Shown here piece by piece: positions 1-64,000 of a DNA stretch of 64,000 bases; positions within the stretch are counted from its first letter, which is position 1, and each line of letters starts with the position of its first letter. The position numbers and the translations under genes are program-made. Under the pieces are notes generated by a model, which did no database searches, was not told the origin of the DNA, and saw only the letters and a list, made by a program, of their open reading frames with translations. Origin of the DNA: Klebsormidium nitens (Eukaryota; Plantae; Klebsormidiophyceae); assembly GCA_000708835.1 (NCBI GenBank), contig DF237278.1, positions 37,894-101,893 of the forward strand, given 5' to 3'.

Positions 1-223
1 AGCGCAGTCAAACACATTCGGCAAGAACCTGCTCATGGTGCGCAACATCGCCAAGGCCGTCAACGATCTCAACGCCATCAACGGACTGAACATCAACATT
101 CTGAACATCCGGACTCTTGGAAACTCCCTCATCCAAGCGCTCCAAACGTTCGCTTCCCAGTCAGTCGCAATCGGCGCAGACCTCACCAAGACGGCCAAGG
201 CCCTCAGCGGGTGCTCTGCTTGA
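1..223 (+). CDS. 3' end of an unknown protein-coding gene that starts before the window
   Basis: Frame +2 is open from base 2 to the TGA at 221-223 (AQSNTFGKNLLMVRNIAKAVNDLNAINGLNINILNIRTLGNSLIQALQTFASQSVAIGADLTKTAKALSGCSA*). Codons have a strong C/G-ending bias like the other exons. No family recognised. Confidence 0.7.
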   Translation, partial: AQSNTFGKNLLMVRNIAKAVNDLNAINGLNINILNIRTLGNSLIQALQTFASQSVAIGADLTKTAKALSGCSA

Positions 224-1251
224 GGTGAGGCACTTCGTTCTGTTAACCAGGTCCGGTTAAGCTGCCTGTAAAAATCTCCGTCTGGTAAGAGTGAGAAAAT
301 TAGGTTTTCTGATTGGACTACCTTGAACCGAAGTAGCAAGGGATCTCCTATCAATTCAGCACCTGATTCAGCCGTCGAGTCGGTGTCGTCAAGGTCTGAC
401 CGATCTAGCTGCCATCGTTCTTCTCCACTAGTATTGGCTGCGTGCTTCGTGCTTGCAGTTTTGATTGTTCAGCTCCAGCCCCTTTAGAGTTGCTCTTTCT
501 AGGGAGTCTCGTCAGGAAGTCTGTGCCGCGCCGGAGGTCCCTATGTGTGCATCCGATCAAACCGTCTGCACAGGCTCTCAAAAGGGTTTGTCAGAGGCGC
601 TTTCCAATCAAGTTCGACCACGCTTTCGTCAATCATTCGACGGTCAAGGGCTCGTCCCAATCTTGTGCGTGCTCGTATTTGACCAAAATCTTATGCTTTC
701 TGCAGACCCACACGGCCGGGCTCCCAGTTCAATCCGCCACAGACGACGTGTGATGTAGTAGGAATCTCCTCGATTCCCGAACAACGTGGCGGCTGCCAGG
801 ACAGCCGGAGACTCTAGCTTTAAGAACGTTTGGAAAAGATGGGAGAAATAATAGCTTAAGTATCGGATTGTTGTATGATAGTAGGTCGTGTTCTGGGGTC
901 AGCTATATTCAACTGTCACAATGCATAAGCTGCCCCAATAAAGGCGTGTTTGGTACCAAATGGTCTTCAATACAGCCAAGAGGATTTTGTCCAAACGACA
1001 CTACCTAGGATTAGCTTCTGTAAGCAAAGGATGAATGATTGTTGTGAGCTCCCCCTGGCGGCGGAGCGGTTTTGTCGAACTGGTAGGAGTAATAGAACGT
1101 CTGAGTTGTTGACTAGCTGGCCGGTAATCACACCTATAATGATTTCTGGAAGCTTGGACCCCGAAGACGTTTATAACTTCGAACATTTATCGGAATATTG
1201 AACCCATCTGCAGATTCCGTCGGGAATCAGACTTCACAGCCAATCAAAGAT

Positions 1252-1580
1252 CATCTACTCTTGTCGGCCTTGTCATGTATACTGTTCCACGTACACTTTC
1301 CAAGCTGCATCTTTGCAGGGTGCCCTTTTCCATACGCACGTTGACTTAATTGGCCCACGCTCTGTGTGAAACAAAAGGTACTGTTCGAAAGTCGGCACAA
1401 AGTTCGTGTTGGTCTCCAAGTTGTCTTTATCTCTGCCTGCATGGTCTTTCAATCACTTCGCGAGCATCCGTTTCATGTCGTCCTGGCCGTCGGACTCGTT
1501 ACACGCTACCAAATTCGACTTCGCTGACTTTCAACAAAAGATGCTGCTCAGAATGAAGATATCCCCGAAAGTTGCTTAAA
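1252..1580 (-). pseudogene. Decayed coding-like remnant of unknown (TE or viral?) origin
   Basis: One minus frame reads ...NESDGQDDMKRMLAK*LKDHAGRDKDNLETNTNFVPTFEQYLLFHTERGPIKSTCVWKRAPCKDAAWKVYVEQYT*. It is protein-like but broken by TGA stops, possibly from TGG>TGA. No family recognised. Confidence 0.3.
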
Positions 1581-2202
1581 GGAATTGTGAAATTGCGGCC
1601 CTCGCGACACAGTGTCACGAATATAATGCTACGACGATATGGGCGAGACGGCCGTATGATGCAGTCCTTCCCGTATTCTTCAAATCCAAATTGTCAATAA
1701 CCGCATCATGTTTCCAATGACAAGGCCTTTCCAGCTTCGAACAAAATTGCTCTGATCAGGACAGACATTAAAGTGACAGATACTTTCTGTATGCACACCG
1801 CGGGTTGCTCGAGCGAGCATTGTGACAAATGCAGATTCGGGGCATTGACACCCGTTCATGCAGTCCGACATCCAGAAGGCCAATCGGCGTCGGAAGAACT
1901 ACTTCCCGGCTACAAAGAAAGGCAATCAAACAGTGGCAGAAGCACCGAAAGGCGCTGAGAAAATGCAGAAGTGGGCGATCCTTCGAAGATTTGTACACCT
2001 TTAGTAGTGTCACTACAAACGTACTAGGATCGGAAAGGAAAACACTTCAGCTGCGCAACGAAAGGTGCGCGTTTGCTCCACAGTGTGGCTCGTTGCTGCT
2101 GAGGCTTAACCGGTTGAGAAACGAACATATTCGATTCGTACATTCATATTCACCTGAAAGCACTTAATGAACGACCACGGTCGCGCGCGGCCCGGCCCGG
2201 CC

Positions 2203-2520
2203 CACTGCGAGAAACCTTCTGTCCGAACCAGGTCCGAACCGGATCCGAACTGAATTTGCGGTCCGGATCAGGTTTGGACAGGTTCGGATCCAGTTCAGAC
2301 ACGTTTCAGACTGGTGCTACAAGACGGACATGAGAGTTCGGATCCGATTCGGACCAGGTGTTTGAATTAGGTTTGGACTCCTTTGGACCAGGATTTCTGT
2401 CCGGATTAGACACTTTCAGACGTAATCCGGACACCTCCAAAATGTTACATTCTGTCCGAAACGCAATCCGAGAGGGTTTCCAAGCGCGTCCGGTGCTGAT
2501 CTGAATCCAATCAAAGTCTA
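2203..2520 (+). repeat. CACTG-terminated repeat with many short subterminal TCCGAAC/GGATCC-like motifs (possible CACTA-type transposon end)
   Basis: Starts CACTGCGAGAAACCTTCTGTCCGAACCAGGTCCGAACC, followed by dense (G)TCCGAAC, TTCGGA(T/C)C and TTGGAC motifs in both orientations. A related sequence lies in inverted orientation at 22660-22826. Confidence 0.5.
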
Positions 2521-5500
2521 CGACACTTGCTGAGGATGAAGTCCAGCGTTCGTTCTTTGCAAAGCTAGTCCGACACTGCAACGGATCTACCTTCGTCTGA
2601 GTAGTGCTTGCTAGAGCTATGTCCCAGACGTTCTGTCAAATAACTTGATCCGTTGCTCATTTGCGTTCCCGCCCCTTTCGTTTTCCAATCCGACTCTTCT
2701 TGTCACTGTTCCCTACAGCATTGGCCTCCGCTTCAGAGCCCCCATCGCCCTTAAGACCAACTTGAGGACCCCACTCGCTTTCCTTGCCCGGCGGGCTCAT
2801 GGCGCGCGTGGTCGGAAGCGATCTCCTCGTGGAAGACACGTGGCCGCGATATCCATTTGTAAGCAGAGAACTTTGCAATTGCTCGCCTGTGGCTCGCTTT
2901 CAGTTTTCGACTGATCTAACATACTGTTCCCTTGATACACAAACGGTCGTGCTGCGTCTTCAGACGCTTACTGGCAGCAACTGACAGAATCCGTTAGGAG
3001 GCATGTGGGAGGCATGTGGGAGGCATACCGCCTTAGTCACCCAAAAGATCACCCTTCCGATTTCTGGATTCTGTACCCCTGAGCCCAACTAGATCGAGCG
3101 CCTTCGCCGAAACGTGATAGTGGGCAGAAAGGCAGAATCTTGGGGAATTCCCTTACAATGCAAGCGCGCGCAGTCTTGATCTCTGGAACGAGCCAAGCTG
3201 AGCCTTAGCCTGGCGTTTCTACCGGCCGCTTTTCCTAACAGTCTCGTCAGCGTAAAGTCAGCAAATTTTGATCCCAGAACACGCCAAGCTCGATTGAAGG
3301 GTGGTGCGCATCTTCTCAGAGTTACGCCAGAGCTCAATTTGCCGAAACTGTGGCTTTGGAGCACTCGAGCTTCTACTGCGTCCTATTTCAAATTCTGCGA
3401 ACTCAGCAGTTGCACTACTTATGGGCACCGCGTCACCCCCGCGTCAATGATACATAAAAGCGCGCCGGCTGATGCACTTATCATTCCGGTCCGCCCAGGA
3501 GTCTGCGACTCTGCTTCCCGTCAAAAGTATTTCCGAACTAGTGTATCAAAGTCGATCCAATAATCCTGCCAGGTTTATCAGGCTTGACTGGGATTGATGC
3601 AATAGTGCTGAGCTGGCAGACGCCCTGCCGTTAGGCACCCAATCAGGTAATGAGAGATTCTGCTCTAGGGGCCAGCCAGGACTTCCATACATGGATCGGG
3701 ATGCTGAACTTGCTTACAGTGCAAAGTTTAAGCGCTGAGCTTTGTTCCGCACAAGACACGGGGTTTGTTACTGGGGTAAATTTACACTGAGGACAGCTAG
3801 GTCGTCCAAGAGGGTGCTCAGGTGATCTTCAACCTACGGAGCAGAGGGCCAGTAATCCGTGGGCTCTTTTGGGTTCATGTACAAACCCAATCCAGAGGTC
3901 ACGCTGCCGCACACGGACCCAATCCAACACCCTAACTGACTCCACCCGTCAAGTTCCTGTTCAGTGCCCGGCTTAGAGTTTCGCTGTGTGATGTAATCTA
4001 AGTTGGCAGGTTTCGGCTGGAAGAACCCAAGAGAAAAGTCCAGAAATCAGATCAATTGAACAGTGGGCGCCGGCGCTTCATCAGTGGTTTCGTGAGACGC
4101 AAACCGAGGGAAACCTGGCCAGCAACTGGGGAACCGCATGCCCGAATAGAGGACAGAACACGAGAACAGAAGCTCGTCGGGTTTGCTAGAGCCTCAGTCT
4201 TCTCTTGAAACATGCTCTTAATTGACGGCGTCAAGCCCACCAACATTAATGGCTGCTCGCATGCGGTGCCCTTCTAGATCGCTGACAACGCTGGATTGAT
4301 TAATCCCAGAAAGGGTGCGTTGATCCTTTCAGGACAGACATGAAGGGCGATCGTACGTCACGAACGATCGGCAATCCAAAAACAGTTCTCTGCTTCTTGC
4401 GCCAGGCCTTCCAGCTCCGGGGTAAAAGTTGCCAGATCTCAATTCAAGCTCTTCGACAACGAGTCTCGCACGCGCGCGCACCATTCATACCGCGAAGAAC
4501 CTTTTTGCCTCGCAGGTGCCGCTGAAAGTTAATGCCCGTATACGGGTGTCACGATCAGGATGCCAGTCTGCAACTTCCACTCGGTGAGAAGACAAGAGAC
4601 GGCCACCGGGCGCCGGGCCGGTTCTTGTATAACAACCGCCCACGTCTTCGACGGAACTACGGAACAGCGGAGCTTCCGCAAGATTACCGCGGGCTTCTGG
4701 GACTACAATCTGTTGCCGTCGTAAGCTCCAACAGAAACTGTTGAGAATTGTGCGTGGTGGGGGATTGCAAAAAGTCGTCACCAAAACAAGGCTCAAGTAA
4801 AGCTTCGAAGTGTCAGCATAGCGCTCAGTTGAGTTGCGTGGTGCTTCCGGCGCGTCAGGAGATCGAACGGACTGGGGCGGAGCCACGGAGCCACGTGAAC
4901 CATGGTCTTGCACCTGTGCAGGTACGATTTTCCGCTGAATGAGCGCCTGGAAAACGGTAGGACGCCAGGGCAAGAAGCGCGAGACCCAGTCTTAGGTACT
5001 GGTTGCTGAGCGCATTCACTATTTCTCTGATCCGGGCGGCCCATTGGCGGCCGCGCGGGCGCGGGCGCACGGCCGGGCCAGCTGAGGCGCGCGCGCTCCT
5101 GCCAGTATTCTACTCCATGACGGCACGCGAGCGCGCGGAAGGCAATTGATTACAGCCCCCATAAAGCGAGTTTTTCTATGTATTTCGAATCGTGGGCGAT
5201 TTGCATCATCCGGGCCCCATGCGGGCTTGCCCGCAACTAAAACTGTGACGGTGATGATTTAGGCAAAGTTTCAGCTCGGATATGCCTGTGCATGCACGGG
5301 GGCCGGGGGCTTCAACCAATCCAAGGACGTTCAACTCGAGCGCCCATTGTGGCGATGTAGAGATATGGGGCTCGTCTGCAGTGCCTGTGGCTGGAAATTA
5401 TGCACTGGGTTTTACGAGGACTGCATAAGGTGGAATTTCAAACGATTCGTCGCTGTGCCAGCATATTTTCCATGACGTTCACTTTGAGAATCGGTAATCA

Positions 5501-6290
5501 CCACCATCTTTATTTTTTGCAGAGAATCTCGGGCTTGCTTAAGTAGATGCTTTCGAAGTGCAATAGCTAGCGAGGTGGCACTCATCATCATTGTAAATTC
5601 ATGCCCGACCGCGTCTGTCCGCATCATCTCGAAGCGAAAGTGAAAGTATCCGGCGAGTCAAAGCTAGTGTAGTGGCACCTTTATGAAGTTCCCAGGCAAA
5701 CACATTGAGAATGTTCCTGACAAGTGAATGCGGACTTTGGGGCCGGTATTCTAATGCAAACATCAAGCATGCAATCTCGATGATTGTGGGTAATGAAGAA
5801 TGGGTCGATGTAAGCGTGGTCAGTCTCGAACACGTTCCAGAGATAAAGGTTTGTATATTGTTGTCAATTGCAACAAAACGTTGAACACTGTTGAGTTGAG
5901 GCTACAGCTCGGTAGGAAAGCTGCCCGCTTCCTTCGTAAGGCGCGCACAATTTGGCGCAGGTCCTACTAGTGCTTGTTCCAGTGTTTGGCTAGGATACAG
6001 AAACTTTCTAGGCTTCACATCGACAACTAGGACGACAAAACTCGTAACCAAATATCGGCGTGTGCCGGTTAATCAATACGCGCGAAGCAAAGCGCAGAGC
6101 CTTTCCATGGCCGCCATCCAGTCCCGGCCGCCCCACCCGAACCCTCCCACCGTTTCTAAATAGGGCACTCGTTATTTGCATGTGCTCGTATACCCGCCGC
6201 TCGACCTCCTACATGAAGCTGATCTCGATATATCTAGTGGAGCTCGAATAGGACTGAACCAGTAATTACCAACCGGTCACTTTTGAGGGG

Positions 6291-9200
6291 TCATTTCCGG
6301 GCGATTAATGGCGACCGGTTGGTGCACAGTTCGTGGTCGTGGCAGCCCTGCATCTGCCAGGCCCAGCGCATGTTGGCGATATTCTCCGAGAAGATGGACC
6401 CGTGGCTGCTGATGAACACCGTCGATGACGCGCAGATGAACTTCTCGAGCAGCGCTTGCACCTGCGATCACGAGGGGAGCTTTTACTTCACTGAGTTGAG
6501 TGCTGCTTTTTACGCATTGGAAAATTTGGTCTATGAGCTTTCAGAACAACAGAGATTGTCGATGTTTTCTAAGAATTGGGGGAGATTTGTGTGTGGGACT
6601 TCAGGAGAACGAACAGCTTCAAGGAGGCTTTGGCAGCGCTTCATAACTTGCGGCTGAAAAACAGAGTCGAGTCGAAGCCGGGCAAGCTTGTAGGTCTAAA
6701 AGATGTCGTTCAACTCCGATGCAGGAAATTGAGGCAGGCTGAATAAAGATCCAGTATTTGCAACTCCAGAACGGAAAGCAACGAAATCCAGGCGCAAAAA
6801 CGCAGTCAATGGAAGCAGGTTAGACGTGAAACTAGAGGCTGAGTTCGTGATCCGCCAACAAACTGCTGCGAATCAAGAAGTGGGCCTCTACTATTACAGA
6901 TCGCGAAACGGCCAGTCCTTGGCCCAACGATACGGTTTGCCCCACGAAACTGGTCAATGAACTGTTCAGCAAATCGTGATGAAGGTGGACCCCCGCTGCA
7001 AACCCGCTCCCAAACCCACCTGGTTAGTGGTCGGTAAGGACTTGGCCCAGCGGTACTGGCCCCAATCGTCCATCCCCGGGAGGCGCACCGTCTGGATGCC
7101 AGCCATCGCCAGGAGTGACGTCAGCTGCTCCATCTCGGAACTGGGCGCGTTGGTCGCCATGAAAAGGGTGCGGATGCCACTACCGCGCAGCCCCGCGATG
7201 AGGCACTCGGCGACCTGGGGGATCGGGATGGTGACGTAGCGCTCGTCGGGGGAGGTGTTGATGCGTGTGCTGGGGGAAAGGAAGAAAACAACTTTGAGAA
7301 ACTTTCATGAGCTGTTTGGAAATCCAGCAAAGGAAAGTGACTTGGCGAGTTGAAGATGCGCGGGGTGCAGGTGTGGAGGAAAAGAAAGCTGAGCGACACT
7401 GTGAGACGACCATTTAGAGAAAAGAGCAGAGGCGCGGGTCGGAGTGCTTTTGATGGAAACAAAGGGGTTGCTTGATCGTATTCTTGCAGAGTTCTTGATA
7501 GAAAGCAACCAGGCTCTAGCGCCACGTGCCTTGGGAGAAGTGGGAGGTGGTTATCCGTCTCATCTCGCTTATGCCTGATTTGGACAATGTGAAGAATGTT
7601 CGCAAATTAGTATAAATTTCCCTGCTGCCAGGCCACTTTCGCTTGGTCTTTCCTTCAAAATTGGGTCCTCGGAGCGTATCAGGGAGCAAAGACTGAAGGC
7701 AGGAGAACGCAACTAGACTCATGCAGAAACAACAAAAGCTGGCTTCAGGATTGAGGACCTCCAATGAAACTAGAGGCAAGCCGAATTTTAGAATTGAAGT
7801 ACCAAGGACGTTTTGGCTCCTCACAATTTGCTCTGGTCCCCCGTGAGTTTGACGTAGTCCAGGAAATCCCCCCTGCGGAGGTGGACTGCCGCATATTCGC
7901 TCCCCAGCGCTGATAGGATATACTTCTTGGCGGCCAAGCGGATGGTCCCGCTGGGTTGCAGGACCTCGTTCACCAGATTGCACTTGACGCTGGGGTTGTA
8001 TTGCCAGAGAGTGCTAAGGTGGGTTGCTTCTGACACCTGTCAAGAAAAGTACGGTCGTTGTGACACCTGTCAAAGAAGTCCATCGGATGTGGAGTGGGGT
8101 TGAAGTCCTCAAAGCTTGCGGCGTACCGCACAGCTTTCTTCATTGTTTAAGGCTTTTGAGAAAAGCCCTCCAGTGAGTGAGCCAACGAGATCCTAGTCAG
8201 GTGTATGGGCTCAGACAGCTGGTTGACACGCGGGAAGAAACGATTTGGTCAAGTTGCCCGGAAAGAGGAGGCAAAGATCAGAACAAGATGCCTGCCGCCA
8301 ACTGGGGCAGCTGTTATGGAAGCGCCAGAAGAGATTTCTGTGCATTTGTTGGTGCCGCTTAGGAACCTTGATAGAGAAACTGGCGATATAGTAAACAGCA
8401 CTGGCACAATTGGATCAAAAAACTGACAAGACTCAGCGGATCTTATTTGAAATAACGGGAGTTTCTGGTCAAGTTTGGTTTTTTTTGGCTTGACAAGAAG
8501 TTGCTCAGGTAGGCAGAAGCCAGAGAGGGCTTATAGGACAATCGATGCATGCACCTCTGGAAAGCTATGCTCGGCCGATTTCACATGTAAGGGAGATGGG
8601 TAGCATGGGGTGCGACCGCATTAGAGCATCGCTGGAAACAAGGGTTATCCTTACCAGTGACACTCAAGATCATGGCTGTCGACCAAAATGCTCTACACTT
8701 GATAAAGATCTTCCAAACCAGTACCACATCACCATACACGATAAATATTTCCAATGCCCAAAGGATGAAAGACCCAACAGCGCAAACTTCTTGCTCCGTA
8801 GGAAACTGCATCCTTAACATGTACCAAAGAGGCAAGCGAGAAAGCTTCATTGTCTGCAGCGTTGCCACGCAGCTCAACAGCTTTATGCAAAGCAGGCTAG
8901 CGCATTGACACTAGCTTGCAAGAACCAGTCGCAACATGTCTTGGAGAGCATGTGTTCAAACACTTAGGGAGGCTCATCTGCTCAGCGTCAGCTGCTTCTT
9001 GCATCAAAACTGCTTCAAACAGAGATGGAAGCCGTTCAAATGAGCCCTTCTGCACACTCACCCACAGGACGTCCGCAGAGAAGTTGAGCGCAGTCTGGAC
9101 GTCTGTGACGTCACTCCCCAGCACGTCGATCGCACCAAACTCTGCATGCAGCATATCCTTTCCCAGCTGCATTCCCCCCACACACCGCTGCTTCTCGTCA

Positions 9201-9924
9201 ATGTGGTACACACACAAACCCTGGACCGTTAACCCTTGGTTAACCTGCTGGAAGTCTGCCCACGACAAGCTCTGCGCTTCCCCCGTGCAATAGTTGGCCA
9301 GCCTCAAATCCAACACGTCGGCGGGGTCTAGATCCACCTGCACATTGTCCCCCCCGCTGCTCTCCTCCAGCTGCGTCCACGGCGCAATGACGAGCGTTCT
9401 CTTGAGCGCGACCGCAAGGTTCATGCTCTTTTGAAGACACACCATCCGGTTTGAGAACCCCCCAATGTGGCACCCCGCAATCAGGTACTTGTTCTCCGCA
9501 GCTTCCCAGGGGACGTTCCCCTCCAACATTCCCAGCTTCCTCTGCTGACAGGGGGCCCCCTCCTCCCAACTGATGAGCGATGCAGTCCCGGCTTGGGAAA
9601 GCGGGGCCCCCGCGGGACTCGCCGCCCGTTTCAGGTCCCGCATCTCCTGCCGCAGCGAGACGACCGTCTCGTTCAGCGCATCCTTCAGCTCCTGGACCCC
9701 CCCCCCGGAAGTGGGGGCCCTGCTTGGAAAGCTGTCCTCGGCGCGCTCGANNNNNNNNNNNNNNNNNNNNCGTACCAGCATCGTGAGGACCCAGCACGAA
9801 GACCGATGGAAAGGTCGCGCACGCTGAACGGCAGGCGGAACCCTGTTGTCTGCATGGCCTGGTGTTGGTGCGAGTACGGACTGCCCCCCTGTTTTTGGGC
9901 GCTTGCTCGGGGCGGCGAGTGCAT
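6291..9924 (-). CDS. O-fucosyltransferase family protein (PF10250; plant At5g50420/At1g17270-like, POFUT2-like fold)
   Basis: Exons about 9924(start uncertain, N gap at 9751-9770)-9062, 8036-7825, 7269-7020 and 6461-6291, all GT-AG with compatible phases. Motifs: WEAAENKYLIAGCHIGGFSNRMVCLQKSMNLAVALKRTLVI, YAAVHLRRGDF, TIPIPQVAECL, LFMATNA, QALLEKFICASSTVFISSHGSIFSENIANMR. These parallel the plant family motifs I recall (ICLSGQMSNHLICLEK, LHLRRHGF, YPIPQAADC, AMLDKTICAMSSVFIGASGSTFTEDI). Confidence 0.9.
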
Positions 9925-12286
9925 GCCTTTTGAGCTCAGGGACAGCTTTTCTCGCAGCAGACTTTCTGCCCTGCTGCTTTTTGTGGTGACTGTGGGAGAA
10001 GTGCAACCAGGGGAAAAGAGCTCTGATGCAGGGAGAGAGCTGCGCTGACTTGCGGGCGGCTGTTTGGAGCTCAGCTGAGGCTCTGAGCTGGAGGGAGGGC
10101 GACCACTCTAGTTTCTGGAGCAGGCTTGGTTCTTCCAGAGACGCACTGGAGCTCCAAGATTGCGGGGAAGATAAGGGCTGCTAGCATGTCGCACCTCAAA
10201 AACCAAGGGAGCTGAGTGGAGCTAATACAGACTGAGCTGAGAGACTAGGAAGTGCACGTGCTCAAGTGGCTGTCACTGCAAAGGGCTTTCTCTGCGGGCG
10301 AGCTACCTGGTTCTCTCTGCTTTCTTGTCAAAGTGCTCTAAGGTCGGCGAAGTCAGTACCAAACTGGGAAAGACGGAAAGATTCTGCTGGAGGACGGTAA
10401 GATTTGTCCTGTCCGTCCGATGGTCGTCATGGTCACTGACAGCTGTGCGGAGATAGCAGCCGACGCCCTACTTGGTACTGCTCCTCGCTGAGTCTTGTTC
10501 GCTTCCAAAGCTTTAGGGGACGCACCTTTCAGCTGTACTCCACCATTCACACTATGTAGCATCCGTCATTTAGTTGCAGCATGTACAGACTAGGTGTACC
10601 GGTAGGTAGTATACGTACGGATGCTGCTTATTGTTATGTGACATCTTACCGTACATATTACCGCGTTTTTGCAGCTCTGTACACCTGTGCTGGTCGCTGC
10701 GCGAGCCTAGAGAGGTGAGCTAGGTAGTGAGGCTGCAGGCATCTTGACGTCAAGCGAGGAATGTCTGTACCTGTTCATTGTCAGGACTCTGTTCCTGTTT
10801 CTGCATAATGGCCTCCCAGGCTCTTTCAATGACATAGGTAATCGCTCCAGCAAGGTGGAACGTCGCTCTTGCTGCTGTCAGGTCAGTATGCCGTAGACGT
10901 TGCGAGTGCGGGCACCTTCGAAGTTTGGCGCACTCTTGAGTAGGGTATTGCCAGTTTGCCTGTTCACATTGCACAGTGCGCAGTGCACACCCTATCTAAA
11001 GGGTGTACTGATGTGTGCTACGGAGACCCGATCGACCTCACAAGCCGAAGGTAGCTCGAGGGTCTTCAGTCGACAAGTGGCGAGCCGCCACGTGTACAAG
11101 GGTTCTTGTTTGCAATAATTGCTTGTCGGTGTCTAGAGTACTGACGTCAAGAGCGCTCAAATCAAGCGAAAGTAAGTGCGCCGGTCTGCAGACGGTGTCG
11201 GTCTGTACACACAGTCGACAGCCAAAGTACTGAAATTTAGAGCGGAACTGCCTGCTAGGTACACTGAGACAAAGTTGAGTTCAAATGTACCCGATAGAGC
11301 GGCACCTGAAGGCCGACTCCGAGTCCCAGTTGAGAGGACTACGGTACCTAGCTAGGTACCGGCATACCGTAGCTGGTAACAGTCCAAGTGAAGTCATAGC
11401 GGTCGGGTTGCGCAATGTGGAAGCCCTAGACCGATCCCGCTTGTGCAGTATGCTCCTCATGAGGATGGTCTGTACCGGTACTACCTAGATATTACCCACC
11501 TAGATTTCCTGACGGTGTGCACATGCTTCCTGTTGGCTCACTGCTAGCTAGCTGCCAGTCGCAGCCACCTGATACAAAGTATCATACTTAGTATACTTAC
11601 CTAGTATGAGGTGGGAAAGGCACCCTTCCCGTTTTCACCCCCTTGGCACCGCGAGCCACCTGTGCCTGTAAAGTGCCAGTATTAGGGGAAAGAAAGGGGG
11701 GGAATTTAAAGCCTTTTGAACGGTTTGGAACTCTGCGGTATAGGTACCCTAGCAGCCAGCAGAGACTGCCTCCCCACTAGCTACTCAGTAAAGCACGTTG
11801 CTTATCATCAGCCCTCTTAGCAGCTGTACAATCTAGAGCGACCCGTGCTTGACAAGCTGTGTACGTAAGCTGGCGTCAGCTGCCCATGACGCTACAATAT
11901 TTTGGCGCAGCCTCAGCGTATGTCAGCAATGGGGCGCTGTTCCTCGCACCAACGACAGTACCTACGTTCGCTCTCATCCACTTCGTCTTCGCCCACAGCT
12001 CAAGAAAAGAAAAAGATAGACTCCCAGCCACACTCTACAAGAACGCAGAGTCCGCAAGTGGAGGAAGAAGCAGGAAAGGAGGCCGCCCCCTACGTCGGAT
12101 TGACTCTCCAGCTTCCCACTCGAGCTCCCCTCTGCGCTTCCTTCTTCTCAGCTAAGAGTACTGAGCTCCCCTTGCCAGCAGCTGGCCCCCTCCTTGTCAG
12201 CAACTACCCACTCCGTGTTAGCCACCCCCCTCCTTGTCAGCACCCTCGTACTAGACTTGTAGAAGGAAAGTCTGTAGGTAGGGAAG

Positions 12287-15200
12287 ATGGTAGCAGCAAT
12301 GACTGCACGAGTCCCGGTGTCCCTGCTCCTAGTCACCGCGCTGCTTATCTTCTCGCAACCGGTGCAAGGATACCGGCGCGGGCTGAGCACCTCGGGCGGG
12401 CTCCTTGTGCATAGCACGGACCGACAGCTGTTGCAGGAGGGGTCCGACAACCCTTGTGGGCAGTTTCCCGCGGATGATCCGTTTGACGGCGTGCGGATCG
12501 GGCAGCAAACCCCAAACTGGCACGAGCCGTGCCGGGACAGTTCCGGGGTCGTTCAGTTTTGCTGGTGAGGGTTTGGGGCTTTCACTGGTCTGTGGTGAGC
12601 TCGGTTTCATGTTCTGAGGATTGGCACAATCTAGGTTGGAAGTGGGTTCTTCTCGTCTGTGGGTATGGTTATCAACTACTGGTGAGCATGGAACATGAGG
12701 GAGTTTATTGTGACTTCCTTTGGGACTCCTTGATCGTGAGCTGAGGCCTTTCCGGTTGCGTAACATTATGTGTTGGATCCCTGGAAAGGTCAGTGCAGCT
12801 TTAAAACCTTTGAGGATAACTTTCGAGGCAACACTGGACCCGCAATAAAGTTCAGCACAAGGAACAATATTCCCCTCTCAACCTGGCTGGTGGGCTTTGA
12901 AAGCTTGGCTCTGCCTATGGACTCATCTGTGTTTGAGAGTTGTCGAGTTGGCAAAGCATAAAGCTTTTGCGGGTGCCATTTTGGATGCAGCACATTTTGG
13001 GCTGGGGAGTTTCTCAACCTTTTGAGATGGTGGCTAGAAAACTTTGCAGAGCTCAATCAGAACGATATACTTATGCTGATCAGGCAAAGTGACCTCAGTG
13101 TCGAAGGCTAGTAAGTCTGGTCACATCTTTGGTAGGAATGTTTTCCAAAGACCAGACAACACGAAACCTCAAGAGAAGTTTGAAAGGGAAAGCCCAGAAT
13201 GTCTGTGTCATTTGAATGTGGACATGTGAGTAAGAGTAAGACAAGCCTGAGGGCTCTGAGACGTGTGAAGCTTTTGTAGCAAAATCAAGCTTGGTTGAGA
13301 GAAAACCCACTACTGTTATCAGGAGGAAAGAGAGAGCTGGATAGCGATTGTGGAACCATCAGAATCTGCATTCTGCTTAGAAGCTGCCAATCACCCCTCA
13401 CACTGACCTCAGAGACCAGCTCCTGTTGAATAATGTAGGGCCTTTGAATGGATTCCTTTAATCGAGCTGCTATACTCATTCCTATCCTCAGCATTCATAT
13501 GGTTTTACGGTGAAAAGCAAGCCCAATGTCCTGAAGGCCTTGTGTTTGCATGTGCAGTTCAGCGGGCTCCACGCAATGTGCCTGCCCACCAAACCCTCCC
13601 ACAGCAGCAGGGCCTTTTGGGTGCTACAATTACGTGAGTGCCCTCCGTCGTGTCAGCTTTCTACATTTTTGATCAATACTCCCCAGGGCCTTGCTGACAA
13701 GATTCTAGAGCCTTTACTGCAATCTGTGTGCATGTCATCATGAGCACAGATGAGCACAGACGAAGCACTGATGAGTAACTGAACAAGAAACCTTGCTACA
13801 GGACAAATCCAGGTTAGTGATCACATCGCAAAGGAACGGCACTACCAAAGCAGGTTTTGAGACACGACACGTTTGGTTAAGCGCAATTTTCATCCGATCC
13901 AGTATGTAATATGACAATCCGGACCTCTGGGAGCATGATAGCCAGAGCTATTGAAGTACCAGGCCCGGAGAGAGTGTTAGTAATATACCAATCTGGCAAG
14001 CGAAAACGGTTCCATCACCAATTTGTTTTCTCCATGGCTTCTTCTCCAGACCGATTATCCTTTGATAACCTCGAAAAGCTCTAGTCGGTACGTTTTGACG
14101 CTTCAGAAAGTGCATGGCACGGTGTGCGAGATGGACGGACTGGTTAACTATCGAGCCTGAATTTGTTATGCGTACACCAAACCATCGGCCTCTTTAATTC
14201 GGACGTTGGACTCAACATGCCGCGACCCTCTATGTTTCAATAGACTTAAGACCATTGCCGCCTGCCAAACATTCCCCTTAACTCTCGTCTTGCTTTTGTC
14301 GCCAGGATTGTGACCGCAACTTACTAATCCCCTTTATCTCTCCCTCTTGTGGCTTCGCGCGGCGCATTTGTACGCTTCCCACCTTCTCCCAAGTCCCAAG
14401 CCGTTTATGTCGATTCCCTTGACTTTCTCTCTTCCGAAACCCAAGCCTGACATCTTCCGCCGTTCCTTTCAGGTTGACAGCAACACTCTAAACTTCAACA
14501 CAGGCCAGCAGTGCGGGTTCACCCTCCCCAGCTCTCCTGCGACTCCAAGCCCCACCTCTACGACTCCGTCCCCGACCTCTGCAACTCCCTCCCCGACCTC
14601 TGCGACCCCCTCCCCAACTTCGACAACTCCCTCTCCAACTAGCACCCCCTCTGCGACTTCCTCTCCAACTTCCGCTCCAACAAACCCCCCCGGTGGACCG
14701 TGCACCACGGCCCCGAGGGGATCCCCCGGGTCCGACGGCACGTGCGGGTTTGACCCCGCCGGCCAGGGGTACAACCTGTGTACGACGATGGCTGGGGTGG
14801 GTCTCCGCTAACGACTTTTTTGCGGTTCGTGCTTAGGATTGAGTCCCCCTTTCCACCGGAAGCCTTTTGATGCATCACGTAGGTGAACGCTCTGCACGGT
14901 GTTTTACTTTTCTGGGGCGTGTGTCGATCGTTCTTCAATTGCTGTGTACGAAAGGATAGCTCTCTGCATGACGAACCGGCGTATGCGCTTCTTCGGTGAG
15001 CTTTTCTTTGGCGAAGACAGACCCCCTACATTCAATTTCCTCTGCTTAGACGTGGTTCCTTTCCAATATAACGTCTGTTTGCATATGTGCAAAAGTTGTC
15101 TTGCCCTTGATCATCATATTCCTCTGTTTTGAAGCTAAAAGGAAGTCCTCGCGCTGGAAGGAGTTCGTGCTGCTGAAATCATTGCGTCCTCTGAAGCTCG

Positions 15201-16790
15201 CGGCCACCCGATCGTTCGCTGAACCGTAACATGATACTGCCGATTACGACACGAGCGCGTTAGGTCCGGCCGGCTACGTCTCTGAACGAATTCTTTGCCC
15301 AAAACTTTGTGTTTCTTGTGATTGCTTCCATTTCCCGGATGTTCAATTCCTTTCATAGGACGCTTACTTGTGGTCGGATCTCTCTTGGATCGTTTCTCCC
15401 TGATACCTCTTCATCAATTCCACGTCGAAGCTCTCAATCAAGTCGACAATAAAGACCGAAGTCATCAGCCAAGCTTGCTAGCAATTTCGTGGAATTCGTG
15501 GGCTTCAACTTTGCAACCAAGATCCAAGTCGCTAACCCAAGCCGCGTCTTTCCGCTGTTCCACAGATCCAATTCTGCCGCCAAACTGGCTACGCTGGCCC
15601 CACGGCGGAGGCCTTAACAAGCTTCCAATCTGCTAACCCACAGCGTCAACCCCAGCCGTCTTTCCGCTGTTTCGCAGATCGCGTTCTGCTGCGAAACCGG
15701 CTACACCTGCCCGACGGCGGACCCGGTCACGGCCTCCAACCCGAGCTTCGCTCTCCAGGTCTACTGCCAAGCGCTGGGGCCCTGCGCAGACACCCCGACT
15801 TCCTCCCCCACAAACGCCCCCACAACAAACCCCCCCACAACGAACGCCCCCGCAACGAACGCCCCCACAACCAACGCCCCCACAACCAACGCCCCGACGA
15901 CTTCCGCCCCAAATACTCCCGGCCCTACCCCCGTCGCAACCACCCCCTCCCCCGCCCCCACTTCTGGCCCCCCCAGCGGGTGCCAGACGGTGCCCTCTTC
16001 CGGATCTCCCGGCGTGGACGGAACCTGCGGATACGACCCGTCCGGTCAGGCGTTCAACGTGTGCTCAACGGCGGGAGGGGTAAGTGCTTCATCCTGACGG
16101 CTCTGATCAACTTAAGTCTTTTGCTAAACTCTGGTTGAGTTCTCAGTTCAGTCTAGAGGTATTTGGCGCAAGATAGACGCCCGGGAGACGGACGGAACCA
16201 GTGGGTGCCATTAGGGTAGGGGTCGTCAAGATTTCAGGTCAGTCAAAGAGGTCAAAACGTCTGCAAAACGTCTGCTAAGTGAGATGAGACTATGAGCCTT
16301 TCCACCATGTACTCCCTTCCTCTACCGAGAGCAGTATATTCGCTCAGGTCATATTTCTGGTGGCTAGTAGCTTTGTAGCAATATGAAGCGCATTTTCAAC
16401 CCGTGGAAGTGCTGGACGATCGAGCTTGCGTGCCCGAATGGAGTCGGCGATTGCGACATCAAATGCTTTCACAAGGAGTAACAAAGATTCAACCCTGAGT
16501 CAGGTTGTGACGTTGACTGTGACCGTTCTAAAGACTGCGACCAATCCTGCGCTCTTTTTGAACCCTCGGATTTCAATAATTAGATAGACTACATATCTGG
16601 GCACTTTCTTTTCAGCTCCCGCAGTCTTTCCCTGAACAAGAGTCATCTTAACCCGGTTCCTTGTATTCTTCAGATCCAGTTCTGCTGCCCACAAGGCTAC
16701 ATTTGCCCGATCGCCGGGTCCGTCGCACCGTCCGGTGGCTCCAACGCTCTGCAAGTATTCTGCCAAGTGGCCGGGCCGTGCGGATACTAA
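12287..16790 (+). CDS. Secreted modular protein: signal peptide, Cys-rich modules and Pro/Thr/Ser-rich (mucin/HRGP-like) linkers
   Basis: Exon 1 12287-12564 has a signal peptide (MVAAMTARVPVSLLLVTALLIFSQPVQG). Small exons are likely near 12.8-13.1 kb (uncertain) and at 13558-13633 (SAGSTQCACPPNPPTAAGPFGCYNY). Clear exons at 14473-14796, 15678-16079 and 16674-16790 (TAA). Two copies of a module C..P..GSPG.DGTCG.DP.GQ..N.C.T..G|I.FCC..GY.CP.A...ALQV.CQ..GPC. Confidence 0.8.
14536..14690 (+). repeat. Coding tandem repeat (TPSPTS[A/T])n, about 21-bp unit
   Basis: The exon translates ATPSPTSTTPSPTSATPSPTSATPSPTSTTPSPTSTPSATSSPTSAPT. Confidence 0.9.
15805..15910 (+). repeat. Coding tandem repeat (NAPTT)n, 15-bp unit
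   Basis: AACGCCCCCACAACC-type units translate TNAPTTNPPTTNAPATNAPTTNAPTTNAPTTSAP. Confidence 0.9.
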
Positions 16791-19700
16791 GCGGTAGGCT
16801 TTTGAAACATTACTCATAATTCCCTAGGTTTCTTTGATTGGAAACTAAGGACTCCCCCAACCAAGGATCATCTTCTCCTTGATTGAGAGAGAGAGATTGT
16901 CTTCTATTGATCAAATGTTTGAAGGCTTGAACCTTTTCTCCAGTTTTTAACCCCCTTGATTTTGGGGGAAGGAGGCGGGGGTGAAAGTTGAGAAAGGGTC
17001 TGATGAAGCAGGTTGTGTGGCCTTGCTAATGCTAACCGGTGATACTCCTCATCTCAAAGTAGACTTCGATTTCACTAAATTAGGCGAACGAGTTTTTGTT
17101 GGTCGAAACCTACTCAGTATCCATCTGCTCCTCGAAATCTTTGTCTTCATCATTCGTCGTGTCAGCCCACTGGCGTCTGGAGATGGGGAGGAAATGACTG
17201 AAAGAAGACCTTTCCGTCTTCTCTAATAACAAGTACAATTTCACCCCTGGTTTTCATACACGCCTGATAATCTGTCCGTTGAAAATTTGAAGACGTAAGA
17301 AGTACACTGACTTAGCCTAAGGACGGAAAACTCAAGCTTCCGTTCTGTCGACGCTTCATCAATATGTCCGTTTAACAATCTTTCCGATTTACAGTCTCCA
17401 TATCATTTTCTGGTTGGAAGTTTTCTGATCTACAAACCGGTCCGGGGTTTTCGGTACTAAGTGACGTGCGCCCCGACTGACCGCACCAGTCGACTTATTT
17501 TAACACGTTTTGCGTCCTCCGTTCTGCAGACCAGCTCCGTTCAGATACGAAGCGGGTACGAGTGCAACGTGTGACATTCATTTGCCGCCTTCCGGAGCTC
17601 CATTCCCTGCATTCAATCATCCGAAGCCGATCAACCTCTCCCACCGCGTGACAACTCCTTGTAAAGGCACCTTCGTCTCCACGTGCTCGTCTTTGTTTCA
17701 AGGTATTATCAGAAACACTAAAAACTTTAGGTCTTAGTAGACGGCTCCTCCCAAACGATTGTAGAAAATGACCTCGCTCGTTTCAGGAAACGTGGTTCGT
17801 CCCTCACGAATCTTTCTTCCCACCCCGGCGCGGGTTGGCCGAGCCGCACTCTGCACCGAGAGCGGTTTTTTCGATCCTTTTTAATCCGATTGTTTCAAAA
17901 ACTGAGGGCCCGGAACGTATATAGTTGGCCGGCCCCCCAAGAACAACGCAGAAATGACTACGTCAGCATAGTTCGTACTGTGGACTAGTGATTATTTACA
18001 CGGTCGATGCCGGTTAGCGGCAGAGGCGGGCTCTTATAAGCTGGACGTTTCCCCCCTCCGCCGCTAATAAGCGGTGCAAGTCCGTCCGAGACTGCACGCG
18101 CTAAGAACACTCCAGTGATAAAGTCAAATAATAAATCAAACGTAGTGTCGCCGTTGAATCTTGATCGGGCTTCCGGCATGGGGATAGGAATTACTGAGTC
18201 CCTGATTTGCATAACTTGTGCTTCATAGCTGAGTTACCATTTGGAAAAGGACGCTGTTGCGCGATAACAACGTGAATACCATCTGTGAACGGTCGATCCG
18301 TCATACAAAACGTATGTGTCGAACATTGATTGTCCCGCCCGATGCCCCAATTATTACAGTTCCTTCAGTTTATACACACACTCGACTGGCCACATGTGTC
18401 ATGCCCACTCTCTGATCCGCACAAGATGCATCTTCACCATCGTGCAATATCTTGTGCTTTGGGATCTAGCAGTACGTGACGCGAACAATTACTTCGTCAA
18501 AACTCATCCTACAATACACTGCATGACTGCAATACGTACTGCATGATTTTGATCAAGTACCAATGATACTACCCGCCTCCAACTCATACAGTGTCCGATG
18601 ACGTCATCGTGTGGCCATTCATAACAAGAGCTTCTCTGCAACGACCTGAACTCAAATTGCGCACTGGGATGGTCACATCTAACCTATACGATTGCGGCCC
18701 GAAGACCCCTCTGCACAGCAAACCTTTCAAAAGAAGCGCCTTCAGTCGCAACCTATCATCCTGATGAACGCCGCGATCCGCCTCCTCTGATGTTGCGGCT
18801 AAGAGTCGGCTGCAGCTGCCCATAACTATCTCGATGGATCGACAATTCCCACGCCTGAACAAGTGCTCTCCGGCTGCATGACGGTCTACCGTTCCGCCAG
18901 CGTCAGCGAGGCGGGGTGTATTATGCAGTAAAGTCGAATGTAAAAATGCAGAAAAGCCTCGGCCAAAACTGCCTCGGATCCGGACGACCTTGTTTGTTTG
19001 TAATTCTATAAAAAGGAACGTGACATTTCCGGTTACTCGCTTCGATCCATCCAGGTCCCATCGATCGAATGAGGAACTTGGCAAGCTATCTTGGCTTGCC
19101 AGAGCCGAACTCATATCCCAAAATCTGCTCGTTTGAAAACCCAATCATGCAGGCTCCGGGGGGACTTTGCAACCGCCTCTGTGTGGGACGAGTAAGCTGC
19201 GAAAACGGCGCGGCCGCCCACGCGCGCGACGACACCTGTCACGCAAAGGAGCGGCCGCGCGGCGGCCGACGAGTCTCCTGCAGTTGAACGAATGCTTCCT
19301 GCAAAGCCGGGCGCGCGCGCATCTTTGAAGGCGCGCGGGGGTTGCCCACTCTCAGTCCATGAAATGCGGCCTTTACTCCCGAAGGCGGGGGTCAAGTGCA
19401 ACTGTTCTCCAAAGGATTGGAAGTGATGGGCTCAATCGGAGGACCTCTCTTTGTAAAACGGGTCAGCGGTGAGGTTGTTTGGATTCAACGGCACCTCGTT
19501 TTGGTGCCGATGCACGCACACTCTGCGCAGTTTGTGCGCTCGTTCTATCTGCGCGCGTGTGCGCATTTCTCCGGCACTCGCCCGCTCGTCGAGCGCACTG
19601 AACCACGACCGCGTGGAGCCGCGCTCGCGGCTGTCCATCCGCCACTAGTTGCGGCAAGTTTTGGAAGAGTGTAGGCCAGGGTTTTGCCAAGCGTTTGGAT

Positions 19701-22659
19701 TCAATAGTTCGCTTTTTCAGCATCAGAAAGGGTCCGAGCGACGTCCCTCCTGGGAATACACTCAGGCAGGTCCGGGCAGAGAACCAGATAATAAGTCGGG
19801 TTCCGGGACCGGTTCCCACCTAGCTGGTGTGAAGTGTTTTCAGGATAAGCTATGGGAGTTAAGTTCCATTCTCGCATCCGTTCATCTCCAGTTTGGGGGG
19901 GAGCGCGAGCTGCACGCAGGCGGCCCCCCAACGCGGGCTTTGAAAATGAAGGTGCCAATCTAACGGCACAGCAACCCGCATCTCAGCACTGCTTCAACAC
20001 TGAGGCACAAGAAGTTCTGGCTGCTAACCAGGCAGATCACGGGACCTGACTCTCGGGTTATTGGACATCAACCGTTGTCTAATATTGCTCCAAGGCTGGT
20101 CAACGTCGGGGTAAGGTTATCGGACACAAGTCTTATTTGACGAACCCACAATCATTATGGTTTACGGCCAATGGTTCCTGTCAGATGTGCCCACTTCCCT
20201 TCGCTTCTAAACTGCCGCAGACATTGAAATGAATTCCAAGCGGAAGTTCGCATCGCTCCGCCCCTTCTGGAACGGTCGACTTTTCGAAAAAAACGCGCTG
20301 GCCTATCATCCTCGAAGCAACCTTGGCTCGAAGTTGACGGATGTCCAGCCAGCTTTTGGAGCGCATTCACACTGATGACATGAGTGGGTGGGTGCTGCCG
20401 CGGCTCAGCCAACGAGTCCCCTGCCGAGTATTCAGCAATCGTGGCGTCAGTATCGTGTGCGCCCTGGAAACGAGCCATAATCGAGGGCTAATCCCTCGGT
20501 TTATCGAGGTGAATTCGATCGAATAACCGAGGTTACTTCGAGATTATTTCGAGCTAAATTGAGGCTGCTCCCAAGGGTCCACCAATCTTGACCGGCAGTA
20601 CTGAGTAGGCCCTGGATTATGGAACGATGAACCGCTGGGTAAGGCCCGGGTCGAGCTTTTGTGATGAAAGTCTCCCATTATCTGGTCATTTACTGTGTTT
20701 GACGCGCTTTGCCGGTGAGCCTTCTCCTGGCTTTAACCGGTCGTTTGAATCTCCATCCTTACTGAATGCTCCCCTCGGCCCTGCCCAGCTCAATATTCCC
20801 GCACTCTCCAACTTGTGCGCTCGCGCGTGTTGCTGACGTGGGCGGCGCTCACTGCGCACCGCTCCTTGCGACCTCAGCCCGGCATGTGGGGTCTTGCTCT
20901 ACGTTTGACCTTTCCAGCAGAAAGCGCAGGAAGAAATTGACAGAGAGAGCTGTCTGCTCACGTCTTGACATCGCGTCAAGACGTGAGCAGAGCCCAAAGC
21001 TAGTTAGCTTAATGAATTTCAACTTCGTATCGATATTGGGACCACATGGGGTCGTTAGGGCCTTTGAAGGCGTCCGTTGGATCCTGCATGGGTTCCAGGC
21101 CTTCGGGGCTTCAAGTTGTCGGATTGGACCGACGGGCAGACGGTCAGTGTGTGCCGACACTTTCCTTGGGAACCCCCGTCGCCGAAGTAAAGAAGGATTC
21201 AAGCGAAGAAGGGACGGAGTGGCTGATCTCACTGCCTTCTTTTCACTGTACAACGAGTGGAAATCCAACTTCATCGCTGCTTCTACTGGGCATGTCTCCT
21301 TCCATCTAGCGCACTCGAGCCCTTTTCAGAGAACTAGTGATCGCGGGACTGATTCCCTGACCACTGCCGTCGGCGGGGGCCGGATTACGTGGGTACCAGG
21401 ACCGCGAAGCTGGTTTTCATAACAGGATCAAAGTTACTCCCGACCATTAATGTGTCTTTTCCGGGGGCGACTTTGCCGGACGAAAGTTCTCGCGGGGCTG
21501 GCATTGACGGTCTTAACACTGAAAAATGTGGCATCAATAGAGCAATTTCTGCCGAGCTTTACCTTTTCCACCTACCTGCAAAGTCCTAGCTTCGCTTGCC
21601 ACAAAAACCCTGACCTCAGCCCACCTCAGCCGGTGTCTCTGGCCATTTCAGAGCCTCCACGATCTGACGGATGCATTTTGGCCTTAGATCTCTCCGGCGC
21701 GGTCAAATTAGCGCTTCAGTTCTGTACCGCTGGACGATCCTTCCGTTCCGCTCTACACCGCGTGATGAAACTTGTAGCAACCTCTGCAGCCGGTTCTATG
21801 ATGCAGACGTGTTCCGTTTTTGGGCTGAGGCTATTCGAAGGAGCATCCAAAAAGAATAGAAGATTTGAACGGCGCTGGTGACGCACCCTGTTTCTGGGAT
21901 TCTGAAGTTTGATCATGTTGCTTAGCCCGTCAGGTGTTGGGCTAATTTTTCTTGGTAACGGTCAATCTCGTACAATAGGCGCTGCGCTACGAACTTACTA
22001 GAAAGCAACTTGAAAGATCAATATCGGATCAAGAAACTATCCAACATCGAGCCCAGTTGAAAAGACGTTTTCAAGCAACATGGTATGGTGTGAATGTGTC
22101 TGAGTGGGATCTGATGCATCAGGGATTTCAAAGTCGTGTCTTAGTTACACAGAGTCAAAGAGCGGTGGAGACCAGATACTGTCCTTTGGTGGGACGGATT
22201 ATAGCGCGTTCGCAATCCACTTTAAGCAACTTTGAGGGGCAGAAAGGGAGAGCCTGGATCTTGTCACAAATCAGACTCCCAAGCGACCACAAAGACCCTT
22301 TTCTTTAAGCTTTTTGAAGCCGCACCGCCCTGAGAGAAGGCTCCTAAAGACTTAAAAGCGTCAGCGCACGCAGCTGCTCTGATCAAAAAAGAGCGACGCC
22401 TCTCATGAGCATCTTCCGACAGTGACACGTACCATGTTCACTGCAGTATTTCCGTTCTTGACCGCCCGGTGCTCTTCTACCAGTACGTACCTTGGACAAT
22501 GAATCTGTACGGTATCGATCGATATCATGAGATGCTTCAAATCGAATAGCCATGATGAGCACGACGTTATTGCTTGACTACATGATGTGCAATCATCACG
22601 TCCTCAGCAGCATGGACAACGTCTTCTGATCCTATTGATAGCAGATCGACCGGAGTTGC

Positions 22660-22826
22660 GCAGAACCAGTTCGGATCCAAACCGGATCTGCTTCGGTCCC
22701 AATTTGGACCGTTTTCAGACATCCGAAATGTCTGAACGGGATCTGAAGCTTCGGACCGGGGTTGGACAGGTGTTTTAGTTTGGACCCACTTCGGACCGGG
22801 TTCGCACGAAAAGCTTTCTCGCAGTA
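22660..22826 (-). repeat. Second copy of the (C/T)ACTGCGAGAAA-terminated repeat family
   Basis: The reverse complement starts TACTGCGAGAAAGCTTTTCGTGCGAACCCGGTCCGAA, matching the 2203 terminus, and has the same TTCGGA(T/C)C and TTGGAC motif richness. Confidence 0.5.
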
Positions 22827-23444
22827 AACTTAGCGCACAATATAACGGCTCATAAATTACCTCCAATTCGAAGCCTGGATCCGATTATCAAACGCTCTTT
22901 GTATAATTCATGTTTGTCAAAAGAGGCCGTCTCTTTCTGTTAAGCCCTCTCTACTCCGCTAAATTCCTCATGCGCTTTCTTCAGAAAAAGAAGTAGAATC
23001 AATCACTCTCGATCTTTCGCAAGCTGGCTGTGCTGCTCTTCCGTCGCCGGAACGGTGAAAAAGCCTTCCTCTTTCAGCAGTAGTGGAGCGCTCTCATGTA
23101 GGGCTTCCACCGTAGTCGCTCCCTGAGTCATCTGATGCCAACACCTTAAGCAGCGCAGCCTGAACCCTCATTCAACACTACATATCTTAAACGTCGATGC
23201 AGCTAAATCCAGTCGTGGCGGCTCTGGATTGCTGGTTTTCGATGCGCCCCTTCCAGTTGGTACGCTAGTCTCGTGCTTTCCCACAGAGTTACTTCGATGA
23301 AGGTTGCTACGCACGTGACGCAGCGTCTTTATTCCTCCAACCCACGGAAACATGCCTCGTCCAAAGCGGCCCAGCTTCAAAGGCAGACAGAGTCGGCGGC
23401 GAACGTCTTCTGAGGGGCGGCCGCGGCTCGCGCTCCGAACGCGC

Positions 23445-23568
23445 TGCGCGCGAGCTTCGCAAACTTCGAGCGCGCGCACTGCCCGAGTCTCCTTGCGGAA
23501 GGTGCTGCGCGCGAGCTTCGCGAACTCCGAGCGCGCGCGCTGTCCGAGTCTCCTTGCGGCACGCCTTC
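23445..23568. repeat. Tandem duplication of a 61-bp GC-rich unit
   Basis: On the minus strand CCGCAAGGAGACTCGG(A/G)CAG(C/T)GCGCGCGCTCG(G/A)AGTT(C/T)GCGAAGCTCGCGCGCAGC occurs twice in tandem. Confidence 0.8.
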
Positions 23569-25593
23569 TTGAGGTCGGATGGAACCACCGGGGCCTCAAC
23601 CAAAGGCCCCTGCTCTTGAGACAGCGGAACCCGGCCGGGGGGTGTTATATCTAGTGCGGTTGACCTCCTGAAGTGCGTAAGGAAGTAACTCATATGCCTA
23701 ATCAACTATAAACTAACTTATCAACTAACCCCCTGAGTAACCAACGTGCCTGACCCGCTAACCACATGTTGCCGGAGACCAAAGTGACCCGAAAGCACAT
23801 GATAAACCGGGCCCGCCTGGTCTAGCTGCTGACCGATTTGACTCTAGTTCCGGGTTCCTCTTCCGCCATTCCGTCCTTTTGGAATCCTGGCGTTCCGTAG
23901 CCAGCTCGCAAACGAACGTCCGCGAATCCTATAGCACGGTTATCATTGTACGTTCCGCCGGACGTCCACTTTTGCCCAGTCGGACGTCAGTCAGCTCCTG
24001 GTTGCCGTGCGCACTCCTGCACTCCTGCTTTTTGGACAAGGCGCTACCTTCTACACGTGTATAAGACACCAGTTACAAACAACGGCAGCGTACCGCCCGC
24101 CTCTTTGGCAGTTCGGGACCTTTTTGAGTTGCCTGCTGCAAGCTTCTATCCAGTCGTGAATGGCTTCGTCCTCAGCTTTGCAGCCCGGTGTAGCCTGTAA
24201 AAGTACGTCCGTCCTTGAAAGGACTAGAAACGTTGGTAATCTGCAGTTTGAAGCTTAGTACGAGCGTTGTGCACTATTATCCAGAGGCGCATTAACAGCG
24301 GACTCGAATCTAGCACCTCCGCACCTCCCTGAGTTTGAAAATGATGCCTGGCCGTTGTGAGTCTTGGTGGCTAAAAAAGGCGTTACATAGGCATCACGGA
24401 AACTAGACGAGCGGGAAGTTTTCATTTCATTTGTCAGCGCAAGAAAGAGTCGGACCGAGGATTGCAACCAGCAACTCTTGTTTGCAGCAACGAATCTAAT
24501 CGGATGGTCATTTATTGAGTGAGCGGGACGAACCTCCCTTCCAAATGTACTAGAAAGTAAGCAGTGGGTCTCTTCGTATCCTACTGGCGCCAACTTTGCT
24601 TGCTACTCCTCGCTTTTGTGCAACATCTAGACGAGCGGACATGATGGCTAAGTTCAAGCCTTTTATCCTAGACGTTCTAGTTCCTTGTATACCAGACCCC
24701 GTGGGTCGGCCCCGACTACTGTGCAAAAGAAAGATTCTCGTATGATACGTTTCAGTGTATGGTATCAGTGCGCATGCCATATCATATGATGGTCGATCAA
24801 CCATGCCGATTTAAGGTCGGTGGTCGACGAGAGGGAACATGACTACTTGCAAAGCTGGGCACAAGGTTTCAATGAATCGAGCTTAATTGCCCAAGCGGCA
24901 TACGCGCGCCTGACTTATGCGCTAACATATTTCACAGTCTGGTTTCAGCAAGTCACGGGACATCAGGCGCGCACAACATTTGGTATGCGATGGGGGCTGG
25001 CAGGAGTGGTTGCAGATTCGATGCGAGTTTGAAGGTCCCATCAATGATATCTAGAAACATGGAATTTCAAAACGGCCGCTAGCTCCTTTGTGAAACGCAG
25101 TCAGCCACGAAGAACGGTACGAATGACAGGTTGCTGACGACAGATTCCTATAGTACTATTCAGACTGTACAGCGTCAGTAGGGACGTCGACAAATACTTT
25201 CACCCTAACAAAGTTGTATCTAGAACCCAATCACTTCAATACTTGCGAGCTGAGTAAGCTCGCGTGCTGCGACCAAGTGAATCGGTCTTTCCTTGCCCCT
25301 TTCCTAGTGCTAAATCTGCTTCAGCGTATCATATATCGTTCGTCAAACACCCCGATCGCAAAGACAGAAATAATCAGAGAAGTCCCGGGCGCACTCTGAG
25401 TATAGTAGCCTCATACTCCTCTGCTTGCCGAGTGCCCATTGCGCCCGGTATGGCGACCAACTGGCCACTATGACACTACTTCGGTCGCCAATTTTGACGC
25501 CACGACATTTAAAATTCCGCGGCACCAGAGCACTGAGGTCGTCACAACGCGACGTGAATTGAACGCCCGAGTTCAGTGATTGTAACTGAATTT

Positions 25594-28500
25594 TCACTGG
25601 GCTCCTGCAGTCTTGCCGGGTGTTCTGATTGAGTTAAAGTCCTGGTAAAGCTCCATCCGAACCTTGGTTTCCTTGACCTTCTTCCAGTAAATCGCCGATT
25701 GGTCGATACGCACCTGGCGACAACAACAAATTATGATGTAAGCTTCCAGGGGAGGGAGGTCTGTGGAAAGAAGCGGAAGAGTTTGGTCAAGTCGCCTTCA
25801 AGGAGAGACTTCGTTTTGGTTCAAGGGCCTTCCGCTGGGCATACTGGAAAGCGGAAGCTTTGCACGTTTCCCTCGTGAGGGACCGCGAGATCTCAGTTAG
25901 AAGTCCGTCAATGCCACTCCGGCAGCAGTCAGGTCACAGAAACGGCTGCCCGAAAAGCGATCCAGGAGAGAGCAGCTGCTGAGAAAGAACGCCTATAGAC
26001 TGAGATCTATCTATCATAATGGATCGGGGAACTTGTCTGAGCTGCGAGCTTTGACCAGCGTAAAGCATCGGCCTCGTGTAAACGTTTCAGATATCTCCGG
26101 ATTAGCAAGCTATGGGGCGTCGTCTGTCCCGTCAACCGGGGACAGTTTGTATCTCGCCCACCGCTTTCAAGCGTAGCAAAGAAGCGCGAGGCTTGCTGAG
26201 AGTCGAAATTGGACACTTTGCTGAGAATCCGTACTCAGTCTGAGCAAACGACTTGGAACGCACGAGCGCACTGCCAGGTAGACTCAGAATATTCCTCCGC
26301 ACTAGGCTCTTCGTTCTTGATCCAGATGCCGTTCCGTTTAGCGAGACCCAAAACGAAAGCGTCAGAATGAACTCAACGCGGAAACGCGACAGACGCCTGC
26401 GCCGACACCAAAACGCTCCTTGCATAACCAACCGAAGCGACTCACCAGGTTCTTGACGTCGTCCGTGAAGCCGTGCCACTTGGCGAAATCCCAGACGGCC
26501 TCCTGCGCCTCGGGGATCCCCCAGTCGTCGATCACGACGTACCCCCCCACGGACAGCTTTTCGTACAGGTTGAACAGGATGTCCATCGTGCTTTCGTACA
26601 TGTCGCCGTCCGCACGGATGACCGCGAGCTGCGAGACGGGGGCGGTCGGGAGGCTGTCGCGGAAGAAGCCCTTGTGGAAAAGCACGCGCTCGTTGAGCAT
26701 GTTGTACGATTTGAAATGCTCCTGGACCTGCGGGAGGGGGGGAGAAATTACACAATGAGGAGTGGCGGGGCAAAGGCGGAGAGGAACGGGGGGTCAAAGC
26801 GCTCATAAGTACACAATCGTTGAGCATGTTGTACGACTTGAAATGCTCCTGGACCTGCGCGAGGGGGGGAGGAACACGGGGTGAAATCAAATGGGGGGTG
26901 TACTCGGGGGCAGAGGGAGAGATGGAGAGATGGAGGGGGTGGGGGGAGCGCAGTAATGAAGAACGCGGTCGTTGAGCATGTTCGAGAACCTGAAAAGCTC
27001 TTACAATGGTCAAAAATGGGGGAAAGTATCGTTAAAGAACACGGATCAGAAGGAGAGATGGGAGAAGAGACCGGTATTTGGTCGGCTCCGAAGTGGTGCT
27101 CAAGTTAACAGAGACGGAGAGCAGAGACAAAGGGTCTGCGCCCGACGCGAGTGGATACCTCGACTTGAAAGCTCTCCAATTAGAAGCCCTCTGGAAGTAA
27201 GTCCGACTCCAGGAGTCGTCGTTCTTCACGCTAACGCGAAATGAGAACCGCTGGTACTATAATGATTGGCCTGGTAGTACGCCATTTATCGGGGGGGCAC
27301 ATTTCTGATAGATGGTGCTATTCTGACGCCAAACATGCAAGTGCGTTGATTGGCGTCAGTCTGGTGGGCACCTTTCGGGCCCAATAAAAGTATCAACTTG
27401 TTGAGGGGGTGAATGTTTGATGCATGCATAAATAAGGCAGGCAAAAAGAAGTTTGAATCTAGCCTGCTTTACCTGCTCCTTGGAAAGCCTCAGGAAGTCA
27501 ACCGGACTCCAGGAGTCGTTTACGATGGGAAGACCGCTGATAATAGAAGGGAGGCAGGTAAAGAAAAGAGTGTATCTGGCCGTACCTGCTCCTTGGCAAC
27601 CCGCAGAAAATTCACCCGACTCCAGGAGTCGTTGTCCTTCACGCTCGAAGCTGCGGGAAGGCCTTCGAAGCTGTCGCATACGTGGACCTGGAAAAACGGA
27701 GAGCCGGAAAAGGTCAGGATGAGAGGGACGATTGTTGACACACGTACGTGAGGGACGGAAAGATGGTTGTGATTCGGTATTTCAAGTCTCGAAAAATTGA
27801 TTCAGGCAATTCGTTTCAAAGAGCTTGCGAGTGTTTCAGAAGGAAAGAAGTAAAGGTCGAGATGGTAAATAGACTTGCAAGCACGACTTTGCGCGACAGG
27901 ACCTTGCAGGATTCAAGAAGGCACAAACAACACATTCATTGATATGGTAAAAGCAGGGAAGATATATCCGGAATTTTGTGCGCTTAAGAAGAGAATGGAG
28001 TTGGATGAGCCAATCACAGTCGATCAAAAAGATCGGTACCCTAAAGATTACTTCCTCTGTAAAAGGATGACACCAAGAGCAGCTCTGAATCTCTACTGTA
28101 GTGCATGGTGGTAGTTCAATTAAAATCGGAAGAAGCTTGCATTGGACCGGGAACTGGTCCCCATTTTCCAAGGGATGTAAACCTTAGGGTTTGAGGTCTT
28201 CTCACCAGCCGCTTGCTCTTGTAGACGTCCAAGACAGCGCGAGCAAAGATGCACGAGCCTCCTCTCCAGACTCCGGCCTCCAAGAAATCTCCAGGAATGT
28301 CCTCCTTGAGAACTGCACAAGGCAGGTTCAAAACATGGTCAGTGAATTGCTCGTACATGTTTCAGTAGTCAGTCTGCCGGATGACAAAGGGTTAGTATAA
28401 GGAAAAGCTTAGCATAGTGCATCTAAAACCCTATCTTGTCACCGTCCTCTTAGAGTGGCAGAAAGGAAAGAAAGTAAAGCAGTGCCAGCAGACAAAAGGA

Positions 28501-29892
28501 GAGAAAATGAGCGCAAGAATCTCAGAAAGTTGAGGCTTGGTAATGTCCTTGCAGTTTGCAATATTCACAGTGCTGACCTTACCAGATTCAGCAGCATACA
28601 GAGGCAATGAGAGAAAAGCTAGCACTTCCCCGAAGTAGGGAATTTTGGACAGACCAGATTGGAATGGCTTAGGAGTGAGCCGGCCAGAGAAAGTGGAAAT
28701 TAAAAGCTAAGCAAGCGCAGACCGGGGAGGTATCAAGGCTTCAAGTGGGAGCAAGCAGTGAAAGGAAAAAAAACAGGGTACGTTACAATCAGGGTAACTG
28801 GAAAAAGATGGACCAAGGAGCGGCTGAAACAAATCAGGTTCACCGACTTAGGGTTCCAGGACAAAAAGAAAGGCAAGGAAGTGGTAAAACAAAAGAGTCT
28901 GTATTGCAGCACATTCTGTTCGGAATTGCAGGGGTCGTCGCACCCCAGTCCCAGCCCTTCTGGTCTGACAAAATGTTCTTGGTACTTGTCCACAGAAGGT
29001 ATTCCCCAGTAGAATCGCGTTACAAACTCAGCTCACTAAGCTGCCTTTAGTTGGATCACTTCCAATGTCTTCTTAGTGTTCAAGCATGCCACTACATACT
29101 TAATTGACGGGTCCTTTTGGCACCCATCATAACCGACTTCTAGCGGAGAATAACAAAAGAAAGGAAGATCTCGGAAACAAGTATCGCTGCGCGGTAAGGT
29201 GACGTTCAGTGTGCAAGGAGACAAGAGCTTCTACACAATTTACCAGTTGCCAGCAGCAACTTCTTATGTTCCTTACCCTCAACAAGTTGCGTCCACCAAT
29301 ACCATACTGGAATTAACCCTGATAACAACAAAAGGCAAAGCCCACACAATTCAAAGTGACAACAAGAATTACCTGTCTCTAACAGCAACCTGGTATTGGC
29401 CAGCCTCTTCAACCCCACCATGGTATGGCCCACGTCGGGCCACACAAGGCCCTCGGCAGCTGCCGCCTCGTTAAATGGCACCCTCTCGAGCGGCACGTCG
29501 TCGGTCCCTCCGTAGGCGCCAAACACCGGCCTCCGGTAAACGATGCCCGTCAGTGTTGTGGCCAGCAGTGTCAGGTACCGGTCAATCATGTCCGCGCCAT
29601 CGGTCCCGGCGCCAGCTGGCAGTCCCGACTGCACGCCAGCTGGCAGGGCAGGGTTGGCCTGCAGGAGTTGCAGCACTTGGGAGACCTTTGCGTCGACGCC
29701 CGCGAGCGCTGAGCTGGAGTCTGCGGCGCCGAGGGAACTAGACTGGGCGGGGAGCAGCGGATTGTGACTGCCGGCCTGCGGGACGAGGACGGCGCCCACG
29801 AGTCGGAAGAGGACGATGAGCGTCAGCAGGCAGAAGCAGACGGTCAGGATCTTGGCGAGGCGACTGTTGGAGTCGCCCTTGAGAGACAACAT
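25594..29892 (-). CDS. TylF/MycF/NovP-family (macrocin-type) sugar O-methyltransferase with an N-terminal transmembrane anchor
   Basis: Exons 29892-29373, 28312-28206, 27687-27586, 26727-26446 and 25713-25594, GT-AG and phase-consistent. TM segment [23 protein letters not shown]. TylF motifs: [82 protein letters not shown]. Confidence 0.93.
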
Positions 29893-30706
29893 TGTGTTTC
29901 CGCGATGAGGAGGAACACTGAGCTGAACAGTGGTACGCGGCTCCTTGGCAGCTGGAGTGGGAGCTGGAGGAGGGCGGGGGGCGCGGGTTGCTGCCGAACG
30001 GCGATGTAAGAATCTGAGAGTAATCTTGGCAACGTGACTCTGTGCCAAGGAAGACTTTACTCGCAGATGCTTGAACCTTTGACAGGACTGAAATAGGGCA
30101 AATCTTCGAATGAGTGTGGCTTTCCGAGCCTCAATGTCAGCCGTCCCTGTAAGTCACTGTTAACCACGCTGCTTTGTGGCAGGCCACGCTTGGTGTTCTG
30201 CGCGCAGTTTTTTCAAACTTCGCACGGCGATTTTGTCAGAGCACGTTGGCGCTGTGTGCTCAAAAGCTGGATGTCCATCAAGTCTAGCTAGGTACTACCT
30301 ACTAGATTCAGTGGCCTGATTCCTGACATTCGGCTGGGGGTACGTTGGTGAGGAGTCGAAGTAGCTCGTACAAGTTCCTGAAGTGTTACTGGAGTGCACC
30401 GTGCAGGTGGGGTACGGCGCATCAAGACTTGTGTAATGAAGCAACCGCGCCGTCGGCGGAACATCGTCATGCCGGTCGCCTCTCAATATTCAAGCCATCA
30501 GTATGGAAGAAACCACTTTATTGCCGTCTTCTAAATCCGAAGACGGTAGACAAGAGTCGGTAAAGTCCATCCCCCCCCGGCCGAGGCCCGGGGATAGGTA
30601 TTAGCAGGAGGTACGGAGGCGTCGACTCAGGACTGCATCAAGCTTGTACGGAATTTTAACGAAGTACGGTAGTAAGTACCTCTACCCCTGAGAAACAAAT
30701 TTTATA

Positions 30707-30903
30707 CCGGCAACTCTCGTGTGACCTAACGGGAGTGTGACCTATTAAAGCTACGAGCTACCCGGGCACTTCAAGCTAAAAACCTAACCCGAATAATCAC
30801 CCGCTCCGCACCCCAACCCACCCTAACTACCATACCAACCCCACCCGTCCCCCGGGTGCCTATCTTAGGTCACACGGCTCTGAGGTCACAGGAGAGTTAT
30901 CGG
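30707..30903. mobile_element. MITE-like element, copy 1 (~195 bp, ~40-bp imperfect TIRs)
   Basis: CCGGCAACTCTCGTGTGACCTAACGGGAGTGTGACCTA ... TTAGGTCACACGGCTCTGAGGTCACAGGAGAGTTATCGG, with a non-coding C/A-rich core. Confidence 0.7.
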
Positions 30904-31530
30904 AGTACAAATTTTGAGTAGGGACCGTACCGATGTGGGATACGGTACTTTGATAGGTACTACAAATCGGAGTCGCTACCAACTCGTTTCTATCACGTAC
31001 CGTACTACGTAGGTACCGCTCATATCCACCTACCAGTGAATCGTACATTGGTACACAAATTATGGTACCGTATTACCAAGTACGGTACTCAATGCGCATG
31101 ATCATTCACTTCTCGCGTTTACCATTATTTTGGCCCCGTCATCTTTGACAATGATGACCGGACTCTGGAGCCTGGCTCGTACAAAATAGGGACCACCAAT
31201 TTCTTGACACAGCCGAAGGTCAATAGTGCAGTTTATGCGAGTAGACGGCAGTAGTGTGAGAGTCGAAAGGAAGTACACCCCCCCGGGGCTCGAGTCCGAT
31301 AGGTGTACCGGTGGCCTTCACCGGGCCCAGGCTCCAAAAGACACTTCCCTTTAGGCTTTGGTTCGACGGTGTAGATAGATTTACTCGACAACTTGCCCGG
31401 TCCATCGACGGCTTGCAGTCTTTTTGGAGTCTAAGTCTTCGTACCGACCAACCTGGAGGAGCCGGCGAATCGCGTACCCACTTATTCGGTACCGTTCTAA
31501 TCGGCCTCGCATTTTCCTGTACCTACCATA

Positions 31531-31722
31531 CCGGTAACTCTCGTGTGACCTAACGGGCGTGTGACCTAAGATTCGAATCACCCGGGCACTTCAAACTAAA
31601 ACCCTAAGCCAGGTAATCACCCGCTCCGCACCCCAACCCACCCTAACCACCATACCAACCCCACCCGTCCCCGGGTGCCTTTCTTAGGTCACAGGGCTCT
31701 TGGGTCACACGAGAGTTATCGG
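31531..31722. mobile_element. MITE-like element, copy 2
   Basis: CCGGTAACTCTCGTGTGACCTAACGGGCGTGTGACCTAAGA ... TCTTAGGTCACAGGGCTCTTGGGTCACACGAGAGTTATCGG. The core is nearly identical to copy 1. Confidence 0.7.
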
Positions 31723-32825
31723 AGTGTACCTACCCCATACTCGGAGTAGGTACTCATAAACCCGCCGACCTAACCCCAACCGTCTCGAGGTGGTTACAGT
31801 AGCTTTGCTATCCTCCGGCCGGAAGGTTGGTAAATGATCAAAATTCTTTGAATACCGGTAGGTATGTATGCCCCCCGGGCGGGCGCCGGGGCCCCGGCCG
31901 CGAAAGTTCATGCAATAATCAAGGACCTGCCGACCCCAAACCCCTAGAGAAGTCACCGGGTTTCGTCGAATCCCTTATTTATGTATATTATAGGCCCTAG
32001 GCGTTCCTCGGACGACGGTACAAGTTACCACCGAACAGCCTGCCCTTACCCACCCTTTTACCCCCCAACTAACCCTCCCAAACTGTATTGCGAGTGACCG
32101 TCGTTCAATACGCATCGCTCACCAATCTGGTAATCATTGAACCGCCCGCATGTCAAGCACCCTGGAAAGTTTGCTCCCTGTTCAAACCGAACGGAGAGGC
32201 GCAGCAATGAGCATGCGTTGAGATCTAATGAAGCGCAACAGGTAAGTGGCCCGTTCAAGTTCCTGCATTCAACACTTGCAATGTGGCACTGAATCAGTAA
32301 ATGTTTCTCCCTTTTATAGTTTCAGGAGAAGGGAAAGCATATGTAGGAACTTGGTTCACGAGAGAGGTCCCACGCCCATTGAGGGCTTCAAGGTTTTCAC
32401 AACAAGAGTGAGGTTGGGTCCAGATAATCATATAGGCAAAGCTTAGCAGCGTTCAAATTCGTGTCAGATCGTCCCCGGGGGCACTAGGGCGGCTGCTCCT
32501 CTCTCACACTTCCATTGAAGACCCCAACAAATGTAAGCTTGCATCTGAAGATAAAGGATGTGCAGACCAGAAGCAGGCGCTTTGTAACACCACTTGAACC
32601 CTGAGGCGTATAGGAGCACATTGCACGGGAGCATATCAAAGTTTGAGAAAGGTGGTGCGCCAATTCTTTAGAGGGGCCTAAGACGGACTAATCTTGTCCA
32701 AGCCAGCTTCAGATGTGGCCTCTCTTTGAGGCTACATCTGGCTGCAGACGCGAGAAAAGCAGGGATGTCGGTTTCTCTGGACAAGCACGTTCGATGGAAT
32801 TAGGGTTTCAGGGGTGGAGCCCAAA

Positions 32826-35800
32826 ATGATGACCATCACAATCACATGGCCCACGGCCGTCTGGCCCACCATGCTCCTCCAGGGCTTCACATTCCGCCGG
32901 GGCGGGAACCTGCCCAAGAACAAAACCCCCCGCGGGCGCCTCACGTCCCTTGGGCTCTGCGTGCTGGCCCTTTCATTCTGGATTCTGATTCTTGTGGTCT
33001 TCAACAGCACTTTATCGCCCGCAATGTTTTCCCGCCCATTCGCATCAAAGTCGCTAAACAGCGGGCTGCGCGCGGACACGATAAACACGCTTGCGCCCGA
33101 TAGGAAGTGGACGAGAGAAGCATGTATAAGTCACTGGGCGTCAGGGATCGACCAGCTGGCCTTTGGGAAGCTGGCAACCAAGCGGGTGTTCCTGGGCATG
33201 AATTTGAAGAACAACGAGCTCGGTGAGTTGCCCATGCTCTTGTCACCTGGCTTCTGCTTGCTCATTGGATTGGAACGTGCTCCCCTCTCGAGTGGTGGTA
33301 AGAATGCTGGGGGTGGTGCCGAATGATACGTGGAATATCGGTTTCATGGCAGCTTAGGCAGAGAGTCTGCTCACATTCTGGGGTTCCACAAGTTTCCTTC
33401 CATCGCCTTGTGGCTGACATTGTGTAACAAGCAAGGATTGGACGGATTTCAGCTGCAGATTGGGTGCCCATTGGTGCGCTTGCCATGTTCTATAAAATAC
33501 ACAAGTCAGCGGTCTCGGTACTCTGGGTGCACACTTTGTTTGCTGGTACTTCAAGATGGCTGCTGGCGGAGAGCAGTGCAGTTGTCTACTCTCGGGCCCC
33601 CGCGACTAATATGAGGTATTCGTATTAGAATTAGTAATGAAGAAATGATGCAAGACCGATGCAAGGATCATGGGATCTGAAATTGCCAGCTGGCGCACCG
33701 GGACAGTGCCAGCTGGCGGGATGCGAGGCCACCATTTGTTTTGCGGGAATATTGGGTCTTTTGAGTTTCAGGAGAGCTCGTATATCGATTCCCGGATTCA
33801 CAGCTGAGACCTTTAATGCAAGCAGGTTTTGGAGGGTGTGGCGCAGAGAGTATTCTTCTGAATCCTGTTCCGACCAGGAAACAAACCACTCGAGAAACAG
33901 GCTGTGACTTCTGTTCATCATTGAACAAAGTGGCCTTGTATCTTTGCTACCATCGTTTCCTTTGAAAAACAGAAAACGAGTGAAAGGTTCGACCATTTCC
34001 GGTTGCTCCCTCTTCTCTCCTGCTTTTCTTCACATCTTTTTAGCTGATTGTGAGGGCCTGGTTTGAAGTGTACTCACCTGTTAGGGGCCCATGTTCTGGC
34101 AAAGAAACGGCACCTCAGCCAGTTCACCTTGTGTAAGTCAGGTGGCTGGCTGCGAGTACCATTTCAAGAATCACCAATCCTCCTGAAAGGATCTGCGTTC
34201 CTTCAGCAGTTTCATCTTGCAGAGCCACTTATTCTTGCGGGACTTCTTCGTCCAAATCTCAGCAGAAAAGCTACGAAAGCGAAGGAAGGCAGAAAGCGAT
34301 GGAGACTCCTCAAGGGATGCGCTCAGTCTCTGAGGAAAGAGGGAGATGCCGCCTTTGGGAGTTGGCTAAGCGCAGCACCAAAAAAGGGGAAGTGTTGTCA
34401 AAAATCTTCGAAAGAGTCTAGACAGGAAAGCTCGTCTCGCCTCCCGCTCTCTTGTCTCCAACCACCTTACGGGCAACGGATATTTGTTCCGATCCCATTC
34501 GGTCTCCCAACCTTCCTCTTGTCGCCTTATTCATTACTTGATACCGCTCTCTCTTTGTTTTCAGAGTGCGACCACTTCCTGGGCGAAATCCTTTTACTTG
34601 CCGAGTTTCTCGGGCCCCCTCGGATACACATCTCCATCTACGAGTCGGGCAGTCACGACGCCACCCCCGAAAAGCTGCAGGCTTTCGAGCGGGAACTGAA
34701 CGTGCTCCAAATTCCGAACACGATTATCACAAACGGCCTCACACGGAGACCAGGCCAGACTCGCATCGATTTCCTGGTCAATGCGCGCAACATGGCGCTT
34801 AACCCGCTTCTGAAGCAGGTTAGTCTTGGTACGGACTGCTCAAGATGCGGTCCGTCGCAAGTGGTCCAAAGCGATAAAAAGCAAAAAATGGATTAATATG
34901 TTGGTGGCGTTGAGTGCTTGATGCTAGAGCAGCTTCTTAAGCAGGCAGGAACATCTGGGGAGCGTTTAAGACGGGTTTGCAAAGCAGCTTCCAGATGATA
35001 GGAGACATGAGACCACTCGAGTTCTGTACTGGCCAAGACACGGTGTAATCCGCTCCTGTGAAACGCTAATGGTCCATAGCGCACAGGATCAGAGTTTGAG
35101 ATTCGGTGAAAAGCAATTTGCAGCCGTTGGAACTGGGTCGAATAAAACCTTTCTGTCAGCCGAATCCTCACTGCAAAAGCTACAGTTTCTGACACGCTAA
35201 GCACCAGAGTCTTTCTAAACATTCGCGCAGCTCGTTTGTTGGCACTTGCGCTCGCACTTGCACTGTTGGCACCTTTCTTCAACTTTGCTTTTGCGTCGTC
35301 CATCTCGAGGCAAAATACAAAACCAGGAACCTTGTTTCTGCCCACGCCAGAGTGCACAATAACAGCCCTGACAGCGTTGTTTAGCCACACCATCAGTGCA
35401 TCTCCGACCGCTGAATGGCGCTTACCCGTTCGCTCGCGGATTCCGCAGGTCTGGGAAGGACCCCACGGAAACTTCGAGAACGGAACGTACGCCGCAGGCA
35501 ACGGGTGCTGCGACCCGCTGACGTCAATCGAGGTGTATGCCACGTCAGACAAGATCTACGGCCTGCGGCTCAGCTTTGGGGGGGTGACGAAGGGCCGCAT
35601 GGGGAGCCCCATCGGTGAAAGGTAAGGACTTGCGCCGACATCTGACGCTTACTCATTCTTTCGTTCTTTCTGAGAGTCGTAGCTCGAGTCGTATCGCTTG
35701 TGATCTTCTTCTGCTAATCTAGTCATTTCAAAGGGACCGTTGTGGAGGGCTGGCATAGGACATAGGGGCATAAGGGCGGGACTGTTTGGTTTTACGTATA

Positions 35801-38800
35801 TGCAGTGGACTTCTTAACCTGGTCGGCATCTGGGCATCAAGATGCATATTGTTGGACAGGAACGTCTGCTTTGATCTGATCGCTGCGATCACACTGATCC
35901 ATCTATGAACCTCGTCTGCAGACCCCGCGCAAAGCTTTTCAAGATCCATGCCGTTTCCCCGAATCTTTATGCCCTCTGTTTCATCCGCTTTTTGGGGGAG
36001 CGGAGGGGCACACTCCCCAAAGGTCTGGAAAGCTTTCGGAACAGTCTTCTCTCTGCAATCTGCTTAATGTTCGTGCGGACTCCTGCTCAGGCACGTGCTC
36101 GATCTCCGGGGAGGCGAGTACGTCGCCCATTGCGAATACAAAGAGTGCCGCCCAAAGCCTTTGGATTGACCATTCTGTATGAAGAATGGTTTTAGGGTTC
36201 GACCAGAGGAAGCCATTCAAACCGAGAAGAGTTTTTGTTTGCAAACTCCTGCGCTTCACAAACGGAAAAGTGGTCGTGCGCAATCCTCCTCAGGCACGTG
36301 CTCGATCTCCGGAGAGGCGAGTACGTTATCTTGGTGGAAGGCGCCGGGGAGGGTCATCTGGTTAAAGTAAAGATGACGACCAACTGGGGGGGGGTGCTCC
36401 TCGCGGGGGATCCCTCGGCCGAGGGCTGGCAAAGCACGGGGAACAAACTGGACGACATTTCGGGCTTCTACTCCGAGGACGCAATTCATGCGCTCAGCTT
36501 CGCATGGGCGGACATGGCTCCGGTGGGTTACGCTAACCCTCTGTAACTCCGGTTAGCGTCTGATGGTTCTTTTGCCTTGGTGCTGACTTTGAAGGTGCTT
36601 GAAACTAGAGCCGAAAACCGGTGCTTTGCAGGACGCAACCCGCTGGATCAACCGCGTACTGCTTCTGAAGGATGTCTTTTGGGGCGCCACGCTCATTCCC
36701 ATGCTTGTTTGAAGAGGCGTCGCGCAGCCATCCGGCTTCCCGATTAAAACATGCACAAATGGTTCGACTGGATTGTCAGAGTCCTCGAATCTGGAGTCGG
36801 TGTCTGCAGGACGTCAGTCGCTGGTTCAACCGCGTACTGCTTCTAAAGGATGGCTTTTGGGCACGAGATTCATTTCAACGCAAGAGGCGTTTGGGCGGCC
36901 ACTCCTTCGCTTCCCAATTTGAACACACAGAAAGCGATCAATATCAGACTTCCAACGTGCTCTATTTTGGAATCGGTGTCTGCAGGAGGCCAGCCGCTGG
37001 TTCGACCACGTACTGCTTCTAACCGACGGCTACCTGTGCGCCGAGGACATTCTAGTGCTTTTCTGCAAGAGGTGTTGCAGGGGAATCATTTTCGTTGTTA
37101 AGCAGTATTGCAGAGGCGAATTGATGCTAATTCTTGAAGGTCCTAACATTCTAGAGTTGGTGCTTTGCAGGAGGCCAGCCGCCGGTTCGACGGCGTGCTG
37201 CTTCTTAAGGACGGTTACCTGTGTGCAGAGGACATTTCCACGCTTTCTCGCAAAAGGCGTTGCGTAGAGATCCCGTTTGTTCCTAAGCAAACATGCAGAA
37301 GCAGATTGGTGCCAACTCCCGAAGGTCCTCACATATTGGAATCGGTGCTTTGCAGGACGCCAGCCGCCGGTTCGCCGCGTACTGCTTCTAAACGACGGCT
37401 ACCTGTGGCGCGAAGTTCGGCCTTATGCTTTCATGGACGAGGAGCCGCCAATCCTTCGGTTAACAATCCAAACACGCAGAATTAAGAGTTATGCCTGACA
37501 AGTTTCCAAGGTGCTCAATTTTAGAATCGGTGCTTTGCAGGACGCCAGCCGCCGGTTCGATCGCGTGCTGATTCTAAACGACGGCTACCTGTGCGCGGAG
37601 GACATTCTCATGCTTCTGATGCACGACGCGACCATGGCGACTGCGATCGACACGATCGGGATCCCCGAGGGAGAGCACACGCGGTCGTTCATGGTGTATG
37701 ACACGTGGGTGGGGCGGGACATCGACGGTCAGGAGCAGGAGCGCAAGTTCCCCATCAGCAACATCCTGACGGTTCAAGAATGGTAAGAGATTCGAAAGAG
37801 TCTGCCTGGACGTCTGCCTTGTTTGGTACTGTGGCTCGTTGGCTAAGTCAGTCGGAATCGGTTCAAAAGTGCTTTGTAGTTCAGAACTACCGTTCAAGAT
37901 CCCGTAAGCGTTCGATAGCAAAAGGATGCATATATGCAATGGCGTTCAAACCTTCTCACTCCTAAACTTTTGGATTGTAAAGAGTCCAGACTCGTAATCT
38001 GAACGATTGATCAGGACCCCCCTTCGTCACCTTATGGACGGCAAGACAGTCTCGGTGTCGTGCGCTTGCCACGGCGCTGTAAACATCACGTCCGACGTTT
38101 GAGCTCCCTGTCGCACCGTGCGCATCTTGTTTCTCACTTCAGTTTCTCTCAGACCTGAATGTCTGGACTCATCTTTTCTTGCCATATGCATCCCGTTTCT
38201 CACCTCAGCGCTTTGAAGGAATCCAACCCGTCCATATCGCTTTGTCCCGTCCGAAGCTCAGGTTCATGGACGGGATGCCTGTCTCGATCTTGTGCCTTTG
38301 GCAAGGCGCGGCCGACCTGGACTCGGATCTCTGAAGCTCCGTCCTCACCGTATGCATTCCGCTCTGAAAACCACGTAATTCTCAATCAGATTGAAAGCTG
38401 AGTCGCTCGATTGACTCCGTTCCTTATTGCAGGTTCATCGACGGGAAACCAACCCCGGTGTCGAGCCAACTCCGCCGTACGCATTCCGTTTCGGAACCCA
38501 GTCTCCTTCAATCGGAAGTCAATTACTAGAAGATCCCTTCCTTATTGCAGGTTCATGGACGGGAAGCCAATCCGGGTCTCGTGCGCTTGACAAGGCGCAA
38601 TGAATCCTATCTCTAAAGCCTACCGTATCCGTTCCGTTTCGGAGTCCAGAGTTGAACCCCGACTGAAACCCTAAATCGCTTACTCCTCGTTTTCCTCATC
38701 GCAGGTTCATGGACGGGAAGCCGATCCCGGTCTCGTGCGCGTGCCACGGCACCAGTTATCATATAACCACGTTGTAACCAGCCCATAATCATCCCCGGTT

Positions 38801-41800
38801 AGCAGCCAAAAACATCTTCTGTGCTTATTGCAGGTTCCTGGACGGGAAGCCCATCCCGGTGTCGTGCGCATGCCACGGGGCAGTCAACATCGACGCGGAC
38901 GTCTTCTACAAGAAGCGCATCACGTTCCGCAACCGCGGGTGGGAGGGCGAGTGCGCGGCCTCCGAGTACAGCTTCTTCTGCAAGGACATCTGGAACGCGT
39001 ACGGCGAGCGGGTGCGGATCGTGATGGACCCGCGCGTCGTCGTCGGGATCGACGTCAGCGCGTGGGAGCACGTGACGCTCGCACGTGCGAAGCAGCTGCC
39101 CGCGTACTTCAAGGAGGACCCGTTCGACACCGGGATCCAGCCGAGCCCCTGGAAGCCGCCACCTGTCATCGATCGACGGCTGGTGGAGAACACGCTTGCC
39201 CACCTGCCGTTCCCGTACCCGGTCCCGAAGCACATGATGTGCGTGCCGATCCACCACGACAGCGTGCGGGAGGCCGCGCTGATCGGGAAGTACGAGGAGG
39301 CGATCGAGGGGCTGCCCGCGTACCCGCGGGGGCCGTGGAAGCGGAACGAGAGCTGCCACGTGGGCTCCAGTGAGCGCGCTCGCCGGCTCCTTACTCGTTC
39401 TATTTTTGCTGTATTCTCCGCTTCGCCGTTCTGGTGGATTTCTAAAAGCTCGGTTGGGGACGCTTTGAGGATTCAAGTGAGTGCGCTTTCCCTCCATTCC
39501 GCTTTGCGTTGGTTGACCCTCTTGCCGCTCCGGTAGGGCCCCCAAAGCGATGTTGGAGCTGCGTGGACTCGCCTGAGTTATGCCCATTCGCTATTTCATT
39601 CCCTGCCACTGTTTCCTTCCTGCCGTACTCGTGGGGCGATGGAGGGAAGCGAGAGCTTCCACCCGACTGCAAGGGAATGCCCTTTTTGAGTTGGCGTTTC
39701 GACCAGTTTCGCGCTTCTCATCATGCTGAAGCCTTGAAATCGATGCTAGAGGAGCTAGGCAGGCTCGCGCGCTCGTTTGACGTGCTTCTCTAGTATTTTG
39801 CTTCCCCCTTGTACATTCTCGTTCAAGAACGCCTGCAGTCGGTTTGAACGCACAAGACCGGAAATGACTCACTTCGCTTTCAAGCGTATCCAAATCTTTC
39901 TCGTGAGCAGCAGACTTGAGTAGGCTGTTATCCGCAACTCATGGAGAAGCGTTTCTTGGGTTCGCTCGCCAGAAGGGCCCTCAACAAACGTCGTGTCCGT
40001 TCACTAGTCTACCAACGCAGCAGGTTTGGACTGGAGGGAGAGGCGACCTCGGTAGAATAGCACATCCTACAGAAGCGTTTGAATAATCTATCCAGTACTA
40101 ACGGGGTTGTCGAGTGTTGCCATTTGTGTTTTGGAAGAAAGACGCTTCGTCAACACGCAGAAAATATACACCGCAAAGCGAGACTCTCTTTCTGAACAGC
40201 GCACTGCCGCTGACGAATTGCGGACGGCTGCTGAAGCGCGCAGTGGTTGTCGTGCAGATGCTTACGTCAGCCGTTACACCGAGCCGGGGAGCAGTCTTTT
40301 CTACTACAACAGCGCAGGTGGGTCGCCCTTCTTCTGTCTGGCTCTGGAGGTGGCCCCCACACGTCCAACTTTATAGTGGCACTTTGGTTGTCTCAGAAAG
40401 ATTCGTCGCTCCCTGACCGTGCACTGTCATCTAGGAATTGGACTGCCTCAGGGTGGCGCTACGTCACAACCAAAACTTCGATCTTGAGTCTCAATAAGTC
40501 GCTTTTGATGATGTGGCTGGACGTAAGTTTTACGAGACACTGCCAATCAAAGTAAAGAGCGATTTTTTCCATTGATTTTGCGCCTGTACCGTCGTTTGTT
40601 GAAACGTAGGGTAATTCCGAAAGCATCTCTGAGCACAGGGAAGATCCCAAGTGAAGACTGGCGGCGAAGCTCCAAGATGAGTCCAACGAGGAAGTATTTC
40701 AGGCGCTCTGTCTGTACAACAATGACACCAAGGATTTTCTCATACTCCGTCGAGGGCACCAAGCAAAGCCCACCCGCTTTTATCAGTGAAATAACGCGTC
40801 CTTGTTTTCACGACCCCGAAACTCCACAACCGTTATCTGGCGCTCTCTTATTTTGGCAATTCGAAACTCCACACCCCTTGCCTGGTGCCATTGGATCTCC
40901 TCAAGCCCCTCAACCTCCCTAGGTCGCTACAAACCCGCAACGCTGGAATACAAACCCTTAAATGATATCTCTACCTGGCAAACCAAACCTCAAACTCGTT
41001 AATGCAGGCGCTGCCAAGATCTCCCCGAAGCGCCTCATCATCAGCGGCAGTGAGCGACTCGTATCGCCCAACTTCCAATTTATGTTCCTCATGCAACGCG
41101 ACGGCCAGTGCATCGTTTACCGGTTGAAAGAGCCGTTCCTACCGGTCTGGCGCTGGCCCTGGTGCGACCACCCGGGGATAGCTTACGTCGAGTTCCAGGG
41201 CGACGGGAACCTGGTCGCGTATGATACGAGCCCGCAGGCTATCATCGCGTCCTCCACGACCGCGGGCGAGCGGCGCGCAAAGCACCTCGCGCTGCTGGAC
41301 GACGGCCGGCTCGTGCTGACGTCAGCGACTGGTGACGTCGTGTGGGAGGCGGAGCAGACGTTCCTGGCGGAGTCGGCGGGTGAGCGGCTTCGTTTGCTCC
41401 GTTTGGACGTCCGACTCGGCTTATATAAACTCCCCTCTGTAGGACGTCCTTTTAGCGGATCGGCGCGTTTGCTTCCGTTTGGACGTCCGCTCCTCTTTCC
41501 TTTTCTTTGACCTTTCGGGTGGGCTCATCAGCCTTAGTTCCGACACAATTCCGTTCCCACAAGCAATCTTTTCCTCGGTCTGTGCATTCCTTCTCCTTCT
41601 AGACGCCCTTTTGCTCCGTTCCCACGTCACGTCGTCATAATGGCGTCCCTTCGCTGGATTTCGCTGTCCATGTACTCGTCCCGCCTTCCTAGTTTCTCTT
41701 GCCTTTGTCACTCATTCTTCGCTGCCTGCTTTCGTGTGGCTCTAGTCGGGCGTCTGTATGCTTACGTCACTCGTCCTTCTGCTGCATTGGCCGCACATCC

Positions 41801-42684
41801 TCGCCCCCCCGCTTTTTGTTGTTTTGGTCATCGATTAGGCGCCCAATTTGCAGATACCCTCGAATCCGTTTGCTTTAGTCAGCCTTTGGACCTGTTAATA
41901 GCTGCGTCGGGCGTCTGGTCCTAGCCGCGCTTGACCACTCAATCTTGTCTCTGCAGCTTGCTTAACACTAGTCTGTAAGGGAGGTTGCACTTTACTTGCG
42001 AAGCTGAATAATACATGCATATTCTTTCTGAAGGGGATGAAGCCTCTTGTCAACGTGTGTGGTCTGACCACAATCTGCGTAATCTCTTGGATCAGTCAGG
42101 CTTTCAGAACTCAGCATTATTAAAAAAAACGTCTGAAACCCAAGTCAAAGTCGGCATGTAATCGTAGCCCACTCCCAGGCTTTCCCGTCGCCTGATTGAC
42201 TGCGCTTCTCTTTACAGCTTGGTTCACAAAGCGATCCGGCTACCAGATATTCGTTCCCATCACGCTGACCGGCATCGACGCCGAGTTCGAGGGCGCGACG
42301 GCGGTCGGCGAACTGTGCCAGGCCCTCTCGGGCCGCGTTTTCTTCTCCCTAGTTTTCCTCGGCGTAGGCGAAATGCCGGCTATCGAAGCCGCCCTCCACG
42401 GGATCCTCCTAGAATACATGTGCTCGTTTACGAGTAGCGGCGTCGCGTCGTCCGGGGACCAAGCGCGCGAGTTGCACGTGGCCACGTACAAAGAGTGGAG
42501 CACGGGGCGCGCGCACAGCTGTGCGAAGGCGTTCCCGGTACACGATAGTGACACGTGTCTCAGGGACTTCATCGGGGACATCACGAGTAACTTGCATTCG
42601 GCGGAGCGGTGCACGGCCGGCGATGCGCAGGGCGCGACCTTCTTGGAGCCCTCGGCGGTGTGTTGTGACTCGCCGACTTACTAA
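32826..42684 (+). CDS. CAP59/cryptococcal mannosyltransferase-1 (GT69, PF11735)-like glycosyltransferase with a jacalin-like insertion, a bulb-type lectin and an unknown C-terminal domain
   Basis: Exons 32826-33222, 34565-34818, 35449-35621, 36294-36522, 37541-37782, 38834-39369, 40258-40317 (tentative), 41008-41379 and 42218-42684; all phases join. TM segment LGLCVLALSFWILILVVF. GT69 motifs: KRVFLGMNLKNNE, IHISIYESGSHDAT, RIDFLVNARNMALNPL, FDRVLILNDGYLCAEDI, VYDTWVGRDIDG, ECAASEYSFFCKDIW. Linking the two lectin/C-terminal exons to this gene rests on phase compatibility and the absence of a separate start. Confidence 0.85.
35449..36522 (+). other. Jacalin-like (beta-prism I) lectin domain encoded by exons 3-4 of the GT69-like gene
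   Basis: VWEGPHGNFENG..LTSIEVYATSDKIYGLRLSFGG..RMGSPIG|RHVLDLRRGEYVILVEG..LVKVKMTTNWG..LDDISGFYSEDAIHALSFAW follows the jacalin pattern (W-G-x-G, ITSIEV, L..GEY...VEG, L.F.TN, L.GF.G...I.AL.F.W). Confidence 0.65.
41008..41379 (+). other. Bulb-type (GNA/B-lectin) mannose-binding lectin domain
   Basis: LVSPNFQFMFLMQRDGQCIVY..VW..VEFQGDGNLVAYD..HLALLDDGRLVL..VVW: three degenerate QxDxNxVxY subdomains. Confidence 0.8.
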
Positions 42685-44953
42685 TTTATGCCTGTTGTGA
42701 AGACGTGGTTGTCATTGGGAAATCATTGCTTCACACAGCAAGAGTCAGCGGTTGGGAGGCGTCGAGGTCGGCAGTCTGTGCATATAGAGCTTAGTCTTGA
42801 AAGGCCTAGAGTCAGCAAATTCTTTGAGCCAGTGACAGGTGTATGATGAGTTAGTTAAACGGTCGAAGTCCCGCACCCAATGATTATATTCTTGTGGTCA
42901 TTAGCTTCAGTCTAATCTCTTTTCGTCTTTATCGCGGATTTGTGCCATCAAGGCTGCCGTGCAGCTTGATACGTTAGTACATGATAAGTGTAGCACACAA
43001 CCGTACGTCGGGGTTCAGCTGATCGGACCTCTACCATCAATCATTGCCTCCAATGTTGGGGCCATAAGGCAGCCGCGCGCATGCAGACTAAATCCGATGC
43101 TTTTACGGATTCTGTTATCACAGATTTATGCATGATATGTGCGTCGATGTGGCCGGACATGCATGTAAGTTGGCCGTAATGGTATATCTCATATATATGT
43201 CATTATTCAAGCGGTCACTCACGTGCCAGCATGCCAAACAATGAGTCAGCTGTTCGGCATCGTTGGCACCTATCATTTGTGAGTCACTGAGCTAGCGCGA
43301 AGCCGCCTGCAATGATAGCCCGCGCCCGCGCTCAGCACCAAGTGCTAGGTTCAATGTGGGAAGTTTTATAACCTGACGATCCGTGTTTATAATCGACTGT
43401 TGGTTGCCTGTCGAACTTAAAGTGGGCGTAGGACACGCGTGTCCACCCCGATCGGACGGTCAAATCGCGCGCGATGGTGAGATTGCAGATGACATCGAAC
43501 GGCAGAGAAGTCATTTCAGCAGAGAGGGTACGGACCTGTTAAGAACCAGCCAGGATGCGGTACCCACCGAAGTCAGGCCTTCAGACAGGGACCGGATGCT
43601 GTCCGGAGGTCTGGTTACCGAAGTGTACCGCGGTCCCTAGGGGTCTACGTCACCGTACGTCAGCTGCGGAAGGCCGCAAAAAGGAAGAGGCAAAAGCGAG
43701 CAAAAATGTCAAAAGTTGTCGAATCGAACCCAGAACCGCCCGGAACCAAGGATCTCAAGGCGAGCGCGCTTGCCAATCCGGTCAACTTGCAAGAAGTCCC
43801 AAAGCCAGATGTCAAAATTGGTCCCGGAAATACGGTCTTATACCCCGACGCCCACTTTAATATCATGCATAATCATACGACTCGGAGCTTAGCGCGACCG
43901 CGGACCCGCGTTTGCGAATATAGTAGGTCGGACGTCCGGCCGGTCGGTCAATTATCTTTATGCAGTGATGTTGAGTCCCCTCGATCGCGTTGCGAATGAT
44001 TATGAAGATGCCATGCATGATGCAGGCCACCGTAGCTGCCAAAACAAAACTGAGTCTTTACAGCGGTCGAGCCCGCGTCTGGGTTGTAAGTCGGCCATCT
44101 CGGTTGCATGGCCTACTGTTCAAGTGAATTACTTGCCGTCTCACGATCATAAGGTATGCACATCTGCAGCTCAGGTTCAAAGCACTTTGAAACTGTAGCG
44201 CCAGCGCCTAGGTTTGGCCAAAGCTTAAAAAGCATCTTATAGGCCCGGGAAGGGAATCCCAATTCTCCGGTAACAAAGATCGACGCGTCCGATTGGGAAT
44301 CTGGATTCCAAAATAAACTCTCCAAGCAGGCCGCCCAGCACTGGCAGGGAGTGACCGGGAGAGATCGGATCTTGTGGTTCGCGGACTTTGAATAATGTCC
44401 AGTGACCAGCAGAACCGATCCAACCGGGGCCTTAGCAGACTTGGATAGACGGCTGGCTGACAGCTGTGGTGGTGATTGGTACTTTGACTGCGGCGCGAGG
44501 ATGACAGACGGGAATGTACTTGGAGCGCAAAAACACGAGAACTTCGCCTCCAAAGGCAGGAATATATCGACTCGAAACTTCGTGCACAAGCAGAGTAACC
44601 AGGCGCTCCCTAGAGTTAGACGGATGACCTGGTTTACTCATAGCTGCTGGCAGGCACTTCCCCACGCGCGCAACTCTCACTTATGTACAGGGAATTCAGC
44701 TTGGTTTTAGAGTTCACCTCAGAGAGAGGTTCTCTGGTTGCAAAGAATTGCGTTGTTTCTTAGATTACCGTACTCAAAGAATACATGTCAAATGGTCGAT
44801 AGCTATCGCTACCATGTTCTTCTGCGATCTTTAACCTCGGCAGTGGTGGACGTTCAAAGAGCTGACTTCCTATACTGCCTCTCTGGGTTTTCGGGACCCT
44901 AGCTCAGACTGTAAGCGCAGCCGCGACCATTCACACAAAGCTAGGGCCCGGTC

Positions 44954-47887
44954 CTACTGCAGGGTGTGAATCGTCCACGTCATATACGCCCGCGCCACCG
45001 CCTCCCCGACCGGCCCTGCCATCACAAAGCGGCTCGTCACCGGATCGACCGTAGTCCACGAATAGTGGAACTGCTGCAAGTCCGCAAACCGCGGCGCCTC
45101 GACGTCCCAGCTGCTGAACGGCTGGTACGGGCGCGCGGAGATCGCGTCGAGCGCCACGCGGTTCACGTACTGCAGCTTCACGTGCTTGCGCCGGCACTCC
45201 GTCATGAAGGACGGCGCGGTGCGCCACACGAGGCGGCTCGCGGGCGTCAGCAGCGTCTCGCCCCAGTCTAGATACTCGGGCAGGTGCTTGTTGAACGCGG
45301 CCCACGCGTCGGCGCACCACGCGGCGGTCCACGTGCCCGCCTCGAGCGAGATGACGTCAGCGCCGGTCGTGATGGCCGGCAAGGCTGTCGTCACGTTGCG
45401 CCCGGAGAACATGCCCCGGTTGATGCACCCGAACTCGCCGTTCTCGTAAATCCTGTGGAGGAACGTCAGGGACGTCAGGGGTGAGTGGAAGCAGAAATGG
45501 CCGGCCTTCGTGCGATTGTTACAGCAAAACCACGGGTTCGTGCGCGCAGCCAAGTTTTCCGGTGTTTTAAAATTGCAGCAGAGAAAGTGGTGGAGACGAT
45601 AGACGGGTTCGACGAGCTGAGCAAAACCTCAGAACCCGCGTTCGACGGGGCTGACGCCCTGCGCTTAGGGCGTAAGTTTGCAGTGGAGAGAACTGGGAGA
45701 CGATCAGACATCGAGCCTCGAAACAGATGACTGGAGCGGCCAGAGCTAGCTAGCGTAATGGTTCAAAGAAGAAGGGGAAATCGACGCATTGAAAGTTTCT
45801 GGTGAGGGCATATTTTTGGATGCCGGTATAGACAGTTTCTGGTAAGTGCACATCACTGGACGCTGCACAACTTGTGAAGAAAGCTGGAACCAATCGATTC
45901 GGCGCCAGGGATCAGTGGAGGGGCATCAAACTAGTGCAAAGTGTCGGAAGAGGAAATTTTGTCACAAAGATCGCCAGATGCTGGCTTGCGCCTGCTCAAC
46001 GCTCTCGAGTTGCTTTTGCAGTACTCGATCCACAACATGCTTCGTGGCAAGAAGGAAAAAGGGCTGAAAGATGTTCACAACATCTTATTAAGGTCGGATC
46101 TATCGGTCAATCCATCTGGTTGCTGGACCGAACACTTCCCATGCCTCCAGCGTACTGAAAGTTGGAGCGGGAAAGCTTCTTACAAGATCGCCAACAGAAG
46201 GTAGCCAATGGATGTCGAGATCGAATCCAGAAAAAATGATCAGGTGATGCATGAGTACTAGTGTCTCAGCTAAGTGCAGATGCTGGAAGCATTTTGTTTG
46301 CCACCCCTCCTTGAAGACATTAAGTTGGGAGAATTGACAGGCTAATACTTGACTTGATTGCTTGCTCAAATGTTCAGGAAGCTTCGAAAGTGTTGAATCC
46401 GACCGTGACTTGTTCCGATTGAACAAGTTGGAAAGGAGTTTCTGCTAAACTTCATTGCATCGCATAGCAGTCCTGCCGCAGAAATGTCACGAGAGGTGTT
46501 CAGGAATCGGTCGAGAGGCAGCCAGATGATAAGTTACTGAAGTAGTCCAGACGGAATAAGTATTTATCAAAAGAATTGCACAAAGTAGTGTCTTCCCTGG
46601 CTCGCAAGTGGCAAATAAACAACATACATAAGCAGCCTGCAAACTTTGATGACCTAGCTGCGCACAGGAAGCTGCACAAACTGGGGACAGTGAAACAAAA
46701 CGCGCACGGAACCCTCACCCATCTATCCAGTAGAACAGCAGATGCAGCTCCCTCTCTGGGTCCCCCTGATGGATGACCTCGCTCAAATCATGCTTCGGCC
46801 TCTGGAGCTCATCCTCCCGGATCGGCGCCCCCAAAAGAAACTTCAAATGCTGAAACAACGCCCGCTGTTGTGAGTCCCCAATGAAGATCAGCCTCCGGAA
46901 CCCCTTCCGACGCATTAAAACTGCATAGTCCGATGCCAGAACAAGCGGCGGCGCGCACGTGTGGGCTGCCCACTCGTACGCCCCCGCCGCGTCCCTTAAC
47001 CACCGGTAGCCCTGCCCGTAGTTACAGGGGGTTAGCGCCCCTGCGTCTGTGTTCGGGACGATAGTTATTGTCAGGTCAGCCAGGGTTTCGATCTGCCCCA
47101 ACGCGGTGCACCCTGTCTGGATTATCGCCCGGTAGTCTCCTGCGTCCCACAAACGGAAGGTTGCAGTCCACGCTGCCTTCGCACCACTGAAATGCTCGAC
47201 GGAAAGATCAGCCACCCCGCGGGCCGGCCCTACAAAATACACTATCAGCTCCTGCGCCTTTTTTATGGTCGTTTCCCAGTGACTGGCGTTGTTGGATTGG
47301 ATCGAAAAGCTGCACAGAGCGCCAGCAAGGCAAACACACGGCCCCTCAACCACCATCCCCCCTGCCAGGTGATGAAACCGCCCGGCATCGCACACGGAGC
47401 TCGCCAATGACGCGGCGCCACCTGTCAGGCCCCCGGCGGTTTCTTGCATGCCCGCGGTTGTTGTGAAAGCGCTTCCCCCGGGCAAAGTTCCAGATTGCTC
47501 CGTCCCTGTTCCGTTTGCGAGTGGCGCTTCGTCACCTGGCGCCGTGTTGCTATCTCTGACAGCTTCAGCTTCGGCTCTCATTTCTTTCAGGAGCTCCAGT
47601 CGTAGGCTGGCCACGTCGACTGCGGCTTTGCGGAGCTTTGCGATCTCCTCCGCCCGCATATACGCGTCAGTGAGGTTCTCATTGCCGGATGCGCCCCAGT
47701 CGCCCAGCCGCAGGCGGGAGGTCAGCAGCCCCCCCTGAGAACCAAAAACTCCGACCCATCCTCCAATACTGGCGTCAAGAGGCGCAGACTCGCGCCAACA
47801 AGCGGACACCAAACACCCAACCACGACACCCACAAGAAAGGTGCCCGGGTTTGTCGAGGGCAGTAAATGCTTGCCCGGCATAACCAT
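44954..47887 (-). CDS. NXPE/PC-esterase (SGNH/GDSL-like) family protein, putative polysaccharide O-acyltransferase or esterase
   Basis: Two exons, 47887-46719 and 45452-44954, joined by a phase-2 intron (FYWIDG|IYENG). N-terminal hydrophobic anchor FLVGVVVGCLVSACW, an Ig/filamin-like segment (TATFRLWDAGDYRAII), SGNH motif LIFIGDSQQRALF, LVWRTAP, and a C-terminal D/H motif (DLQQFHY). Confidence 0.75.
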
Positions 47888-49778
47888 ACTGGGCAGCGAG
47901 GCAAATTGCCAACTTTTCAGAAGAGTCAGCGGACTGATCAGGCGCGCCAGCTGGCAATTCTGAGCGACCTACCACTTCGCAGATTATGCGGCCTGAGGAG
48001 GGCTATGAGAGACAGCTAACCACACTAGGGCTGCCACATTAGCATGGCGACCCAGCTTGCAATCTTCTGAGAGAGCAGATTGGCGCGTTGCATGTAACCT
48101 TACTACCGTAATAGTGATCCATATTGGCATCTAGCCTGGCGCGCTTGTGATCAGGCTTGCTTCTTGATCAATGGACCGCATGGTCTTTTAACCGATTGGG
48201 CCTTCAGCTAGCTAGGTAGGTGAGAAACAGAGACTCAGAAAAATGATGTTCATCCTCGTCAGTGGCAGTGGACTCGGAGAGAAACTCTGAAAGCTGGCAG
48301 CTGAACGTTGAAGGCAGCTGAACCCACAGTGAGAATCCGATTGCTTGCGTCATTTCGATCAGTGACGCCGCTGACGCGCCAATCAGGCTACATACAGCTG
48401 CCGACAGCACGACAGCTGAGCACTGCGCACTGCGCACTGCGCACTGCGCAGCAATCATGGCGGTGAGTCGTGAGTCGTGACCCCTGGCTGCCCAGTACCT
48501 ACTCGACACACTCATTGTTACTGTATTTAACAATACCTAGTGCTCAGTTCGTGTACCTAACTTACCTACTAGGGTACCTCGGTGACTGTACGCGCCAGGT
48601 ACGCACATCCCACAGTCCTACGGTCTACCTAGGTAGACGGTACCGTATACGAAAGGACCGAGTCACTCGTGTGGACGGTATTTCGCGCGCAATCGGGCCG
48701 TCCTTGCCTTTTTGGTAGGACATATCGACGGCTGTGAAGGCAGCCGTAATAGATTCCTCCGACTGGAGTCAGTCTGGAAGTCGGGATCGTCAGCGTGCAT
48801 GGTACCCGGAAGTACCAACCGATACCGTCTTTTCGTATCTGGAGACTGGCAGGCAATCTAGAGTATTTACAGAGGCCGCGCCAGGTGTACATGTTTCCAC
48901 ACGAATGAGGTCCGCATCCTTTCACAATCATCCGTACGGACCGAGCATACCGGCACTAGGGTACCGTACCTGTTCCGGCTCCACTGTACTCAGATCTGGT
49001 GCTGATTACCTAGATAGACTTGTGCAATGTGTACAGCTATCAGGCTCCAGGGCCAGCCTGAGGAACCGGCGGCGGTAGCTTCAAGAATCACTTCTGGATC
49101 CGAGCCATGCCCGGTGCGGTACCAGAATACCGGTAGTTGTACCGCCGGCGCCGTCCGGAGTCCGGACTGTATCATTCACGTGCCAGGCCGCAGGCGCGGC
49201 AAGGAATTACCGTAGGTAGAACGGTAAGTACTGGGGTAGATAGCTCGGACGTCAGAGGCTGGACTGAGGACTCCCGGGCCCCGGCTGGAGCTAAAATGCA
49301 ATCATTAACATCAAAATGACATGAAATTTCGTAAAGATTGCATGCCGCATTATGGCTTTCAAGTTCCAGGTTCCAGGCTCCAGGCTCCCGGCTCCCGGCT
49401 CCCTCAGAAGCACAGAAGCGTTCAAGCATTTGCCAAGCAATGCCAAAGTTACGAAGTCGACTACCCTATAGCTAATACCTACTTAGGACCAAGCTAGAAA
49501 CTCAAGAAGACGGGTGACTGCAAGAAGACGTTCAACTCTTGGTGGATTAAGGTGAAAAAGATCGGCTCGCAGTCCGCGTCCCCGCGAATTGCAGAACGAG
49601 AGCGCCATTCATTGCGCTCGGGACGAGTCGGAGGGAGTCCTGTGTGGATCACTTTTCCAAACCAGTCGCAAGACGAGCGCGGCGCCCTGGCTGAAATACT
49701 TGTGCAACCGCAGCATTGCTCTTTGAGCTGAAACCTGCATAAAAAAGACGTTTCTTGAGCTTCTTAGCACCCAAGCTG

Positions 49779-52700
49779 ATGGCTCTCTTGAGCCCCCACA
49801 ATCCTGAAAAAGGGAAACTCCCAGGACTCGCATTACTCACCGTCTTTGCTGTCGGTCTCCTCATGGGCGCCGTCATCAGCCACACAACATTCCCACGTGA
49901 CGTTCGGAGCGTCACGCTGACGTCACCTTCGGGCTTGCTCACTTTGCAACAAACGTCCAGTGCCGCTTTGCGCCGCCCTCTTGTTGACCCACCGTTAGTC
50001 TGCCCTCCCTGCAATTCCACTGTGTGCGCCTTGTGTCAGCCGCGCCTGCCGTGCAATTGCGTCGGGCTCAAAGTCAGCACGTGCATGAGCCGAGACCCGG
50101 CTCTGATGGAGGTTCCCGGAGCGTACGGCAAAAGGCTTGGGCTTCCTGCGGCGGAACGCGTCAATGGGCTGTTGATTGAAGAACTTTTACCAAAGTGAGC
50201 ACGCTTTCTTTTACGTGGAAAGAACCTCAGACTTACGCTCCGTGTCTCATTCTTGTGCGCCACGAGCGTTCATCGGCCAGAATTGCGCCAGTCTCCCAAG
50301 GAGCTGAGAATCCGCTTTTATACACAGCAAAAGTTCTGCAATCAACTGTGTCTACAGATTCCGAGCGGCTGCTGTTTACCTCATTACATTGGTGGCAGCT
50401 CTGCTCTGAGGCCGCATCTAATTCTGAATGTTTGGATTCATTGCTCCTCTTTTTGGAATTCTTTTGCCGTCGGATTAGCTGCGCAAGATTTCAGCTTTTT
50501 GATCTGCCCCACCCTGGTAAACCTATAATTAGCCAACGGTCCGTGTGTTCAGGTGCAGGTCTTGCAATTGATGACCTGCATTGAACATGGTTTCTTATCC
50601 ATAAGTGGCCCCAGTTATCGTGCGTGGCCAATGTAGTAGCACGGAAGGAAGAAAGAAGAACGTCACAAGTAAAGTTGACTGCTTACCTGTTACAAAAGTC
50701 TTCTATTTGGTCTTTGCAGGCTTCAGTTTCGCCCCGAATACTCATACGGGCAGATTCATGGTGAGCGATGCGATCGGAGCTCCAGTTCATTCTGTTGTGT
50801 TTGAGGCATCTGCTCAATTATTTTTCTTCTGGTGTGAGGACGTTGGACGAAGCTCAAGTGTCTCAAAATGTAGCTGGGCGAGGGTTTTGGCTGGATCAAG
50901 AGGGTAAAAGTTGTAATCGTATCTCAACACCGCACGCTGCAACAAAACTCCGGATAGAGAGGGCAGCTGTGCCACACCCCTTGACGTGCATACTAGGCTT
51001 GCAAAGTTTGAGCTGCCGCTGTAGTAAAAATCAACGGAATCGCTGAAGCTTCGGATCTTACAGGCCTCTTATCACGAAAAGCGTGGTTCTTTGCAAGTCT
51101 ACTGTAATTCAAAGAGCTGAAACCAGAAACTTCCCACTCGTGTCCAGATGTCGAAGGCCTTGGTCACATCGTTCCTTGGCTATTGGGCAATCAAGTCGAC
51201 CTGAACTCGGCTCGCAGGTTAGGAAGCCCGAAGCCCCTTTGCTGCTGTTCTTCTGTAAAGTAAAGATTAGAATTTCATCGTTCTTTGTTTGCTGATACGG
51301 GCCTTCCGACATTGCCAGTGGGGTGCAGGAGATTTAAAGTGGCGCGTAAATCGTCAGAAGCGTGTGCATTCTGAAATCGGGAACGAGCTCAGTAGTCCAA
51401 CTAGTTGCTGAAATGGAGTTCAGAGGTCTTTTGATAAGCCGTACGCTGTTAAGTCTTTCCGCTAGAAAACAGAGCAACATTCCAAATGGTAATTCGGACC
51501 TCAGAGAGATCAACATGAACGCAAACAAAGTTGGTATTACTGCAAGAGGGAACTGTCCTAAGCCTCGAACAGTCTGCTGAGCAGACGACGCCTGCTGAGC
51601 GGTGGCGTGTCTACTGATAAAACCTTTATCTGCCTGGTCATTACTCTTTAAGGCGGACTGGAGCCCTTCTGATGCAGACCTCCTAGACTCGATCGAGCTT
51701 TTCTCCACCCGTCTGATCTGTGGGAATAGACCCCGTGATCCAAGTAAGACAGTTTGCGAAAACAAGAGGCCTAACCTGGTTATCACGAGATTGCATGAAA
51801 AGTCCCTTCTTCTGCGGACCCTAATTTAGCTAGATTTTGCAGGCGCGTTTTCATGGACTTGGGCGCCAACCGTTTCGAAACGAGCACGGCGTGGTTCATG
51901 CGGACGTACCCCGTTGAGTTCGATGAGGTGGGTGCTCCGACACCTGGCATGTAACTCGACCAATCATAAAATTGACTTGAGACCGCTCCGTCAAGAGAAG
52001 TTCCCTTTTGAAGAGGATGTGCGCCAATATTTAGCCCGTTTTGAAGTCAAATCTGACTGAAGAGTCCCCTTTTCCAGCGCTGCCGGTACTGAAAAGTGGT
52101 CTAGAAAACGGGTCCTGATTCGTACTTTTGCCAGCGTGCTTCACGATAGTTTGGGATACAAAAGCTCCGGGCTAGCAGATCAGGTTGATCAATGATCAGA
52201 TCCTTCTAGGGGCGTATCCTTTGTCTAGAGTGAGGGGGGTAATCTTCGATGCCTTTTCTTAGCCGTTGCTAAAAGTTGGCATTTGAGTACGGAACTCATC
52301 GACCACTTGGACTTGCAGTTTGAGGGAAAGAGTCTCGAAAGTACGGTCCTGCCTTGCTTCTTTGCGTTTTGACCGTATCTCCACTTGCCTGAATCGGAGG
52401 CGCTTTGAATATATCTCGGCAGTGACATTTGGGATACTAATACAGAACCTGCGTCTGCACTAACTGGATTCTGCGTGAGGATGCCCGCTTTTCTTCAGAC
52501 CAAGTTGGAATTTAAGTACCACAAATACGCTGTTGTGTGAAAGGTTTGATCTCAGCCTTGTTTTTACGGGTCTTCAATCAGGCTGTCACGGGTTACTTGG
52601 AGTGGCATGCTAATGTGGGCTGTTTACGGGTTTCGTGTGCGTCCGAAGTCTTTTGGCAGTCGACGTGCACCTGTTTTCATGACACTCATACCGGAAGATC

Positions 52701-54167
52701 TCCTTGAAACCTCGTATCCAACTCGTCTCCGCTGCCCTGATGCTGAAGTCTCTGAAGTTCGCTCCAGAGCACGAACGTGTCCCACATAATATCCAAGCAC
52801 CCGTTTCCATCCACTCCAGATCCACGCCTTCGAGATGACCACCGTCTTTATTCCGCCGATCGAGAAGCTCGCGCGCCTTCCCAACCCGCCCAACATAACC
52901 GCATACCGCGCGTTAGTGGGCATTCGAGATCTGCCGCCATCCGCTTCCGGAGTGCCTGGCATCGACATTCTGCGTTTCATCAAGAACGATCTGCGGATCA
53001 AAGAAGAGGATACGTTCATCCTGAAGATGGACATCGAGGGGGCGGAGGTGGGTCAATGGACTTTAAACAGGAATTTTTGGCCGTTAACCAGGGATGCTTA
53101 TGGGCTGGTTACAAAGTAACCTGAAGTCCAAGAATCAGGCTTGGGCGGCACCCTGCCTTGTAGCGAGGTTAAATACCGGTTAATTGGCCAGTGATCTGAG
53201 CCTCCAGTATGGTGATCAGCCTGGTCGGCAGCCAAAACCCCCTGATAGCTCGAGCAACATGCTGGACATTGGCAGTTGCAAGAGCGTGTTTCTCGGAGAG
53301 AGGCTCTTGGAAGCACCGGTAAAGCTGAAATACCTCTACCAAAAAGATGGGGTTCAGGTATGATGTTTGCGTGAAGAGGGACATTGATGCAGACGTCGCT
53401 TGAGGCAGTTTGAAAAAGCTCCTCGATAAGCCTTGAACTCGGACGCCACATGCGCACGTCCATGAGTCCGTCAGGTCTGGTCTTAGAGAACGTTTGAATC
53501 AGGTTCTCACCCTTGCCTTCATCCGGACTCAAGTACTTACGGGGCTCAGGAGGCTTTAAAGCACGTAGCTCTCCGACTCTCTAATGGTAGTCCTGTCTCG
53601 ATAGGTCCAGGAAGACACCTCCGCATTTGATGATGTACGAAGATAAGAGATTCTGACATCTTTCTCGCCATTCGCGCCCATGTAACCAGGGCCCTAATTC
53701 TGTTAAATTCCATCAATCTTATCCCCGGCCCCGGCAAGCAACTTCTCCTTCCCAGTCGGGCATTTCACGATTCTCGCCGTCGTGGAAAGACAACTCAATC
53801 TGCTGAACTTCCTCGTATTGAACGTTTCTTTTCTCCTTTCTTTGAACTTTCTTCTATTACTTCCTTTGAACTTTCAATTTCTACTCTCTTTAAACTTTCT
53901 TTCTCCACTCTCGTTAAACTTTCTTTTTCTACTTTCTTCAAACTATTTTGCCCCTTGCCTCTATTGCAGTGGGACGTGCTGCCGCTCCTTCTCCGTGACT
54001 CCGAAGCGCTCGCGCTCATTGACGAGCTGTTCGTCGAGGTGCACTACGGAGACCCGGCCTTGGCCCAATGCGGCTGGAATGAGTACTACCCCCGGACGAT
54101 AGATGATGCGGTGGAGCTGGTCCGTAACCTACGCAAGGCCGGCTTGCGGACGCATTTGTGGCCGTAG
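49779..54167 (+). CDS. FkbM-family (Methyltransf_21) SAM-dependent methyltransferase, type II membrane protein
   Basis: Exons 49779-50194, 51843-51927, 52820-53047 and 53970-54167, phase-consistent. TM segment LALLTVFAVGLLMGAVIS. Motifs: RVFMDLGANRFETSTAWF, IHAFE, FILKMDIEGAE|WDVL, LIDELFVEVHY. Confidence 0.88.
53795..53950 (+). repeat. Pyrimidine-rich ~24-bp degenerate tandem repeat just upstream of a 3' splice site
   Basis: About six units of (T)TGAACTTTCTT(C)T...CT(C/T)T lie before the acceptor at 53968-53969. Confidence 0.65.
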
Positions 54168-55266
54168 AATCAAGGGCTTAGACGTGTACCTACCTGTAAA
54201 TTCTTTTACAGACTCGGCTCGAGTTTTGATTGTGTAAACACATACCGTAAGGACAAAAACTAGCGTGTTTTGTCTTTGGTATCTCAGCAGTGGACTCAAT
54301 CATTATAAACTGACGGTGGTACATCTTTTGCGAAGACTCACTTCTGGAAAGACTAGGCTCCTAGGTGTTCAAATGGACGAACGTCAACAACTCACCATTA
54401 AGGATACGTACAGTGTATCTTTGCCCGTGCGGCCTTGTTTCAATACATTGAAAATAGAAACGAAGGCTTCACAAATCTGCATTTGGTCGCGTAACGAAAG
54501 TCATGTGATTATCATTACGGACAGCCGCCGGGCTAGTCATGCCGTATGCACATCAGGGGCGAATGCATACCATGATTCGCACATTTACCCCTCGTTCCGC
54601 TGTCGAGGAGCTTGAGCTGGATCTAGCCAGTGGGGGTGAGAGAGTTGTTCTTGAGAAATCTGGCCACCGGTATACGCCGCACATGTGCTTATTACTAGGG
54701 GCTCGAGCATATCGCGCTCGAGTCCACACTTGCGAAATATATTAAGCCTGGCACTGGCTTGCGCTCACTGGCTTTACACAAAGTCGGCGTCAGATCGATT
54801 TGCATCATAGTTGCACGCCAGTATTGGTTTGCGCGCGCGCAGCCTGGCAATGATAGCACACAGGTTGCGGAAACTCATGTTCAGATTGTACCCCGGTCTC
54901 GCGGTAGCTAGCTTTGACTTATCCAATGGCTCACTGTCGCAGCCTTTCAACACGTGGCTCAAGACGCTAATTAGAGCGAGCGACCATCTGCCCGCTTTCG
55001 ATGGGCGCCGGGCCGTGTGACACCTTAGAGTAATGGTCAGTGCATGTTGCGCGGGGTACAAAAAACAAAGAGAAAGATTATATGCTACGCGTGCAGGGTA
55101 GCTTCAAAGTCATGGCGCGCACGGGAACAACCCGCTTTTGCAATGTATGAAGGAGGCTCACAGCACGAAGTCTCCCAATTATGTACACTCTTCCACGTTA
55201 ACCTCCAGCTCGTGCTCAGTGACCAGCGGTTACTTCACCACAAGCACACAAGGTCGTGGTCGCCCT

Positions 55267-58200
55267 TCACTCAGCAATGTTGAACGATATATGCCCGGCC
55301 CGGAGGCGACCCATGAGCGTCTTCCTAAGCTCGTCGATCAGCCTGTTCCAATTTGATCCGAGCGCGCCTACGAAGTAGTCCGCTTCCGCGCTTAGCATCA
55401 GATTCACGAAAGCGTGGTCCACATTTTGCCGAGCGTCAGGGATGCGGTCCGCGCCAAAGATCCGGGAGGTGTTGGTGTAAAGGAACTCCCACGCGGGGTA
55501 ACGACGCGTGTCATCGACCACGCTCTGCATCTCCGTGCTGAGCCAAATGGTCCTGCGGAAACAATAAAACATGGTTACAGGAAAGTTTGGCTCCCAACCA
55601 AGCTGATGACCAGACTCGAATTCTTGTTTATGGACAGGTAAACCCGCCTTGGAACAAGGCGGGTTACTGCGCGAGTCTGGTTGTTGGACAAATAGTCACC
55701 TTCTCTAAGAGCCCAGACCCGTCCATCATGATCAAGGGCCGATATCTCGTGCTGTGTGCTGAGGAAGTATTACTTGGTTATTCCACTTCCTTGCTTGCAT
55801 GGCAAGAGAACCCCTTTGGGAGCTGGCGAGTGGGCAGTTGCTGAAGAAGATCGTGAAAACGACCGTTCTCCTACTGGCATGCTTTCTCCTTACAGAAACC
55901 GGCCTCACTAACCGAGAGAACCTGACACAAACACAATAATTCCCGCTTTTTCTTAGCCGTTTTTTCTGCTCTGGTGGTTGCTGGCGAGCGGATCACTGGC
56001 GATCTACGAACTTCGTCAAGACCGTCTCAATACAGCGAATGATTGTGCTGCCTCATACTTGCGTAACGAGAGTGCTATCTGTGCGACATGAATCAAAAGT
56101 CGTAGCTGCGCCTTCATGTGACATGGGGCAACGGTTTAGATGCGCCTTCACAAAAGGACTTCAATCGACTCACTTGACGCTCGGGTCGTGCCGCCGAATG
56201 CGCTCCGCCTGCGCCATGTAACTCCCGAAGTCGAACAGCCGCATCTCGATCCCTTTGTCCCCTTGTCTCACGTGGATAGACAACATAGGACGGGGGAAAT
56301 AAGGCGCAAGACCGGAGCCCGAACTCCATAGCGTATGCTCCAGCTCTCCGACCATCAGATTCTTGTTGAATTCGTCCTCGGTGGAGACTTGAAGCTGCCT
56401 CTGCTTCGCTTCAAGGACTTCCCTGGCCACCTGGAACGAGAGCGGGGGGGAAAACAAAGTCAAAGATGCATCGCGGCTTCAGTTGGAACGTTGAGGGCAC
56501 AACTCGACTCGGCGCTTAAGATCGGACGTCAAAATTCTGATTACGCGCGCGCTTACCCTCATCGCTACTCTTAAATGCAAACATCTCGAAACACTTGCGG
56601 CGGCTGCCAAATTGTTTCTGCTGCTCCAAGAAAAGTCAATAGGGTAAGTTTGCCATCAGGGCTTCAACGGCAATCGCAGAAGGCGTTGTCAAGCGCAAAG
56701 CCTTTTCAGTAAGGGAAAAAGGGCGCGCTTCAGTTTCCTCGTTTACACATAAGCTCTCCCGGGATCCTACAGACTTCTCAGCGAAACGAAGCTGCCTCAA
56801 CAGATCCTTCCTACGCGCTGGCCGACCCAGAGTCCTCACCTTCCTTCCGTAGTTCCGGTTCCGCTCGTGGTTGCACAGCGAACACAGGTACTGGGTGGGG
56901 AACCGGAGCAGGTAGCTGGTCGCCTGCGCGCGCCACCAGCGCATCCTGTTGGTCGACTCGCCCCCGTCGAAAAGCTTCCCCGCCACTTCCTCCGTCGTGG
57001 TTGGGTCCGAGATCCAGGGTTGGCCCCAAGGGCCGTCAGGCACCTATGATCGAAAATTTCTCGTTTAGAGTAACAGTAAGCGTCGAGACTTCGATTTAGA
57101 AGTAGTTGGTGTCGGGTTGAGAGAATTAACCTGGGACGGGTGGGTTTCTTCTGTGATTTTTGGTGGGTACCGCTGCGGAGCAGGAGATTTTCGATGGTTA
57201 GGATTTCGACTTCAGGTTGGGGGCTTTATACGATCTCCGCAGCTTTCTGTACCTAGATTGGAGATCTCTTTTCGTCGCCGAAGGGGGGCCGCTTGAGGGG
57301 AAAATCTGCTCGAGGCTGGAATTCACTGCGCAGGCTTGCTTGCGAGATCGAATGAAGCGAAGGGTTTTGGCGGAGAGCCAAAAGGATCGAGAAGCGCTGA
57401 TGCACAAAAGAAACGAGACAGACTTGCTTGGCACGAGAGAATTGGCCATGTAAGAGAAGCCCAAGAAATCGGATACTACACCAGCATTTCAGCGTCGCGA
57501 GTGCTCTTATCACAAAGTGAGCTGTGCAGGCGATTGCCATTTCTCCTCGAATGGTACGAAACGCTTGCCCTATAAAAGATCACGAAGGGGAAAAGCCAAA
57601 AGTCTCGTTTATCAACAACAAGCTCTAAGAAGAAAAAGCTCATTCTACCGGGCAAAGACGAACTGAAACCCATAACCCAGACAATTACGCGCTCCGCACC
57701 CTACCCCACCCTAAACACCAGGGCAACCTCACACGTTCCTCAGCCATTTTCACGCAGCTTAGTTTGCTAGTTGAGACTTCGAGTCCGGCTCACCAGATCC
57801 CAGAAGGCGGTGGCCTGCTCCAAGTTGTGCCCGTAATGCAACACGCGCTCTGTGCTGTTCCTCAGAACGGCGTCGATCTCAGCTCTGGAATTGAGGTTGT
57901 GATGGATCGGCTGACCGATCCCGGCACGGTTCTGCTCGTTGAGAAGCTCCAGCGCCACTTGTCTGCACAAAACAGGTTTACAGTTGGTCAAATAAGCAAG
58001 GACCCCAGGCCGCGATAATAGCGGGGACGGGTGGGGTTACATAGCGGGTTAGTGTGAACACGGTGCGTGCTTGGACCTTCGGGTTCACGGAATCGGTTTG
58101 CCCGACCCCATCACAGTGTTTTTGAAAGTCAGAGTTGCCAATTTTAGGATACTAGCGCATCTCGTTACCGACTCGAGGGCTAAGCGCTGATACCGTGAAC

Positions 58201-61200
58201 ACACCACGCCTATCTGACGTCTCAGGCCTGACGTCACAGGCCTTGGATTTTTGAACACCTGACTTGATTGCGCAATCGCAGCCCAAAGTCTGTTTGTGAT
58301 GCCGTGACAATGCAAGACGCTCGAATGTTAGACGACCTCCGATCGAGGATTCCGAGTACGTATCGCTGACTGCCCACACATAAAAAGCAGCACTGATACC
58401 AGTCTCGCAAAAAGGTAAAGTCTGCTGCGTTTCCGACTTCTCAAAGCCCTTGGCTCCAATCAATCATTTACCGAAGGAACGCCGAAGGAACGGACAAACA
58501 ATTGCGTGAGTCGGAACCTCTAGCTTCCAATTCTGGACTTGACGCAAGTTCTACAGCTGTTTCCGAATACAAGGACTCTAACGACGGAGATTGAAGCGGG
58601 TCCTCGACGCCTTGTTTTCTCTGTTAAGCTTGGCCTTTGCTCTTCGAGAGCTCTGATTTAAATGCCTTGGGCCTTCAATCATACGGGCCTTGGAAGTTTA
58701 CTTGCCTACCCAGTCTTTTTAGGGCATGAAGTAGAAGCCAAGAACGAAGGCCTTTTCTTTAGAAGCTTCCTTGCACACTGGATTTTCTGGGGGCATGAAT
58801 TAGCAGCCAAAAACGAAGGCCTTGTTTTCTGGAAGCTTACTTGCACACCGGGTCTTCTGGGGCCATGAAATAGCAGCCCAGGCTGGACTTGCGGCCGAGC
58901 CCAACGCAGCCCTCGTGGTCCGCTCGGGTGAAAGAGTCGGTCATGATGAGAGTCCGGTTGTAGGTCTTGGCCACTGCGAGGAAGACGCTCCAGCCGTGCA
59001 GCTGCGACCCGATGCCGTGGCCGTTGGCGACCCACCAGTTGACGACCAGGAACTTGTGCGCCGGATCGCGGCAGTCCTGCGGGTAACGAAACGAATATCG
59101 GTTGACAGTCTATGAGTGCAACTGCTTGTAAATCACGAGCTCAATCGACTTTCGACTCCCCGCAAATACAAGCCTTTGGGGGTTCACTAAGGCGTTCTGG
59201 ATGAACACACTTCGAGGTACCTGATGAAAAAAGTTCTCCTATTCTGCGCTCCGACCTCTACAGGGGTAGGCTGTCCGTAACTGGGGCTACCGCCCGCAAC
59301 TGAGATGAAAGAAATAGATACTTGCCTCTTGCTACTTGGGTTAGCGCCCAGGTTCGAGTTTGACTCTCTTCTGGGTTTCTTAAAGCTGCTTTTTGGAACG
59401 AGCTCTCCGCGCATCCACACTTCAGTTCGTGACTTTTCATCGAAGAGCGGTGGGACAGCTTCATGAGATCCATGTGATTCTCGGAAGCCGACAAGGGCCC
59501 TGATGCCGGAACGCATTGAACGACCTACGACCTTTGGGAAACCAGAGGCCCTTGAGAAGAGGGACTCTGAGAGGCACTTCGGAGCACTACCTTTCTCTGA
59601 AAACACAAACCGAACGCAATTCGCATGCTCTTTGTCACTCCCATTTCAATCAACAAAGCTTTTGACGTCCCGTTCTTACCTTTCCTACCCTCAGATTAGC
59701 AACGCTACAGCGCATTTGAAATTCTTCCCTGCCAAGACCCTGGATTCAGAACCGTGTCCAAAAGTCTTAACCCGACTTCGGGCCTCACCTTAGGATGCTG
59801 ATGCGCCCAGATTGCTGCCTGCGCCGCCCGCGTTCCCTGGAGATTGTCCAGATCCGCTCCAACCACCCAAGGCGGCTGCGGGCGCGCAGACGTCATTGCA
59901 GCGTCATCGGCGCCACCTGTATACCAAGCCGGCAGTGACCCGTCGGAAGAGCGCTGATCCCAAGTCTTGCGCAGTATCGTCACTGCTTCACAGTCCTGTG
60001 CAAAGAAAAACTTGGTGCTCAGCCAAGGCGAGCTCATCCTGGTCCTCAAATCCGGTTCCCCGAAATCACTCGCCCTAGGACTGTTGTGAGGGAACAGCGG
60101 AAGGCAGTGTTCCGACTGAAATGCACCTGGTGTTCCGTCAGATCATAGGCGAGCCTGCAACAGTCGCGGGTAACTCATTCCGTACGTTTCCTGATCATCG
60201 AACCGACCAGCCGCTCGACAAAAGCACTCCCTTCTGGAAACAGGAAGTATGAGGAAGGCATGTCAGTCAGCCGCAATGAAGCTGCCAGATTTGCCAACGG
60301 TCAAAATGGACTGAACAATGCTGAAGCACCCACAACGAGAGCTTACCTGGAGATGCGGTGCTGGAAGGACTTGTTCAGTTATGCTGCTCCTCTTCGGTAG
60401 ACTGATGTGGGAACTCAGGTTGAACTGCAAGTCCCAATGGCTGACAAGCTGCTCGACCTCCACAGTATCCACACTAGTGAGCTGCGTCTTATCTTCATGC
60501 GCCTCTTTCAACTCGGCTGCAGAAGCTTTTGCTTGCGAGATCGCTTGCTTAAGTTCCTGCACAGAGAGTTTAGTACAACTTTAGGGTCATGAAACTTGAT
60601 GCAAAAGTCCGCTGATAGCTCCAGGCCTGAATTGCCAACCGCTGTCACGTTCCCATGGAATGTACAGCCAGTCGGTTCACTTCTTCTTTCCATCACAAAG
60701 GATGGCTCCTTTCTCAGTTCATGCCTCAGTTCAGAACCAAAGTAGCGCCACAACGTCTTTGACTGACTAGAAGGATGAGAGGACTGAGCCAACTCTGAAG
60801 TTTTGGTGTAAGAGCGTGAGAAGCAAGATCAAGACGCCTTTAAGGTTGACGGTCAGAAGATTACCAGCCTTCTCTGTTTGAATCCGTAAGACTCATTCTG
60901 CACCAGCTATTAATTTGAAAGCCTGCTGGACTCTAAAAGATCGCACTGCACTCTCCAGCTGTCCTGCCAACAACGGACTCCGCACGTAGAAAGGCTGCAT
61001 CTCACCTCCACTTGCTTGCTCCAGATCGCAAATTGACTGTTCAACTGGGAACTTATTGATGCTGTAACCTTCTTTGAGACCAGTTCCGGAAGCAGCTCCT
61101 GTGAGAACGGCCTGGAACCGTCTTGCACAACAGATTCCTACACGAAAGAGGAGCATTTTTAGGCTTATGAGATGCCAGACACCACAAGGAGGGCTAAAAG

Positions 61201-62607
61201 GGTGGACGATAGACGTGCAGATTCTCTTCAAAAGCTCTAGTAAGAGGTAGAGAAAGAGTTCAGGGGCAGACCAGTTGGGCTAACATTCTGCAGGCCTCCT
61301 TACTGTTCCCATGTCCCCAATCAAAGGGTTCCAACAGCAGGTTGTTTCTTCTGTGCTTTTCATGCAATACAGCAGCACTTGATTATGTTACCTTTTCAGA
61401 CTCAGATGAAAGGAAGGCAGCAGCCAAAGAGGATGCTAAAAGGAGTCCCTCATACCTTCTGCCACCATGATAAGTAGCTGCGCCGTTACGGACATCCAAA
61501 CATCACCCTCAGCGATGCGTTGTAACACATTTTAGTCCTTCTGCCGTTTCGATCCAGAACATATGAAAGGGCTTGGGCAAAGCAAGGGGTTCAGGAGGAC
61601 TGCTCTAACCTTCTCTTTGGCTGCCAGAAACCCGCTCAGTTGCTTGTGTATAATCTCTGAAATGTGCTCGGCAGTTCCATCTGGCAGCCGTAGGCTATCG
61701 ACGGGTGGCAGGCCAATCTGATCCTGCGGTTTCTATAGGAAGAACAGGTGTCAATTCATTTTGGTTCTTGAGACAGTGCAACATCTTCAAGTGCTCAACG
61801 AGTCTCAAGATGTGAATTGGAAGGTTGGGGCGAAGGGCAACCCAAAAGAGAGGATTGTATCATTGAGTGGAGCGAGAACTCTGCTTATGTGCTCAAACGT
61901 CAGATGCTAATGCAACAGGAACATTTTGAGTTTTAAGGTGGCACGTTTCCGAAGGTTGATGCGGGTACGTCATAAAGGGTGCCTAGAAGAAGAACTTCAC
62001 ATGTGTGGCTGACTGTGAGAGGTGCTGATACCACAATTTTGTTTTGTCCTACTTGTTCCATAGATGGGTCTGTACGTATGGGCATCCTCTTATCTGCAGA
62101 TTTGATGTTGAAAAGTCTGCCACAATGGGCCCTGGCACCTTACCACCCTGGCTAGTAGTCTATACGAACAAGCATCTGCTTTCAGGTACAGAGACGGAAG
62201 CGCCGGGTCTAGACAAACAAAGCTCCTGCATGCTGAAATGAAGATCCGGTTTGGAAAGTGCACTGATTTCGAATCAAGCAATCCAAAACTCATGAGATCG
62301 AATCACCAACCTTGGGCCCTTGATCACTGTCGACGCCGCTCCACAGCTCCTTCAAGCTACGTGCATTCAGCTGGACATTGTACCTCGCCGCAAGAAAGGA
62401 CGAGGAAAAGGGACTGTCGTTTGATACAGACTGGCTCAAAGGGCCAGGATTAAAGTGCGACAGCTTGCCGGACGAGTGCAGGACAAACAGCACCAACCCA
62501 AAGACTATTATTCCCACCGGCAGCATAACCAGGGTCTGGCGGCTGATGCTTCGCATGGTGACGTCGCCCGCGGCGCCTGACCGGGGAGACGTCACCCTTG
62601 CAACCAT
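55267..62607 (-). CDS. GT23 alpha-(1,6)-fucosyltransferase-like protein (plant At5g28910-like) with a long helical stem
   Basis: Exons 62607-62311, 61732-61610, 61098-61006, 60556-60347, 59995-59789, 59076-58841, 57962-57794, 57043-56840, 56430-56174 and 55552-55267 (the stem exons are less certain). TM segment LVMLPVGIIVFGLVLFVL. Motifs: PAPHLQ|DCE, WAHQHPK|DC, GHGIGSQL, RADHEGC, RWWRAQA.SYLLRF, PRPMLSIHVRQGDK, IWLSTEM, SAEADYFVGALGSNW. Confidence 0.92.
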
Positions 62608-63039
62608 AGTTCGAGTCCTAGAGAACCATTAAGTTTTTCTTGACACTTATTACTGCGGGTCTGAAGTTATCTCTGGGGAACTGATGGACGCTCATGTGTC
62701 GCACCACTACTCAGCAGCTCGGATGTCGCCTTTCAATGCAGAGCTTTTTGCTGATCGCTCCGGCCCCCTAATGCAGCATGAGACTCGGCTGTTTCCCTAT
62801 CTCAGTGTCTGTTTGCTACGGTAGCTCAGCCATTGCGGCAGCTTGGACTTGGAAGTTGGAGCTGCAGCAGTATAATCCTTCATACCTACCTACCTATGTC
62901 ACTCAAAATCACCGTCACGCTTCAAGTTCCAGGCTTCAGCGTACCTATCGTCACTTTTCGCTTTAATACGACCTACTTTAACCTGAATTAAAGTAGGTAC
63001 CTACCGTACATCCAGGACTCCCAACTTTTGGATACTGGT

Positions 63040-63190
63040 GCCAACTCTCAACGGGCGTGTGACCCCTTCGAGCTACCCGGGCACATAAACCAAGAAACCT
63101 ATCCAGATTAAGCACGCACTTCGCGCCCCAACCCATCCTAACCACCTTATCTATGATCTAACCCACCCGTTCCCGGGCGCCGCTACCGGT
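63040..63190. mobile_element. Degenerate copy of the MITE-like family
   Basis: CAACTCTCAACGGGCGTGTGACC..CGAGCTACCCGGGCAC..CGCCCCAACCCATCCTAACCACC..ACCCACCCGTTCCCGGG matches the left arm and core of the 30707 and 31531 copies. Confidence 0.5.
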
Positions 63191-63388
63191 ATCCTGATTA
63201 ATCCACACGAGAGTTGTGTACCAGATGGCAGAGTGCCTCCCCGTAACTTTTGGAGCCAGTGGCAGTGGCCACTCCATCCCGTACAGTGCTGGTACCGGTA
63301 ATACTGGTACCAGTAACACTGTGCACCGTACGCTGCATGGCGACTCTCCGGCCCCAGGCCCGGGCCTGCAGATCGAGCGAAAAACATA

Positions 63389-63456
63389 CCGGTAACTNNN
63401 NNNNNNNNNNNNNNNNNTTAGGTCACACGGCTCTTAGGTCACACGAGAGTTATCGG
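63389..63456. mobile_element. MITE-like element copy spanning an assembly gap
   Basis: CCGGTAACT[N20]TTAGGTCACACGGCTCTTAGGTCACACGAGAGTTATCGG: both termini of the family flank the N gap. Confidence 0.65.
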
Positions 63457-64000
63457 AGTGCGAAAAACCTAATATACCGTCCGTATACGGTACGTATAGG
63501 TACCTGAATCCTGCCTTTCGCCTGCCAGCCGCCCAAGAGAATCCAGATTCCTGAGATTCCGGAGATTTATGCGGGCTGCCTGCTGAAATGTATCCGGGAC
63601 AAAGCAGATCGACTGTCATGACTGCCTGGCAGCAATTATTGAGTCTTGACCAAGTAGCAAGCCCGATCGAAGCTGTTTGTGACCGTCGATTCATAGCAAG
63701 TCGCATCTGAATCTCCTCGCGATCGTCGATCTCAGAAATAGCGGAAATCAGTGAAGTTGCGAAAACTTCCATTCAGGGATTCCCACAACTGGCAGCCTGG
63801 GGCGGACCTGGCTGGCCGGGAAGGGACCCTGGCTGGTGCCGAAGGCACCCAGCCAGCTCGGTAGCTGGTAAAAATGGTAGGTCCGTAGGGCACTCAGCTG
63901 GCCGGTAGAGCCAACCGCCTGTCTCCCAGCTGGTACAACCGGGGGACTGCCTGTGGCTGGCTGGCCGGGACGAAAGTCCATGGGAATCCCTGCTCACACA

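Follow-up and report, generated by a model that had tools for sequence, protein, structure and literature searches.

Seven consecutive genes at one end of a Klebsormidium nitens scaffold form a real physical cluster. The best explanation of this cluster, to which we give an even chance, is that six glycan-tailoring enzymes, Golgi-type proteins with type-II membrane topology, work jointly with a mucin-like protein, the genes standing in head-to-head pairs. Because the neighbours are paired head-to-head and their promoters resemble one another, the seven genes may be a gene cluster, of a kind rare in eukaryotes, that serves a single cell-surface glycan. A pathway common to all of them, leading to a deoxyhexose glycan with methyl and acetyl groups, is plausible, though not proven. 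Gene content, topology, transcription, pairing, the sharing of promoter words and the repeated adjacency of the same families were observed directly.

The DNA belongs to scaffold DF237278.1 (101,893 bp) of K. nitens NIES-2285 (assembly GCA_000708835.1), of which the window analysed here is the terminal 64 kb (window position = scaffold record position - 37,893). Public annotation places exactly seven genes in this window and no others between them, in agreement with the original prediction of an uninterrupted run, and the genes alternate in strand (- + - + - + -) in the order O-FucT, P/T-rich, TylF, GT69, PCE-like (NXPE-like/PC-esterase-like), DUF7870/FkbM-like and GT23-like (Table 1). O-FucT with P/T-rich, TylF with GT69, and PCE-like with FkbM-like form divergent pairs, and the upstream side of GT23-like faces the scaffold end. 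Transcripts of five or more of the seven genes appear among the RNA contigs of several independent studies. In the 17.7-25.5 kb stretch, a large expressed gene was not found, RNA runs holding 12-15% of the words of that stretch. N-terminal hydrophobic anchors were seen in five enzymes, with Kyte-Doolittle maxima over 19 residues of 1.6-2.8. The view of the locus as consecutive genes that are non-homologous, contain introns and encode glycan enzymes of the secretory pathway, beside a mucin-like secreted protein, was upheld; the divergent pairing, the common promoter words, a lectin domain in GT69 and a paralogous GT23/PCE pair are new.

Table 1 Features of the window, in window coordinates.
Feature	Position	Strand	Basis or content
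O-FucT family (PF10250) gene	6291..10543	-	RNA contig joints, GT..AG introns; annotation 6291-9750+, partial at gap
Assembly gap in O-FucT exon 1	9751..9770	.	Bridged by three RNA contigs
Divergent promoter, O-FucT/P/T-rich	9925..12286	.	TACCGGTA at 10597, 11473; GTAC-rich
Secreted P/T/S-rich protein, 428 aa	12287..17651	+	Annotated gene, exon ORFs read
TylF/MycF-type SAM O-methyltransferase KFL_003290100, 376 aa, 6 exons, N-terminal anchor	25594..29892	-	
Divergent promoter, TylF/GT69	29893..32825	.	TACCGGTA at 31529, 31853; four ACCTACC
GT69/CAP59-type glycosyltransferase, 909 aa, membrane anchor	32826..42684	+	Annotated model
NXPE-like/PC-esterase-like protein, 555 aa	44954..47887	-	Annotated; two exons mapped with paralogue P0003
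Divergent promoter, PCE-like/FkbM-like	47888..49778	.	TACCGGTA at 49128; GTAC-rich
DUF7870/FkbM-like SAM methyltransferase P0012, 345 aa, membrane anchor	49779..54167	+	
GT23-like (FUT8/NodZ-like) fucosyltransferase-superfamily protein, 706 aa	55267..62607	-	Annotated; FUT8_N_cat 'faint'
GT23-like upstream region to scaffold end	62608..64000	.	TACCGGTA at 63184, 63293, 63387

Three of the predicted family labels, TylF, GT69 and PF10250, passed Pfam thresholds. The spliced reading of O-FucT (P0006) scored 44.3 bits against PF10250 (cut-off 31.5), a family whose plant relatives also include rhamnosyltransferases. RNA defines its exons at ~10543-9059 (containing the gap), 8033-7825, 7269-7017 and 6458-6291. 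Between 9750 and 9803, RNA contigs from three runs hold 101 letters against 52 in the assembly, and this 49-nt excess shifts the reading frame by +1 across the gap; a DNA contig corrected one letter each at 9792 and 9802. The corrected upstream frame has a Met at 9924, the likely start codon, followed by a cytosolic tail and a hydrophobic run into the gap, which masks about 35 codons. As this run enters the gap, the sixth membrane anchor lies concealed there, as had been proposed.

The TylF label is carried by a single exon (26365-26793; PF05711, E = 9.1e-34), the gene product is identical (100%) to P0009, and its nearest Atlas clusters are all TylF. Enzymes of this family methylate 6-deoxysugars, as in the deoxysugar tailoring of actinomycetes (TylF, NovP). 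In GT69, PF11735 was found in three exons, which together span positions 16-242 of the 242 in the profile, and the C-terminus bears a bulb-type (monocot mannose-binding) lectin domain, encoded by exon 41004-41378 and matching pyocin L1 (E = 3.4e-9) as well as GNA-type agglutinins. A B-lectin open reading frame at 40962-41507 was considered as an eighth gene and rejected, since RNA joints (40313>41004 and 41378>42217, continuing from an exon ending near 39400) make it part of the GT69 transcript. The P/T-rich protein, a candidate glycan carrier, has a signal-peptide-like N-terminus and repeated Cys-rich modules with Thr/Pro stalks between them; it matched no Pfam family.

The remaining three labels fared less evenly. 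The FkbM label stood as DUF7870 (P0012, 29.9 bits, cut-off 27) and fell below the cut-off for Methyltransf_21 (17.4 bits versus 22.7, E = 0.0049). Those best matches of P0012 that bear a source name come from the streptophyte alga Closterium, and of four Closterium homologues scanned, two passed PF05050 (P0018 and P0021) and two just missed it. The GT23 and PC-esterase labels fell short of Pfam thresholds and have weak or structure-level evidence behind them. GT23-like has a membrane anchor and a coiled-coil stem, HVRxGDK-type motifs and a C-terminal SN..RL; its Pfam match is only faint, and the label draws support from the Atlas neighbours of its last exon, which bear FUT8_N_cat, O-FucT, NodZ or XG_FTase. 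The PCE-like protein, in which a membrane anchor is followed by a coiled coil, a beta-rich domain and an SGNH-like domain, had no match in Pfam, not even to the NXPE4_C model. Its paralogue P0003 has NXPE4_C neighbours in the Atlas (feature score 0.90) and NXPE, CASD1, PC-esterase and TBL proteins as structure neighbours (TM 0.48-0.60). A GDS motif, kept in five of six homologues, and a C-terminal His are present in the PCE-like protein, and P0003 has Cys in place of the GDS Ser. The resemblance to NXPE proteins in language-model features and predicted structure makes the PCE-like protein a candidate glycan O-acetyltransferase and strengthens the O-acetylation part of the prediction, NXPE1 being a proven enzyme of this kind (PMC12216134; 10.64898/2026.05.20.726592).

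The palindrome TACCGGTA has eight copies in the window, where 0.24 would be expected. Each of the eight lies inside one of the four promoter regions of Table 1; together these regions cover 13% of the window, giving a binomial p of about 9e-8. Two of the eight sites are part of a MITE-like repeat, of which two ~200-bp copies (30704-30906 and 31528-31725) lie in the TylF/GT69 promoter and a third (63386-63464) is interrupted by the second assembly gap. The same four regions hold 11 of 13 ACCTACC, 15 of 22 GGTACC and 85 of 232 GTAC words in the window. Transcript ends near 10543 and 11971 fall in the O-FucT/P/T-rich promoter. Tail-to-tail and gene-free non-coding sequences, the controls used, were poor in GTAC/ACCTACC-type words; the words may be generic to the genome. 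GTAC-rich 1-kb blocks were also seen upstream of all inspected homologues in other loci, lone genes included, the exception being the FkbM-like gene on contig L012.

In a second K. nitens locus (DF237436.1), GT23-like and PCE-like paralogues stand head-to-head, and in a close relative (Logan contig, SRR23617307) TylF is head-to-head with PCE-like, so the same families are repeatedly adjacent, in different pairings. In JGI sample 3300060284, from a more distant relative, PCE, TylF, O-FucT and FkbM homologues lie on four separate contigs, with no cluster-family neighbour within the available flanks, and none was found beside the Closterium FkbM-like gene.

From these observations we infer a common pathway, the identity of its sugars, its acceptor and co-regulation. 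GT69, with its lectin domain, and the two enzymes of the fucosyltransferase superfamily would add deoxyhexose and hexose to a heteroglycan of the wall or to a secreted glycoprotein; one candidate acceptor is the P/T-rich neighbour. TylF and the DUF7870/FkbM-like enzyme would next O-methylate the added sugars, and the NXPE-like esterase-fold enzyme would O-acetylate them. The lectin domain may keep GT69 on an already-glycosylated substrate, and promoters rich in GTAC, TACCGGTA and ACCTACC may give joint regulation. Rhamnose side-chains and fucose are present in Klebsormidium walls, together with probable O-methyl or deoxy sugars (PMC11688530); 3-O-methylrhamnose in Klebsormidium is credited to Popper 2004 in a passage of PMC7612518, and its methyltransferase is described as unknown (10.1101/2025.03.14.643249). 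We count this fitting wall chemistry in favour of the proposed explanation.

It is possible, though we think it rather doubtful, that the neighbours have no common pathway and arose by local gene birth and rearrangement among expanded secretory families, with generic promoter words and separate glycans as products. Such an account fits the PF10250 and GT23-like paralogues elsewhere in the genome, the dispersal of homologues in the more distant relative, and the GTAC-rich blocks of lone homologues, which suit a general promoter feature. However, six different enzyme families among seven consecutive genes are very unlikely by chance: with about 17,000 genes in K. nitens (PMC6566377), about 1e-4 such runs per genome are expected, an order-of-magnitude estimate that assumes 3% of genes. 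The renewed adjacency of these families, in other pairings, at two further loci also argues against it.

That the block is a domesticated foreign island, acquired from a bacterium or giant virus and later supplied with introns and membrane anchors, is unlikely, and a foreign origin would not exclude the joint working favoured here. TylF, FkbM, NodZ/FUT8-like and glycosyltransferase genes occur in glycan loci of bacteria and giant viruses; in the Atlas, bacteria or viruses supply most neighbours of TylF, with eukaryotes scattered among them, and Nucleocytoviricota and Uroviricota clusters are among the relatives of the GT23-like exon. Against this origin stand an even GC content across the window (0.49-0.57), GT..AG introns in every gene, transcripts in RNA contigs, the lack of any viral hallmark gene in the 64 kb, paralogues elsewhere in the genome, homologues in other streptophyte algae, and the Closterium matches of the DUF7870/FkbM-like protein. 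An assembly or annotation artefact, such as a scaffold mis-joined at gaps, is highly improbable and already largely refuted. The window does contain two N gaps (the second at 63398-63417) and ends with the scaffold at 64000, but the first gap is bridged by RNA contigs with both flanks covered by DNA contigs, the second falls within a repeat copy past the last gene, DNA runs contain 92-98% of the words found in the TylF region, and RNA joints and gene models are concordant.

Literature searches found no gene cluster for a streptophyte wall or extracellular-matrix glycan. Plant specialised-metabolism clusters likewise unite non-homologous genes in a plant-lineage genome, although their products are small molecules and their enzymes are cytosolic or located in the ER, unlike the glycan-type genes seen here. 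Bacterial capsule and O-antigen loci similarly co-locate glycosyltransferases, O-methyltransferases and O-acetyltransferases; in contrast, the K. nitens genes are monocistronic and rich in introns, with membrane anchors suited to the secretory pathway, and any regulation would act through bidirectional promoters rather than operons. NoeI of rhizobia is probably an FkbM family member, and NolL is, to our knowledge, not an SGNH-fold enzyme. The PCE-like/FkbM-like/GT23-like trio follows the logic of rhizobial nodZ/noeI/nolL, which provide a GT23-type fucosyltransferase, a fucosyl methyltransferase and an acetyltransferase (PMC4881576), whereas those genes lie in bacterial operons and act on a lipo-chitooligosaccharide, the K. 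nitens donor and acceptor being only presumed.

With the animal sialic-acid O-acetyltransferases NXPE1 and CASD1, the PCE-like protein shares a predicted beta-rich N-domain and an esterase-fold domain; it differs from them in its type-II anchor, its coiled coil and the lack of a Pfam match. Production of sialic acid is not known from green algae, so the substrate of the PCE-like protein must differ from theirs. Its GDS Ser and C-terminal His resemble the Ser/His pair proposed for NXPE1 (PMC12216134; 10.64898/2026.05.20.726592). The five-gene galactosaminogalactan cluster of the fungus Aspergillus has been proven genetically and is conserved among genera, whereas the K. nitens pathway is deduced from its genes; the fungal cluster uses other enzyme families, with neither methyltransferases nor a carrier protein, and the strict divergent pairing of K. 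nitens is unreported for it. What the two loci share is a eukaryotic set of non-homologous genes directed, in K. nitens presumptively, at one extracellular glycan and including an acyl-modifying step (PMC8224951, PMC7229062).

Public annotation places exactly seven genes in the window (O-FucT, a P/T-rich protein, TylF, GT69, PCE-like, FkbM-like and GT23-like), with nothing annotated between them, which confirms and extends the earlier observation of seven consecutive genes. Taking at least three non-homologous pathway-type genes in a row as the mark of a biosynthetic gene cluster, we find seven consecutive genes and six enzyme families. If 3% of the ~17,000 genes of K. nitens (PMC6566377) encoded such enzymes, six glycan enzymes among seven neighbours would be expected ~1e-4 times per genome, a figure that is an estimate built on an assumed share rather than a genome-wide permutation. 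GC content is even across the window (0.49-0.57), and the TylF protein (KFL_003290100) and the FkbM-like protein (P0012) both map to scaffold DF237278.1 (GCA_000708835.1; 101,893 bp). The window is the final 64 kb of this scaffold, and subtracting 37,893 from a record position gives the window position. Cluster members are present in RNA contigs, a record of presence and not of expression levels. Hydropathy confirmed one signal peptide and five N-terminal anchors. An unannotated gene was sought in the 8-kb space between 17.7 and 25.5 kb and rejected, because the ORFs of that stretch had no Pfam match and just 12-15% of its words occurred in RNA runs, a low share more in keeping with untranslated ends than with a gene. 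The annotation is also empty from 3.7 kb left of the window up to position 6291, and no paper in the literature searched mentions these seven genes.

Profile searches upheld the TylF and GT69/CAP59-like labels. A single TylF exon scored 117.3 bits against PF05711 (cut-off 23), the full-length protein (P0009) matches both PF05711 and PF13578, and, among the 100 nearest Atlas clusters, 97 have the TylF family set. By analogy with characterised bacterial members, the enzyme might methylate a hydroxyl of a 6-deoxyhexose. Three GT69 exons matched PF11735 at 59.9, 44.2 and 23.9 bits (cut-off 28.8), together spanning profile positions 16-242 of 242, and the 909-aa product has a PF11735 match on record. 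Introns of both genes hold degenerate tandem copies, or echoes, of the start of the following exon (36560-37783, 38159-38600, 26774-26857 and 27452-27520). Four versions of an SRRFD..LL.DGYLCAEDI stretch lie upstream of the real GT69 exon at 37499-37783, and TylF residues 228-249 and 243-270 match intronic copies with 64-70% identity.

The GT69 gene also encodes a bulb-type lectin domain, a firm assignment from phmmer matches of its exon to solved lectins in the PDB (pyocin L1, 3.4e-9; putidacin L1, 2e-8; GNA-type agglutinins, ~5e-5); the Pfam profile PF01453 gave 24 bits, under its cut-off of 32.4. An eighth gene at this ORF was rejected, since no such product is on record and RNA joints at 40313>41004 and 41378>42217 identify it as a GT69 exon, the contig running upstream into an exon that ends near 39400. 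The best solved relatives of the domain (40962-41507, plus strand) are the Pseudomonas bacteriocins pyocin L1 and putidacin L1. Both bind D-rhamnose-containing LPS, and a link between the GT69 lectin domain and deoxyhexose recognition is possible. A jacalin-like insert in GT69 was unsupported in the one ORF checked within 34565-37782 (35146-35622, plus strand), for which Pfam gave no match (E <= 0.1) and neither did the PDB sequences (E <= 1).

The PF10250 label (O-FucT family, GT65/GT68/GT106-type) of the first fucosyltransferase-like gene held: the O-FucT protein (P0006) reached 44.3 bits (E = 2.3e-11), where the cut-off is 31.5. This protein shares 100% identity with the exons in the window and is named 'O-fucosyltransferase family protein, partial [Klebsormidium nitens]' at NCBI. 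PF10250 relatives in plants include rhamnosyltransferases, and GDP-fucose is one candidate donor. All three RNA contigs that define the gene (Table) bridge the assembly gap within it and read 101 letters between 9750 and 9803, as against 52 in the assembly; the additional 49 nt change the frame by one across the gap, which explains why the protein is annotated as partial. The open frame corresponds to ORF 8900-10180 downstream of the gap and to ORF 9688-10107 upstream, and a DNA contig lacks a letter at 9792 and another at 9802. With both corrections, the upstream frame runs from a Met start at 9924 through ~40 polar residues to a hydrophobic stretch entering the gap, the frame closing only under an assumed placement of 30 loose letters inside it. 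The membrane anchor most likely lies within the ~35 codons that the gap hides.

Coordinates of the O-FucT exons and the MITE-like copies in the window
Feature	Positions	Strand	Remarks
O-FucT gene exons	~10543-9059, 8033-7825, 7269-7017, 6458 leftwards	minus	RNA contigs of three runs; GT..AG introns
MITE-like copies	30704-30906, 31528-31725, 63386-63464		~37-bp terminal inverted repeats; each within a promoter region

Other labels fared less well. The FkbM methyltransferase label stood in part: P0012 missed the PF05050 (Methyltransf_21) cut-off, with 17.4 bits against 22.7, but passed that of DUF7870 (29.9 bits against 27). Four Closterium homologues were scanned, of which P0018 and P0021 passed PF05050 and P0019 and P0020 fell just below. 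With moderate confidence, P0012 is best filed as DUF7870, FkbM-like. The 706-aa GT23-like and 555-aa PCE-like products were judged from exons, hits on record and, for the latter, a paralogue. On record, the GT23-like product has a 'faint' FUT8_N_cat (PF19745) match and nothing stronger. The exons scanned gave no Pfam match and the last exon no PDB match, and exon-level phmmer searches of the PDB with GT23-like, O-FucT and PCE exons returned nothing useful. Atlas neighbours of the last exon carry FUT8_N_cat, O-FucT, NodZ (PF05830) or XG_FTase (scores 0.84-0.90), the top matches being unnamed, and stretches resembling fucosyltransferase-superfamily motifs (HxRxGDK, acidic, C-terminal S..R) were seen by eye, unaligned, in the exons at 56173-56478 and 55270-55695. 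The assignment to GT23 is weak.

The PC-esterase label was not borne out at the profile level, as neither PCE-like exon nor the K. nitens paralogue P0003 matched any Pfam family, PF13839 and NXPE4_C (PF24536) included. P0003 is 59-67% identical to the window protein and NXPE-like by Atlas features (0.90), and its Atlas model (pTM 0.69) aligned with NXPE at a TM score of 0.60, compared with 0.51 for PC-esterase, 0.50 for CASD1 and 0.48 for TBL36. The GDS serine is kept in five of six homologues (the window copy and four others), and a C-terminal His is present. The predicted fold points weakly to an SGNH/NXPE-type protein. NXPE1 O-acetylates glycans, and the Ser/His mechanism proposed for it resembles that of XOAT1, a xylan acetyltransferase of plants (PMC12216134; 10.64898/2026.05.20.726592). 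P0003 itself (KFL_004870030; DF237436.1, locus L002:10001-12617) has GDC for GDS, a Cys replacing the presumed catalytic Ser, and may be inactive or thioester-based. In the P/T-rich protein (12287-16790, plus strand), a Cys-rich module (FCC..GY.CP ... LQV.CQ..GPC ... GSPG.DGTCG.DP.GQ..N.C) is repeated between Thr/Pro stalks, the sole Pfam match being granulin-like and sub-threshold.

The strand order of the seven genes (- + - + - + -) has a chance probability of 1 in 64 and yields three complete head-to-head pairs (O-FucT/P-T-rich, TylF/GT69 and PCE/FkbM-like), the GT23-like gene forming a half-pair that faces the scaffold end. A palindrome, TACCGGTA, has eight copies in the window, where 0.24 would be expected, and all of them lie inside the four divergent regions, which together cover 13% of the window. 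The same regions hold 11 of the 13 ACCTACC, 15 of the 22 GGTACC and 85 of the 232 GTAC words, and all three are scarce in the spacers between tail-to-tail genes, in the empty 8 kb and in the leftmost 6.3 kb. Two of the eight palindromes and part of the word enrichment are supplied by a MITE-like element of ~200 bp. Two copies of it lie in the TylF/GT69 promoter; a third, which encloses the second assembly gap (63398-63417), precedes the GT23-like gene. That the four promoters are copies of one sequence was rejected, as two share this element and the resemblance otherwise consists of short words only. A further GTAC-rich block with TACCGGTA lies 1.2-3.2 kb left of the window (L003:21000-23000), within 10 kb that lack any annotated gene. 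If the alternation of strands continues, positions 1-6290 might contain a plus-strand gene missing from the annotation; one ORF was scanned in that interval (4488-4991, minus strand), and Pfam returned no match for it.

Parts of this arrangement recur elsewhere. On DF237436.1 of K. nitens, a 674-aa GT23-like paralogue stands head-to-head with P0003, followed by an ABC transporter. A close relative (SRR23617307) is represented by a Logan contig on which TylF, with exons 80-93% identical to those of the window (tblastx), and a PCE-like gene, 74% identical to its window counterpart, stand head-to-head. Relative to the window, this order could have arisen by inversion of the segment from GT69 to PCE between the two divergent promoters. 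In a second, more distant relative (JGI 3300060284/85), the PCE, TylF, O-FucT and FkbM homologues lie on separate contigs, with no cluster-family neighbours in the available flanks, and no related neighbours of a Closterium FkbM-like gene were found. Linkage therefore appears recurrent within Klebsormidium and not evidently old.

It is a reasonable hypothesis, on circumstantial grounds, that the seven genes share one pathway for a fucosylated, methylated and acetylated glycan. The shared promoter words are suggestive of co-expression, and 1-kb GTAC-rich blocks also precede homologues at other loci inspected (L001, L002, L006, L007/L008 and L010), several of those promoters carrying TACCGGTA. 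The promoters compared were those of the cluster and of its homologues, and the words may be specific to the cluster or generic to the genome. We further propose, as a speculative reading that we consider unlikely in its entirety, a promoter-sharing, mix-and-match cluster, equivalent in a eukaryote to a bacterial surface-glycan locus, for a methylated and acetylated deoxyhexose epitope, in which the anchored TylF would be the long-sought sugar O-methyltransferase and inversions would reshuffle partners between species, breaking within look-alike bidirectional promoters. The epitope might be, for example, 3-O-methylrhamnose, known from charophyte and bryophyte walls, carried on the mucin-like protein or on rhamnoxylan. 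In wall fractions of Klebsormidium, xylan bears rhamnose side-chains, and fucose occurs along with sugars that are probably O-methylated or deoxy (PMC11688530); 3-O-methylrhamnose has been reported from the genus (Popper 2004, as cited in PMC7612518), its rhamnosyl- and methyltransferases being listed as unknown (10.1101/2025.03.14.643249).

If the seven genes cooperate, they would offer compact, testable candidates for the unusual wall sugars of early-diverging land-plant relatives, and their divergent pairs with common palindromic promoter words would model operon-free co-regulation in eukaryotes. Gene clusters for extracellular glycans are routine for bacteria and proven for a few fungi, and none has been described for any streptophyte in the literature searched. 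The PCE, FkbM-like and GT23-like trio mirrors rhizobial nolL, noeI and nodZ, which serve the acetylation, methylation and fucose addition on Nod factors (PMC4881576).

Follow-up and report, generated by a model that had tools for sequence, protein, structure and literature searches.

Our analysis of a stretch of 64,000 nucleotides from Klebsormidium nitens (contig DF237278.1, hereafter the window) revealed a gene of nine exons, all on the plus strand, that encodes a type II membrane-anchored glycosyltransferase of family GT69 (Cap59/Cmt1-type). Exon 1 (32826..33222) starts with ATG and encodes an N-terminal cytosolic stub, a hydrophobic signal anchor (LGLCVLALSFWILILVVF), a stem and the first GT69 strand (RVFLGMNLKNNEL), and it ends in a phase 1 donor (gtgagt). 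In the translation, a hydrophobic segment of 18 residues comes after a basic stretch, which is the arrangement of a type II topology. Amino acid identity of this exon is 81% to the orthologous locus L007 and 47% to the ortholog L002. The catalytic domain is spread over three exons (2, 5, and 6), which together cover positions 17-242 of the CAP59_mtransfer profile (PF11735). Exon 2 (34565..34818) covers profile positions 17-108 (62.3 bits, E 7e-17), is 96% identical to L007 and ends after a whole codon in ..RNMALNPLLKQ with a phase-0 donor. The domain restarts on a whole codon directly after the ag of the acceptor in exon 5 (37541..37782; DASRRFDRVLILND.. / DASRRFDRVLILNDGYLCAEDIL..), which covers positions 114-177 (42 bits, E 1e-10) and is 81% identical to L002. 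Exon 6 (38834..39369) carries the C-terminal part (positions 191-242, 23.5 bits) and a conserved extension, with 82% identity and a dN/dS of 0.08 in comparison to L002. The gathering score of PF11735 is 28.8 bits, which is exceeded by exons 2 and 5.

The catalytic domain is followed by a bulb-type lectin exon and then by a C-terminal domain without family match. A 60-nt micro-exon (40258..40317; ..AYVSRYTEPGSSLFYYNSA..) is phase 1 on both sides, compatible with exons 6 and 7, and is conserved in L002 together with its ag and gt borders. Exon 7 (41008..41379), which is 70% identical to L002, encodes a bulb-type (GNA-like) lectin domain with a score of 25.1 bits (E 2.6e-5) against PF01453 B_lectin, the gathering cut-off of which is 32.4. 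Its QxDxNxVxY motifs comprise one canonical (FQGDGNLVAY), one near-canonical (MQRDGQCIVY) and one degenerate copy. Exon 8 (42218..42684; 63% identity to L002) encodes a Cys-containing domain of about 155 residues before the stop codon, for which neither Pfam nor Atlas gave a match.

A module inside the catalytic domain

Between the GT69 exons 34565-34818 and 37541-37782 lie exons 3 and 4 with a total of 134 codons. Exon 3 (35449..35621) encodes the N-terminal half of a beta-prism (jacalin-like) module (VWEGPHGNF..GSPIGE), as assigned by gapless alignment to single-exon Jacalin modules. It is entered through a phase-0 acceptor (ag before VWEGP..) and left through a phase-2 donor, and is 89% identical to L007 and 74% to L002. 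The intron within the module (35622-36293) is thus in phase 2, between GE and R. Exon 4 (36294..36522) encodes the C-terminal half (RHVLDL..SGFYSEDAIHALSFAWADMAP; 91% identity to L007 and 62% to L002) and ends with a whole codon in ..FAWADMAP, followed by the gt of a phase-0 donor. The PF11735 profile is interrupted at position 108 and restarts at 114 across these exons, so that about 138 residues stand in place of about five profile positions. The original prediction, made from the letters alone, had placed two jacalin-like exons between two GT69 motifs that are normally joined by a short loop. The placement is accurate to the base, as judged from the exon borders and the break in the Pfam profile, and the loop is indeed short in the Pfam model. 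The four splice borders given there are canonical (ag and gt), with the phases as proposed.

The insertion site lies between the helix ending in ..RNMALNPLLKQ and the strand ..RVLILND. Since PDB sequence searches with the GT69 exons returned nothing usable, we infer its position in the fold from the generic GT-A fold, according to which the loop leading into the LND-motif strand probably points away from the side where the nucleotide sugar is bound.

When scanned separately, exons 3 and 4 gave no match to Pfam Jacalin at E<=1. This is no evidence against the fold because the half domains are too short. Relatives in which the module is encoded by a single exon, and which can be aligned without gaps, scored 38, 37, 28, and 25.4 bits against PF01419 and thereby passed its gathering cut-off of 22 bits, with two others just below (20.5 and 21.8). 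Of a Jacalin match within a split PF11735 domain, as had been expected, the split of PF11735 was seen in the window, and the PF01419 match came from the single-exon relatives and not from the separate half exons of the window. A family profile that included the two halves of the window matched ZG16p (E 1e-10) and WGA16 (5e-8) in the PDB.

The fold was modelled on the single-exon module of the relative L006, which shares 63% and 54% identity with the two halves in the window. A first AlphaFold model, of P0003 with a shallower alignment of seven rows, was poor (pLDDT 52.5), and its Foldseek matches were all of jacalin type already. In the second round, on the L006 module, only one of the five models was confident (pLDDT 79.9, pTM 0.76, 11 strands), and we assign this model to the beta-prism I fold, which is defined by three four-stranded Greek-key sheets. 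Foldseek aligned it to WGA16, ZG16b, and ZG16p with TM scores of 0.80-0.82. Structure comparison by VIA gave Z scores of 18.7-15.4 to WGA16, ZG16, Heltuba, banana lectin, and jacalin, with WGA16 (18.7) and jacalin 1jac (15.4) at the extremes; 118-127 of the 134 residues were aligned, at about 2 A. Judged from this model of a relative, the module in the window is a complete beta-prism I domain (jacalin/ZG16-type) of about 134 residues that is nested in the catalytic domain. Two further features are conserved, the N-terminal stretch VW.GP.GN, which was not modelled confidently in the isolated module, and a vicinal Cys pair (GCC) that is specific to the algal module.

The best matches of the module in both sequence and fold are ZG16p, ZG16B, and WGA16 (PDB 3apa, 3aqg, 3woc), with Z scores of 17.4-18.7 and TM scores of about 0.8 over nearly the whole domain. 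These proteins are free secreted single-domain lectins, whereas the algal module is nested in the catalytic domain of an enzyme. On the enzyme side, the closest systems are the alpha-1,3-mannosyltransferase Cmt1 and Cap59 (PF11735) of Cryptococcus, which share with the window protein the GT69 match and the Golgi-type II signal anchor; at the insertion site the family profile has only its few positions, and the window protein has in addition the bulb-type lectin and the further C-terminal domain. Van Holle and Van Damme (2019; PMC6362431, Suppl. Tables 1-3) listed three 'Mannosyltransferase 1 (CMT1)/GNA' chimerolectin genes in K. nitens, which represent the same combination of enzyme and C-terminal bulb lectin as the window gene. 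The same survey recorded no jacalin domain for K. nitens (Table 2) and scored a jacalin 'loss' on that branch; the nested beta-prism was therefore overlooked there, and our results correct its verdict that Klebsormidium lacks, or has lost, jacalin domains. That the architecture is unfamiliar for GT69 proteins, as had been remarked from the sequence, agrees with our own search, in which we found no paper describing a lectin fold nested in a catalytic domain together with a second, C-terminal lectin.

Family, selection and inclusion of the module

The window gene is not a one-off. The module recurs in eight relatives from the databases, each time within a GT69 gene and at the same phase-0 sites, and in all nine members it lies between CAP59 exons. 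The nine loci constitute a small gene family with four groups (A-D). Exon 4 as query found only three true clusters among 1.84 billion representatives, and a profile search added members. One candidate from the representative search, P0004, was rejected as a false positive, being a repeat protein from bacteria that carries a secretion tail, and a scan of the metagenome collection with the family alignment matched 254 patterns, none of which was confirmed as a relative. All single-exon copies have phase-0 borders at both ends of the module, and in one group (the window, L002, and L007) the module is split into two exons by the phase-2 intron. The original description of the module as a symmetric cassette bounded by phase-0 introns is hence borne out in all nine loci. 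Such a 0-0 cassette is a classic signature of exon shuffling. The identical phase-0 positions in nine loci of four groups point to a single insertion before the family diversified, which makes the insertion, on these sequence comparisons, older than the divergence of groups A-D. The family is a clean natural example of a domain that was inserted on a symmetric phase-0 exon and has been retained by selection across its few genes.

Exons 3 and 4 might in principle be noncoding, i.e. chance open reading frames or a decayed insertion in what would otherwise be an ordinary GT69 gene with a long intron at this place. This would be in line with the missing Pfam Jacalin matches of the two halves and with the fact that no full-length spliced module protein was found among the representatives searched. 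However, both exons are islands of conservation in comparison to L002 and L007, with the same borders and amid intron sequence most of which cannot be aligned, which excludes chance. The nucleotide alignment to L007 starts and stops no more than 9 nt from the exon borders, splice sites and phases are conserved across the three orthologs, and homologs score above the Pfam Jacalin cut-off. Between the window and L007, dN/dS is 0.081 for exon 3 and 0.068 for exon 4, compared to 0.040 for the catalytic exon 2, at a dS of 0.6-0.75. The module exons are therefore translated and constrained. We regard a noncoding nature as extremely improbable and, as far as the comparative data go, as already refuted. 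In comparison to L002 the module exons have dN/dS values of 0.07 and 0.15, and within two other groups the value for the module is about 0.22.

A second possibility is that the two exons form a regulated cassette, with a plain GT69 isoform produced by skipping both, a lectin-bearing isoform produced by inclusion, and both in use by the cell. Skipping would keep the frame, as both flanking introns are in phase 0, and the Pfam model demands only its few positions at this site. The purifying selection on the module is nearly equal to that on the catalytic exon, though, and the module has been retained in all four gene groups, which makes such a use of two isoforms quite improbable. Based on this evolutionary constraint we infer that the module is included constitutively, as an accessory domain rather than as an optional cassette.

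Sugar-site residues and potential function

In ZG16p, mannose O4/O6 are bound by the Asp of the GXXXD motif (G147..D151), and Gly35 in the GG loop contacts mannose as well (PMC4059138). The window module departs from this motif with E-D-A-I-H, in which the Gly is replaced by Glu and the Asp by His. The equivalents are G-D-A-(V/I)-H in L002 and L006 and E-D-G-I-R in L004 and L005. At the Asp position, His is found in the window, L002, L007, L001, L003, L006, and L008, and Arg in L004 and L005. The structural alignment ranges (131 with 159, 134 with 162) set His123 of the model opposite Asp151 of ZG16p, and no member has an acidic residue on the last strand (AIHALSFAW). In the GG loop, residue 12 of the model aligns with Gly35 of ZG16p, and all members that extend over the N-terminal half have Gly in this column, the window among them (ENGTY). 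Since the canonical Asp, and in the window also the motif Gly, is absent, carbohydrate binding by the module is a guess. The original prediction had seen here an acceptor-binding lectin placed in the loop by exon shuffling; a beta-prism in a 0-0 cassette is what we found, but the substitutions in the GXXXD motif and the probable orientation of the loop, away from the active site, lend no support to acceptor binding.

The beta-prism might have lost its lectin activity. It would then be a constitutive, nested domain with a role in structure, oligomerisation or protein-protein interaction, or a spacer by which the C-terminal lectin is placed. The replacements at the Asp position in all members, the last strand free of acidic residues and the Glu in the window would all suit such a loss. 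WGA16, which is among the closest solved relatives of the fold, also lacks the Asp in the aligned segment, and the poor modelling of VW.GP.GN in isolation would fit a stretch that contacts the GT69 domain. On the other hand, the GG-loop Gly is conserved, the conservation of His or Arg in place of the Asp suggests that the site has been altered but kept and is not decaying, and a second lectin-type domain in the same protein fits a glycan-handling role. In view of these points we consider a loss of lectin activity rather unlikely, albeit a serious alternative.

We lean slightly towards an explanation in which a GT69 enzyme acquired a nested beta-prism by a single insertion and uses it as a constitutive accessory domain for glycan anchoring. 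Most likely, by analogy, the module and the C-terminal bulb lectin would tether the luminal enzyme to a polymeric glycan or to an acceptor that already bears glycans. The module would contact the glycan via a non-canonical site, which we propose because a conserved His (Arg in one group) takes the place of the GXXXD aspartate. A parallel would be the GalNAc-transferases, whose ricin-type lectin domain guides follow-up glycosylation. Lectin domains appended to glycosyltransferases are known and mechanistically important, as exemplified by the GalNAc-transferases (GT27), Golgi type II GT-A enzymes in which a C-terminal ricin-B lectin reads existing glycans and steers further glycosylation. The lectin of GT27 is a beta-trefoil that is appended by a linker after the catalytic domain, whereas the catalytic domain of the window protein is interrupted by a beta-prism, with a second lectin appended.

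A more far-reaching version, which we regard as doubtful, would make this the first known glycosyltransferase in which a lectin fold is nested in the GT-A catalytic domain. The His or Arg would have re-tuned the beta-prism to a non-mannose, possibly anionic glycan, and the enzyme would read its own polymer product or acceptor, as a reader-writer, when an early-diverging streptophyte lineage makes its cell wall or mucilage. The family may offer a tractable system for the effect of nested binding modules on polysaccharide synthesis in streptophyte algae.

Splice-site echoes in the introns

Repeat searches revealed copies of 3' splice sites, together with the adjoining exon starts, in three introns of the gene, again on the plus strand. 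At 36068..36123, the 3' splice site and the first 33 nt of exon 4 recur as a 91% copy. The intron before exon 5 (36603..37540) consists largely of five degenerate tandem echoes of the 3' splice site and exon start with a period of 176-185, the sixth copy being the real site, and in the intron segment 38017..38833 the 3' splice site and start of exon 6 are echoed five times in degenerate form. The upstream echoes were rejected as true acceptors, as the echo of exon 4 runs into a stop and, in the orthologs, conservation is limited to the downstream copies. Echoes of this kind are also present in L002 ahead of the orthologous exon 6.

Exon structure and the divided GT69 domain

The GT69/Cap59-type glycosyltransferase gene lies on the plus strand and was resolved into nine exons by reading window positions 33500-39500 with flanks and translating the exons one by one. 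Exon e1 (32826-33222) encodes the ATG, a basic stretch, an 18-residue hydrophobic signal anchor and the start of the GT69 domain, and is followed by e2 (34565-34818) with GT69 catalytic sequence. The N- and C-terminal halves of the jacalin-type module are encoded by e3 (35449-35621) and e4 (36294-36522), which together comprise 402 nt or 134 codons. The GT69 domain resumes on e5 (37541-37782) and its C-terminal part is found on e6 (38834-39369); a 60-nt micro-exon (40258-40317), a putative bulb-type lectin exon e7 (41008-41379) and e8 (42218-42684), encoding an unnamed C-terminal domain and the stop, complete the gene. All exon borders are of the ag/gt type. Introns 34818/35449 and 36522/37541 are both phase 0, while the module-internal intron is phase 2 (between GE and R), and judged by splice sites and exon translations the four borders and phases of the original prediction were exact.

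Pfam hits to CAP59_mtransfer (PF11735) were obtained on e2 (profile 17-108, 62.3 bits), e5 (114-177, 42 bits) and e6 (191-242, 23.5 bits). At the insertion point the window gene has ~138 residues versus about five positions in the family model, in agreement with the short loop that had been expected there for GT69 proteins. Over e1, e2 and e5 the order is strand RVFLGMNL, helix, strand IHISIYESGS, helix, strand NTIITNG, helix RIDFLVNARNMALNPLLKQ, insert and strand RVLILND. This order would correspond to the N-terminal half of a standard GT-A fold, with the insert probably placed in the loop entering the strand whose end is the DxD-like position. A sequence search for a GT69 structure returned none. 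GT-A helix-to-strand loops of this kind lie at the sheet edge opposite the nucleotide-sugar site. If this placement holds, the beta-prism would point away from the active site and would therefore fit better as a tethering or reading module than as a direct acceptor-binding lid.

Family, borders and fold of the module

With e4 as query, exhaustive HMMER searching across 1.84 billion representatives yielded only three true clusters plus a single false positive, and further members were gained by profile search. The member contigs were resolved into eight loci (L001-L008), all of which encode the module flanked by CAP59 exons in the same exon order as the window. Comparisons were made exon by exon or on these database relatives. 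Group A consists of the window and its orthologous loci L007 (89%/91% identity to e3/e4) and L002 (74%/62%), with the module on two exons and the same phase-2 intron. The module is encoded on one exon in group B (L004, L005; 61%/51-54%), group C (L001, L003; 56-58%/48-49%) and group D (L006, L008; 63-65%/54-55%). In nine of nine loci the module begins directly after cag with (G/A)T(T/C)TGGGA and closes with an uninterrupted codon ahead of gt, and the 0-0 borders are thus common to all, which bears out the symmetric phase-0 cassette. The module-internal intron (window 35622-36293) is restricted to group A, and as the groups are unrooted it may be either a gain in group A or a loss elsewhere. 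Group B loci additionally carry a Glyco_transf_61 gene divergently upstream (L004 2133-3710 and L005 1643-3274, both on the minus strand); this synteny, kept in both samples, could point to a small neighbourhood of glycosylation genes.

Scanned each by itself, e3 and e4 did not match any Pfam family. At a cut-off of 22 bits, Pfam recognises complete Jacalin domains in the single-exon modules of L004 (38 bits), L005 (37 bits), L006 (28 bits over profile positions 2-133 of 136) and P0003 (25.4 bits), and the window halves align with these modules free of gaps. A profile including the window halves matched the solved jacalin-type lectins ZG16p (E 1e-10) and WGA16 (5e-8) in the PDB. A first structure model from seven rows was poor (pLDDT 52.5), its matches already being all jacalin-type. 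The L006 module, modelled from twelve rows, showed eleven strands (pLDDT 79.9, pTM 0.76), Foldseek TM scores of 0.80-0.82 to WGA16, ZG16b and ZG16p, and VIA-align Z scores of 18.7 to WGA16, about 17.5 to ZG16p, 16.7 to Heltuba, 16.5 to banana lectin and 15.4 to jacalin, in alignments of 118-127 residues at about 2 A. The predicted beta-prism I fold was thus not refuted, the model being that of a relative rather than of the window's halves joined together, and the proposed jacalin-like insert is corroborated as a nested, complete beta-prism by the Pfam, PDB profile and model results. A vicinal Cys-Cys pair (window 35500-35515, GNGCCDP) is invariant in every module copy and occupies the same column in L001-L008 (GCC[DE]PL), while the alignments show no counterpart of it in ZG16p or WGA16. 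The pair may form a vicinal disulfide, or else be a metal or redox feature that sets this subfamily apart.

The nested architecture is real, and the original prediction stood in part: it held for the nested beta-prism and its completeness, for the symmetric cassette and for a layout not described before, the acceptor-binding lectin and the skipped isoform being conjectural. We found no paper combining GT69 or CAP59 with jacalin in the relevant sense, nor one on GT69 in Klebsormidium. The 2019 plant lectin survey by Van Holle & Van Damme names three Klebsormidium nitens proteins of the type 'mannosyltransferase 1 (CMT1)/GNA', reports no jacalin domain for this species and places a jacalin loss on its branch (PMC6362431). 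The layout is a variation on the known theme of a glycosyltransferase plus lectin domain.

Constraint and potential function

Between window and L007 (dS 0.59-0.75, unsaturated) dN/dS was 0.040 for e2, 0.081 for e3, 0.068 for e4 and 0.186 for e1. Versus L002, where dS is saturated, values were 0.07 for e3, 0.15 for e4 and about 0.08 for the catalytic exons e2, e5 and e6, and the module gave about 0.22 in both L004 versus L005 and L001 versus L003. At the nucleotide level the window aligns with L007 and L002 over the exons, each alignment breaking off no more than a few bases from the splice sites, and the introns are mostly unalignable. Together, low dN/dS and exon-limited alignment indicate at the sequence level that the module is translated and constrained; the same data argue against e3 and e4 being pseudo-exons. 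A mostly skipped cassette appears unlikely, and a minor skipped isoform would still be compatible with the constraint.

ZG16p contacts mannose through Gly35 (GG loop), Gly147-Ser148-Leu149 (binding loop) and Asp151 on the last strand, with a GXXXD motif (PMC4059138). In the structural alignment ranges of the L006 model (model 12..134 to chain 35..162; 1..131 to 27..159), model Gly12 is opposite Gly35 and His123 opposite Asp151. The family alignment has Gly in the Gly12 column in every member with the N-terminal half covered, and the Asp column of GXXXD holds Arg in group B and His in the three other groups, so that the change to the canonical mannose site is itself conserved. The last strand (AIHALSFAW) contains no acidic residue in any member, and the first Gly of GXXXD is kept in L002 and L006 (GDA[VI]H) and is Glu in the window (EDAIH). 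Such an altered site could reflect either a new specificity or a loss of binding. We lean slightly towards an accessory domain that is always included and tethers glycans through a non-canonical site; the main rival, a non-lectin role as a structural or interaction domain, seems less likely to us.

Intron echoes and adjacent features

Several introns carry degenerate 'echoes', arranged in tandem, in which their 3' splice site is repeated together with the initial 30-100 nt of the exon that follows. A single copy precedes e4 inside the module intron (36068-36123), five copies with a period of 176-185 precede e5 (36603-37540) and five precede e6 (38017-38833); the last copy of each series alone runs on into the exon. 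Echoes also occur in L002 (10655-10950, 13609-13683, 9013-9047) and L008 (7403-7486, 7888-7971, 10544-10874), some of the latter echoing an exon end. The same habit is seen in orthologous and paralogous loci of other samples at other exon borders and seems to be general across the genomes of these algae.

The micro-exon (..AYVSRYTEPGSSLFYYNSA..) fits the phases of both e6 and the bulb-lectin exon, has a counterpart in L002 (12772-12831) with ag/gt borders kept, and would be easy for gene models to overlook. A minus-strand ORF of 280 aa (29206-30048) lies immediately upstream of the gene; it has a hydrophobic anchor, and its C-terminal part looks exon-like and conserved. Exon e7 scored 25.1 bits in Pfam versus a cut-off of 32.4 and retains one canonical QxDxNxVxY motif (FQGDGNLVAY). 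The C-terminal domain on e8 (~155 residues, several Cys) had no match in Pfam or Atlas and is conserved in L002 (63%) and in L004 and L005 (46-48%).
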